From NCBI GenBank assembly GCA_937928475.1, contig CALFVE010000080.1:1-45528 (forward strand): a DNA stretch of 45,528 nt. The letters are read 5' to 3'. The position numbers were made by a program, and so were the translations under genes. Shown in pieces: positions 1 to 45,528 of this stretch (its first letter is position 1; the number at the start of each line of letters is the position of its first letter). Origin of the DNA: an uncultured bacterium (GTDB lineage: Bacteria; Armatimonadota; Zipacnadia; Zipacnadales; Zipacnadaceae). Below the pieces are notes generated by a model. The model was given only the letters and a program-made list of their open reading frames with translations, was not told the DNA's origin and did not search any database.

Positions 1-1067
1 ACGATAAGGCGCTGCTCTCCTGGGTCTGTTTTCGAGGCTGGGCGGAAGCGCTGGAGTTCGAGCCGCACGAGGGCCAGCAGGTAGTCGCCCATGGCTCTAT
101 CTCCGTGTACGAGCCGCAGGGCAAGTACCAACTGCTGGTCACTTTCATGGTACCTGACGGCCTGGGGGAGCTGCACCAGCGCTTTGAGGCCCTGAAGGCG
201 CGCCTGCAGGCGGAAGGGCTGTTCGCGCCCGAGCGCAAACGCCGCCTGCCCCGCTTCCCCCGGACGATTGCTATCTGCACCTCGCCCACGGGGGCGGCGA
301 TTCGCGACTTGCTCAATATCCTCACGCGGCGCTATCCTCTGGCGCGCATTGTGGTGGTCCCCACCATCGTGCAGGGCGAGGCGGCCCCGGCGAGCATCGT
401 GAACTCCCTACAACGGGCGGCGGGAACCGGCGCCGACGTCATCATCGCCGGGCGTGGAGGTGGGTCTCTCGAAGACCTGTGGGCCTTTAATGAAGAGGTT
501 GTAGCGCGAGCCATCTTCGCCAGCCCGGTGCCGGTGGTGAGTGCGGTAGGCCATGAGACGGACGTGACGATCTCCGACCTGGTGGCGGATCTGCGCGCCC
601 CCACGCCCTCGGCAGCGGCGGAACTGGTGGTCCCCGACCGCCTGGAACTTCAGGCGCACCTGCGCTCACTGGGCAACCGGGCCCGTTCGGCCCTGCGGAG
701 CCTGGCCCGCCAGCGGCAGGTGCGGCTGGCCCGCTTGGAGCAGAACCCGGTGTTGGCGCGGCCGGCTACGCTGCTGGCGCCCTGGTGGCAGCGGGTTGAT
801 GAGGCCACCGAGCGGGCGGCAGAGGCGCTGAAGCGCCGGCTGGAGACCCACGGACACTCGCTGAAGCGTCTGGCTGCCAGCCTGCGGGCGCTCGACCCGC
901 GGCAGGTGTTGGAGCGCGGCTATGCTCTGGTGCACCGGGACCGCGACCGGGCACTGGTCAACAGAGTGGCGCTGGCTCCACCCGGCGAGGCGCTCACCAT
1001 CACCGTGCGGGATGGCGACATCCCCGCCCGCGTCCCCGGCGACACGGCGCAAGAGAGCCTGTTTTGA
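1..1067 (+). CDS. xseA: Exodeoxyribonuclease VII large subunit (5' end cut by window edge)
   Basis: ORF 105..1067 stays open in-frame back to nt 3 (DKALLSWVCFRGWAEALEFEPHEGQQVVAHGSISVYEPQGKYQL). XseA-type core motifs GRGGGSLEDLWAFNEE and AVGHETD are present. xseB lies nearby. Confidence 0.9.
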   Translation, partial: DKALLSWVCFRGWAEALEFEPHEGQQVVAHGSISVYEPQGKYQLLVTFMVPDGLGELHQRFEALKARLQAEGLFAPERKRRLPRFPRTIAICTSPTGAAIRDLLNILTRRYPLARIVVVPTIVQGEAAPASIVNSLQRAAGTGADVIIAGRGGGSLEDLWAFNEEVVARAIFASPVPVVSAVGHETDVTISDLVADLRAPTPSAAAELVVPDRLELQAHLRSLGNRARSALRSLARQRQVRLARLEQNPVLARPATLLAPWWQRVDEATERAAEALKRRLETHGHSLKRLAASLRALDPRQVLERGYALVHRDRDRALVNRVALAPPGEALTITVRDGDIPARVPGDTAQESLF

Positions 1068-1154
1068 GGACTGAGGGGCGAGGAGCGATGGACTGATGAA
1101 AGGAAGGCGGGCCTCCGACAGAGGAGAAAACACCGGACGGAGGGGTGCAGGAAC

Positions 1155-1643
1155 ATGCGTATGACGAAGCGAGCCGCTATCGCGCTGTTGTCGCTGGTTC
1201 TGGCCGTCGTTCCGCTGAGCGCGCAGGAGCCAGGAGCTGGCGCAGCCGAGGACTCCCCTGAGGTAGCCGCGGCCAAGGCGGCTCTCGGCAAGTTCTGGGA
1301 GGCGGTAGGGAAGGGGCAGCCGGCCTTGCTGAAAGAGCGCCTGGCGGAGAAGTTCCTTGTCGTTGAGGCGGCAGAAGGAGAATCGCCGCACCCCTCCTTT
1401 GAGGACCGAGCGGAGATCCTGAAGGAACTCGAGGAAGCAGCAGGCGAGCCTACAGACTTTGCAGATGTTAGCCCCATCCAAGTCACGGGCCAGCAAGGCC
1501 CCGGAGACCTCGTCATGGTGACCTTCCGCCTGGAACTGACCGCGGCCGACGACGAAGAACAGGTAGCGCCAGGGCCGTATTGGGCACTCATAGGGAAGCT
1601 CGAGGGCCAGTGGCGCATCATGGCCTTCACGATCCCGATGTGA
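1155..1643 (+). CDS. Hypothetical secreted protein (signal peptide; possibly NTF2/SnoaL-like fold)
   Basis: N-terminus MRMTKRAAIALLSLVLAVVPLSAQEP looks like a Sec signal peptide. GGAGGGG sits about 9 nt upstream of the ATG. The fold guess rests only on size and the C-terminal W-x-I pattern. Confidence 0.6.
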   Translation: MRMTKRAAIALLSLVLAVVPLSAQEPGAGAAEDSPEVAAAKAALGKFWEAVGKGQPALLKERLAEKFLVVEAAEGESPHPSFEDRAEILKELEEAAGEPTDFADVSPIQVTGQQGPGDLVMVTFRLELTAADDEEQVAPGPYWALIGKLEGQWRIMAFTIPM

Positions 1644-1688
1644 GCGGCGGCGGGCCGCTGGCAGACTGGTCGAGGAAGAGGCGAGAGC

Positions 1689-1913
1689 ATGTCCGAGAAC
1701 CAAGGCCAACTCTCTTTCGAGGACGCCCTGACCCAACTGGAGGAGATCGTCGCCGAACTGGAGGGCGGCGGCCTGCCCCTGGAGCAGGCCCTGGAGAAAT
1801 TCGAGCAGGCCACGCGTCTAAAGAAGCAATGCGAGGAGCAACTCGCCCAGGCGGAGGCGAGAATTGAGGAGCTGACGGAAGAGTCAGACGAAGAGGAGCC
1901 TTCGGTTTCGTAG
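1689..1913 (+). CDS. xseB: Exodeoxyribonuclease VII small subunit
   Basis: 74 aa with the typical XseB helical hairpin: SFEDALTQLEEIVAELEGGGLPLEQALEKFEQATRLKKQCEEQLAQAE. Confidence 0.9.
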   Translation: MSENQGQLSFEDALTQLEEIVAELEGGGLPLEQALEKFEQATRLKKQCEEQLAQAEARIEELTEESDEEEPSVS

Positions 1914-1983
1914 CAGAGGCGCCTGGCGCTATGCCGGAAGGGTGACCCCCCGAGGCCCGTGAGGCGGTCATTGTCCACAGCCT

Positions 1984-3888
1984 GTGCCCAACTATCTCTC
2001 CACAATCAACTCTCCCGCCGACCTGAAAAGGCTTTCCCTTGAGCAGCTCAATGCTCTCGCTCGGGAGATCCGGGAGCGGATTATTGAGGTGACCTCCACC
2101 GCGGGCGGGCACCTGGCCTCCAACCTCGGCGTGGTGGAACTCACCATCGCCCTGCACCGCGTCTTTGATTCGCCCCGGGACAAGATCATCTGGGATGTGG
2201 GGCACCAGTCCTACGCTCACAAACTGCTCACCGGGCGCCGCGAGCAGTTCGGAACGATTCGTCAGGCCGGGGGGCTGTCCGGCTTTACCCGCCGCGAGGA
2301 GAGCGAGCACGATTTTTTTGGCGCCGGGCACGGGTCCACCTCCATCTCGGCGGCGCTGGGCTTTGCCACCGCGCGCGATCTGCGCGGCGGCAAGGAGCAC
2401 GTGGTGGCGGTTATCGGCGATGGGGCGCTCACCGGTGGCCTGGCCCTAGCCGCCCTCAACCAGGCGGGCCATGCCGGGCGCGACCTGATGGTGGTGCTCA
2501 ACGACAACGAGATGAGCATTGCCCGCAACGTGGGGGCGCTCTCGGCCTACCTCAGTTCTTTGCGGAGCGCAGTGGAGCCGCATGTGCGGCGGGCGCGTGC
2601 GGAGACGGCGCGCCTGCTTTCCCGCTGGCCGCTGGGGGACAGTGTCCTGGAGGCCCTGGACCGGTTCAAGGACGGCCTCAAGCACCTGGTGGTGCCGGGG
2701 ATGCTGTTCGAGGAACTCGGCTTCACCTATCTGGGGCCGATTGATGGGCACAACCTGGGCCAGTTGATCGAGATTCTGGAGAGCGCCAAGCGGCTCCCCG
2801 GACCGTTGCTGGTGCATGTGGTAACTCAGAAGGGCCGTGGCTACCGGCCGGCGGAGCGCGACCCTCGGCGTTTTCACGGCACGACGCCCTTTTCCGTGGA
2901 CAACGGGGAGACCGAAGTCTCGCCGACGGCGACCTTTGGGCAGGTCCTCGGCCAGACGCTGATCGAGATGGCCGAGCACGACCCCCGGGTGGTGGCGGTC
3001 TCGGCGGCGATGCTCGATGGCACCGGCCTGGCGGAGTTCAAGCGCCGCTTTCCCGACCGCTGCTTTGATGCGGGCATGGCCGAGGAACACGCGGTCTGTT
3101 ACGCCGCTGGCCTGGCGGCGGCAGGATTGCGGCCGGTGGTGGCAATTTACTCCACCTTCATGCAGCGGGCCTATGACCAGATCGTGCATGATGTGGCGCT
3201 GCAGGGCCTGCCGGTGGTGCTCTGCCTCGACCGGGCGGGCCTGGTAGGCGATGATGGTCCCACCCACCACGGGGCCTTTGATCTCAGTTACCTGCGGCAT
3301 ATTCCCCACCTAACCGTCATGGCCCCTGCCAGCGCGGGAGAACTGCGACGGATGCTGGGGACAGCGCTGTCGCTACCCGGGCCGGCGGCAATCCGCTACC
3401 CGCGTGGGCCGGCGCCGGAGGAGGCGCTTTCGGAGGGGCCGGCTGAGTGTAGCGAAACCAACCCGCCTGCGGTGGGGCAGGCCCGTGTCCTACGCGAGGG
3501 CACAGACTGCGCGCTGCTAGCGGTGGGGCCGCTAGTGTGGGCAGCGAAGGAGGCTGCCGCACGCCTGGCGGAGAATGATATCCAGTGCGCGGTGGTGGAT
3601 GCGCGCTTCATTAAGCCGCTGGACGAGGCGCTGCTGGAGCGGCTGGCTCGAGAAGTCGGACGGCTGGTGACAATTGAGGAGAACGCCCTCGCTGGAGGCT
3701 TCGGGGCGGCCGTGGCGGAGTTCCTGGAGGACCGGGGGCTGAGCGACTGCCGCCTGGCGCGATTGGGGTTGCCGGATCGGTTCGTGGAGCACGGCGAGCG
3801 TGCGGACCTGCTCGCTGGCCTCGGACTAGACGCCTCGGGGATCACAGCGGCGGTTCGACAGCTGCTCTTCCCCGCAGCGGGGCACTAG
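1984..3888 (+). CDS. dxs: 1-deoxy-D-xylulose-5-phosphate synthase
   Basis: 634 aa. N-terminus INSPADLKRLSLEQLNALAREIRE, GHLASNLGVVELTIALH, TPP-binding GDGALTGG...NDN and DRAGLVGDDGPTHHG are all Dxs hallmarks. GTG start. Confidence 0.95.
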   Translation: MPNYLSTINSPADLKRLSLEQLNALAREIRERIIEVTSTAGGHLASNLGVVELTIALHRVFDSPRDKIIWDVGHQSYAHKLLTGRREQFGTIRQAGGLSGFTRREESEHDFFGAGHGSTSISAALGFATARDLRGGKEHVVAVIGDGALTGGLALAALNQAGHAGRDLMVVLNDNEMSIARNVGALSAYLSSLRSAVEPHVRRARAETARLLSRWPLGDSVLEALDRFKDGLKHLVVPGMLFEELGFTYLGPIDGHNLGQLIEILESAKRLPGPLLVHVVTQKGRGYRPAERDPRRFHGTTPFSVDNGETEVSPTATFGQVLGQTLIEMAEHDPRVVAVSAAMLDGTGLAEFKRRFPDRCFDAGMAEEHAVCYAAGLAAAGLRPVVAIYSTFMQRAYDQIVHDVALQGLPVVLCLDRAGLVGDDGPTHHGAFDLSYLRHIPHLTVMAPASAGELRRMLGTALSLPGPAAIRYPRGPAPEEALSEGPAECSETNPPAVGQARVLREGTDCALLAVGPLVWAAKEAAARLAENDIQCAVVDARFIKPLDEALLERLAREVGRLVTIEENALAGGFGAAVAEFLEDRGLSDCRLARLGLPDRFVEHGERADLLAGLGLDASGITAAVRQLLFPAAGH

Positions 3889-3947
3889 CGAGAGTCGGGG
3901 TTTCGCTTGGGCTGCCTGCTGGCGAGAGCGCCACGCGCCTGGACAAG

Positions 3948-5015
3948 ATGCTGACACGACCGCAGCAATTCAGGCCGCTGATGCTGGTCGCGGGGCTGCT
4001 GCTGGTGGGCCTCGTCGGCGCGGCCGACTACTTCACGGGCGAGGAGCTGGACGTTGCTGTCTTTTATCTGCTGCCCATTCTCCTGGTCACCTGGCGGGTG
4101 GGCCAGGGCGCAGGCTACCTGTTCTGCTTGCTCAGCGCCGCCGACGGGCTAGTCTACGACTTGCTTCGTCCGCACCTCTCTCACCCGGCCATTCCGTATT
4201 GGAATGCGGCGGTGCGGTTTTCGGTCTTTGTGGTGGCGGCTTACGGCTTCGGCGCCTTGCATGCTGCCTACACCCGGCTGCGCGCCGCTGAGGCCATGCG
4301 CGATGATCTCACCAACATGCTGGTTCACGACTTGAAGAACCCGGTAGTGAGCGTTTCCATGGCGCTGGACCTTCTCCGCCGGCAGCAACAGGCCGGTGGG
4401 GCGGCGCTGACGGAAGGACGAGTTGCTGAACTGCTGCGCGTGGCGGCCGAGAGCAACGACCGGCTGCGTCGGCTGGTGGAGGACATCCTAGACGTGGCCA
4501 AGGCTGAGAATGACTGCATGCTGCTTAATCGAGCAGAGACCGATCTGGCGCAGGTGGTGCGCGCCGCGGTAGAAGAAGTCCGGCCTCGCGCGCAGCGCGC
4601 GGAGTTGACCTTGGAAGGCAAGTACCCCGAGGCGCCCTTGCTCTGTCTGTTGGACGCGGAGAAGATCCGGCGGGTAGTGGATAACCTGTTAGACAACGGT
4701 CTCAAGCACAGTCCGCCCGGCGGGCGGATCGAGGTGGCTGTGGCGCAGCAGGGGGCCGAGGCCCGAGTGACGGTGCGGGACGAAGGCCAGGGCATTCCGG
4801 AGCACCTGCACGGGCATATCTTCGAGAAGTACAGACAGGCCGAAGCCACGGGCGCCGGCCAGCGGGCCTCGGTAGGCCTGGGGCTGGCCTTCGCCAAGCT
4901 GGCGGTTGAATCACATGGGGGGCGCATCTGGGTGGAGAGCCGGGCCGGCAGTACCACTACCTTCGTCTTCACCCTCCCGCTGGCGAACCGCCCGGTGCCG
5001 GACATTGTTGAATAG
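3948..5015 (+). CDS. Sensor histidine kinase (membrane N-terminal domain, HisKA + HATPase_c); no cognate response regulator adjacent
   Basis: About 110 aa of hydrophobic N-terminus. H-box LTNMLVHDLKNP. N/G boxes DNLLDNGLKHSPPGG, RDEGQGIP, GLGLAFAKLAVESHGG. Confidence 0.85.
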   Translation: MLTRPQQFRPLMLVAGLLLVGLVGAADYFTGEELDVAVFYLLPILLVTWRVGQGAGYLFCLLSAADGLVYDLLRPHLSHPAIPYWNAAVRFSVFVVAAYGFGALHAAYTRLRAAEAMRDDLTNMLVHDLKNPVVSVSMALDLLRRQQQAGGAALTEGRVAELLRVAAESNDRLRRLVEDILDVAKAENDCMLLNRAETDLAQVVRAAVEEVRPRAQRAELTLEGKYPEAPLLCLLDAEKIRRVVDNLLDNGLKHSPPGGRIEVAVAQQGAEARVTVRDEGQGIPEHLHGHIFEKYRQAEATGAGQRASVGLGLAFAKLAVESHGGRIWVESRAGSTTTFVFTLPLANRPVPDIVE

Positions 5016-5121
5016 GATGGATAGGCTGCAGGACAGTGGGGTGACAACGTTCACGGATGATAGACGGCGGCGGCCGGCGTCCCCCTCAGTACTGCGACAA
5101 CACCCACTGGAGGCGAGAGAC

Positions 5122-6588
5122 GTGCACAGAACCCTTCTCGTGCTTGGCGTGGTCGTGGTAGCGGCCGCCCTATGGGCCGGGGCGCCTCAGGCTCAGGTTA
5201 CGCCGAGCCCCTTCGAGCAGGGCCTGGCCCTGTACGAGAAAGGCGACCTGGCCGGGGCGCTGGAGCAGTTCCAGGCGGCCCTGAAGGCGCAGCCGAAAGA
5301 GCCGGTCATCCTGGCCTGGTGCGGTACGGTGGCGCTGGCGCTGAACCGCATCCCGGAGGCCATCCGCTACCTGGAAGCGGCGATCAAAGAAGACCCCAAG
5401 TCCAAGGTATACCACAACAACCTGGGCAATGCCTACGCCGCCGCCGGGCAGAGGGACAAAGCGGAGGCTGCCTATCGGGCGGCGCTGGCGCTTGATCCCA
5501 AGTACTTCGACGCGCACTTCAACCTCGCCAACCTCAAGGCCGCGCAGGGCGACTATGTGGTGGCTTTTAATGAATACACCCGGGCGGCGGAGGTCAACCC
5601 CGACGACCCCGATGTACACCTCAACTTCGGCTATGCGCTCCACAAGGCGGGGATTATTGACAAGGCTATCCGGGAGTACAAGATCGCCGCGAAGTTGCAG
5701 CCGGAGCGAGTGGACACGCAATTGAGTCTCGCCGCACTGCTGCTGGAAAACAAACAGGACGCCGAGGCGGCGGAGGTCTACCGCCGGGTGCTGGAGGTGA
5801 CCGCCAACGATCCCCAGGCGCTCTTGGGGCTGGGTACCGCCTTGTACAACCTGGGCCGCTACGAAGAGGCGCAGACGGCTTTGGAGCAGGCGGCGGCGGC
5901 CCTGCCGACGAGTTTCGAGGCGCAGTACAACCTGGCCCTGGTTTACACGGCGCAGAAGAACTATCCAGCGGCTGAGGAGGCCTACGGTAGAGCCTTGGCG
6001 CTGCGACCGGGAAATGCCAACTGTCTGAACAACCTGGGCACGCTGCAGTTCGAGCAAGGCAACTACCAGGCAGCCATCGAAACCTTCCGCAAGGCGATCG
6101 CGGCCAACCCGCAGATGGAGTTGCCCTACCTCAACTTGGCACGGACGCTGAGCCGCGCCGGCGAGAAGGACCGGGCGCTGCAACAATGGATAACGGCGGC
6201 CGCCCAGTTCCCCAAGAGTGAGGCGGCGCACATGGGGCTGGCCGACGCCTACTACGACGCCGGCGATCGGGACCATGCCCTCCAGGAGTACTTGAAGGTG
6301 GTGGCGATCAACCCGCGCAACGCGGCTGCGCAGAACAACGTGGGCCTGATTTTCCTCGACCGCGACAAGCCGGCGGAGGCCCAGAAGTATTTCGAGGCGG
6401 CCATCGCGGCCAACCCCAACTTCGCGCCGGCGCTGAACAATCTGGGTGTCATCTACCAGTTGCGGGGTCAGGTCGAGAAGGCGCGTGCGCAGTATCAGAA
6501 GGCCTTGGCCGCCGATCCCAACTACGAGCCTGCGCAGAAGAATCTGGAGCAGTTGCAGGCGCCGACCACGGGCCGGGCCGTGGGCTAG
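5122..6588 (+). CDS. Tetratricopeptide-repeat (TPR) protein with N-terminal signal/anchor
   Basis: More than 12 tandem 34-aa TPR units (repeated AxxxYxxALxxxPxxxxAxxNLG). The start was chosen at GTG 5122, which has GGAGG 8 nt upstream and gives VHRTLLVLGVVVVAAALWAGAPQAQ. ATG 5017 is an alternative. The ORF-track start 4906 overlaps the kinase. Confidence 0.8.
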   Translation: MHRTLLVLGVVVVAAALWAGAPQAQVTPSPFEQGLALYEKGDLAGALEQFQAALKAQPKEPVILAWCGTVALALNRIPEAIRYLEAAIKEDPKSKVYHNNLGNAYAAAGQRDKAEAAYRAALALDPKYFDAHFNLANLKAAQGDYVVAFNEYTRAAEVNPDDPDVHLNFGYALHKAGIIDKAIREYKIAAKLQPERVDTQLSLAALLLENKQDAEAAEVYRRVLEVTANDPQALLGLGTALYNLGRYEEAQTALEQAAAALPTSFEAQYNLALVYTAQKNYPAAEEAYGRALALRPGNANCLNNLGTLQFEQGNYQAAIETFRKAIAANPQMELPYLNLARTLSRAGEKDRALQQWITAAAQFPKSEAAHMGLADAYYDAGDRDHALQEYLKVVAINPRNAAAQNNVGLIFLDRDKPAEAQKYFEAAIAANPNFAPALNNLGVIYQLRGQVEKARAQYQKALAADPNYEPAQKNLEQLQAPTTGRAVG

Positions 6589-6597
6589 GAGACAGTC

Positions 6598-7479
6598 ATG
6601 CCCCCCTCCCCCCGCCGAGTCGGGCTACTGACGGCGCTGCACAAGCCGCAGGCGCGGGAGCGGACCCAGGCCCTGGCGCAGGCTCTCCTGGCCGCGGGGG
6701 CGGAAGTGCTGGTGGACGACCGGCTGGCCGAACTAGGGCTGGCCGGCTGTGATCCCTGCCCCGCGAAAGAGCTCGCGAGCCGCAGTGACTTGCTCATCGC
6801 CATGGGCGGGGACGGCACTTTGCTAGCGGCCGCCCGAGTCACTGCTCCTGGGGGTGTCCCGGTGCTGGGGGTAGATCTGGGCGGCTTCGGGTTCCTGGCC
6901 GAGCAGGAGTTCGATCGGGTGCTGGCGGCGGTCTCCGTCTTGCTGGCCGGCGAATTTGAGATCGAGGAGCGGCTGATGCTCTCGGCGCGGGTGATGGCGG
7001 AGGGCGCGCGGCGGGCCGAGTTCTCGGGGCTCAACGACGCAGTGGTCAGCAAGTCCGACCCGGTGCGCTTGGTGCACCTGGACGTGTGGGTCAACGAGTC
7101 TTTCGTCACCCAATACCCCGCCGATGGGCTGATTGTCTGCACTCCCACCGGTTCTACAGCCTATAATCTTTCGGCTGGTGGCCCCTTAGTAGACCCTCAG
7201 GTCGAGTGCCTGGCGCTGACCCCGATCTGCGCACACAGCCTATACACTCGGCCGCTGGTGGTGCCGGCGACCGCGCAGGTGCGGCTGGCCCTGGCGCACG
7301 AGCGTAAGGCTTCGCCCCCGGTTACTCTGACGGTGGACGGGCAGGTCCACCGCGTGGTGGCTCCTGAAGAGCAGATCGTAATCACGGCCGCGCCTTTCCG
7401 CGCCCGTCTGGTTCGGCTGGGTGGAGTCGGTTTCTACGGTCGCCTCCGAGAGAAACTCCACTGGGGCGCGCAGAGGTAA
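6598..7479 (+). CDS. nadK: NAD(+) kinase
   Basis: GGDGTLL, NDAVV and ADGLIVCTPTGSTAYNLSAGGPLV motifs. Confidence 0.9.
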   Translation: MPPSPRRVGLLTALHKPQARERTQALAQALLAAGAEVLVDDRLAELGLAGCDPCPAKELASRSDLLIAMGGDGTLLAAARVTAPGGVPVLGVDLGGFGFLAEQEFDRVLAAVSVLLAGEFEIEERLMLSARVMAEGARRAEFSGLNDAVVSKSDPVRLVHLDVWVNESFVTQYPADGLIVCTPTGSTAYNLSAGGPLVDPQVECLALTPICAHSLYTRPLVVPATAQVRLALAHERKASPPVTLTVDGQVHRVVAPEEQIVITAAPFRARLVRLGGVGFYGRLREKLHWGAQR

Positions 7480-7549
7480 GGCGGCCCAACCGGCGGCTTT
7501 CCAGACTGTGCGTACGTGACACAGGCGCGTGAAGCCTGGGCTACCGATT

Positions 7550-9343
7550 ATGCTCCGCGAACTGTCCATCGAGAACTTCGCCCTAATCGAGAGCCTGCGC
7601 CTTCCCCTGGCGGAAGGCTTCACGGTGCTTACCGGCGAGACCGGCGCGGGCAAGTCCATCATCATTGATGCCCTCAGCGCCCTGCTGGGGGAGCATACCA
7701 CCGCCGAGGCCATCCGTGCTGGAGAGAAGCGCGCGCGGGTGGAAGGCGTCTTTGACGTCGCCGACCGTGCAGACTTGCAGGCCCTCCTGCAAGAGGCGGG
7801 CCTGGAGGCGGAGGATGGGTTGCTGCTGATGGCGCGGCAGATTGAGGAGGGCCGCAGTTACTACTACGTCGGTGGGCGAGCGGCTACCCGCAGCCTGGTC
7901 CGCGCCCTGGGCGAGCGGCTGGTGGATATCCACGGCCAGCACGAGCACCAGACGCTCATCCACGAAGTGAACCACCTCGATTTCCTGGACACCTTCGGCG
8001 GCTCCGCTCTGGCGCCGGCGAAGGCAGCCTGGGAGACGGCCTGGGAAGAGTACCAGCGCCTGCGGGAGGAGCGGGAGCGCCTGCTGGCGGCCGAGCGGGA
8101 CCGGGCGCAGCGGGTGGACCTGCTTTCCTTCCAGGTGCAGGAACTCACCGAAGCGGGTTTGGACCCGGAAACCGATGAGGCCTTGCCGCTGGAGCATCGG
8201 CGCCTTGCCCATGCCGAACGACTCCGGGAGGCGGTAGAAGAAGTCCTCCAGTGCCTGGAGGGCGACTGGGGGGAAAGCCGCGGTGCGGCGGAGACGACGG
8301 CCGCGGCCACGGCGGCCCTGCGGGCAGCGGCGAAGTTCGATGACACGCTCCTGCCACTGCTGGAGGAACTGGCCGCTGCCGAGAGCATGCTACGGGAGAC
8401 GGCCCGCAGCCTGCACGGCTACGCCGCCGGTCTGGAAGCCGACCCGCGCCGTCTCGCTCAGGTTGAGCAGCGCCTGGCCGTGCTGGATCGCCTACGCCGC
8501 AAATACGGCGACACGGTGGCCGAGATGATTGCCTACCGCGAGCGGGCCGAGCGGGAACTCGCCGAACTGCAGGGCCTCGACGACCGGCGGCAGGAGATCG
8601 AGGCGGAACTGAACTCCGCGCGGGAGACGGCGGGGCGGGCCGCCGAGGCGCTGTCGGCGGCCCGCCGCAAGCAAGCCAAAGCCCTGGAGAAGGCGATGAT
8701 TCAGGAGATTCGCCGTCTGGGCATGCAGCAGGGGCGCTTTGCGGTGGAGTTCGAGCGCGAGCCGGAGGCCGGCGGCCTGCCCGGCGCTGACGGGGAATGC
8801 TATGCGGCAGGCCCGCGCGGCGTGGATCGGGTGCGATTCTTGCTTTCCGCCAACGCCGGTGAGCCGCTGCGCCCGCTCTCGAACGTCGCCAGTGGCGGCG
8901 AACTCTCCCGGCTGATGCTGGCTTTCAAGTCGGTCTGCGCGCCGGCGACCCAGGTGTCCACGCTGGTCTTCGATGAGATTGATGTGGGCATCGGCGGGGT
9001 GACGGCGCATGCCGTGGCCGAGAAACTGGCGCAGGTCGGCGCCTCCGCGCAGGTGCTCTGCGTCACCCACCTGCCCCAGATCGCCAGCCTGGCCGACCGG
9101 CACGTCTACGTCAGCAAGGCGGTGCAGGGCAGCCGCACGGTGATCTCGGCCCGGACGCTGAACGAACAGGAAAGGGTGAGGGACCTGGCCCGCATGATGG
9201 GGGCGCGGGAGGGCCAGGAGAAAGCCCTGCGCCTCGCCGAGGAGATGTTAGCCCGGGCGCGGGAGGAGCGGGAAGCCTTGCGGGCCTCCTCCTGCGCACG
9301 CGCTGCGCACGACACCAGACCAGGCCTAGGTCAGGTGAAGTAA
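7550..9343 (+). CDS. recN: DNA repair protein RecN
   Basis: N-terminus MLRELSIENFALIESL, Walker A GETGAGKS, coiled-coil middle, signature SGGELSR, Walker B LVFDEID. ATG 7550 is preferred over the upstream GTG 7529. Confidence 0.9.
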   Translation: MLRELSIENFALIESLRLPLAEGFTVLTGETGAGKSIIIDALSALLGEHTTAEAIRAGEKRARVEGVFDVADRADLQALLQEAGLEAEDGLLLMARQIEEGRSYYYVGGRAATRSLVRALGERLVDIHGQHEHQTLIHEVNHLDFLDTFGGSALAPAKAAWETAWEEYQRLREERERLLAAERDRAQRVDLLSFQVQELTEAGLDPETDEALPLEHRRLAHAERLREAVEEVLQCLEGDWGESRGAAETTAAATAALRAAAKFDDTLLPLLEELAAAESMLRETARSLHGYAAGLEADPRRLAQVEQRLAVLDRLRRKYGDTVAEMIAYRERAERELAELQGLDDRRQEIEAELNSARETAGRAAEALSAARRKQAKALEKAMIQEIRRLGMQQGRFAVEFEREPEAGGLPGADGECYAAGPRGVDRVRFLLSANAGEPLRPLSNVASGGELSRLMLAFKSVCAPATQVSTLVFDEIDVGIGGVTAHAVAEKLAQVGASAQVLCVTHLPQIASLADRHVYVSKAVQGSRTVISARTLNEQERVRDLARMMGAREGQEKALRLAEEMLARAREEREALRASSCARAAHDTRPGLGQVK

Positions 9344-9345
9344 AT

Positions 9346-10455
9346 ATGTTTGAGCGCCGCAGACCTCCGGTAGGAGCCGCTCCCGGAGAGATGGCCATGC
9401 CCGCAGATGAGCCTCCGCCCCGGCTGCTGCTCATGGACTATAACCCCGAGAACGTCATGGAGAAGGAACTCGCCAGTCCTGAGGAGGTGGTCTCCTATCT
9501 GGACGAGCACAGCGTCACCTGGCTGCACGTGCAGGGCCTCGGAGACGAGCGAGTCATCACGCGGCTCGGGGAGATCTTCAGCGTTGACGAACTGGCCCTG
9601 GCCGACGTGGTCAACACGCCTCAGCGCCCCAAAGCGGAGGTTGGCGAGAGCCAGGCCTTTGTAGTCCTACACGGTGTGCCGGGGTTCGACGCCGAGGATG
9701 TACAACCCCGGCAACTGAGCCTGTTCCTGGGCAGGAACTACCTGCTCAGTTTTGAGCAGGGCGCCGACCAGACCCTGGCCCCGGTGCGCAAGCGGCTGCG
9801 CTACACCGCCTGCCCGATCCGGGGCTGTGGACCGGATTACTTGCTCTACGCCATCTTGGACACTACGGTAGACGCTTACTTCCCGCTTCTGGAGCACTTT
9901 GGCGAGCGCCTGGAGGAGGTCGAGGTAGAAGCGGTGGAAGACCCGCGCCGAGAAGTGGTCAGCCGCATCTACGACTTGCGGCGGGCCCTGCTGACCCTGC
10001 GGCGCAGCATCTGGCCCCAGCGCCAGGTCGTCTCCGAACTGATCCGGGACGGCGCGCCTCTGCTCAGCGAGCAAGTGATCCGCCTACTGCACGACACCGA
10101 AGACCATCTGGTGGAGATCATCGAGGTCCTCGAGACCTACCAGGAGATCACCAGCGAACTGATGAACGCGTACCTGTCCAGCATCGCCAACAAGACGAAC
10201 GAGATCATGAAGGTGCTGACAATCATCGCCACCATCTTCATCCCCCTCACTTTCATCGTGGGCGTGTACGGGATGAACTTCCAGCCCGAGCCGCCGGCCC
10301 GCACCCTCCATCCCTGGAACATGCCGGAGTTATACTCGCCCTACGGGTATGTGGGGGTGTGGGTGGTGATGCTGGCGATTACCGGCTACATGCTCTGGCG
10401 ATTCTGGAGATTGGGGTGGTTGGGGGGAAGCGGCTGTGAAGGAAGGCGCAAGTAA
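9346..10455 (+). CDS. corA: Magnesium/cobalt transporter CorA
   Basis: C-terminal two TM helices with the GVYGMNF signature. Starts 2 nt after the recN stop. Confidence 0.9.
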   Translation: MFERRRPPVGAAPGEMAMPADEPPPRLLLMDYNPENVMEKELASPEEVVSYLDEHSVTWLHVQGLGDERVITRLGEIFSVDELALADVVNTPQRPKAEVGESQAFVVLHGVPGFDAEDVQPRQLSLFLGRNYLLSFEQGADQTLAPVRKRLRYTACPIRGCGPDYLLYAILDTTVDAYFPLLEHFGERLEEVEVEAVEDPRREVVSRIYDLRRALLTLRRSIWPQRQVVSELIRDGAPLLSEQVIRLLHDTEDHLVEIIEVLETYQEITSELMNAYLSSIANKTNEIMKVLTIIATIFIPLTFIVGVYGMNFQPEPPARTLHPWNMPELYSPYGYVGVWVVMLAITGYMLWRFWRLGWLGGSGCEGRRK

Positions 10456-10504
10456 GACAGGCGGCAAGCGTTGGTCTTGGGATTCGCGCCTACGGGGAGC
10501 CGGG

Positions 10505-12451
10505 TCACTCGATCACTAGCGCCCCGCTGATCGGGTAGAAGTAATGAATTACCGCCCAGGCCAGCAGGGTCACCCCGTTGCCCACAATCAGCCCCAGCAC
10601 GAGCGGCTGGTAGCGCTTGTAAGCGACAAAGCCTCCCGCCTTAAGCGCCAAGCGATGCAGCAGCCAGCCTAGCAGAAAAGAGAAGCCAAAGCGCTCGCTA
10701 ACGATGGAGGAGAAGGTGGCGGCCCAGGCCAGGGGATGGATAGGCCACCAGAGGTAGCGCACGTGCAGAAGGCTCAGCGCTAGCACTATCGCGGCTCCCA
10801 CTCCCATGTTGCCGTAGTGGCCGGCTGTGAAGACGGCCTCCGGGTTGTTCAGGCGATTGGCGATGCCGTACGGCAGGCCGGCTCCCGCTCCTCGCATCCA
10901 CCAGCCCAAGGCCGGGATGCCCCGTGAGTAGATGGAGTACAGGGCCGTGGGATGCGAGCCGACAATGCCCAAGGCCAGCGCCGCGCAGATGAGCAGAAGC
11001 GCATGCCGGGGGTGCAAGCGGCCCAGGTCGGCCAGTTTGTAGCCCTGAAAGATGCTGGCCAAGGTCAGGGAGGCGGTGTCGCCGTTGTGGAAGGAGACGG
11101 TAGCGAGCGCGGTAACATTGCGGGCGCCCAGGGTCAGAGGACCAAAGGCCTGGCTGATCAGTCCCTCGCTTCCTCCGAAGGGGGACCACACTGCATACAG
11201 CCCGGCTTCCGAGACCAGCCGGGCCACCACCAGCGCGCTGAGCAGGAAGAGACCGTGCGACAGCACGGCCAGCGGCCAGTCGGCTCCCAGCAGATGCATG
11301 AAGAACACCACGCCCAGGGTGGTAAGCACGAATCCCCAGAAGGCCAAGGGACCGGGCACTATCTCCTGCGCCTCGCCCTCCGAGGTCTGGTTGAGCGAAG
11401 GCGACCGTGACGGGTGCACCGCCCGCCGGTAGATCTCCCCCAGCGTGCCCCGTGCCTGCCAGATGGTGAGCAAACCCAGCAGCAGATAGGAGCCGATACC
11501 CATGTGCCGGAAGGCGGTCTCGTTCTCCGGCCGCCCCACTGCGCTTCTCGCCACCCGCAGGCCATACTTGAGCAGCCACAGTAGCCACAGGCTCAGGCTG
11601 ACGTCGGAAGGCAGAAGATAGGTGATGCCGATTACGTCAAAATAGAAGTTGCAGGCGATGCCGTTGAGGTGGTCCCAGGGACGGCCGCGAAAGGCGTTCT
11701 GCAGGTACCGGGGGTAGATATCCACCCCTCGGATCTGCGGGTAGTGGAAGTGCAGGCCGTTGAGGGAAAGAATCACCAGAGGAACAGCGAAGGCCAGCCA
11801 GAACCAGACGCTGCGAAAGGGGGCCGGGATGCGCTCCGCCCCCTGGTAGCGCGCGATCTGGAAAGGGATCTCCGCCAGGGGGAACAGCATGCGCTGGCGG
11901 TCCACCCATTGCCGCCGGAACAACCCGGCGAGGAAAACGTAGTTCAGAAAGAGCAGCAGGAAGAAAACGCTCCAGGCCGCCAGCGGCACTATCCAGGGCC
12001 GCCAGGGAATACTGGCCCCCGAAGGCATCCCCCAGAAGGCCCACTTGACCACGGGAGCCTCCGCGGAGAGCGAAGTGGTGCTCCAGGGCGGAATGTGCTC
12101 GAAGAACAGTTCCCGGAAGTGGTTCTCCGGGCTGGCGTAATGCGCCGGGCCGACCAGCGAGACGTAGAGGTAGGTTACCATCTGCTGGCCGGGGAAACCG
12201 GACATCACCAGCACTGCGATATACACGTAAAGCAGTTGCGCGGTGGGGAAGAGCCGCCGCCGCAGGAGGGCCACGCTGAGCAGATTAGCCAGGAGCAGCA
12301 GCACCACCGCGATCATCGCGGTGCGAGGGAGGTGCCCGAAGCCGATGAGGTCGTAGCGTACCAGGGCGGAGACGGCCCCGCCGGCGGCCACGCACAACAC
12401 GAAGAACAGGGCCACCACCGCGGTGCTTGTCTTCACGGGCTCGCGCTTCAT
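10505..12451 (-). CDS. Large polytopic integral membrane protein, function unknown
   Basis: 648 aa, more than 12 predicted hydrophobic segments, rich in W/F/L/G. Lies directly downstream of GH15 on the same strand. Confidence 0.7.
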   Translation of the reverse strand: MKREPVKTSTAVVALFFVLCVAAGGAVSALVRYDLIGFGHLPRTAMIAVVLLLLANLLSVALLRRRLFPTAQLLYVYIAVLVMSGFPGQQMVTYLYVSLVGPAHYASPENHFRELFFEHIPPWSTTSLSAEAPVVKWAFWGMPSGASIPWRPWIVPLAAWSVFFLLLFLNYVFLAGLFRRQWVDRQRMLFPLAEIPFQIARYQGAERIPAPFRSVWFWLAFAVPLVILSLNGLHFHYPQIRGVDIYPRYLQNAFRGRPWDHLNGIACNFYFDVIGITYLLPSDVSLSLWLLWLLKYGLRVARSAVGRPENETAFRHMGIGSYLLLGLLTIWQARGTLGEIYRRAVHPSRSPSLNQTSEGEAQEIVPGPLAFWGFVLTTLGVVFFMHLLGADWPLAVLSHGLFLLSALVVARLVSEAGLYAVWSPFGGSEGLISQAFGPLTLGARNVTALATVSFHNGDTASLTLASIFQGYKLADLGRLHPRHALLLICAALALGIVGSHPTALYSIYSRGIPALGWWMRGAGAGLPYGIANRLNNPEAVFTAGHYGNMGVGAAIVLALSLLHVRYLWWPIHPLAWAATFSSIVSERFGFSFLLGWLLHRLALKAGGFVAYKRYQPLVLGLIVGNGVTLLAWAVIHYFYPISGALVIE

Positions 12452-12553
12452 GCGGTTATGTTGCAGGGGAGATGGGCTTGGGCCGCCGATCGCGGCAAGG
12501 GTTCGCCGCGGAGGTCGGGAGAACCTGCGTGGGAGAAGCGAGGCACAAGGTAA

Positions 12554-14485
12554 CTAGCTGGCCTCGCCGAGAGCCGCCAGTTCCAGCAGGCAGTCCACGA
12601 GCAAGGCGGAGGCCCAGGCGTGGGGAGCGGCCCAGTAGGGGGTGTCGGGCTGCAGGCCAATGATTTCGGGGAGCAGTCCGGTCGGGGTGGTGTGAGCGAG
12701 GCAGAAGTCCAGGTCCGCCCGGCCCTGCTCCCGGTGTGCTTCGCTGCGGGAGCGGTCCTCCTCTTTCCAGGCAGCCGCCAGTTTGAGACTCACCAGCGCC
12801 GCCCAGAGCGTATTGACGCACCCGATCGCCCCGCCCAGGTAACCGTCGCCCTCAAAGCGGCGCAAGCCCCGCCCACTACCCAGGTCCTGGCTGAGCCGTC
12901 GGCGGATGGTCGCTAGATTGCTCTCCGCCATCGCCCGCTCCGAGGAATCGCGCAGGTCCAGCACCCCGAAGGGCGCGACCAGGCCCAGTGTCGAGCTATC
13001 CACTGACAGGTCCACGTGCCCGTCGGCGTGGAGCCCACGGGGGAAGTACTCGCCGGTGTACAAAGTAAGGACTCGCTGACGCATTTGGCTGTGCAATTGG
13101 CTCCAGTGTGCGGCTAGGTCCGGGCGACCGTGCCGGCTTGCGCAGGAGGCGGCCTCCTGCAAGGCGCAGGCTAGCGCCGCATTGCTGAAGACGAAACTCC
13201 CGCAGTAGGTCTCCCACAGATCGCAGGCCTGGGCGTGCCAGCCCTCCTCGATCTTGCCCGCGATGGCCTCCGCGCCCCGGGTGACTGCTTCGCCCAGAGC
13301 CTGGCGACGCCGACCGTCGGTCTCGTCCTGTGCGGCTTGGCAGAGGGTAAGCAGGGCCGCGCCGCACTGGTCAATTTGCAGGAAGTCCTCCCGCAGGGCC
13401 CAGGAAGCCGCCAGTTGCCCCTCCGACCAGTAGCGCTGGCCCCAGATACCGCTAGGCAACTGATGGCGAACGTACCAGTCGGCCAGGCGGGCAGTGTACT
13501 CGGGATAGCCGGCCCGATGCAGGGAAGCCGCCGCCCAGGAGGCGTCGCGAGGCCAGCAGTAACCGTAACCGCCGGAGCGCTCATAGGCCGGGTCAAACTC
13601 CGGCGCCGCCAGGATGGCCCCGGTCTGGCTGTCTATGAGGAGGCGCAGAGCCAGCAGGGCTCGGCGGTAGGCCTGGTCGAGGGGCGGCTCTAGCGACAGG
13701 TCCCGGCCCTGGGCCAACCACTGGCGGCTGTCCTCTACCGCCGCGTTCCGCAGGCCGCCGAAGCCCTGTTGGGCGAGGTCCCGGATGTGGCGCGAGGTAC
13801 GCTGCGGGTTCTGCTCAGCGCAGAGCAGCAGGTCCAGGTCGCGCTCCTCGCCGGGGGCCAGATCGAGCCGCCAACCCAGGGCGAAGTCCACCTGCCCGAT
13901 GTCCTCCGGCTGGCCGTTGAGGTGGCCATCGTAGAGGTCCGACTTGGCCGACTGCGGTGAAGTCGGGTCCAGGGATTTGCCGCAGCGCCACATGTCCGGT
14001 CGGGTCCCGCCGACGGCGATCACCGTATCGCGGAAATACTGCACCACGTCCCCGTGCTGCGGCTCCCAGCGCACGGCCTGCTTGCCGGAGACCTCCCCCA
14101 AGCGCAAGTCGAAGTAGTGGAGAAAGGCGCCCCGAAAGCGCCCGTCTCCGGTGTTGGTTACGTGCACGCGTCGGACTAGCGCGGTGGTCTCCGGCGGGCA
14201 GAAGTCTTCGAAGACTACGCGCAGCGGCGGCGTCACCAGGTTGAGTTCGGTGCGGACGAGGTTAGTGTCCGGCTCATAGGCTTGCCGCCGGCGGAAAGCG
14301 GGATCAAAGGTCCAGTGAAAGAGCCCGTGGCCAGGATCACCGATGTACAGGGCCGGCAAGGCCTCGCGTACGTTCTGGGCAAAGTCCAGGTGGGGGTAGA
14401 AGAAGGCCATGATCTCGCCGGAGCCCCCCAAGGTGGCGAGGACACGCCCGTTTCCTACGGCAGCAGTCGGGAGGTAGACGGCCAT
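12554..14485 (-). CDS. Glycoside hydrolase family 15 (glucoamylase/glucodextranase/trehalase-like)
   Basis: 643 aa. N-terminal beta-sandwich region (AAVGNGRVLATLGGSGEIMAFFYPHLD) plus an (alpha/alpha)6 region with GYGYCWPRDASW, typical of bacterial/archaeal GH15. Confidence 0.85.
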   Translation of the reverse strand: MAVYLPTAAVGNGRVLATLGGSGEIMAFFYPHLDFAQNVREALPALYIGDPGHGLFHWTFDPAFRRRQAYEPDTNLVRTELNLVTPPLRVVFEDFCPPETTALVRRVHVTNTGDGRFRGAFLHYFDLRLGEVSGKQAVRWEPQHGDVVQYFRDTVIAVGGTRPDMWRCGKSLDPTSPQSAKSDLYDGHLNGQPEDIGQVDFALGWRLDLAPGEERDLDLLLCAEQNPQRTSRHIRDLAQQGFGGLRNAAVEDSRQWLAQGRDLSLEPPLDQAYRRALLALRLLIDSQTGAILAAPEFDPAYERSGGYGYCWPRDASWAAASLHRAGYPEYTARLADWYVRHQLPSGIWGQRYWSEGQLAASWALREDFLQIDQCGAALLTLCQAAQDETDGRRRQALGEAVTRGAEAIAGKIEEGWHAQACDLWETYCGSFVFSNAALACALQEAASCASRHGRPDLAAHWSQLHSQMRQRVLTLYTGEYFPRGLHADGHVDLSVDSSTLGLVAPFGVLDLRDSSERAMAESNLATIRRRLSQDLGSGRGLRRFEGDGYLGGAIGCVNTLWAALVSLKLAAAWKEEDRSRSEAHREQGRADLDFCLAHTTPTGLLPEIIGLQPDTPYWAAPHAWASALLVDCLLELAALGEAS

Positions 14486-14493
14486 GATTGCCT

Positions 14494-15441
14494 TTAGCCG
14501 CGATCGGCAACTACGGGGTTGGTCAGCCGGCCCACCAGATCGAGTTCGACCGTGACCACGTCTCCTTCCTGCAGGTGGACGCCCCGGGCCATGCCGACTC
14601 CAGCGGGAGTGCCCATCGAGATCACGTCGCCGGGGCGCAAAGTGACGATACTGGATATGTACGATACCACCTCGGGCACCTTGAAAATCATTTCGCTGGT
14701 GTTGGCCTCCTGCATCACTTGCCGGTTGAGTTCCAGGCGCAGATTCAGGTTGTTGAGGTCCGGCACCTCACTGAGCGGCACCGCGCAGGGGCCCATCGGC
14801 GCGCTGGTGTCCGTCCATTTGCCGTTGAGCCAGTCGAACCACTTGTACTTCTCGCGATACTGGCCTCGGTCCCAGACGCTGAGTTGGCGCTCGGAGACAT
14901 CGTTGAAGGCGGTGATGCCGCCGACGTGCGTGAGGGCATCTTCCGGCGGTATGTAGCGGCCCGGCTTGCCGATGATGACCGCCATCTCCGCCTCGTAGTC
15001 GAGGAAGGTCGCGGTCTTGGCAATCACGATAGGGTCTCCGTCGGCGATGACGCAGTCCTCCGAGGGCTTCATAAACACGCGAGGCCCGCCCCGCCATTCC
15101 TGCTCCATCGAGGCAGCGAGCGACCCCTGGCTGCCCTCCGCGATGTGCGAGAGGTAGTTGCCGGCCAGCGCGAAGAGCTTGCCCGGCCGTGGGACCGGAG
15201 GCAGAAGGTGCACGGCCTCGCGCGGCACCGGCTCCACCGCGCCGGCCTCGACCAGTTCCCCCGCCGTTTCCACCAGCGCCGGATCGCTGAGAACGGCGAC
15301 CACGTCGGGGAACCGCCCGGCCAGGGTCTGTCCCGAGCGCGTGGCGGCGACGGTGAGGTCTACAATCCCGGCCTCGGTCCAGACACCGCAATGCATCGGC
15401 TGGCCGGGGCCAGGCAGGAAGTTGACCAGGCGCAGGGGCAT
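14494..15441 (-). CDS. Fumarylacetoacetate hydrolase (FAH) family protein
   Basis: FAH-fold motifs (PRVFMKPSEDCVI..., DYEAEMAVIIGKPG, FNDVSERQ, GDVISMGTPAGVG). Start moved to ATG 15441 (MPLRLVNF), which has AAGGTGA upstream. The 73 upstream codons of the ORF track look non-coding. Confidence 0.85.
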   Translation of the reverse strand: MPLRLVNFLPGPGQPMHCGVWTEAGIVDLTVAATRSGQTLAGRFPDVVAVLSDPALVETAGELVEAGAVEPVPREAVHLLPPVPRPGKLFALAGNYLSHIAEGSQGSLAASMEQEWRGGPRVFMKPSEDCVIADGDPIVIAKTATFLDYEAEMAVIIGKPGRYIPPEDALTHVGGITAFNDVSERQLSVWDRGQYREKYKWFDWLNGKWTDTSAPMGPCAVPLSEVPDLNNLNLRLELNRQVMQEANTSEMIFKVPEVVSYISSIVTLRPGDVISMGTPAGVGMARGVHLQEGDVVTVELDLVGRLTNPVVADRG

Positions 15442-15455
15442 GGCATCACCTTGGG

Positions 15456-15490
15456 GAAGTCGGAAGTCGCAAGTCGGAAGTCGAAAGCCG
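15456..15490 (-). repeat. Heptamer tandem repeat in the FAH-gene 5' leader
   Basis: Plus strand: GAAGTCG GAAGTCG CAAGTCG GAAGTCG AAAGCCG. Minus strand: CGACTTC-type units ending 14 nt upstream of ATG 15441. Confidence 0.6.
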
Positions 15491-15687
15491 CAGAGCGATT
15501 TGCGGCGACGGTCATAGTAGCAACTGTGAGGGAGAAGTGTCAAACTCGGGCAGCGCGTCTGCACCAAATCCGGCCTGCTCTCGTTGCGTTGGCCGGCCGG
15601 GTGTGCTGCGCTCGTCCCGCGCCTCCCTGGGGCCGCGGACAAACGGAGGTCACAGACCACCGAGACGACCGCCGCACACGGCGCCCG

Positions 15688-16260
15688 CTACCGCACCTCC
15701 TCTGGAGGCATGGTGATCTCCTCCCCGGTCGCTAGGTCCCACCAGTGGGGTACGCCGTCGAGGAGCGCGGCGCAGGTGCGACGGCGCAGGCTCTGGTCCT
15801 TGCTGAGGGGGTAGGTCGTTGTGCCCGGGTTGAGGTGAATGGTGTGGCCCCGCCGGCGGTAAGCCGGCACATGCGTATGCCCGGAGAGCACAAAGTCCAG
15901 CCGCCACTTCTCGCCCAGCGCGAGCAGGTCGTCGGGGGTGAAGAGGTGCCCGTGCGTCGCCAGCAGACGTAGGCCCTCGGCCTGGGCGAAGACGTACGGC
16001 TGCTGGATGGGCATCTCCAGCACCAGTTGATCTACCTCGGAGTCAGCGTTGCCTTTGGCCACCAGCAGCGGGATCGGGCACTCATTGAGCCGCTGGGCCA
16101 GGGCGCCGGCGTCATAGCCCGCCTCGGGCTTGAACTTGGGGCCGTGATAAAGCAGGTCGCCGCAATGGATGATCAGGTCGCAGTCATGCAAAATTAGGTC
16201 CCAGGCTTGCTCCCAGGCTCTGAGATTGCCATGGGTGTCGGAGACTAGGCCGATTTTCAT
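15688..16260 (-). CDS. Metallophosphoesterase, YfcE/MJ0936-like
   Basis: MKIGLVSDTHGN, GDLLYHG, GNADS, THGH and SGHTHVP motifs in the canonical order. Confidence 0.85.
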   Translation of the reverse strand: MKIGLVSDTHGNLRAWEQAWDLILHDCDLIIHCGDLLYHGPKFKPEAGYDAGALAQRLNECPIPLLVAKGNADSEVDQLVLEMPIQQPYVFAQAEGLRLLATHGHLFTPDDLLALGEKWRLDFVLSGHTHVPAYRRRGHTIHLNPGTTTYPLSKDQSLRRRTCAALLDGVPHWWDLATGEEITMPPEEVR

Positions 16261-16338
16261 TTCTAGTTCCCTCGCAGAAGTCGCGCGTCGCGGGTCACGC
16301 GCCGCGGGTGGAGTGATGGGTACCTCTGTGCAGGCTGA

Positions 16339-18390
16339 CTATTCGTGGGGCCTCTCGGGTGGTCGGCGGGCGAAAACATACACGTCCGGGTGGTCGAAGA
16401 GGCGGAAGGTTGGCTCGGAGCCGCGGTCGGAGAAGGTCCAGATAAACAGACGCGGCTCCGGAGCGAAGGCTGCCACCGGATCGAAACCCGCCCGACCCGA
16501 GAAAAGCAGCGCGTAAAACGGGAACTGCACCGGGAAACCGCTGGCGACCGGGGCCATCCGCTCCCGCCGCAGGCCGGTGAGGACCACGTAGTCGGCCCAG
16601 GTGAAATGCGAGAGCAGATATTGTTCCTTGGCGGCCCGGACCTCCGTGGGCAGGGGCAGGCCGAGGTAATCGTGCTCCAGGTAGTGCGGGTCATAAACCC
16701 GGACCTGATACTGGAAGAGGCCTTGCCACAGCGCCAGACCCGCCGCGCCCCAGGCGTCGTCTTCCTCGACTACAATCTTGCTTCCGGCGGGAGCGTGCTG
16801 CTGCACCCAGGCCAGAGCCTGCAAGCGGCTGTCGGGCTGCGCGTACAGGCTCAGATAGGCCAGGCACCAAAGCAGGGAGCCGACCAGTGTGGCCACCGCA
16901 ACCAGCGCTCCCACTGCCCGCCAAGCCCGGAAGCGGCTGAGCGCCCAGGCCTCCAGCATCCCGCCCGCCAGCAGGCAGAAAATGGGCATCTGCGGCAGGA
17001 CGTAGCGCATCATCTTGACCCAGGCGGTGCCTGTATTCGCGAACAGGATGAGCAGGGCGGCGAGGGGGACCCAGACCGGCCCCGCACGCCGGGCCAGGAG
17101 AAGCACGAACCAGTAGACCGAAGCCAGCAGGGCCACAGCCATCAGCGGCCAGCCCAGGGCGTAGGGGTAGACGTGCCGGAACTGATAGACCGACGGCGTG
17201 GTGCCGACGAACTGAAAGGTGAAAGCGAAGGGGAGGTTACGGTTGGCGCCGCCGACGATAAGCAGGCTAGACAGAACCGAATCGCGGGCACCGGGCAGCC
17301 AGTAGGCGCGGGGCTGGAGCACACTGCACGGGTTGACGAGAACGAAAACCCCAGCCGCTACGAGAAGCAGGGCCACGGGCTGCGCGAGCCGCCGCCAGAG
17401 GGCGCTAACCGCTCGCCGGCCACGAGGCAAGAGGGCAGAGATGAGTCCGGCGAGGACCAGCAGGCCCATGAGTACCATGACTTTGTCGAACATCCCCGCG
17501 ATCGCCGCCACCATTGCCTCCGCCTGGCGCTGCCAGAAAAGGGGGGCGTGGCCGGTGGCGGCGAGATCCCCGGCGCGGGAGGTCAGGTGCTCCTGAGCCA
17601 GCGCGGCAAGGCGCCCGTGGACCTCGCCACGCAGGGCCAGTCCGCCGGCTGCCGCAAGCAAGAGCAGCAGAAGTATGGTCCGCGCCGCCGTGGGGCGGGC
17701 CGACTCGTTGCGGCCCTCGCGGGCAGCGGCCAGCGCCCACACCAGCAGGGGAATCGGTGCGAGCAGCGCCGCCGAGACCTTCACCGAGAGCGCCAGCCCT
17801 AACCCAACGCCGCACCACAGATAACTGCGCCAGCCGGAGTGCTCCGCCGCCCGCAGCGCCAGCCAGAGCAGGACTAATATAGTGAGGGTACCCACAGAAT
17901 CAACGGTGAAAAAATGCGCCTCGCGCACGGAGAGAAGGGTCGCCGCGTAGAGGCCAGCGCTGAGCAGCCGGCTTAGGGGGCCAAACAAGCGGCGGGCAAG
18001 CAGATAGACGAACAGGATGCTGGCCGCATCCGACAGCGCCGAGACCGCCCGACCCAGGAGCAGCGCGAGGTCGCCAGTGTTCACAGTCACGCCCAGCGCC
18101 GGCAGCAGAGCCGACGCGGGCGCCAGTAGCACCCAAAGGAGGAAGTAGGGGAGATTGCCGTAGTTGCTGCGGTCGGCGCAGGGCAGGCCCGTCTCGGCCA
18201 GGTGCCGGCCCAGGCTCAGGGCATTGCCCAGGGTGGAGTTTTCGTCACAGTGCAGATGCGCGGGATAGCCCCAGTCGAGGCCGTACAGGCGCAGCGCTAG
18301 GCCGCCGGCCATGATTAGCGCGAGGCACACGGGTTCGCCGCGCCAGCGGCGGGAGGCCACGGTCGTGGATCTCCGCGACATAGACACCAT
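16339..18390 (-). CDS. Membrane glycosyltransferase, GT39/ArnT-PMT-like (GT-C fold)
   Basis: 683 aa, many TM segments. N-terminal LRLYGLDWGYPAHLHCDE pattern and a soluble C-terminal domain, as in dolichyl/undecaprenyl-phosphate-sugar-dependent GT-C enzymes. Confidence 0.7.
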   Translation of the reverse strand: MVSMSRRSTTVASRRWRGEPVCLALIMAGGLALRLYGLDWGYPAHLHCDENSTLGNALSLGRHLAETGLPCADRSNYGNLPYFLLWVLLAPASALLPALGVTVNTGDLALLLGRAVSALSDAASILFVYLLARRLFGPLSRLLSAGLYAATLLSVREAHFFTVDSVGTLTILVLLWLALRAAEHSGWRSYLWCGVGLGLALSVKVSAALLAPIPLLVWALAAAREGRNESARPTAARTILLLLLLAAAGGLALRGEVHGRLAALAQEHLTSRAGDLAATGHAPLFWQRQAEAMVAAIAGMFDKVMVLMGLLVLAGLISALLPRGRRAVSALWRRLAQPVALLLVAAGVFVLVNPCSVLQPRAYWLPGARDSVLSSLLIVGGANRNLPFAFTFQFVGTTPSVYQFRHVYPYALGWPLMAVALLASVYWFVLLLARRAGPVWVPLAALLILFANTGTAWVKMMRYVLPQMPIFCLLAGGMLEAWALSRFRAWRAVGALVAVATLVGSLLWCLAYLSLYAQPDSRLQALAWVQQHAPAGSKIVVEEDDAWGAAGLALWQGLFQYQVRVYDPHYLEHDYLGLPLPTEVRAAKEQYLLSHFTWADYVVLTGLRRERMAPVASGFPVQFPFYALLFSGRAGFDPVAAFAPEPRLFIWTFSDRGSEPTFRLFDHPDVYVFARRPPERPHE

Positions 18391-18490
18391 TTCGCGACGC
18401 GAGAGGAGAAGACCTTGCCTTGCCGCCCAGGCGTAGATCCGCGTGGCTGCCTTCGCCAGGCAACCTGCCGCCTGGTATAATGCAGCCGTT

Positions 18491-19744
18491 ATGCCCCGCT
18501 TTCGCTACGAGGCTCGGGACAAGCAGGGACGGCAGGTTGCCGGCGAGGTGGAAGCCCGCTCGCGGGTGGAGGCCTCGCTGCGCCTGCGGGAGGCGGACCT
18601 GTGGATCACGAAACTGGTCCCGGCCGAAGTGGCACGCACTCGGCAAGCACCGAGCGCAGTCCGGCGAGCAGCGGGCCAATGGAGGTATTCCCTGTGGCCG
18701 GTCCGCGCCGCCGCCCTCCGGGACTTCTTCCTGCAACTGGCCGACCTGCTCCAGGCCGGGATCAACGTCTATGAGGCCATGACCGGGCTCGCGGACCGCG
18801 TGCACTGGCGACTGCGGCGGGTTGTCCGGGAGATCGCCCCGCCGCTGGCCCGCGGGGAGGGGCTGGGCGACCAACTGGCGCGCTACCCCTATGTCTTTGC
18901 CGCCACTACCGTCGGGATGATGCGCGCCGGCGAGCGCTCCGGGCAGTTGCCGGAGATGTGCCGGCTGCTGGCCGACCAGTACCAGCAGGACCATCGTATC
19001 TGGCTCAGTCTCTTGCCGGTGCGCCTGTATGGCTGGCTGGTCATCTTCTTTGCCATCATGGCGCCAGCGGTCCCGGCAGTGCTCCCGGCGGTGTTCGCGT
19101 GGCGGATGGAGCACTCCGAGGCCAAGATGGCAGAGGTGCTGGCGCAACTCTGGCAGCACTACGCGGTGCTGCTCGTGCACCGGCTGCTTCCGCTCTTTCT
19201 GGGGGTGGTCCTGCTGGACTGGCTAGTGCGCTGGCTGCTGCGACAGCCCTGGGCGGCGGGGCTGCGACAAAACCTACTCCGCTTCCTCCCGGGAGCCGCC
19301 GGATATCTGCAGATCGGCAGAAATGCGCGGGTCCTGGCGGTGCTGGAGGCAATGGTGCACGCGGGTGCTTCTTACGGCGAGGCCTTGGAAGTGGCGGCGG
19401 AGGCGGCCGGCCCGGGCGGGCTGGGCCGGCAACTCGCTCGCGCGGCCCAGCGGGTGCAGGCCGGGGAGCCGCTGGGGACGGCGATGGCCCAGGTGACCCG
19501 GCTGCCCTTTGCTGCCCGCAGTGCGATTCTCACTGCCGAACAAGCCGGCGCGCAGGAGCGCACCCTGGGGCGCCTGGCCGCAGCCGAGAGGGAGGCGCTG
19601 GAGGCCGCCCCTCGCCGCCTGGCCCTGCTCGGGAATCTGGGCGGCCTGGGTCTTCTGGGCCTCCTCACGGCTCTGGCGGTCGCCTGGGGCTATTACAACT
19701 ATTGGAGCGCGGTCTTTGAGGCCGGGGAGAAACTGATGCAATGA
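18491..19744 (+). CDS. Type II secretion system F / PilC family platform protein (orphan)
   Basis: N-terminus MPRFRYEARDKQGRQVAGEVEA is typical of PilC/GspF. Two T2SSF repeats are present (LRDFFLQLADLLQAGINVYEAM...GERSGQLPEM and LAVLEAMVHAGASYGEAL...AEQAGAQE). ATG 18491 is preferred. Confidence 0.8.
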   Translation: MPRFRYEARDKQGRQVAGEVEARSRVEASLRLREADLWITKLVPAEVARTRQAPSAVRRAAGQWRYSLWPVRAAALRDFFLQLADLLQAGINVYEAMTGLADRVHWRLRRVVREIAPPLARGEGLGDQLARYPYVFAATTVGMMRAGERSGQLPEMCRLLADQYQQDHRIWLSLLPVRLYGWLVIFFAIMAPAVPAVLPAVFAWRMEHSEAKMAEVLAQLWQHYAVLLVHRLLPLFLGVVLLDWLVRWLLRQPWAAGLRQNLLRFLPGAAGYLQIGRNARVLAVLEAMVHAGASYGEALEVAAEAAGPGGLGRQLARAAQRVQAGEPLGTAMAQVTRLPFAARSAILTAEQAGAQERTLGRLAAAEREALEAAPRRLALLGNLGGLGLLGLLTALAVAWGYYNYWSAVFEAGEKLMQ

Positions 19745-21849
19745 GAGGCGGAACCTCCTATCTGGTCATTGCGCTGATGCTCGCGGCGACGGCGGCGCTG
19801 CTGGCGCCGCTTGCCTGCCACGCTGCTGAAGGGGAGTTCAGCGTGCAGCAACTTCCCAACGGCGATTTCCGGGGGCAGGGTAGGATTGAGGCGCACCTGG
19901 AGACCCCGACCATTGTGCACTTGGGTCCCTTGGCGGGCTCCCAGGAGTTCGCGCTGCTGACCTTCACGGCGAAAGCCCTGGCGGGGACGCCGACCTTGCT
20001 AGTGGCGCCTAGCCGTGCTGCGGCGGCGGAAACAGCGCCTGAGCCGCCCTGGTGGAACTGGCTGCCCCCCACCGACGGAAGGGGCCATCGGGTGGAACTG
20101 ACCCTGGCGACGCCGCCGGGGGATCAGGTTTGCCTCGGCCTCGCGCCGGGGAGCGGGAAGGTGCAGATAGACGATCTGCGCCTGACGCCGCTGTTGAGGG
20201 AGCCGACCTACGACGATCCCTGGCTGAGCGGGCTGAAGCCGGCGACCTTCCCCGAGCCGCTGCCGGCCGGCTGGGTGCCGGAGGGGACCCTCGACGCAAA
20301 GCCCCGCCAGATCGGGGGGACGACGGAACTCGTCCTGAACGTGGGAGGCCTGACTATCACCCTCCCTGCCGAGACCACCGCCCTGCGGGGTTACCGGCAC
20401 GGCGTGCTGGTCTACCTGGACAATCGCGGCGAGGTGGACAAGTCGGTTACGATCTCGGTACAAAGCGCCGAGCCGGGCGGTGGAATGCCCACCTATACCC
20501 TCCCGGCGCGGGCACGGGGAACTACCGGGTGGCTGGCCCCCTTCCAGGCGATGCGAGCGGGAGAGCGCGTGGTGAAGTACACCTTCGCGGTGGGCAAGGA
20601 GTCGGCTTCCGCACCCGTCACCTTCCACGTACAGGCTGCCTATCCGGCGCTGGGGTCAGCTCCGGGCGGCCGCGGGGAAAGGCCCTGGGACCCCTCGGCG
20701 TGGATTGCCCTGCCATCTCAGTATCTGGTGGGACCTCCAGAAGCCTTGCCCGTCCTGCCCGACCAACTCCTGGAAATCCCCTGGCCGGAGGAGCGCGCAG
20801 TGGCAGGCCTCCGCTCCGCGATCTTGCGGCAGTATCCTGAATTGGCCCGCATTACCTTCCCTGCGGGAGCCGACGCCGTGGGCGGAATCGCGGCGGCCTA
20901 CCAGATGCTGAAGGAGCAAGTGCTCCCCTCGTCTCCCAACACAGCCGCCGTCTCGCCCACCTGGCCGCTGTTGCCCACCGAGCAGGGCCTGCAACCCTCG
21001 CCGCCGATGAAGGAGGCCTTCGAGCAAGGCCTCGGTGAGTGGGTGGAGAGCGTAGCAGTTGGAGTGACAGCGCTCCCCCGCGGCGGGGTGCTGCTGGAGC
21101 GCCTGGACGGGAAGGTCCCCTCCGGGCCGCAGACTTTCTGGCGCGAGTTCTCGCGGTGGTACAGTTTCGCTGCCCTGCGCGCTTGGCTGCGGGAGAAGCA
21201 GGCGGCGCATCCGGTGTTGCTGGACCTGACCGGAATGCCTGCCAACGGCGCTCCGCGGCTGGAGATGCTACTGCTGGCCCGCCTGCTCATTGACCAGACC
21301 TGGCAGGGCTCGACCGGGGTCATCTTCGGCGCCGACGGTGGCCTGCTGGCACAGGCCGACGGCAAGCCGCGCTCGCCCGTCTACGAGGCGGTCCAGGAGT
21401 TATGGCGGGAGTTGGCCGCAGCGGCGCCGATAAACGTGCCGGTGGGTGAGGACGGCCTGTGCGCGACCAGCCCGGAGGCGCCGGTGCGCTGCTGGGCTTT
21501 CCTACGCGGCCGGGAGGGGATTCTGTTTCTGGCCAACAACACCTCGGCGCCGCAGGACCTGGCCGTGGAACTGCGCCTTGACCCGGTTCAGATGCAGGTG
21601 CTTCGCTTGCGCGCCTTCGGGCCGCCGGTGGCGCGGGAGATCCAGGATCTCTTCCGCTATAGCGAGGAGGCGAAAAAGCGTAGACAACCGGCGGTGTACC
21701 TCCGGCTGGCTCCGGGGGAGGTGGTGGGACTGTCGTTGCGACTCGCCGTGTCCGACTGGACCTGGCTGCGTTCAGTGGGCCGGATGGCGCCGCGGGCAGA
21801 GCCGCTGCCGGGACCTCCGCCGCCCCTCGGCGACCGGCCCGCGTTCTGA
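19741..21849 (+). CDS. Hypothetical secreted protein, 702 aa (N-terminal CBM/jelly-roll-like segment suspected)
   Basis: Signal peptide MRGGTSYLVIALMLAATAALLAPLACHAAEG. Its ATG overlaps the TGA of the GspF-like gene (ATGA). The segment ending GSGKVQIDDLRLTPL resembles the last strand of carbohydrate-binding modules. No confident family assignment. Confidence 0.65.
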   Translation: MRGGTSYLVIALMLAATAALLAPLACHAAEGEFSVQQLPNGDFRGQGRIEAHLETPTIVHLGPLAGSQEFALLTFTAKALAGTPTLLVAPSRAAAAETAPEPPWWNWLPPTDGRGHRVELTLATPPGDQVCLGLAPGSGKVQIDDLRLTPLLREPTYDDPWLSGLKPATFPEPLPAGWVPEGTLDAKPRQIGGTTELVLNVGGLTITLPAETTALRGYRHGVLVYLDNRGEVDKSVTISVQSAEPGGGMPTYTLPARARGTTGWLAPFQAMRAGERVVKYTFAVGKESASAPVTFHVQAAYPALGSAPGGRGERPWDPSAWIALPSQYLVGPPEALPVLPDQLLEIPWPEERAVAGLRSAILRQYPELARITFPAGADAVGGIAAAYQMLKEQVLPSSPNTAAVSPTWPLLPTEQGLQPSPPMKEAFEQGLGEWVESVAVGVTALPRGGVLLERLDGKVPSGPQTFWREFSRWYSFAALRAWLREKQAAHPVLLDLTGMPANGAPRLEMLLLARLLIDQTWQGSTGVIFGADGGLLAQADGKPRSPVYEAVQELWRELAAAAPINVPVGEDGLCATSPEAPVRCWAFLRGREGILFLANNTSAPQDLAVELRLDPVQMQVLRLRAFGPPVAREIQDLFRYSEEAKKRRQPAVYLRLAPGEVVGLSLRLAVSDWTWLRSVGRMAPRAEPLPGPPPPLGDRPAF

Positions 21850-21866
21850 GGTCGCGGCGTCGCCGG

Positions 21867-23720
21867 TCACGGGGCCGCTCGCTCCTTGCTTGCCTCACGA
21901 GCGGCTGTTGCCATGGCCTCGAGCAGTACTTGCACGGTGCGCTCGCCGGCGCGATCGTCCGCCGGCCCTAGGTGGTACTCGAGGAAGCCGGCCCGCCGCC
22001 GGGCCAGTTCGGCGGTCAGTGGTCCGCCGGCCAGCGCGTCCTCCAGTGCGGGCCTAATATCTTCGTAGCGGCAGACACCCAGTGCTCCTCCTTCCTGCGC
22101 CAGAGCGAAGCGGGGCAGATACGGGGGCAGATTGACAGTGATCACGGGCCGGTTGGCCAGGGCCGCCGCGTAGACTACGGTCGAGTCCCGCGTCACCAGG
22201 ACCTCAGCGACCGCCAGCGCCTCTCGCAGGCCCAGGTCGCTTGCCGGGCAGAGGCGCACCGTTTCCGGGAAGTCGGCGCTGAGTTCGTGGTAAGCCGCCG
22301 TGTCAGTCTCCGCCGGATGCATCTTCACCAGCAGCCGAGCGCCCAGGCTCCGGCAGGCCTCCGCAACTCCCCGCAGCCACCAGCGGGCCTGTTGCCGCTT
22401 CACCTGCGCTTCGTCGGTTTGCGTCGCCGCCAGCACCACCCGCGCCGCGCCCAGTCCCAGCCGCTTCCGCACCGGGCCAGCCTCTGGCAGCCCTTCCCGG
22501 CGCAAGGAGTCATAGAGCGGGCTGCCGGCGATCGTCCAGCGCGCGCCGGGTTCGGTAAGCCCGGCGTATAGGTCCACCGTATTTTTCCCCCAGGCCACCA
22601 GGTGCTGCCAGGGTAGCACCACTCCGCTGCGATGCACTGGCCCGCGGATGCCGTGCTGGATGCAGGCGGTCGCCGCGCCTCGCGCGTGGGCGCCTAGGAC
22701 GAAGGGCGCCAGGAAGTCCGGCGACAGATGGAAGCCCGCGACCAGGCGGGGGCGCAGAGCCTCCAGGAGGCAACTGGCGGCCTCCCGATAGGCGGCCAGG
22801 GCGGGCAGGTCCCGCCCCAAGGCGACGATGAGCCGGGCCTCGGCCACCGGCAGCAGCCAGCGCGGGAAAATGCCCTCCTCCGCGAGGCGCTGAAGGCGCG
22901 GCCGACACTCCGGCCACTGCCTCATCAAACTTCGCCGCAGCCGGCGCACCGTGCTCGCGGCTTGCTCCAGTAGTGGGCGGATGTCCACCACCCGTACGCC
23001 GCTGCGCCGGAGGCCAGCGGTGGAGGACTCGTAGTGAAAATCAACTGCCGCGCAAGTGACTCCCCGGCTCTCCAGCAGACTGGAGAGTAGGCTAATCAGG
23101 GGCGCGGTAGTTGCCGCTACCCCCAGGAAGAGCACCTCGCAGCGGTCGGAGGAGAGGTTTTCTGTGGGAAGACGGGCGCAATCCAGGCAAAGCGGCAGCC
23201 GGCGAGCGGCTCGTCGCGCCAATTGAGGCAAGAGCGCGCGGCGCAGGCGCGTTCGCCAGGGTAGTTGCGGCCCGCGCAGGTCACAATCCGCCTCGCGAGC
23301 AGCCTCCGCCACCGCCTCCGCAGCGCCGCTGCCGCCTAGCCACCAGGGGGGACCGTAAGCCGCAACCAGCCGAGCGCTGTTCGGGGCCGCCTCCCGCAAG
23401 GCCCGCCGAGCAATCGCCAGGTTCATGAGCACAGGCGCCAGACTGTAGCGCGCGAATTCGTGCTCATAGCACTGCCACAGGGAAGGCAAGCAGGGACGGG
23501 GGGCGTCCGCCACCGTCTTGGGGAGCACGTCGGCCAGGGCGCGGGCCAGACGCAGGGCCTCTTGCGCGACCGCACTGGTCTGGCCCCGAAGCGCCGAGAG
23601 GACGGGATGATCGCTCAACTCAACCGTGCGCAGTTCGGATACCAAAGGGACGCCCGCGCCGGGCGCAGCGCCGGGGGCGCGGAAGACGACCTCGGTGCCG
23701 TCGGCACGCTCCCGGGTCAT
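21867..23720 (-). CDS. Hypothetical protein with C-terminal GT-B-fold-like (capsule/teichoic-type glycosyl- or phospho-transferase-like) domain
   Basis: Start set to ATG 23720, which overlaps the dinB stop (ATGA). The upstream 128 codons of the ORF track overlap dinB. The C-terminal pattern LLVKMHPAE...VLVTRDSTVVYAAALANRPVITV resembles the GT-B C-terminal Rossmann half. Confidence 0.5.
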   Translation of the reverse strand: MTRERADGTEVVFRAPGAAPGAGVPLVSELRTVELSDHPVLSALRGQTSAVAQEALRLARALADVLPKTVADAPRPCLPSLWQCYEHEFARYSLAPVLMNLAIARRALREAAPNSARLVAAYGPPWWLGGSGAAEAVAEAAREADCDLRGPQLPWRTRLRRALLPQLARRAARRLPLCLDCARLPTENLSSDRCEVLFLGVAATTAPLISLLSSLLESRGVTCAAVDFHYESSTAGLRRSGVRVVDIRPLLEQAASTVRRLRRSLMRQWPECRPRLQRLAEEGIFPRWLLPVAEARLIVALGRDLPALAAYREAASCLLEALRPRLVAGFHLSPDFLAPFVLGAHARGAATACIQHGIRGPVHRSGVVLPWQHLVAWGKNTVDLYAGLTEPGARWTIAGSPLYDSLRREGLPEAGPVRKRLGLGAARVVLAATQTDEAQVKRQQARWWLRGVAEACRSLGARLLVKMHPAETDTAAYHELSADFPETVRLCPASDLGLREALAVAEVLVTRDSTVVYAAALANRPVITVNLPPYLPRFALAQEGGALGVCRYEDIRPALEDALAGGPLTAELARRRAGFLEYHLGPADDRAGERTVQVLLEAMATAAREASKERAAP

Positions 23721-25015
23721 GCCGAGTCCTCCCGAGCCTCCCCGTGGGGCACGGACTTGGTGATGAACCGGCCGCGGCGCAGCGCCTGCTCGCCGAACTT
23801 TTCGCGCACGCGGTCCACGGCGCGGTCCACCGGCCGAGGCGGCTGGCCGTCGCCAAACAAGGCCGGCTGGCGCGCGCTCGCGAAGTTGCTTACGCCCACC
23901 CCGATCAGACGAATCTGGCGGCCCGCCTGCAGTTGCGAGGCCAGTAGCCGGCGGGCACGGCGGAAGATCGCCAGGTCCTCGCAGACTGGCTCCGGCTCGG
24001 TGGAGCGGCGCGTGATGGTACGGAAATCGGAGAAACGCAGTTTCAGAGTGACGGTAGTCCCGGCCAATCCCTTGCGGCGCAGGCGCTCCCCTACCCGCTC
24101 GCATAGGGCCAACAGGGCGGTTTCCAGGAAGTCGCGCTCGCTGGTATCGTGGTCAAAGGTGGTCTCCGCGCTGACTTGCTTAGGCTCTCCGACCACCACC
24201 AGGGGAGTGTCGTCAATCCCGTGGGCTAGTTGGTGCAGGCGGCGGCCGTACTCGCCGAACTGCTGCTCCAGCAGTTCTAGGGGGTAGGCCGCGAGTTGGC
24301 CCACGGTGCGCAGGCCCAGCCGCCGCAAACGCTCGGCGGTAACTTCCCCCACGCCCCACAGCGCCTCCAGGGGCAGATCGCGCAGGAAAGCCTGGATTTC
24401 CTCTGGGCGCACCACGACCAGCCCGCCCGGTTTGTCTCGCTCGGAAGCGAGTTTGGCCAGGAAGCGGTTAGGGGCAACCCCCAGCGAGGCGGACAAGCCC
24501 AGTTCGGTACGCAGACGCTGCTGAATCTGCCGCGCGATCTCCTGCGGGGGGCCGAACAGTCGCTGGCAGCCGGTCACGTCCAGGAAGGCCTCGTCCACTG
24601 ACACTGGCTCTACCAAGGGGCTGTATTGCCTCAGAATAGCCACGACCTGGGCAGAAACTTCGGCGTAGCGGCGACCCCGAGGGCGCAGGAAGACGGCGTG
24701 GGGGCAGCGGCGGCGGGCTTCGGCAGCGGGCATGGCGGAGCGGATACCGAAGCGGCGAGCCTCGTAACTGGCGGCCGCCACCACGCCCCGACCGGTGGGA
24801 TCGCCGCCCACAATCACCGGCTGGCCGCGCAGTTCGGGACGGTCCCGCTGCTCCACGGCGGCGAAAAAGGCGTCCATGTCTACGTGCAGGATCCAGCGCT
24901 CCACGCGGGCATTGTACCGTCTAAGCAGGAGACCGTAAAGCCGGGGGAGAACGAGCACGAGAGGGGCGGCGAGGCGAAGGAGATACTCAAGACCCAGCGG
25001 CATCGGAGAGACCAC
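23717..25015 (-). CDS. dinB: DNA polymerase IV (Y-family)
   Basis: ILHVDMDAFFAAVEQRD, VIVGG, SIDEAFLDVT-like VSVDEAFLDVTG, and the little-finger region. The true start is probably the internal GTG at 24904 (VERWILHVDMD), because the long start abuts the divergent DUF169 gene by 1 nt. Confidence 0.9.
   Translation of the reverse strand: MVSPMPLGLEYLLRLAAPLVLVLPRLYGLLLRRYNARVERWILHVDMDAFFAAVEQRDRPELRGQPVIVGGDPTGRGVVAAASYEARRFGIRSAMPAAEARRRCPHAVFLRPRGRRYAEVSAQVVAILRQYSPLVEPVSVDEAFLDVTGCQRLFGPPQEIARQIQQRLRTELGLSASLGVAPNRFLAKLASERDKPGGLVVVRPEEIQAFLRDLPLEALWGVGEVTAERLRRLGLRTVGQLAAYPLELLEQQFGEYGRRLHQLAHGIDDTPLVVVGEPKQVSAETTFDHDTSERDFLETALLALCERVGERLRRKGLAGTTVTLKLRFSDFRTITRRSTEPEPVCEDLAIFRRARRLLASQLQAGRQIRLIGVGVSNFASARQPALFGDGQPPRPVDRAVDRVREKFGEQALRRGRFITKSVPHGEAREDSA
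24911..24939 (-). promoter_or_regulatory. Candidate sigma70-type promoter for a leaderless dinB transcript
   Basis: On the minus strand: TTTACG - 17 nt - TACAAT - 6 nt - GTG (24904). No SD precedes that GTG. Confidence 0.3.
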
Positions 25016-25016
25016 G

Positions 25017-25769
25017 ATGACTAGCGAAGAACTCGTCGCCCGCAGCGCAGAACTCCGCCGAATGATCGGCCTGCGCCACGAGCCGCTGGGTTTCTTCTAC
25101 AGCGATGAGGTCCCAGAGGGATACCAGCCGCCGGCCGGCCAGAGGGGCTGCCTGGTGGCGGTGCTCTCTCGGGCCAGGCGTGGCGAGACGGTGTACTTTG
25201 CTGCAGAGACGGTGGGTTGCGGCGGAGGTGGGTACTATCTGGGCTTCTGCCCCGCTCGCCCGGGGGTGGACGAGTTTGTCTCCACCGGCATTCCTGGACA
25301 GATGGAAGGAGAGCGCTATAAGAAATCTCCGGAGTTGGTGCGCGCCTATCGGGAGCAGCACCCGCCGCAACCGGCGCCAGCGCGCTTCGCGGTGTTCGCG
25401 CCGCTGTCCCGGCTGAGTGCGGACCCGCAGCCGCTGGTAGTGATCTGTTTCGCCGGGCCTGATGAACTGGCGGGCCTGGTCGGGCTGGCCGGCTTCGCCC
25501 GCGCCGAGGATGCGGTCATCTGCCCCTTCGGCTCCGGGTGCGGGACAATCGTGACTCGGCCTTTGGCGGAGGCCAGGTCCCCGCTGCCTCGGGCGGTGCT
25601 GGGGCTGTTTGACCCTTCGGCGCGAGGCTTTGTGGGCGCCGACGAACTCAGTTTCGCCGCGCCGCTGGCTCTGTGGCAGGAGATGCTCTCGAACCTGCAA
25701 GAGAGTTTTCTGCGTACGCCAACCTGGGCGCGACTGCGCGCCCGCCTCGGGGAACTGTCTACCGGGTAA
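25017..25769 (+). CDS. DUF169 (COG2043) family protein
   Basis: 250 aa with a DUF169-like layout: LRHEPLGFFYSDEVPEGY, CLVAVLSRARRGETVYFAAETVGCGGGGYYLGF, C-terminal CPFGSGCG. Confidence 0.7.
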   Translation: MTSEELVARSAELRRMIGLRHEPLGFFYSDEVPEGYQPPAGQRGCLVAVLSRARRGETVYFAAETVGCGGGGYYLGFCPARPGVDEFVSTGIPGQMEGERYKKSPELVRAYREQHPPQPAPARFAVFAPLSRLSADPQPLVVICFAGPDELAGLVGLAGFARAEDAVICPFGSGCGTIVTRPLAEARSPLPRAVLGLFDPSARGFVGADELSFAAPLALWQEMLSNLQESFLRTPTWARLRARLGELSTG

Positions 25770-25939
25770 TCCTGGGGATGCCCGGGGAGGTGAACGGTCC
25801 CTCTGAGCAGAATACAATAATCACAGACCTACTGGCGGCGAGCCCCTGGCGGCGAAGGAAGCCGACCAGAGCGCGGCCGGGCGGAGGCGCAGTGCTTGGG
25901 CGAGAGGGAAAGGCCGCGGTTGTCTGCGGAGGTAAGGTA

Positions 25940-26455
25940 GTGGCCTCGGAGGCGGCCGATCCCCTAGAATGGCTCAAAGAGCGTCTCAACGCAGCCGTGC
26001 GTGCCTGCTGCAGTAACGCCGAGCGCCGCATCGGCTACGGCAACCTGCGCCATGAGTACTCGCAGTGGCGGCGGGACAGCGAATGTCCAACCAACATCGC
26101 CATCATCTACGAGACGCCAGGCGGCTCAACCACCCAGTTGAACATCACCTATGAGCCGCAGACCAAGCGGTTCAGTTACCTGAGCGCAGACCTCGAGCAC
26201 CGGGTGGAGTCGGCCGACCCCGCCCAGGTCCTGCGCATGATTGAGGACCATCTGCGGGGCATCCCGGAAAAGCGGGAGCGGCAGCTCCAGATGCAGATTG
26301 ACCTGTGGGTGGAGCAGGGCCTCAGCCGCAGCGAACTCTTCGCGCAACTGAACAGGCTTCTGCAGGCCGAGTTTCTGGGCGGCCGGATTACCACCCAGGA
26401 ACTGCAAAAGGGCATTCAGTACGCTATCCGGCGCTATACCCAGGCCCGGCAGTAG
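25940..26455 (+). CDS. Hypothetical protein (no recognisable family)
   Basis: Start chosen at GTG 25940, with GGAGGT 6 nt upstream. ATG 25778 is the alternative. The upstream part of ORF 25673.. overlaps DUF169 and is R/G-rich junk-like. A TACAAT box lies at 25813-25818. Confidence 0.5.
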   Translation: MASEAADPLEWLKERLNAAVRACCSNAERRIGYGNLRHEYSQWRRDSECPTNIAIIYETPGGSTTQLNITYEPQTKRFSYLSADLEHRVESADPAQVLRMIEDHLRGIPEKRERQLQMQIDLWVEQGLSRSELFAQLNRLLQAEFLGGRITTQELQKGIQYAIRRYTQARQ

Positions 26456-26516
26456 CCGCGGCCACCGGCCTGTTGCTTCGCGCAACTGCCTCGCAGTGTC
26501 CCAAGGGGGAATCTGC

Positions 26517-27659
26517 ATGCCTACCCTCTTCGGTCGCCATTTCACCTGTGACGAACTGCTGCGCAAAGTCGGGCGCATCGAGCAGGTCGGCGGGGTGCAG
26601 CCGCTGACCCTGGCCGAGGGTCGCGAGCAGGGAGTGCGGGCGCTGCAATTGCGCACCGGCACCGGCCTGAGCCTCACAGTTGCCGTGGACCGGGCGCTGG
26701 ACCTGGTGGCGGCCGAATGGCAAGGGCGGTCTTTGTGCTGGCAGTCTCCGGGCGGCGTCGCGCATCCTTCTTACTGTGAACCAGCGGGCCTGGGCTGGCT
26801 GCGCACCTTCCCCGGCGGTCTGCTGGCCACGTGCGGCCTCACCTGGTACGGGGCGCCCCACGACGACCCTCAGGCGGGAGTGGAAGGACACTCGGGTCTG
26901 GGGCTGCACGGCCGCATCGGGGCTATCCCGGCCCGGCAGGTGGCCTGGGGTGGGGAATGGGAAGGCGACGAGTACGTGATGTGGGTGGAGGGCCAGATGG
27001 AGGAGTGGATCCTCTTCGGCCCGCATTTGGAACTACGCCGCCGCCTGTGGGCGCGTCTAGGCGAAAATCGCTTTTACCTGCGCGACGTAGTGACCAATCG
27101 CGGCTTCGTCCCCCAGGAGCACATGATCCTGTATCATGTCAACCTGGGCTTCCCCCTGCTCGATGAGGGCGCGCGCTGCCTCTTCCCCGCCCGCAAGGTA
27201 CTAGCCCGCACCGCTTACGCTCAGCAGTCCATCGCGCAGTGGGATCGCTTCGAGCCACCCCAGCCTGGTCTGGAGGAGCGGGTCTACTATTACGAACTGG
27301 CCGCCCGGACCGATGGGCGCACCTGCGTCGCTTTAGTCAACCGCGCCACCGACGCCGGGCAGCCCCTGGGATTGGCGCTGCGCTACAACCTGGCGATGCT
27401 GCCGGTGCTGGTACACTGGAAGATGCCGGGCGCGGGCAGTTATGTGACCGGGGTGGAGCCCGGTACCAACTTCGGCGATGGGCGGCCCCGCGAGCGCGAG
27501 GCCGGGCGGATGATCGTGCTGGAGCCGGGCGAGTCGCGGACCTACGAGATCGAGTTCGGCCTGTTGACCACGGACGAGCAGTTGGAGGCGGTAGAAGAGG
27601 AAATCCGCGGCCTCACCGGCGGGGAGCCGCCGGAACTGGGCACGGCACCGGTCACCTGA
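26517..27659 (+). CDS. DUF4432 / aldose-1-epimerase (galactose mutarotase)-like protein
   Basis: MPTLFGRHFTCDELLRKVGRIEQVGGV..., DRALDL..AEWQGRSLCW, HGRI...PA and YHVNLGFPLL are typical of the DUF4432 mutarotase-like family. GGGGGA SD before ATG 26517. Confidence 0.75.
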   Translation: MPTLFGRHFTCDELLRKVGRIEQVGGVQPLTLAEGREQGVRALQLRTGTGLSLTVAVDRALDLVAAEWQGRSLCWQSPGGVAHPSYCEPAGLGWLRTFPGGLLATCGLTWYGAPHDDPQAGVEGHSGLGLHGRIGAIPARQVAWGGEWEGDEYVMWVEGQMEEWILFGPHLELRRRLWARLGENRFYLRDVVTNRGFVPQEHMILYHVNLGFPLLDEGARCLFPARKVLARTAYAQQSIAQWDRFEPPQPGLEERVYYYELAARTDGRTCVALVNRATDAGQPLGLALRYNLAMLPVLVHWKMPGAGSYVTGVEPGTNFGDGRPREREAGRMIVLEPGESRTYEIEFGLLTTDEQLEAVEEEIRGLTGGEPPELGTAPVT

Positions 27660-27775
27660 GTCCGGACCCTGGCGCTCGGCCTAGCCGCTGCTTAGGGGCG
27701 GGATACAGTCGGACTCATTTCCCCGCCGCAAGCGGCCCGGCACGTAGGCTGGTCCGATTGGCTTGCACTTGGTCG

Positions 27776-28009
27776 TCAGAAGATCACGATAGAGCGCCTA
27801 TCGCCGTAACTGCCCCACCGATCGGTGTCCTCCCCCTCGTCCGGGCCTTCTCCTGCGCAGCCTTCCCCCTCGCAGTACTGGCAGACCGGCTCCCCGCAGT
27901 CATCGCAGGTGGCTGCCTCTCCCTCGATGGGCATTCCACAATGGGCGCACACCACCGGCCCCGCGGCACCGCAGCCGCACTCCCACATTCCGGATTCTTC
28001 GCAACACAT
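27776..28009 (-). CDS. Small acidic Cys-rich protein (multiple CxxC, putative zinc ribbon)
   Basis: 77 aa with 13 Cys (CCEESGMWECGCG, CAHCG, CDDCGEPVCQYCEGEGC). GAGGTG lies 9 nt upstream of ATG 28009. 93 nt downstream of the GspE stop on the same strand. Coding status not proven. Confidence 0.45.
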   Translation of the reverse strand: MCCEESGMWECGCGAAGPVVCAHCGMPIEGEAATCDDCGEPVCQYCEGEGCAGEGPDEGEDTDRWGSYGDRRSIVIF

Positions 28010-28102
28010 GGTCTTACGCACCTCGATCAGATTCTCGTCTGTGGGCTTGGGGACGAATCCGGGACCGCTAGAGTTCTATCTGTGCCTCCAACCGACGGCG
28101 CC

Positions 28103-29893
28103 CTACATATTCTCCGGCGCGAAGGTGACGTTGATGACCTCCTGAGCGGTGGTGATGCCCTGGTGGACCTTGGCTAGGCCATCGTAGCGCAAGGGCTTCA
28201 TCCCCGTGCGCAGCGCGATCTGGCGCAGCACAGAAGCGTCCTCGCCCTTGGACAGCGCCCGGCGGATCTCGTCGTTCATCAGCATCAGTTCGTAGAGGGC
28301 GACAAGGCCGCTGTAGCCGGTGTTGCGGCAGTGGACGCAACCCCGGCCCCAGTAGAACTTCATCTTGGCGGCGCTCTCCGGGCTAAGACCCAGGGCGGTG
28401 AGTTCCTGCGGCGTGGGCTGATGGGGAGCCCGGCAGCGGGTGCAGATGCGTCGCACCAGACGCTGGGCGAGCACCCCGGTGAGCGAGGAGGCCACGATGT
28501 AGGGGGGAATTCCCATGTCTACTAGGCGGGTGGCGGCGCTGGGTGCGTCGTTGGTGTGCAGGGTGCTGAGCACCAAGTGCCCGGTCATGGCAGCGCGGAA
28601 GGTCATCTGTGCGGTCTCCAGGTCCCGAATCTCGCCGACTAGGATCACATCGGGGTCCTGGCGCAGGATCTCCCGCAAGGCCGTGGCGAAATCCAAGCCG
28701 ATAACGGGGTGCACCTGCATCTGGTTGAGGCCTTCCACCTCGTACTCGATGGGGTCTTCCACGGTGGTGATATTCTTGGTCTCGTCGTTGATGGTGTGCA
28801 GCGCGGCGTACAGGGTGGTGCTCTTTCCGCTCCCGGTGGGGCCGGTCACCAGGATCAGCCCCTGCGGCAGGCGCAGCAGCCGCTCGAATTGCTCCATAGT
28901 CTCGGGCAAGAAGCCTAGTTGAGTCAGCGAGACGAAGACGCGGCCTTTATCCAACAGGCGCAGAACCGCCTTCTCGCCCCAGAAGGTGGGGATGGTGGAG
29001 ACCCGCAGGTCAATGGGACGGTCCTCGAAGAGGATCTCGAAGCGCCCGCTCTGGGGCTTGCGGTTTTCGGAGATGTCCTCCCCGGCCAAGATCTTCACCC
29101 GGGAGAGGATGTACTGGTGCATGTCCTTTCTCAGGTTGGTCTGCGTCTGGAGCACCCCGTCAATTCGGTAGCGTACTTGTACCCGGTCATGGCGCGGCTC
29201 AATGTGAATATCGGAGGCATTCTGGCGGACGGCCTCGCGCACTAGGCTTTCAACCACGCGGACGATGGGCGCCTGGTCGAGCATCCCCAGCAGTTCGTGG
29301 TCCACCCCCGGGCGCTCGCTGATGTCCACCACCGCGGCGGAGAGGTCTCGGGCCTTCTGGGCCACCGCGGCTTTGGCGCGCGCCGCGGCCGTGTAGTAGT
29401 GCTCGATGGCTTTAGTCAGTTCCGCGGGGTCTACTTGAACCGGCTCGACTCGCCGGCGAGTGTGCAGGCGCACTGCGTCTATCGCCAGCATATTGTTAGG
29501 GTCGGCCATGGCCAGCAGAATGCGCTCGTCGCTGATGCTGATGGGCAGCACCTGGTGCTCCTCGGCCAGGGCACGCGGCAAGGCGCGCACGGCGGCCGGG
29601 TCAATGTCGTAGGAACTGAGCGAGGCCGGGCCGCCGGTGGCGGAAGGGGCTGCCGGCCCTACCTCCGGCAGGCCGGCGCTGACCACGCTCTCCAGTCCGG
29701 CCGGCTCCGAGGCGGCCGATTCCACGGCCTGAGCGATCTCATGGGCGCTCACATAGCCCAGACGCAGCAGGGTCTGTACCAGGTTGGCGCCGGAACGCTG
29801 GGCTTCCTCTCGCGCCTCGTCCAGTTGCACGTCGTTGATCAGCCCCTGACGCAGCAGGCTCTCAGCCACGGCGTTCTCATCAATGGCCGGCAT
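28103..29893 (-). CDS. GspE/PilB-family secretion/type IV pilus assembly ATPase
   Basis: N-terminal T2SSE_N/MshEN-like repeat (LLRQGLINDVQLDEA, LLRLGYVSAHEI), Walker A GPTGSGKST, Asp/His boxes, and the C-terminal tetracysteine CTRC...CVHC. ATG 29893 has GAGGTGA 6 nt upstream. Confidence 0.9.
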   Translation of the reverse strand: MPAIDENAVAESLLRQGLINDVQLDEAREEAQRSGANLVQTLLRLGYVSAHEIAQAVESAASEPAGLESVVSAGLPEVGPAAPSATGGPASLSSYDIDPAAVRALPRALAEEHQVLPISISDERILLAMADPNNMLAIDAVRLHTRRRVEPVQVDPAELTKAIEHYYTAAARAKAAVAQKARDLSAAVVDISERPGVDHELLGMLDQAPIVRVVESLVREAVRQNASDIHIEPRHDRVQVRYRIDGVLQTQTNLRKDMHQYILSRVKILAGEDISENRKPQSGRFEILFEDRPIDLRVSTIPTFWGEKAVLRLLDKGRVFVSLTQLGFLPETMEQFERLLRLPQGLILVTGPTGSGKSTTLYAALHTINDETKNITTVEDPIEYEVEGLNQMQVHPVIGLDFATALREILRQDPDVILVGEIRDLETAQMTFRAAMTGHLVLSTLHTNDAPSAATRLVDMGIPPYIVASSLTGVLAQRLVRRICTRCRAPHQPTPQELTALGLSPESAAKMKFYWGRGCVHCRNTGYSGLVALYELMLMNDEIRRALSKGEDASVLRQIALRTGMKPLRYDGLAKVHQGITTAQEVINVTFAPENM

Positions 29894-30100
29894 GGTACTC
29901 ACCTCGCATCACGCAGACCGGCCTGTCGGCCGCGCTGCGCTTGATCGGCTCCCACCAAACAATCAAGCCTGAAGGCCTCTGCAACGAGTTTCCCTGCCGC
30001 TGGGCAAAACCCTTCCGAAGTCGTCAGGCGGCAGGAGGCCGGCAAGCCAGTGACGAACCAACTACTGCATATCGTAGTAGGAAGGGGAAATCATTCGGCC

Positions 30101-31279
30101 ATGGAGTATCAAGAAAGCATAACGCCAGAGCGCGCGGAGCGGTTCGTCTTCTCCTTGGGTGTGGGGGACCTGGCCACCGAACTGTGCCGCGCCAACACGG
30201 CGCTGGGTTTGGCGAAGATCCACTGGGCGCAAGCGGCGCTGGGCCGGGAGCCGGACGCGCTGTTCCTGGGCGGGCCGGACATGACCGTGACCCGCAATCT
30301 GCCTCGCTGGGAGATGGGCTTCGCCTACGGCGGCAAGTTCGACTGGCGCGGTCCGGGGGAGCCGATGACCGTGCTGCAGGTCAAGCCCAACGTCTGCGGA
30401 ATGCTGGTCGCCGGCCTGGAGGAGCTGCCGCCCCCGGAGATCCTGCGTGAGCGGGTCACGCATCTGCGCCAGAACCCCGGCTGGCTGGACGACATCAAAC
30501 TGGAGTTTGACCTCGACCGGAGCAATCACTTTGTTAACGTTTACTCCTCGCCACCCGATTCCGGTCTGCCACCCTACCTGGCGGTGCTGCACGGCGCGGC
30601 TCCCGAGCTGCGCGAGGACAACCCTTACGGCTGGGGGCTGTACTGGGACCGCAGTCCGGCGCTGTGCCGCGCAGCCCGACATTTCGAGACTCCCTGGGGG
30701 CCCCTGGACGTGCTGGTGGGCGAACCGGCGCAAATCTACTTCCGCACCCACCAGCGGGCGGCGAAGTTCGCTGCTGCGCGTCGTCTCTACTTTGCCCAGC
30801 GGCTATTCGGGCCGGTGACGGTAATATGCAACGATCTGCACCAGGGCCTGATTTCACCGGGGGAGATGTACCTCGGATGCCACCCGGTGAGCGACGAGAC
30901 GGCGATGCTACCTTTCACAGTTCGGCGGGAGTGGCCCGGCTATCTCCTGCGCGGACGCCGGTATCTGGGGAAAGAAACGCTGGCGCGCGCCGGCCTGGCC
31001 GGTCAGGCGCAGGAACTCGGCGTCCAGGAGCGGTTGGAGCAGGCCAGTCTGCTCCCCCACGGTTCGGGGTATGTGGCGGCCGGCCCCGGCGAGGTGGTGC
31101 GCCGGGAAGTGGCCGGTCGCCTGCGAGTATTCCTGCGTCGGGAGGGACGGGAGACCGACAATCCGCGGGAGATGGCTACCGGCTACCGGGGGGAGGAGGT
31201 GCTGGAGCGAACCCTGGCCCTGGGGCTGGCAGAGGTCGCCTACCGGCTGGAGTTTATCGCGACGGTGGTCGCGCCCTGA
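30101..31279 (+). CDS. Hypothetical protein with colinear, partly degenerate RtcB-like motifs
   Basis: 392 aa. KPNVCGM, DRSNHFVNVY, AVLHGAAPE, ICNDLHQG, WPGYLLRG and LLPHGSGYV occur in the same order as E. coli RtcB motifs VDIGCGM, GTGNHFIE, MLHSGSRG, NCHHN, GSMG..FIVRG and CSHGAGR (recalled from memory). The CDS itself is well supported; the family call is tentative. Confidence 0.5.
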   Translation: MEYQESITPERAERFVFSLGVGDLATELCRANTALGLAKIHWAQAALGREPDALFLGGPDMTVTRNLPRWEMGFAYGGKFDWRGPGEPMTVLQVKPNVCGMLVAGLEELPPPEILRERVTHLRQNPGWLDDIKLEFDLDRSNHFVNVYSSPPDSGLPPYLAVLHGAAPELREDNPYGWGLYWDRSPALCRAARHFETPWGPLDVLVGEPAQIYFRTHQRAAKFAAARRLYFAQRLFGPVTVICNDLHQGLISPGEMYLGCHPVSDETAMLPFTVRREWPGYLLRGRRYLGKETLARAGLAGQAQELGVQERLEQASLLPHGSGYVAAGPGEVVRREVAGRLRVFLRREGRETDNPREMATGYRGEEVLERTLALGLAEVAYRLEFIATVVAP

Positions 31280-31306
31280 GTCGGCTGGCGGCGCCGGACG
31301 GCTGGG

Positions 31307-31851
31307 CTAAATATGTCCTCCCCAGTCAAACATCGCCAGCAGCCGGTCCGTCGAACGGGCCAGGAGCGCCTGATAGACCGTCTGCGCCTGGGCGGGGGCA
31401 TGTCGGGCGTACAGCCCCTCCACCACGATGCGACCTTCGGCCAGCCAGCGCAGGGCGCCGCGGTGGTGGTCAGCGTGCTCATGCTCACGCCCATCAGCCG
31501 GGCGCAGACCGCGTGTTCCGGCGCCAGGCCCGCCGGCAGCGGCAGAGCCGCGCTAGCCTCCACCTGCTGCCAGGCAGCGTGCGGGCCCATGCACAAGGCC
31601 ACCTCGCCCGGCGTCAGGGTGGTGACCTGCGGCCCCACCTCCTCCACCCGAAAGACCGCGGCGTAACCGGGGTGTATCGGGAACCCCTGCTTCGCAGTGT
31701 AAGCGTATGCTAGTTCGGTACCGGGGCTGACCAGCGTAACCAGGGTCGGCCCGCTTACCTGGGTGGGACCTAGCGGTGTGCGGGGTGAGTCCACCAGCTC
31801 AGTGCATTCCGGACCCGTCACGGCTAGCTGCGGGAAGGTCGCCTCGCTCAT
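31307..31851 (-). pseudogene. Decayed MDR/zinc-type alcohol dehydrogenase-like gene (Rossmann domain deleted, plus frameshift)
   Basis: The first ~130 codons look like a GroES-like MDR N-domain (LVSPGTEL...HPGYAAVFRVEEVGPQV..LTPGEVALCMGPHA). After about nt 31460 the ORF-track frame turns into R/W/C-rich junk that overlaps the convergent gene. A different frame reads a typical MDR C-terminus, ALRWLAEGRIVVEGLYARHAPAQAQTVYQALLARSTDRLLAMFDWGGHI*, with its stop at 31307-31309. The 545-nt span is not a multiple of 3, and about 150 aa of nucleotide-binding domain is absent. Confidence 0.5.
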
Positions 31852-32666
31852 AGGATCAACCCCTGGGCCGCCGCGACCGCACGCAGGTGCTTAGCAGCCG
31901 CCGGGTACGCCTCCGCCGGGAGATGCTCCAGCATCACCGGCAGGTCGCTGTCCAGCCCGGCCAGGGCCCGCAGGAAGGCCGGGTAGTCCAATCCCCCCTC
32001 ACCAGGCGCCACCTCGCTCAGATGCACGGTGAACTCCTCCCCGAGCCGGATGTCCTTGGCATGGCAACTGCGAATGAGCGGCCCCAGGGTCTCCACAAAG
32101 TGCGTGATGAGCGCGCCGCTGTTGAAGAATCGCGAGGGGCAGTTGATTAGATTGGCGGGGTCGAAGTGCACCGCAAAGGCGGGGCGGTCAATCGCGGCTA
32201 CCAGTCGCTGGTAACTCTCCACCGAGTCGGGGTACATCCACGGCATGGTCTCCAGCGTGTAGAAGGTGCGGGTGGGGCAAACCGCATCAATGATCTCCCG
32301 CACGGTGTCCACGATGAGGGCGAAGGTGTCCTCGGTGAGATCCTCCGCGCACGGCCCGTCCCATTTTTCGCCGTGCGAGCCGGCGATGTTGACGCAGCAA
32401 CGGGCGCCCACCCGGTCGGCGGTGGCCAGACGCTCTTGGCACAGCGTGATGGCCTCCCGTCGCTTCTTCGGGTCAGGGCTCAGCGGATTGCTCCACGCGC
32501 CCACCTCGGCAATGACCAGATCCGCCGCCTGGGCTGCTTGCACGTACGCTTTTTCGTCTGCCTGCGGGACACCCGGCCAGTAGGCGGCCTGGTAGCCCGC
32601 GGCCTGGTGCGCCGCTACCCATTCCTCCGGGGAGGACACATTGAAGACAGGCCCGCCTAGCCGCAC
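31848..32666 (-). CDS. Sugar phosphate isomerase/epimerase (xylose-isomerase-like TIM barrel, AP_endonuc_2 family)
   Basis: 272 aa, typical family layout (CVNIAGSHGE, YTLETMPW, AVHFDPANL, HAKD...GEGGLDY). The stop overlaps the downstream start (ATGA). Confidence 0.85.
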   Translation of the reverse strand: MRLGGPVFNVSSPEEWVAAHQAAGYQAAYWPGVPQADEKAYVQAAQAADLVIAEVGAWSNPLSPDPKKRREAITLCQERLATADRVGARCCVNIAGSHGEKWDGPCAEDLTEDTFALIVDTVREIIDAVCPTRTFYTLETMPWMYPDSVESYQRLVAAIDRPAFAVHFDPANLINCPSRFFNSGALITHFVETLGPLIRSCHAKDIRLGEEFTVHLSEVAPGEGGLDYPAFLRALAGLDSDLPVMLEHLPAEAYPAAAKHLRAVAAAQGLIL

Positions 32667-32693
32667 GAGACACCCCTCCGCTGCCGGTCGTTC

Positions 32694-33500
32694 CTACCCC
32701 TCCAGCCTCCCCTGCCGGAACGCTGTCAGGTAGTTCATGCAATACTCGTCCCGGCAGAGCAGGGCCTCGGTGGCGTAGACCTGCGCCATGATCTGCTGGT
32801 CGAGGGGATCGAGCACCGCCGAGTCCATCCCCGCCTGCATGAAGAGCGTCAACGCCACCCGATTGAGTAGCCGCCGGTTGGGGAGGCCGAAGGAGATGTT
32901 GCTGAGGCCGGAGGTGACGTGCACCCCGGGGTGGTACTGCTTGATCTCCCGAATCGCTGCGCAGATGAGGCCCACCACGTCCGGCTGGGTGCTGACCGGA
33001 GTGACGATGGGGTCCACGAAGATGCGCTCCGGCGGCAGGCCGGCTTCCTCCTGGAGCAGGTCAATCAGCGGCAGAGCGGCCTTCTCGCGGTCGCCGGCGC
33101 GCGTGGGCATGCCGGCGTCGCCCAGCGACAGGGCGATGACGTTGCAGCCGGCCTGGCGCACTAAGGGCAGCATCGCCTCACGGCGCTCGCTCTCCAGGGA
33201 GATGGAGTTGATCATGGGGACGGCTGATCCCTCGTAGGCCCCCAGGGCCGCGGCCATCGCTTTGGGGTTGGGTGTGTCGAAGCACAGAGGTTTGGCGGTA
33301 GCCGCCTGGGCGGTCTTCACCAGCCAGACGATGTCTTCGACCTCCTTGTCGCCGACGGTGCCGGGGTTGACATCAATGAAGGCCGCTCCGGCCTCGCCTT
33401 GCTTCTTCGCCAGCCCGGCGATGTAATTCGCGTCGCGCTCAGCGATCGCCTGCTTGATGCGCTTGCGGGTGCCGTTGATAAGTTCTCCGATGATGATCAT
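32694..33500 (-). CDS. Methyltetrahydrofolate:corrinoid methyltransferase-like pterin-binding protein (AcsE/MtrH/MetH-pterin domain family)
   Basis: MIIIGELINGTRK..., FIDVNPG, CFDTPNP, MINSISLE, VIALSLGD, DPIVTPVST, TSGLSNISFGLPNR: a dihydropteroate-synthase-like TIM barrel, as in MeTr. Confidence 0.85.
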   Translation of the reverse strand: MIIIGELINGTRKRIKQAIAERDANYIAGLAKKQGEAGAAFIDVNPGTVGDKEVEDIVWLVKTAQAATAKPLCFDTPNPKAMAAALGAYEGSAVPMINSISLESERREAMLPLVRQAGCNVIALSLGDAGMPTRAGDREKAALPLIDLLQEEAGLPPERIFVDPIVTPVSTQPDVVGLICAAIREIKQYHPGVHVTSGLSNISFGLPNRRLLNRVALTLFMQAGMDSAVLDPLDQQIMAQVYATEALLCRDEYCMNYLTAFRQGRLEG

Positions 33501-33604
33501 AGGAAGGGTGAGTCCTTTCCGAATTGGAGTGGCAGATGTTCCGCGGGTCGTATCCCGGGGAATATCCGCACGCGTTTGCTACAGGGATGACCGGCGATGG
33601 ACTC

Positions 33605-33649
33605 GGGGGGATATTTTCGGGCGCAGACGCCCGCCAACATCCGCCCCTA
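33605..33649 (-). repeat. Copy 1 of a conserved ~45-nt hairpin element abutting a TAG stop codon
   Basis: Minus strand: TAG-GGGCGGAT-[26 nt]-ATCCCCCC. Same arm sequences, same 26-nt loop length and about 19/26 loop identity with the copy at 44738..44782. Confidence 0.7.
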
Positions 33650-34018
33650 CTCAGAGAGGCCCATCGTCGTATAGTATGCCAGGTTCGCCTGTGTCGCGTC
33701 GAGGCGTCCGAATTGGCAGACGACGTTCAGGTTGGCGCGCACCCGCAGGGCATACTGCACCCCGCGCGGGATCTCCACGCCGCCAATTTCCTCGGGCCGG
33801 TCCATGCGGAAGTTGACCACCCGCTCGGCAGGCACTTCCAGCGGGACGCCCTTGATTGGCGCACGGTCCTTGAAGTAAATGTCGAGTTTGACCTTCGCCG
33901 GCTGCTTGTTGAGGTTGAAGATCATGAGGGACTCGTGCGGTTCCAGTGTGCCCTCACGCGCCGGCGGGGGCAGTTCCCCGTCAGGAAAGTACCAGGTCTT
34001 GGCTCCGCCTTTGGCCAT
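33647..34018 (-). CDS. ASRT (Anabaena sensory rhodopsin transducer) family protein
   Basis: 123 aa. WYFPDGELPPP...HESLMIFNLNKQPAKVKLDIYFKDRAPIKG..LEVPAERV...IPRGVQYALRVRANLNVVCQFGRLDATQ aligns along its whole length with the remembered ASRT/TM1070 pattern (W..EGYIPP..SHE..ILN...DA.V.ITIYY.D.EPVGPY.L.VPARR...IP...VPIVVQ..RLD..Q). Confidence 0.8.
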   Translation of the reverse strand: MAKGGAKTWYFPDGELPPPAREGTLEPHESLMIFNLNKQPAKVKLDIYFKDRAPIKGVPLEVPAERVVNFRMDRPEEIGGVEIPRGVQYALRVRANLNVVCQFGRLDATQANLAYYTTMGLSE

Positions 34019-34935
34019 CAGGACACTCCTTTGATCAGCGCCACCAGCGCCTCATTCAGCGGCGTGGGGAGGCTGGTGGCCTTCCCGCGCCGCACGATTT
34101 CGCCGTTGATCTGCTCGATTTCCGTCGGCCGCCCGGCCAGCACGTCCTGCAGCATGGAGCACTGATTCGCGGCGGTGGCCTGGCAGACCTCCTCCACCGT
34201 CGCCATGGGGTCGAGGTCGCCCAGAGGCAGGCCGGCGGCAAGCGCCACCTGGTGCGCCTCCTGCGCGACCCGCCCCAGCAGGCGGCGCAGAGGCGGGTGC
34301 TGTAAGAGTTCCCCGTTGCGCCGGCCAGTGAGCGCGCCCAGGGGATTGATGGCGGCGTTGATGATGGCCTTGCGCCAGAGAGCGGCGTCCACGTTGTCTG
34401 TGACCTGCGCGGTCAGGCCGGCCCGCCGGAAAACCTCCGCCGCGGCCTCCGCGCGTTCCCAGTTGCCGACCGGGCTGCCCAGGGTAATCGCGCCGATCCC
34501 GGCCACGCGGATTCTGCCTACGCCCAGCAAGGTCGCGCCGCTAGAGGTGACGCCGGCGAGCACCTGCGCCGGCGGGACGTGGCGTTGCAGGATCTCATAG
34601 TTGCCCAGGCCGTTCTGCAGGGTGAGCACAGAGGTGCCTTCGCCGATGACCGGCGCGGCGTGCCGGATGGCGTCCTCCGTGTCATAAGCCTTAGTGAGGA
34701 TGAGCACCAGGTCGGCGGTCTCGACGCTCTCCGGGTAGCCGGTCGCCGGGACCGGGACCGTTCGGGTGCTGCCATCGGGCATCTCCAGTGAGACACCTTC
34801 GCGGGCCAGCGTCGCGGCGCGCTCCTCCTTGTGATCCAGGAGTGTCACCCGCAGGCCGGCCTCCGCCAGGAGCGCGGCATGCAGGCAGCCCATGGCCCCC
34901 GGGCCGACAATGATGAGTTGGGGGTAAGGCCGCAT
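34018..34935 (-). CDS. 2-dehydropantoate 2-reductase (ApbA/PanE) family oxidoreductase
   Basis: Start at ATG 34935 gives MRPYPQLIIVGPGAMGCLHAALLAEAGLRVTLLD (Rossmann GxGxxG). ApbA_C-like C-terminus with SMLQDVLAGRPTEIE. The stop overlaps the ASRT start by 1 nt (TGATG). Confidence 0.85.
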   Translation of the reverse strand: MRPYPQLIIVGPGAMGCLHAALLAEAGLRVTLLDHKEERAATLAREGVSLEMPDGSTRTVPVPATGYPESVETADLVLILTKAYDTEDAIRHAAPVIGEGTSVLTLQNGLGNYEILQRHVPPAQVLAGVTSSGATLLGVGRIRVAGIGAITLGSPVGNWERAEAAAEVFRRAGLTAQVTDNVDAALWRKAIINAAINPLGALTGRRNGELLQHPPLRRLLGRVAQEAHQVALAAGLPLGDLDPMATVEEVCQATAANQCSMLQDVLAGRPTEIEQINGEIVRRGKATSLPTPLNEALVALIKGVS

Positions 34936-34975
34936 AGGTGGTGAGTTGGTGACTAGTAGTTGGTAGTTGGTGGAC
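34936..34975 (-). repeat. Degenerate heptamer tandem repeat in the PanE-like 5' leader
   Basis: Plus strand: AGTTGGT at 34944-50, 34958-64 and 34965-71, plus variant AGGTGGT at 34936-42. Minus strand: ACCAACT units directly upstream of the ATG. Confidence 0.6.
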
Positions 34976-35037
34976 AGTCTGCCACCGGCCACGTGTCGTC
35001 CCAATCTAGCGCTGGCTGCTGCCGCGCCGTCGTCCAG

Positions 35038-35085
35038 CCGTTGTTCAGCCGCCGTTCGGCTGCCGTTCAGCTTCCGTTCGGCTCC
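35038..35085 (-). repeat. Four tandem ~12-nt units spanning the stop codon of the HPS/RraA gene
   Basis: Plus strand: CCGTTGTTCAGC / CGCCGTTCGGCT / GCCGTTCAGCTT / CCGTTCGGCTCC (core CCGTTC[A/G]GC). Confidence 0.6.
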
Positions 35086-36404
35086 CGCTGCGCTTTCCCT
35101 GCGCTCCCTCCCACCTGCTCCCACTTCTCCAACTCCACAATCCGCGCCAGCGTGCTGCCGGCCTCGATCTCCGCCATCTCCCGGCTCTCGCGCTCCACCA
35201 CCGCCAGGGCCCGGTTAGCAATCTCCACCGCCCGCTCCTGGGGAATCACCACTACGCCATCGTCGTCGGCGATGACCCAGTCGCCGGTGCGAATGGCGAT
35301 GCCGCCGATCTTGAGGGGCACGCCGATCATGCCCATGCCCTTGGGATCGCCGGCGGCGGGCGCGACCAGGCTGCAGAAAGCCGGGAAGCCCAGTTCCTGG
35401 ATACCGCGACTATCGCGCAGGGCCCCGTGGATGATGACCCCCGCCAGTCCACGCGAGATACAGGATTTGGTGGCTTCCTCGCCCCAGACGGCCGGCCCTT
35501 CGCCGCGCACGTCCACGAACAGCACCATGCCGGGTGCCGCCTGGTCAATCGCCTCCACCGGCTTGGCCCAGTCGCCGGGGTAAGTCCAGACGGTGAGCAC
35601 CGGGCCGACGCAGCGCGCGCGGGGATAGAGCGGGCGAATCCCTGGCACCCAGCCGCCTCGGTGCATGGCGTCGGAGACTTGCGCCGCCTCGCATTTCTCC
35701 AGAATCTCGCGAATCTGCTCCGGTCCGCCGCGCTTGTAGCGCTCGGTGGCAATCGCCTGGCCGGTTTCGATAGCGCGCAGGATTGTGCGGGTGGCCTCGG
35801 CGGCGTCGGGGGCCTTAGTGATGGCCCCGCCGACAATGATGATGTCCGCGCCGGCGGCCACCGCGGCTGGTGCCGTCTCCGAGTTGAGTCCTCCGGCAGC
35901 GGCGATGGGGATGTCCACCGCCTGCGCCACCTGCTGTAAGGTTCCCAGTGGCGTCTCCCCGCGCATTTGCACGTCAATAGGCAGGTGCACACCGATGATC
36001 GCCGCGCCGAGTTCCTGCGCCCGCCGCGCGCGGTTGGGCGGATCGGCGACTTCCGCCAGGTCTACCATGATACGCGCGTCATAGCGCTGCCCGGCCTCGA
36101 CGCACTCGGCGATGGTCTCATCGGAGGCCGCGCCGAGCACGGCCACCACCTGCGCCCCGGCCTGCGCCGCCATCTCCACCTCCACGCGCCCGGCGTCCAT
36201 GGTCTTCATGTCGGCGACGATAGTGCGGTCGGGGAAGCGGCGCTTGAGTTCGCGCACCGCCTGCAAGCCCTCGCTCTTAATCAGCGGCGTGCCCGCCTCC
36301 AGCCACTGCGCGCCGCCCGCCACCGCCTCCTCGGCTACCCGCAGCGCCTGGCTGAGATTAGCAAAGTCGAGGGCAACCTGCAGTATAGGGCCCGATGCTT
36401 CCAT
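35067..36404 (-). CDS. Bifunctional 3-hexulose-6-phosphate synthase (OMPdecase-fold) / RraA-like aldolase-type domain fusion
   Basis: The N-terminal half has HPS motifs: ILQVALDF, EAGTPLIKSEG, IVADMKTMDAG, GVHLPIDVQ, IAAAGGLN, IIIVGGAITKA. The C-terminal half is RraA/HMG-aldolase-like: VSDAMHRGG, GPVLTVW, PGMVLFVD, AVWGEEATKSCISRGLAGVIIHGALRD, AIRTGDWVIADDDGVVVIP. ATG 36404 has AAGGGTGA upstream. Confidence 0.8.
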   Translation of the reverse strand: MEASGPILQVALDFANLSQALRVAEEAVAGGAQWLEAGTPLIKSEGLQAVRELKRRFPDRTIVADMKTMDAGRVEVEMAAQAGAQVVAVLGAASDETIAECVEAGQRYDARIMVDLAEVADPPNRARRAQELGAAIIGVHLPIDVQMRGETPLGTLQQVAQAVDIPIAAAGGLNSETAPAAVAAGADIIIVGGAITKAPDAAEATRTILRAIETGQAIATERYKRGGPEQIREILEKCEAAQVSDAMHRGGWVPGIRPLYPRARCVGPVLTVWTYPGDWAKPVEAIDQAAPGMVLFVDVRGEGPAVWGEEATKSCISRGLAGVIIHGALRDSRGIQELGFPAFCSLVAPAAGDPKGMGMIGVPLKIGGIAIRTGDWVIADDDGVVVIPQERAVEIANRALAVVERESREMAEIEAGSTLARIVELEKWEQVGGSAGKAQREPNGS

Positions 36405-36565
36405 TGAGATCACCCTTGTGGTGCGTCGCGTAAGGAATATCTTGACCGCTGAGGGTTCGATTTCCTGCCCGCAGGAAGGAACCGGCCAGGTCGGGAAGAA
36501 CTTCGCCTTGTCCCGGACACGCTCTGGCGAGGTCAGCGTGCCTTGGCGACAGGAGGTTGGTCCGA

Positions 36566-37516
36566 GTGCGCCGCCCTGCTCTTATCTGCACCGTGGTGCT
36601 TGTGACTGCAATGCCTGCGCTCCCCCAAGACGCCGCTCCGCTTGCCCTGCTCACTTCTCACCTCGGCCACGCCGGGCCGCACTTTGCGCCGGGGATGAGG
36701 CCGAGTACCCTCGGATGGGGGCCGGATGACCGGCCTTACCCGGATCGATTCCTAGTGAACCCGCGCGACCTCGCCGAGATGGCCTGGATTCCGCCGGGTG
36801 AGTTCCTCATGGGCACCACTCCCGACCGCATGGACCCCGCCCACCCCGAATGGTACGCCGACGAGCAGCCGGTACACCTAGTGCGGATCACGCAGGGCTT
36901 TTGGATGTACCGGCACGAGGTGACCAACGAGCAGTTCCGCCGCTTCCGGCCCCAGCACAACAGCGGGGAGTTCCGGGGGCTTCCCGTCAACGCCGACAAG
37001 ATGCCGGCGGTGAGCCTGGACTGGGCGGCGGCGAAGGCTTACTGCGACTGGGCCGGCGTGCGCTTGCCGACCGAGGCCGAATGGGAGTATGCCTGCCGCG
37101 CCGGCAGAAACGACCGCTTCACTTGGGGCAACAGCGAACAGGCAGCCGGGCGGTACGCCAATGTCTCCGACCGCACTGCTGCCGCCAAGTGGGGCGACTT
37201 CCTCGCCTTCGACACCGACGACGGAATCGCGGTGAGTGCGGCCGTGGGTCTCTTTCCGCCCAACGCTTGGGGCTTGTATGACATGCTGGGCAACGCCTGG
37301 GAGTGGTGCGCGGACTGGTACGCCCCGGATTACTACTCTCATTCGCCGGTGGAGGACCCGGCGGGACCCGACACAGGCAAGGCGCGCGTCTTGCGCGGTG
37401 GATCCTGGTTCAGCGACCCGGTGACCGCCCGCTGCACCGACCGCTTCAGTTACTTCCCGGAGGATACCTGCCCAGGCCGGGGCTTCCGGGCCTGCGTGAC
37501 GCCGTGGGACCGATAG
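36566..37516 (+). CDS. Formylglycine-generating enzyme (FGE/SUMF1) family protein, secreted
   Basis: AGGAGG lies 9 nt before GTG 36566. Signal-like VRRPALICTVVLVTAMPALPQDAAP. IPPGEFLMGT, TEAEWEYACRAG, GLYDMLGNAWEWCADWY, RVLRGGSWF, GFRAC. Confidence 0.85.
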   Translation: MRRPALICTVVLVTAMPALPQDAAPLALLTSHLGHAGPHFAPGMRPSTLGWGPDDRPYPDRFLVNPRDLAEMAWIPPGEFLMGTTPDRMDPAHPEWYADEQPVHLVRITQGFWMYRHEVTNEQFRRFRPQHNSGEFRGLPVNADKMPAVSLDWAAAKAYCDWAGVRLPTEAEWEYACRAGRNDRFTWGNSEQAAGRYANVSDRTAAAKWGDFLAFDTDDGIAVSAAVGLFPPNAWGLYDMLGNAWEWCADWYAPDYYSHSPVEDPAGPDTGKARVLRGGSWFSDPVTARCTDRFSYFPEDTCPGRGFRACVTPWDR

Positions 37517-37553
37517 CCCCGCGAATAGCCGGCCGCTCCGCGTAGGGCGCCAG

Positions 37554-37572
37554 CCTGCCGGGCCGCGGCAGG
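37554..37572. terminator. GC-rich hairpin between convergent genes (possible bidirectional terminator)
   Basis: CCTGCCG-GGCCG-CGGCAGG, a 7-bp stem, in the 59-nt gap between the FGE stop (37516) and the B12-protein stop (37576). No clear U-tract. Confidence 0.35.
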
Positions 37573-37575
37573 GCG

Positions 37576-39225
37576 TCACAGACTGATCCCCAGTCTCTCC
37601 AGACGCTGCCGCTCCGTGAGAGGCCTGCCGGTCTCCCTGTCCACCGCCCGCACGGTTCCGGCCACCAGCGCCGTCTCGACCTGGCCGCAGGCCTCGGGAT
37701 TGCCCGCCAGATGGGGAGCATCCAGCACTCCGCGACGCACCGCCTCGGCCAGCGTCTCGGGGTGGGTCCAGGGATCATCCTCCCCTGCGCCCAGTTGCCG
37801 GATGGCCTCCAGGGTGAGTTCCGCCTCGGCCACCAGTTCTTCGCAACGCCGGGCGACTTGCGAGTCGGCGGTCATCTCTGGCATGCCCTCCAGGCACTGC
37901 GCGAGCGCCCCGTGCACGATCCGGCAACTCTCGATCAACTCCCGAGCCGTGATAGCGTGGTCGCCCTCGCTGTAGCCGACTACGTGAACAATCTGCGGCT
38001 GGAGCGCCATCTGCAGGACGGTGGAAGCGGCCAGTTGCCCCTTGGCCTGATCGGGGTCAGGACGGAAGCAGGCCAGACCGGCCCGGGTCTGCGTAACTGA
38101 GGTGAACTGGGCGTCGTGCAGGCGCTGGATGAGCGTTCGCTTGGCCAGCATCTTGGCCAGGTCCATACTGGGCCAAGTGCGCGCGGGGGTGTTGAACATG
38201 TACTGGGCCACATACAGCCTCACGCCGGCGGCCTTGGCGTTGCAGGCGCCCAGGAAGGCGGCGACGACGGCGACGGCATCGGGCGCCTCGCGCAGGCTCC
38301 AATGATGTGCTTCGTTGCATTCCAGGGGTAGACCGCGCTCGGCGTACCAGCGCATGGCCTCCTGATTCTCAGCAATACTGACCGCCAGGGGACGCGCGGA
38401 GCGGCCATCGAGCCGGTTATACCAGAACAGCGGGACGGCGCCCCAGGCGTTGTGCACAGTACGCACGGCCAGATCCGCCCACTGGAGCAAGTCCTGGGTG
38501 CCCGCGTAGATGCGCACCAAGGGATAGTTGCCGCAGCGGGTGGCCTGGTAGATAGCCTCCAGGTCTTCGGGGCGACGCAGGGGCACACCGCCCGCGCCGT
38601 CCAGTTCGGGGCGCATCTGCTCAGGTCGGAAGAAAAACTGCTGGGCGTTCTGGTCCGGCCCGAGAGAAAGCACGTCGAGCACGCCGGCCTCGGCGATCTC
38701 CCGCGCGCCGGCCACCGTTGCCTCTACCGTAGGCTGGCCGAAGTGATGCCGCAGCAAGGGATAGCCGCCGTTGCTGGCCAAGCGTTCAGCCAAAGTGTCG
38801 GCGCGGTTGATCGGGCGGCCCTCCGCTTGCCGGCCGCGTAGGCAAGCCAGCACCGCCTCGGGGCTAGCCTCGGCGCCGAAGACCTGGTCGAAGAGCCCCA
38901 CCTGGCGAGCCTGCTCGGCGACGGGTTCGGTGCCGCCGAAGACGAAGCGGCGGTCGAGCAAAGCCCGGTCGCGCAGTTGAGTAGCGAGTTCCTCCAGCAG
39001 CCGCCGGCCCACCTCTGGCGTCAGGCGGTAACTGACCGCCACCAACTCCGGCTGCTGGCGGGCGATCTCCGCTACGAGTTGGTCTACGGGCACCGCTGCT
39101 CCCAGGGAGACCGTTCGGTAGCCCTCCTGCTCCGCCAAGCGGAGAAAGCCGAGCAAGCCAGCCACATGCACGCAGTTGCCTAGCGCCGCGCCCAGCGCCA
39201 GCGGCTTACGGTTGTCCTGGTTCAC
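37576..39225 (-). CDS. Cobalamin (B12)-binding-domain protein fused to a ~420-aa uncharacterised (TIM-barrel-like) domain
   Basis: The N-terminal ~130 aa has a B12-binding Rossmann layout (ALGNCVHVAGLLGFLRLAEQEGYRTVSLGAAVPVDQLVAEIARQQPELVAVSYRL). HxxG is kept, but Cys replaces the Asp of DxHxxG. The remainder has only vague resemblance to mutase large-subunit barrels. The start overlaps the upstream gene by 20 nt. Confidence 0.65.
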   Translation of the reverse strand: MNQDNRKPLALGAALGNCVHVAGLLGFLRLAEQEGYRTVSLGAAVPVDQLVAEIARQQPELVAVSYRLTPEVGRRLLEELATQLRDRALLDRRFVFGGTEPVAEQARQVGLFDQVFGAEASPEAVLACLRGRQAEGRPINRADTLAERLASNGGYPLLRHHFGQPTVEATVAGAREIAEAGVLDVLSLGPDQNAQQFFFRPEQMRPELDGAGGVPLRRPEDLEAIYQATRCGNYPLVRIYAGTQDLLQWADLAVRTVHNAWGAVPLFWYNRLDGRSARPLAVSIAENQEAMRWYAERGLPLECNEAHHWSLREAPDAVAVVAAFLGACNAKAAGVRLYVAQYMFNTPARTWPSMDLAKMLAKRTLIQRLHDAQFTSVTQTRAGLACFRPDPDQAKGQLAASTVLQMALQPQIVHVVGYSEGDHAITARELIESCRIVHGALAQCLEGMPEMTADSQVARRCEELVAEAELTLEAIRQLGAGEDDPWTHPETLAEAVRRGVLDAPHLAGNPEACGQVETALVAGTVRAVDRETGRPLTERQRLERLGISL

Positions 39226-40351
39226 CCTCCATCACCAGCCTTCGGATCTGGCGCACCGTCAGCCCAGCCAGGCCTAGGCTTTCCACGGTGCGGCCCGTCG
39301 CCCAGAAGTCCTCCCCCATCAGGGCGCAGGCCAGTTCGGCCACTGCGGTCATGGCCGGGGTGGGTACCCCCAGTTGCTGGCCGAGCGAGATCATCGGCAC
39401 CAGGGTCATGGGCACGTCCTCCAGGATGTAGCGGTGCATCAGGGTGATTGGCGCCATGATGCCTTTGTAGCCCGGGTTAGCCTGCACCGCCTGGTACAAG
39501 TCGCTGCCGGCTGAATCGTAGGCCAGGTACAGCCACTGACGCGCGGTGCGTATGCCCAGTCCCAGGGCGTCACCCAGGGCCACCCGCTCCTCATCCATGC
39601 GCTCCAGCACGCGAGCCACCGAAGGGGTAATGCCCTCCAGGTAGTACTCGAAACTCCCGTGAGTGCCTTCCACCCGCGCAGCATTCATGAGCATCACGGC
39701 CGGGTGAAAAAGGATGGCGACGTTGCTGAGGCCGGTCTTGAGTACATTATCACCGGGGACGAACTGGCGATAGGCCGCGCGCAGGACCTTTAGTACTTCC
39801 GAGGTGCGGTAGCCGGGAAGCGCAGCGATGGGGACATTGTTCTTGACGGCAAAGATGCGCGCCTCCGCCGGCTGGGTGACGCGGCTGGCGTAGATGAAGG
39901 TCTGCGTCTCGGCGATCAGGGGATCCGCGGGACAGCCACGCTCCCGTAGGATCCGGCGGAACTCCAGCGCCCCGCCCATGCGGCCCGGGTTGAGCACTAC
40001 CACGTGGTCATCGCGCAGGTGAGGCGCGCACTGCTCGGCCAAGAAAGCATGACCGTAGGCGGGTACCACGACCATGATCACATCCGCGTTGGCCAGGGCC
40101 TCGGCGGGGTCTGTGGTGATCAGGTCCATGCGCGCCTCGCCCGACTCTACGTTGTCCAGCCCCGGACTGAGCAGTTCGATGACCCCGCGCTCCCGCACCG
40201 GCGTCAGCCGATCCTCACTGCGGTTATACAGGGTAACGGGAAAACCCTTGAGTGCGAGATGGGCGGCCATGGCCATGCCCCCGTGGCCGGCTCCCATCAC
40301 ACAGAAGCGGTACCGCTTGGCGCAGGCTGGGGTGGAGCCTTTCTCCGGCAT
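39206..40351 (-). CDS. NAD(P)-dependent octopine/nopaline (opine) dehydrogenase family protein
   Basis: Start at ATG 40351 (MPEKG...). YRFCVMGAGHGGMAMAAHLALKGFPVTLYNR Rossmann motif. The C-terminal Octopine_DH-like region has GPITLMHRYILEDVP-type patterns (APITLMHRYILEDVPMTLVP). Confidence 0.8.
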   Translation of the reverse strand: MPEKGSTPACAKRYRFCVMGAGHGGMAMAAHLALKGFPVTLYNRSEDRLTPVRERGVIELLSPGLDNVESGEARMDLITTDPAEALANADVIMVVVPAYGHAFLAEQCAPHLRDDHVVVLNPGRMGGALEFRRILRERGCPADPLIAETQTFIYASRVTQPAEARIFAVKNNVPIAALPGYRTSEVLKVLRAAYRQFVPGDNVLKTGLSNVAILFHPAVMLMNAARVEGTHGSFEYYLEGITPSVARVLERMDEERVALGDALGLGIRTARQWLYLAYDSAGSDLYQAVQANPGYKGIMAPITLMHRYILEDVPMTLVPMISLGQQLGVPTPAMTAVAELACALMGEDFWATGRTVESLGLAGLTVRQIRRLVMEGEPGQP

Positions 40352-40551
40352 GCTTGCACCTCTCACCTTGGTCGCCGTCAGATTGCTGGTGTGAAAGCCG
40401 CCCTCAAGCGGTGCGATGGGGAGCACCCATACCGACACTGTCTACCCAGGCGAGGGTTCTGGCAGCCGCAGGCGAGCCAGCGCCTAGAGACGGCGGCAGG
40501 GCGGCCTGCCCGGCTGCCCTGCTCATCCGACGACTGAGCGTCTGCCCTCGC

Positions 40552-41424
40552 CTACAGTCCCACCGCGTCCAGCACCGGCGGCACATACTCGTTCCAGCCC
40601 AACGGCATGATATGCACGCCCTGGCAGAGCGGACGCAGGGCCTTGATCAGTTCCGCCGTGATCTCGATACTGGTGGCGACCTTGTCCTTGGTCGTCTTCA
40701 TCCGCTCGATGATTTCGTCGGGGACCATGACGCCTGCTACGTTGTTGTTCATGTAGCGGGCCATGCCCGCGCTTTTGAGCATGACCAGGCCCGCCAGGAT
40801 GGGCACGCCGATATCCCCCACCTGGCGCATGAAGTCGGCGAAGAGTTCCGGGTCGTAGACTGCCTGGGTTTGCACAAACTGGGCGCCAGCGGCCACCTTC
40901 TTGCGCAGTTTCATCAGTTGCGGCTCCAGTGGCTTAGCGCCGGGGTTGACCACGCAGCCGATGAAGAAATCGGGGGGCTCACCCTCCAGTTCGTTGCCGG
41001 CCAAATCGTGCCCCTCGCGGAGGCACTTGGCGGCGTGAATCAGTTGCACCGAGTCGAGGTCAAAGACCGGCTTGGCCTCGGGATGATCGCCGAGAGTGGT
41101 GTAATCGCCAGTCAGGCAAAGGACCTCGGTGATGCCGAAGGCAGCGGCGCTGATCAGTTCTGATTGCAGGGAGAGGCGGTTGCGGTCGCGGCAGACCATC
41201 TGCAGGATGGGGTCGAGCCCGGCCTGCTTGAGTTTGAGGCAAGCGGCGAAGGAACTGGCGCGCATAGCCGCGGCTTGCAGGTCGGTGACGTTGAAACCGT
41301 CCACGCGCCCGCGGCAGGGCTCGGCCTCCGCCTCAATCATGTGGTCGAGGTGAATCCCCTTGGGCGGGGCTACCTCAGTGGTGACGATGAACTTGCCGGA
41401 TGCAATGGCGCTGCGGATGGACAT
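40552..41424 (-). CDS. metF: Methylenetetrahydrofolate reductase (MetF family, short bacterial/acetogen-like form)
   Basis: MSIRSAIASGKFIVTTEVAPPKG, DGFNVTD, LQMVCRDRNR, VLCLTGD, FVQTQAVYD, PILAGLVMLKS. Confidence 0.85.
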   Translation of the reverse strand: MSIRSAIASGKFIVTTEVAPPKGIHLDHMIEAEAEPCRGRVDGFNVTDLQAAAMRASSFAACLKLKQAGLDPILQMVCRDRNRLSLQSELISAAAFGITEVLCLTGDYTTLGDHPEAKPVFDLDSVQLIHAAKCLREGHDLAGNELEGEPPDFFIGCVVNPGAKPLEPQLMKLRKKVAAGAQFVQTQAVYDPELFADFMRQVGDIGVPILAGLVMLKSAGMARYMNNNVAGVMVPDEIIERMKTTKDKVATSIEITAELIKALRPLCQGVHIMPLGWNEYVPPVLDAVGL

Positions 41425-41496
41425 GCTCGGTTTTCTCCTGTGCTTCTTTGTGTGCGGGCGCAACCTCCGCTCCGCCCGCCCTTTCTGCCTGCCTCC

Positions 41497-41530
41497 CCAT
41501 CCGCTCCCCCGCAGGCGGGGGACAGGATGG
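41497..41530 (-). other. Extended intercistronic hairpin between the amidohydrolase and metF
   Basis: Plus strand: CCATCC-GC-TCCCCCG-CAGG-CGGGGGA-CA-GGATGG. Outer 6-bp and inner 7-bp stems around a symmetric 2x2 internal loop, within a 165-nt spacer. Confidence 0.5.
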
Positions 41531-41589
41531 AGTTACGTTGGCCGCGTCCGGAATTCCCCCCTACCTCGGAAGGTCTTGTCCCGCCTGCC

Positions 41590-42828
41590 TTACACCTCCA
41601 GCCGGTAAGCCTCCTTCGGATTGTCCCAGAACCACTTCCGCGCCACTTCCAGAGCCTGGTCCTCAGTCATCAGTCCCGCGTGGACGCGTTCGGCCAGGAC
41701 CTCGGCGAGGTTCTCCTGCGCCATGCGCAGGTGTCCGATCACCTTGTCCACCGCCCGGCTCATATAGTCTCCGCCGAAGGCAAAGACTTTGTTCACCGGC
41801 ACGAAGTCCAGGATCAGCCTCATGCCCTCCTTGGTCAGCGTGGGGGACATGATATGCGTCCAGCACAGATTGAGCCAGACGTTGGCGAAGTTCTTGCCGA
41901 TGATGGTGGCCTCCTGCATCTGCGGGAAACTCAGGTGGTAGAGATCAAACCGGGTCTGCGGGTGGCGCATGAAGAAGGGGATCATGTGCACCGCTTCCAG
42001 TTGCCGGAAGTCGCCCCAGAGGCCGCTGTGAGTGGCGACGATTAGGTCGTGGCGGGCCGCCATTTCTAACATGCGGTCGAGTACGTACGTATGCAGCGGG
42101 TGCCACTGCGGCAGGCGCTCGATCCGGCCCGCGCGCAGTCCCTCCCACCCCGCCACGGCCTCCGGGTAGTCCGGGTCGGTGTACGGGTTGGCATGAATCT
42201 TGAGGCCAACCACCCCGCGCTGCTTGCCGGCCACCACGGCTTGCTCGAAGGCTTCCAGGTAGTCCTCAAGGGTGTGGACCTTGGCGCCCCAACTTGCCGC
42301 GTTGTTCTGGATGGCCTCCCAGGTGTGTACGTGATGCACGTGCAGTACGCGCATCACGGCCAGAAGCAGATCGCGGTCGCCGTAGTCGTTGCCGCCCTGG
42401 GTGAAGCAGCAGCGGATCTTGCATTTCTCGCGCAGGATCCACCGGTAGACGCCGGGCTGGTTGCGTTCCTGCATGGCCGCCGAGAGGGCCTCATAGGTGT
42501 CGTCGTTGATGTCGTCAAAGCCGTACAGTTCCCGGGCGGCGATAAAGCCGGCTCTTGCATAGGAGCCGAAGCGAATCTCCGGCAGGTAGCGCTGCAGTAG
42601 CCGCCAGCGGAACTCCAGGGGATAGTTGTGGTCATGAAGCCGCTGGAAGTCTGCCTCGCTCATGCCCGCCGTGATCAGGTCGGTGCGAGTGTAATGGCCG
42701 AAGAGGTTGAGCACATCCACGGGCTCGGAGGTGCGCTCCTCTTCGGGCCCCAGGTGCTCGTGGCAGTCAATAATCTCGAAGTCACGGATCGCTGTGAGAA
42801 GCGCTGCTTTGATATCTGAGATGCTCAT
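41590..42828 (-). CDS. Amidohydrolase-2 (metal-dependent TIM-barrel hydrolase/decarboxylase) family protein
   Basis: 412 aa. N-terminal IIDCHEHLG (HxH metal motif), later GLKIHANP, ATHSG and FGGDY, typical of COG2159-type amidohydrolases. Confidence 0.8.
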   Translation of the reverse strand: MSISDIKAALLTAIRDFEIIDCHEHLGPEEERTSEPVDVLNLFGHYTRTDLITAGMSEADFQRLHDHNYPLEFRWRLLQRYLPEIRFGSYARAGFIAARELYGFDDINDDTYEALSAAMQERNQPGVYRWILREKCKIRCCFTQGGNDYGDRDLLLAVMRVLHVHHVHTWEAIQNNAASWGAKVHTLEDYLEAFEQAVVAGKQRGVVGLKIHANPYTDPDYPEAVAGWEGLRAGRIERLPQWHPLHTYVLDRMLEMAARHDLIVATHSGLWGDFRQLEAVHMIPFFMRHPQTRFDLYHLSFPQMQEATIIGKNFANVWLNLCWTHIMSPTLTKEGMRLILDFVPVNKVFAFGGDYMSRAVDKVIGHLRMAQENLAEVLAERVHAGLMTEDQALEVARKWFWDNPKEAYRLEV

Positions 42829-42966
42829 TTGGTCACCTGCTGAGCGGAACTAGGACTTGCGCCCGGCGAACCCCAACCCGAGTTGCCCATCGCACCGGCC
42901 GCCACCGGCCAGCACATGAAATGGCGCCCCAACGGAGAACCTGCCTCGCGGCCTCCGTCGTTCGCC

Positions 42967-42987
42967 ACTCGCGACTCGCGGCTCGCG
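42967..42987 (-). repeat. Heptamer tandem repeat just downstream of the folD stop
   Basis: Plus strand: ACTCGCG ACTCGCG GCTCGCG. Minus strand: CGCGAGC CGCGAGT CGCGAGT, beginning 8 nt after the TAG. Confidence 0.6.
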
Positions 42988-42995
42988 CCTTGCTT

Positions 42996-43868
42996 CTATA
43001 TGCCCTTCTGCAACCTTAGCGCATTCATCGTATTGCGGAGCAGAATGGCGGTGGTGAGCGGGCCGACGCCGCCCGGCACCGGCGTGATCTGGCTGGCTAC
43101 CTCCACGGCCTCCTCGAAGACCACATCGCCCACCATCTTCGTCTTGCCCTCGGCGTCCTTCACGCGGTTCATGCCCACGTCAATGACCACGGCGCCCGGC
43201 TTGATCATGCTGCCCTTGATCAGGCCCGGCACGCCCACCGCCACGATGAGCAAGTCCCCGGTCTTCGTATGTGCTTCCAGCATCCCGGCCTCGCTGGTGC
43301 CGATGTGGCACACGGTGACGGTGGCGAACTGCTCCAAGAGCAGCAGCGCCACCGGCTTGCCCACGATCTCGCTGTGCCCGACCATCACGCACTCCAGGCC
43401 GCGCAGTTTGAGGCCGGAGGCCTTGACCAATTCCATCACCGACTGCGCCGTGCAGGGGGCCATCTCCATGTTCCCGCGCACCACGTTGCCCAAGTTGGCC
43501 GCGTTGACGCCGTCCACGTCCTTCAGAGGATCAATTACCTGCTGGATGTGCCGTGCGTTGAGGTGCGGCGGTACCGGCACCAGGAGGATAATGCCGGTCA
43601 CGCTGGGATCGCGGTTCAGTTCGATGATCTTACCGACCATGTCCCCCTGGGTGACGTCCTCGGGCAGTTCCGCCAGTTCATAGGCGATCCCGACTTCCTG
43701 GGCGGCCTTAGCTTGCATCTTGGCATAGGCCCGCGCACCGGGGTTGTCGCCGGCCATCACTGCCACCAGTTTGGGCCGCTGATCCTCCGGGAGCGCGGCC
43801 ACCGCCTCGGCCACCTCCTGCTTGATTCGCTCTGCAATGGGTCCGCCTTCAAGTAGGGTTGCTGACAT
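42996..43868 (-). CDS. folD: Bifunctional 5,10-methylene-THF dehydrogenase / 5,10-methenyl-THF cyclohydrolase
   Basis: Start at ATG 43868 (GGAGGAGG upstream). LEGGPIAERIKQEV, LVAVMAGDNPGARAYAKMQ, GIILLVPVP, DGVN, CTAQSVMEL, VMVGHSEIVGKP, PVPGGVGPLT. Confidence 0.92.
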   Translation of the reverse strand: MSATLLEGGPIAERIKQEVAEAVAALPEDQRPKLVAVMAGDNPGARAYAKMQAKAAQEVGIAYELAELPEDVTQGDMVGKIIELNRDPSVTGIILLVPVPPHLNARHIQQVIDPLKDVDGVNAANLGNVVRGNMEMAPCTAQSVMELVKASGLKLRGLECVMVGHSEIVGKPVALLLLEQFATVTVCHIGTSEAGMLEAHTKTGDLLIVAVGVPGLIKGSMIKPGAVVIDVGMNRVKDAEGKTKMVGDVVFEEAVEVASQITPVPGGVGPLTTAILLRNTMNALRLQKGI

Positions 43869-44006
43869 GTGGGCCTCCTCCGAGTCTTCCTCAGCGCACA
43901 AGCGACTTGCGCGCCTCTGCGCGCGAGTGCCGCCGGCGCGCGAACTGAGCGACAAGAACCGCTGCACGGGCAAGCCTTCTTCCTCGGCACTCCGGGAAAC
44001 GCGCCC

Positions 44007-44639
44007 CTAGACGGTAGTTATCTTAGCCAACACCGCCTCGGCGACCTCCTTGGCGGTGCGCATTTGCCGCTCGGCCTCCATCATCTGCTCCCGGGCTTCG
44101 GCAATGTAACCTCCGTCGGTGATGCTTGCCAGGTTGACCTCCACGTTGAGTCGTCCGGCCTCGAAAGCCGCCTGGGCCAGGATAGCCGCCACGCCCACGT
44201 CGCTGAGCAGGTTCGGATTGCCTTTCTCGGCCATGGGCGGGAGCAGCTCGGCGATCTCCCCGGCGGCAATTACCACGCCGAGCGGCACCTGCGCCGCGGC
44301 CTTGAGCGCGTCTTGGACAGCGGCCTCGCGCGCCCACTTCTCGGCGTCGGTATTGCGGGGCATCCGGTAGGCCGCGCCCACTTGGGCGTAAGCCTCGGCG
44401 TCGGCATCTGTCAGCTGGAGGCAGCGCTCGCGCAGGGCCTGGAGTTTCTCCAGAAGTTCGGCCACCTCGGCCTCTACCTCGGCGAACTTGGGCTTGCCCA
44501 CGGTAAACGACCCCACCATCGCCGCCGAGGCGGCAGCCAAGGCCCCGACCAGCGCCGCAGCGCTGCCCCCGCCGGGCGTCGGGCCAGGGCCCGCGAGGAG
44601 CTGAGTGTAGCTGCGGACGGATTCTTCAGTCAGCTGCAT
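44007..44639 (-). CDS. Cyclodeaminase/cyclohydrolase family protein (FTCD_C; methenyl-THF cyclohydrolase FchA-like)
   Basis: 210 aa. LAGPGPTPGGGSAAALVGALAAASAAMVGSFTVGK, AYRMPRNTD, NPNLLSDVGVAA are FTCD_C hallmarks. AGGTGAGG SD before ATG 44639. Confidence 0.8.
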   Translation of the reverse strand: MQLTEESVRSYTQLLAGPGPTPGGGSAAALVGALAAASAAMVGSFTVGKPKFAEVEAEVAELLEKLQALRERCLQLTDADAEAYAQVGAAYRMPRNTDAEKWAREAAVQDALKAAAQVPLGVVIAAGEIAELLPPMAEKGNPNLLSDVGVAAILAQAAFEAGRLNVEVNLASITDGGYIAEAREQMMEAERQMRTAKEVAEAVLAKITTV

Positions 44640-44737
44640 GATTAACCTCACCTGCCGTCAGCGTTGTAGAGGGACCCTACCCGCCTCGCAGAGTGGGTGA
44701 GGTCCGCCTGCGCCTGCTAGGTTGAGGGTCGAGACGC

Positions 44738-44782
44738 GGGCGGATATTGTGCTGCGCGGACGCCCGCCAAGATCCGCCCCTA
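44738..44782 (-). repeat. Copy 2 of the conserved ~45-nt hairpin element abutting a TAG stop codon
   Basis: Minus strand: TAG-GGGCGGAT-[26 nt]-ATCCGCCC, a perfect 8-bp stem (44738-45 / 44772-79). See copy 1 at 33605..33649. Confidence 0.7.
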
Positions 44783-45528
44783 CGGGAAACGTCCCGCGAA
44801 CAACGCCTGCGCCTCGTCCACCATCGCCAGCACACTCTCTAGCGGCACATCCTCCTGTATTGCCTGCGCCGGGGCGAGGATATAGCCGCCGCCCCGGCCG
44901 AGCAGCGCCGCGACCTCGCGGACCTCGCGGCGCACCTCGTCGGGCCTGCCGTAGGGGAGCGTCCGCTGCGTGCTGATGCCACCCCAGAAGCAGAGCCGGT
45001 CGCCGAACTCGCGCTTCAGCGCGGCTACCTCCATGCACTCCGGCTGCACCGGGTTGAGCACCTGCACCCCCATCTCCACTACCTCGGGCAGGACAGCGCG
45101 GATATTGCCGCAGGAGTGCAGGAAGGCGTACTTGCCGGCCTCGCGGATCCTGCGGAACAGGCGCGCATGGCGCGGCCCGATATACTTGCGCCACATTTCG
45201 GGTCCCATCAGCAGGCCCTGCTGGCTGCCCCAGTCGCAACCCAGCAGCACCCCGTCCACGTCGGCCGACAGCATCATCTCCAGTATGATCAGGTCGGCGG
45301 TGACGATCCGCTCGAAGAGCGCGTCGCAGTATTCCGGGTGGAGCAGCATGTCCGCGAGCAGATTCTCCATCCCTCGCAGGAACCAGGCCTTCTCGAACAG
45401 CGAAGCATAGAACCGTACCAGCAGGAAAGCGTCGGTGGTCTCGCGCAGGCGCGCGATGGCTTCCGTCAGGTCCGTGAAACTGCCCACGCCCTGCACGTCG
45501 GGCAGCCGCGAGGGGACATCCGGCTCCT
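44780..45528 (-). CDS. Uroporphyrinogen-decarboxylase (URO-D) family methyltransferase (MtaA/CmuA/O-demethylase-type), 5' end outside window
   Basis: The reading frame is open to the window edge (...EPDVPSRLPDVQGVGSF...). The C-terminal two-thirds of the URO-D fold is present: LHSCGNIRAVLPEVVEMGVQVLNPVQPECM, GGISTQRTLPYG, GGGYILAPAQAIQEDVPLE. Confidence 0.8.
   Translation of the reverse strand, partial: EPDVPSRLPDVQGVGSFTDLTEAIARLRETTDAFLLVRFYASLFEKAWFLRGMENLLADMLLHPEYCDALFERIVTADLIILEMMLSADVDGVLLGCDWGSQQGLLMGPEMWRKYIGPRHARLFRRIREAGKYAFLHSCGNIRAVLPEVVEMGVQVLNPVQPECMEVAALKREFGDRLCFWGGISTQRTLPYGRPDEVRREVREVAALLGRGGGYILAPAQAIQEDVPLESVLAMVDEAQALFAGRFP

Follow-up and report, generated by a model that had tools for sequence, protein, structure and literature searches.

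Does the row of one-carbon (C1) genes at one end of this contig encode a single demethylase, or several modules that lie side by side? The window, the whole stretch of 45,528 nucleotides that was analysed, is the complete 45.5-kb contig of a relative of candidate division WS1, with no sequence past nt 45528, and the flanks of the block within it are housekeeping genes. Frame-specific GC3 analysis and the ORF listing place 13 same-direction minus-strand ORFs at 31240-45528, with one plus-strand ORF at 36557-37516. This agrees with the initial annotation, which had described thirteen minus-strand genes and an antisense FGE gene; its row of genes stands, but the lower end lies at 31240 and not at 31307. 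All the domains it named were recovered in the profile-HMM check it had asked for (Pfam, NCBIfam), giving the following genes.

44780..45528, minus strand: URO-D family, MtaA/CmuA-like methyltransferase (PF01208, 88.7 bits)
44007..44651, minus strand: FchA-type methenyl-THF cyclohydrolase (PF04961, FTCD_C/FchA, 199.9 bits)
42996..43973, minus strand: FolD, methylene-THF dehydrogenase/cyclohydrolase (both domains, PF00763 and PF02882)
41590..42828, minus strand: Amidohydrolase-2 superfamily protein, UxaC-like (PF04909, 38.4 bits)
40552..41463, minus strand: MetF, methylene-THF reductase (PF02219, MTHFR, 118 bits)
39206..40438, minus strand: opine dehydrogenase, CENDH-like (PF02317, Octopine_DH, 163 bits)
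37576..39225, minus strand: fused B12-binding (GlmS-like) and GlmE-like TIM-barrel protein (profile, AF2 model, Foldseek)
36557..37516, plus strand: FGE-sulfatase-domain protein with signal-peptide-like N-terminus (PF03781, 187 bits)
35067..36413, minus strand: HPS-RraA fusion, a 3-hexulose-6-phosphate synthase domain and an RraA/HMG-aldolase-like domain (OMPdecase and RraA-like)
34018..35124, minus strand: PanE/ApbA-family 2-oxoacid (ketopantoate-type) reductase (ApbA and ApbA_C; TIGR00745, 277 against 141)
33647..34018, minus strand: ASRT-family small beta-sandwich protein (PF07100, 109.6 bits)
32694..33500, minus strand: MeTr/AcsE-type methyl-THF:corrinoid methyltransferase (Pterin_bind; PRK07535/NF005719, MeTr, 300 against a cut-off of 259)
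31848..32666, minus strand: xylose-isomerase-like TIM barrel, sugar-phosphate isomerase/epimerase family (PF01261, 72.7 bits)
31240..31851, minus strand: probable MDR dehydrogenase remnant, N-terminal GroES-like part only (weak PDB matches)

The row comprises at least two transcription units, since the mutase gene (37576..39225) and the FGE gene stand tail-to-tail and the FGE and HPS-RraA genes head-to-head. The FGE gene, the antisense spacer of the row, is probably unrelated to C1 metabolism; in the related locus L115 a copy 82% identical occupies the same place and is likewise antisense to the cluster. In the window, no compositional or GC anomaly was found, an Rfam search gave no family at threshold, and no promoter or terminator signals rose above shuffled expectation. 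Chance alone does not account for the gene arrangement, as the same order recurs in independent contigs. Two C1 sub-blocks, (Fhs)-URO-D-FchA-FolD-MetF and HPS/RraA-PanE-MeTr, the latter often next to folate-biosynthesis genes, are conserved together in contigs of the WS1, Zipacnadia-like and Armatimonadota groups, and the co-occurrence that the initial annotation proposed to look for thus holds for sub-blocks in relatives. The mutase pair is lacking in L115 and L138, which carry (Fhs)-URO-D-FchA-FolD-MetF...HPS/RraA; L140 has FdhA-like, FolP, MTHFS, FolB, Fhs, FchA, FolD, MetF, OctDH, mutase, HPS/RraA, PanE, MeTr and AH2; L142 and L143 have FolP, MTHFS ... HPS/RraA, PanE, MeTr, MetV and MetF; and L009, L010 and L050 have OctDH, mutase, HPS/RraA, PanE and MeTr. 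This synteny is inflated by shared ancestry, as the HPS cluster was seen in only about 10 loci, from related phyla. The recurrent cluster neighbours are housekeeping genes (FolP, FolB, 5-formyl-THF cyclo-ligase, Fhs, the GuaA C-terminal domain, MetV), and no recurrent transporter, regulator or substrate-specific methyltransferase occurs among the related loci, although such genes would be expected of a catabolic island.

We propose, with moderate confidence, that the region is made up of three modules and is not one demethylase: a folate C1 supra-operon, HPS-RraA with PanE, and the opine dehydrogenase with the B12 enzyme. In overall character the locus resembles a folate-C1 supra-operon typical of its lineage, with HPS-RraA/PanE and the B12 mutase pair as two unexplained conserved partners. 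Beyond family membership, the functional steps given below are all inferred from sequence.

The B12 protein had been taken for a corrinoid methyl carrier, an identity that we reject because a confident structural model of it resembles the E subunit of glutamate mutase and its relatives are fused to MutL. The B12-binding domain (41.8 bits) covers residues 10-123 of 549, and a Foldseek search with the AF2 model (pLDDT 91.3) returned glutamate mutase E as the best match (6h9e_B and 1cb7_B, E about 3e-17, TMt 0.65-0.67), with aminomutases and acyl-CoA mutases ranking next. Structurally it is a fused glutamate-mutase-like S+E enzyme; relatives carry a fused MutL or ATP-grasp (S-E-MutL, S-E-ATP-grasp), MutL being a glutamate-mutase accessory protein, and one relative, P0374, exceeds the PF06368 cut-off. 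The His and Gly of its B12 motif (H20, G23) are invariant. We regard the product of 37576-39225 as a putative mutase of the adenosylcobalamin type, from a family that is uncharacterised. Its partner, the opine dehydrogenase, aligns over its full length with N-(1-D-carboxyethyl)-L-norvaline dehydrogenase (1bg6, E 9e-85). Of the 77 testable loci, 76 have the dehydrogenase gene directly 5′ of that for the mutase; the median gap is 35 nt, and in the window the two genes overlap by 20 nt. The dehydrogenase is the obligate partner of the mutase. The pair, matched in at least 580 genome stretches from many phyla, is a very widespread two-gene module, and it is separable because almost no pair loci carry C1 genes, which are missing from about 80 of the 87 mutase loci. 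Third among the recurrent neighbours is an AsnB-like gene (43 of 87 loci), and L115 and L138, the relatives closest in synteny, have the C1 cluster without the pair. Since the pair is separable from the C1 genes, the opine dehydrogenase is uninformative on the C1 substrate, and the N-substituted or opine-like compound once suggested by its presence finds no backing here. For this autonomous pair the likeliest reaction would be a radical rearrangement with adenosylcobalamin, acting on an amino-dicarboxylate similar to glutamate or on the corresponding opine, and coupled to the NAD(P)H-dependent making or breaking of an opine. In some lineages, this one included, the pair has come to lie between MetF and HPS-RraA. 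A functional tie of the pair to C1 metabolism may exist, as the pair lies directly 5′ of HPS/RraA-PanE-MeTr in five loci from related lineages.

Such a tie is taken further if the B12 fusion is itself a methyl-accepting corrinoid enzyme of CmuA-like fused architecture, with the barrel activating a methyl donor or acceptor, MeTr serving as its link to THF and the (de)methylated product being processed by the opine dehydrogenase. This would suit the order MetF-OctDH-B12-HPS/RraA-PanE-MeTr in the window and L140, and OctDH-B12-HPS/RraA-PanE-MeTr in L009, L010 and L050; methyltransferase corrinoid proteins are also among the best sequence matches of the B12 domain, and in 40 of 43 sequences its motif has Cys (C18) where Asp is canonical, a feature atypical of mutases. 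We consider it highly improbable, however, as a structural search with the large domain gives only AdoCbl isomerases among its top matches and no methyltransferase barrel, relatives are fused to MutL, and about 80 of the 87 loci are without MeTr within 10 kb, many of them in Bacteroidales or Ignavibacteria hosts.

Within the three-module reading, FchA, FolD and MetF, with Fhs just 5′ in relatives, would shuttle THF-bound C1 units, in one direction or the other, between the formate and methyl levels as the core of a folate supra-operon probably typical of WS1/Zipacnadia/Armatimonadota-like bacteria. FchA, whose gene is syntenic in L088, L115, L138 and L140, scores 187 bits on NF045657, under the cut-off of 275, and FolD, with a start likely near 43868, scores about 270 bits on the NCBIfam FolD models, under their equivalog cut-offs. 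MetF resembles the C-terminal domain of YitJ (C-terminal part of PRK08645, 241 bits), and in Armatimonadota loci it is preceded by MetV (PF12225). MeTr, whose orthologues follow PanE in L009, L010, L050, L138, L140, L142 and L143, would transfer methyl to or from CH3-THF, with a cob(I)amide protein encoded elsewhere as the other party; neither the window nor the related loci yielded a corrinoid partner for it, which leaves a gap in the methyl relay. The relay's second methyltransferase is probably the MtaA-like URO-D protein, whose gene is syntenic in L115 and L138 and has lost its 5′ end at the contig end (about 67 codons absent; orthologues are about 315 aa). Its best NCBIfam match is MtaA/CmuA TIGR01463 at 72.6 bits, far under the cut-off of 235, and no URO-D orthologue is fused to a B12 domain.

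These same genes were the ground on which the block had been read as one catabolic corrinoid-dependent demethylase, in which URO-D is MT1, the B12 protein the carrier and MeTr MT2, so that the methyl of a perhaps N-substituted compound passes to THF and is oxidised by MetF/FolD/FchA, with part assimilated via HPS. The gene set behind that proposal stands, as the THF genes lie in the same direction as a bona fide MeTr, an MtaA/CmuA-like URO-D protein and HPS and are co-conserved in relatives, which have Fhs and a formate-dehydrogenase-like gene 5′; we take the gene content to be like that of the cmu chloromethane cluster. The proposal had also conceded deviations, confirmed here for the window: no small corrinoid protein, RamA-type activase or MttB, and the presence of HPS/RraA, ASRT and PanE-like genes. 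What we judge unlikely is the unity of the system. The supposed carrier, the B12 protein, is folded like a mutase and forms part of an autonomous pair; the C1 genes are kept without it in L115 and L138; the URO-D protein is without the third Zn ligand and its orthologue is unlinked in Armatimonadota, URO-D-THF linkage occurring only in close relatives; and the recurrent neighbours are folate-biosynthesis genes. Furthermore, a small corrinoid protein, RamA/RACo activase, MttB and CODH/ACS, as well as a transporter and a regulator, are absent from the window and ten related loci.

HPS-RraA and PanE would form the remaining module, which accompanies MeTr and MetF more constantly than any other partner, with PanE directly 3′ of HPS-RraA in 9 of 10 loci. 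The fusion scores 211 on the HPS model TIGR03128 (cut-off 200) and 544 on the fusion model PRK07028 (593), and its PDB matches are HPS (9lj9, 3ajx) and RraA-like proteins (3k4i, 3noj). The HPS domain would interconvert hexulose-6-phosphate with ribulose-5-phosphate and formaldehyde, and so connect the methylene-THF pool with sugar phosphates; in none of the loci examined does a gene for 6-phospho-3-hexuloisomerase (SIS domain) stand beside HPS. In the RraA-like domain R123 and D124 of HMG/CHA aldolase are kept and D102 is replaced by Glu. Having retained this Arg/Asp metal-oxoacid site, the domain may join formaldehyde to a 2-oxo acid, and PanE, with a start likely near 34935, may reduce the product in a ketopantoate-to-pantoate-like manner.

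The downstream half could instead be a sugar or sugar-acid catabolic cluster, composed of an OMPdecase-fold enzyme, an RraA-type 2-keto-acid aldolase, a PanE-type reductase, the UxaC-like amidohydrolase, the AP_endonuc_2 isomerase and ASRT as a sugar-binding protein, with MeTr and MetF taking methyl groups from O-methylated sugars or uronic acids. The amidohydrolase has no PDB match by sequence and is 33% identical to a UxaC/Amidohydro_2 protein after MeTr in L140, L009 and L010, and there is a weak UxaC match for this paralogue; its wider homologues adjoin sugar-metabolism genes (Gfo/Idh/MocA, AP_endonuc_2, sulfatase) and not amino-acid genes, contrary to its earlier use as a hint of an N-substituted amino acid. 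Neighbours in relatives include GH26, Pectate_lyase22, AXE1 esterase, sulfatase, NeuB-AP_endonuc_2, SDR and HAD, but these carbohydrate genes vary between loci whereas folate genes recur. No substrate methyltransferase, corrinoid protein or sugar transporter is conserved, and the score of the HPS domain exceeds the cut-off of the HPS-specific model but is far lower with KGPDC models, so that we give the sugar cluster little credence. The AP_endonuc_2 protein has a weak L-ribulose-5-P 3-epimerase match and its gene is not kept at the equivalent position in relatives; ASRT lies between PanE and MeTr also in L138 (69% identity) and is missing from other relatives. As for the ORF at 31240..31851, the label of a decayed MDR dehydrogenase is plausible, as the six PDB matches are without exception to MDR enzymes and the best of them aligns at the equivalent position, but the likeness is weak (first ~125 aa to the GroES-like domain, best E 0.018; no Pfam or NCBIfam match). 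Its C-terminal half looks like out-of-frame sequence, and it gave no match to the ADH genes of L141 and L142.

Among known systems, methanogens make a comparable sugar phosphate link, through Fae-HPS and with H4MPT. HPS activity has been measured for an archaeal HPS-MenG fusion, in which the MenG-like domain is unexplained (PMC5241800). Alignment of the URO-D protein with MtaA (4ay7) shows that H-x-C is kept, whereas the third Zn cysteine of MtaA is absent (LAPGCG to LAPAQG). Finally, the mutase motif reads C-x-H-x-x-G in place of the canonical D-x-H-x-x-G, a Cys for Asp exchange that is untypical of known AdoCbl mutases and could reflect a different cobalt chemistry.

We propose that the row of genes running from 45528 down to 31240 is a composite, in which a folate one-carbon cluster and an HPS-RraA/PanE block stand together with an autonomous pair of an opine dehydrogenase (OctDH) and a B12 mutase-type protein, a reading to which we give roughly even confidence. 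Frame-specific GC3 analysis and ORF listing resolved 13 minus-strand ORFs and a single plus-strand ORF in the row, and Pfam and NCBIfam scans reproduced all of the domain names of the initial annotation, including the HPS/RraA, ASRT and PanE genes that it had set apart as atypical.

Genes of the row
44780-45528, minus strand: URO-D-family methyltransferase, cut by the contig end (orthologues ~315 aa)
44007-44651, minus strand: FTCD_C/FchA-like cyclohydrolase
42996-43973, minus strand: FolD
41590-42828, minus strand: Amidohydro_2 protein (AH2)
40552-41463, minus strand: MetF (MTHFR)
39206-40438, minus strand: OctDH
37576-39225, minus strand: 549-aa B12-binding fusion protein, the putative mutase
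36557-37516, plus strand: secreted FGE-domain protein
35067-36413, minus strand: HPS-RraA fusion (OMPdecase plus RraA-like)
34018-35124, minus strand: PanE-like reductase
33647-34018, minus strand: ASRT-family protein
32694-33500, minus strand: MeTr, pterin-binding methyltransferase (Pterin_bind)
31848-32666, minus strand: AP_endonuc_2 protein
31240-31851, minus strand: ORF lacking a family match

The GC content of the window, a complete contig, is 64-71% without a compositional break at the gene row, and the genes in its other 31 kb serve housekeeping and the cell envelope (among them XseA, Dxs, RecN-like, NAD kinase, CorA, GH15, DinB, PilB, T2SS-F). We rejected the idea of a mobile island in view of the uniform GC and the housekeeping flanks, and because no integrase turned up. 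An Rfam search of the window and four related loci found no cobalamin, THF or SAM riboswitch and no other family, and a promoter and terminator scan of the window did no better than shuffles. The last ORF of the row had been taken for a decayed MDR dehydrogenase, which is plausible but weak, since its first ~125 aa bear a weak resemblance to the GroES-like domain of these enzymes (best match at the equivalent position), but the remainder reads as out-of-frame sequence and the ORF has no family hit. Its comparison with the ADH genes that come after the cluster in two related loci, L141 and L142, was negative, and no downstream minus-strand frame continues the protein. A 409-aa plus-strand ORF of coding-like codon composition (30050-31279) converges on this end of the cluster and matches nothing in Pfam or NCBIfam and nothing meaningful in the PDB, and adjoining DUF169 and DUF4432 genes (25017-27659, plus strand) lie upstream of pilB.

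Related loci came from scanning metagenomes with AH2 and from neighbourhood look-ups for HPS-RraA homologues, the closest named relative being a candidate division WS1 MAG whose HPS-RraA is 88% identical.

Gene order in related loci, with identity to the window
L115, 70-86%: GuaA-C, URO-D', Fhs, orf126, URO-D, FchA, FolD, AH2, MetF, creatininase-family, FGE (antisense), HPS/RraA
L138 (WS1), 63-88%: Fhs, URO-D, orf231, FchA, FolD, MetF, creatininase-family, orf364, HPS/RraA, PanE, ASRT, sulfatase, MeTr
L140, 54-78%: FdhA-like, FolP, 5-formyl-THF cyclo-ligase, FolB, Fhs, FchA, FolD, MetF, OctDH, mutase, HPS/RraA, PanE, MeTr, UxaC-like AH2, GH26
L009, L010 and L050, 53-76%: OctDH, mutase, HPS/RraA, PanE, MeTr; then AH2-like in L009 and L010
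L142 and L143 (Armatimonadota), 44-69%: FolP, cyclo-ligase, one gene, HPS/RraA, PanE, MeTr, MetV, MetF
L141, 50-70%: as L142 and L143 through PanE; MeTr decayed; MetV and MetF absent

From this synteny it follows that HPS/RraA-PanE-MeTr makes up the constant core and has MetF close by, amid folate-biosynthesis and THF-interconversion genes, the identities of FolP and MeTr in the related loci being confirmed by NCBIfam. The row apart from the mutase pair is thus a co-conserved folate cluster. The mutase pair itself is present in some clusters and missing from others: the mutase gene is absent in L115, L138 and L141-L143, and in the WS1 MAG the pair lies on a separate contig beside AsnB (L011). 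In the two closest syntenic relatives a creatininase-family (MftE/ArfB-like) gene stands 3' of MetF (L115 12264-13094, L138 7942-8742), and in the window the OctDH-mutase pair takes its place. The literature on Armatimonadota methyl-branch genes yielded general Wood-Ljungdahl papers only. The FGE-domain gene has an 82%-identical copy in the same place, again antisense to the cluster (L115 13119-14606, minus strand), and a sulfatase gene lies between PanE-ASRT and MeTr in L138 (13044-14489); such sulfatase-related genes recur within the cluster with no obvious link to C1 metabolism.

The row had been read as a single demethylase system that strips a methyl group from its substrate and oxidises it on THF, and one of the parts for this is indeed present. 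MeTr scores 300.3 bits against a cut-off of 259 on NF005719/PRK07535, with its orthologues at 294-329 bits, which identifies it as a pterin-binding methyltransferase. URO-D is a candidate for a second part: it matches PF01208 at 88.7 bits and has MtaA/CmuA as its best NCBIfam models, far below cut-off (TIGR01463 at 72.6 against 235), and of the zinc-site residues of MtaA it retains H-x-C but has the third Cys replaced. An assignment of URO-D to HemE was rejected, there being no hit to the HemE model and the best matches being MtaA-type. The carrier and the activase, however, are missing. Just as the initial annotation had it for the window, no gene for a small corrinoid protein (~210 aa, B12-binding_2 cap plus Rossmann) occurs there, nor in ten related loci, no RamA/RACo-type activase was found among the scanned ORFs of the window and related loci, and domain scans of the window gave no MttB; L009, L010, L050, L115, L138 and L140-L144 hold no small corrinoid protein, activase, CFeSP or CODH/ACS. 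The expectation that the gene set would co-occur across genomes held for the folate cluster, but not for the three demethylase parts. The window and L138 are the only loci with both URO-D and MeTr, and the URO-D/THF link is confined to the closest relatives; L144 has an unlinked URO-D, a 71%-identical Armatimonadota orthologue standing alone. We therefore consider a single demethylase system unlikely, and the locus should not be filed as one. Convergent with MeTr in L138 (15396-18182, minus strand) is a 928-aa fusion of DUF1638 with a Hydantoinase_A/MutL-like ATPase, which could be an activase or reactivase.

The sole B12 protein of the window is the 549-aa fusion, which had been cast as the corrinoid carrier. 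Its B12-binding domain occupies residues 10-123 and leaves ~420 aa without a Pfam match. Its homologues, ~545-555 aa in length, number more than 5000 (more than 5000 clusters at 90% identity); the window protein is 54-92% identical to 43 diverse members, and among the loci fetched, from many phyla, identity within the family is 50-75%. As PDB searches by sequence, with the fusion protein and with the family profile, matched only the B12 domain, a fold search was needed. An AlphaFold model from the family alignment (pLDDT 91.3, pTM 0.80) gave as its best Foldseek matches the E subunit of glutamate mutase (6h9e_B and 1cb7_B; E ~3e-17, TMt 0.65-0.67, ~440 columns), followed by the ornithine and lysine aminomutases and then by the methylmalonyl-CoA, isobutyryl-CoA and 2-hydroxyisobutyryl-CoA mutases, with no methyltransferase barrel among the top matches. 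The predicted structure thus has an E-subunit-like TIM barrel capping the corrin. H20 and G23 of the cobalamin motif are present in 43/43 sequences, S65 in 42/43, L68 is invariant and G97-G98 near-invariant; the canonical Asp of D-x-H-x-x-G is a Cys in 40/43 members and an Asp in the other three. The window protein is only 16-17% identical to GlmE and is not hit by the Pfam model Met_asp_mut_E (PF06368), there being three precomputed hits among the 120 homologues listed, and the relative P0374 passing the cut-off of 26.6 with 27.5.

An exhaustive search of representatives found distant relatives in which the same barrel is fused C-terminally to MutL (P0396, P0403, P0405) or, in P0374, to an ATP-grasp ligase; these are S-E-MutL triple fusions of 826-1266 aa and one S-E-ATP-grasp fusion. 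MutL is not adjacent to the mutase in the window or in any of the 87 mutase loci fetched. That the B12 protein is instead a fused methyl carrier we regard as highly doubtful, its predicted fold being of the mutase type and some of its relatives being fused to MutL. On the strength of the model, the protein is best described as an enzyme of the mutase type that has OctDH as its obligate partner. NCBIfam has no model for the family. About 30 further proteins have 600-635 aa, and a paralogous group of ~610-635 aa shows a longer, weakly B12-like N-terminus and identities of 33-38%; in L005 a Hydantoinase_A gene lies 9 kb from the mutase.

A scan of 185,579 species genomes returned at least 580 stretches that encode a mutase relative, in Armatimonadota, WS1, Zipacnadia, Aminicenantes and other Acidobacteriota, Ignavibacteria, Bacteroidales, Clostridia, Halanaerobiales, Planctomycetota, Gemmatimonadota, Chloroflexi, Deinococcota and one Methanomicrobia MAG. 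OctDH lies directly upstream of the mutase, with a median gap of 35 nt, in 76 of the 77 fetched loci whose upstream DNA extends over 1.1 kb or more, and directly downstream in one further locus, and about 80 of the 87 have no homologues of the C1 genes of the window. Given this near-constant adjacency and the absence of C1 genes from most loci, the OctDH-mutase pair is a self-contained module. OctDH belongs to the opine dehydrogenase family, having the Octopine_DH helical domain (PF02317, 163 bits), an N-terminal Rossmann domain and full-length similarity to the Arthrobacter enzyme 1bg6 (CENDH; E 9e-85 over residues 44-401). Neither the literature searched nor NCBIfam describes the pair.

The third recurrent neighbour of OctDH-mutase is an AsnB-like gene, adjacent in 43 of the 87 loci (including L006 11654-13000 and L011 6808-8247) and absent from the window, which scores 312 bits as asparagine synthase B with a shortened N-terminal glutaminase part; nothing relevant was found in the literature on opine dehydrogenase, cobalamin and AsnB. 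Methylaspartase was never seen alongside the mutase in the loci examined. Genes for MscS-type mechanosensitive channels lie near the pair in 10 loci (e.g. L019 13844-14701) and trehalose-synthesis genes flank it in L006 (4638-8683, 20889-21641), a setting in which the pair may be a source of some osmolyte-like compound. Elsewhere in the window (10505-12553, minus strand) is a gene for a DUF6785/DUF6784 membrane protein, and members of this family stand directly 3' of OctDH-mutase in L002 (9396-11957), L003 (5664-8225) and L004 (5558-8119).

The amidohydrolase had been taken, together with OctDH, as a pointer to an N-substituted amino acid, and this does not hold for AH2, since its homologues elsewhere have sugar-metabolism genes as neighbours and its paralogue 3' of MeTr in L140 and L010 weakly matches UxaC. 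Sequence searches found no solved relative of AH2. These same neighbours and the UxaC match would suit a catabolic cluster for a sugar acid, possibly a methylated one, but the constant core lies amid folate-biosynthesis and THF-interconversion genes, and we think this improbable. The Amidohydro_2 family is tandemly duplicated in some metagenome contigs (L098 10001-12436, L101 1249-4646), and in L101 a MeTr homologue of 45% identity comes after the duplicates, a second independent adjacency of AH2 and MeTr.

The HPS domain of the HPS-RraA fusion is assigned by TIGR03128 (211.1 against a cut-off of 200), with KGPDC models at 72-94 bits against cut-offs of 250-294 and the fusion model PRK07028 at 544 against 593; no 6-phospho-3-hexuloisomerase (PHI, SIS domain) gene was found in the window or any HPS locus. 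The RraA-like domain conserves Arg123 and Asp124 (catalytic Arg and metal-ligand Asp, 3noj numbering) of HMG/CHA aldolase, a class II pyruvate aldolase, with D102 replaced by Glu, and is not an orthologue of that enzyme, since it scores far below the LigK cut-offs. PanE (TIGR00745, 277 against 141) directly follows HPS-RraA in 9 of 10 loci. HPS activity has been measured for an archaeal HPS-MenG fusion with this two-domain architecture, the second domain of which is without explanation (PMC5241800); our literature search on HPS with RraA found nothing relevant.

In the composite reading, family membership shows that FchA, FolD and MetF, with Fhs in relatives, interconvert formyl-, methenyl-, methylene- and methyl-THF, that MeTr moves a methyl group between CH3-THF and a Co(I) corrinoid, and that the HPS domain interconverts hexulose-6-phosphate with ribulose-5-phosphate and formaldehyde. 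By analogy with Fae-HPS and H4MPT, HPS may tie sugar phosphates to methylene-THF via formaldehyde. The RraA-like domain may add formaldehyde to a 2-oxo acid, the product of which the adjoining PanE may reduce, and MeTr and URO-D may relay methyl groups by way of a corrinoid protein whose gene lies elsewhere. For the OctDH/mutase pair, the putative reaction would be an AdoCbl-type rearrangement with an opine or a glutamate-like amino-dicarboxylate as substrate. Going further, OctDH and the Cys-variant GlmS/GlmE-like B12 protein may constitute an undescribed cobalamin system for a new substrate class, such as opines or glutamate-like amino-dicarboxylates that it would rearrange, wired with HPS-RraA, PanE and MeTr into folate C1 metabolism in WS1/Zipacnadia-type bacteria, for which we claim only a low probability. 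If so, the locus would be a new junction of formaldehyde and methyl-THF with 2-oxo-acid or amino-acid skeletons.

What is new here is less a C1 island than two conserved and unexplained associations, the OctDH/B12-mutase pair and the HPS-RraA-PanE-MeTr-MetF block. The analysis removes one candidate for a novel demethylase and exposes a very large, strongly conserved B12 family with an obligate OctDH partner and an unusual motif Cys, whose substrate would extend the short list of cobalamin-dependent isomerases by a new reaction and which bears on the prediction of B12 dependence in anaerobic communities. The block provides a testable genomic context for the second domain of the HPS-MenG fusion and bears on the coupling of free formaldehyde to THF in bacteria. 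Furthermore, MeTr/AcsE-type enzymes sit within folate housekeeping clusters of uncultured heterotrophs without CODH/ACS.

Among known systems, the Wood-Ljungdahl methyl branch of acetogens (Fhs, FchA/FolD, MetF/MetV, MeTr/AcsE) has its enzyme families in common with the row, MetV-MetF adjoining MeTr in the Armatimonadota relatives and Fhs and Fdh-like genes being adjacent in L138 and L140; the window and all fetched loci, however, lack CFeSP (AcsCD), CODH and ACS, and the cluster has HPS-RraA, PanE and folate-biosynthesis genes instead. The chloromethane (cmu) and three-component systems (MT1-CP-MT2 plus activase) resemble the row in bringing together a URO-D/MtaA-like protein, a pterin-binding methyltransferase, MetF and FolD, but the row has no carrier-type corrinoid domain or protein and no activase, its URO-D carries no fused B12 domain and is one Zn cysteine short, and URO-D and MeTr are 12 kb apart and together in close relatives only. 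With glutamate mutase (GlmS/GlmE, MutS/MutE/MutL; an AdoCbl class I isomerase) the window protein shares a predicted E-like TIM barrel, joined to a Rossmann B12 domain with a putative His-on motif; some of its relatives are fused to MutL and one passes the PF06368 cut-off. The window protein itself combines both parts in one polypeptide, the S domain at the N-terminus, falls outside the Pfam MutE model, has a Cys for the motif Asp and is partnered by an opine dehydrogenase, methylaspartase never being seen here. The HPS-RraA fusion has the two-domain architecture of the Methanospirillum hungatei HPS-MenG (Mhun0647) and, like the Fae-HPS of methanogens, is genomically tied to a pterin C1 pathway, but it is bacterial, linked to THF and not to H4MPT, followed by PanE and MeTr and without an adjacent PHI gene. 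Finally, OctDH, which carries the Octopine_DH domain and is similar over its full length to N-(1-D-carboxyethyl)-L-norvaline dehydrogenase (CENDH; 1bg6, E 9e-85), differs from that enzyme in being genomically locked to a B12 mutase.
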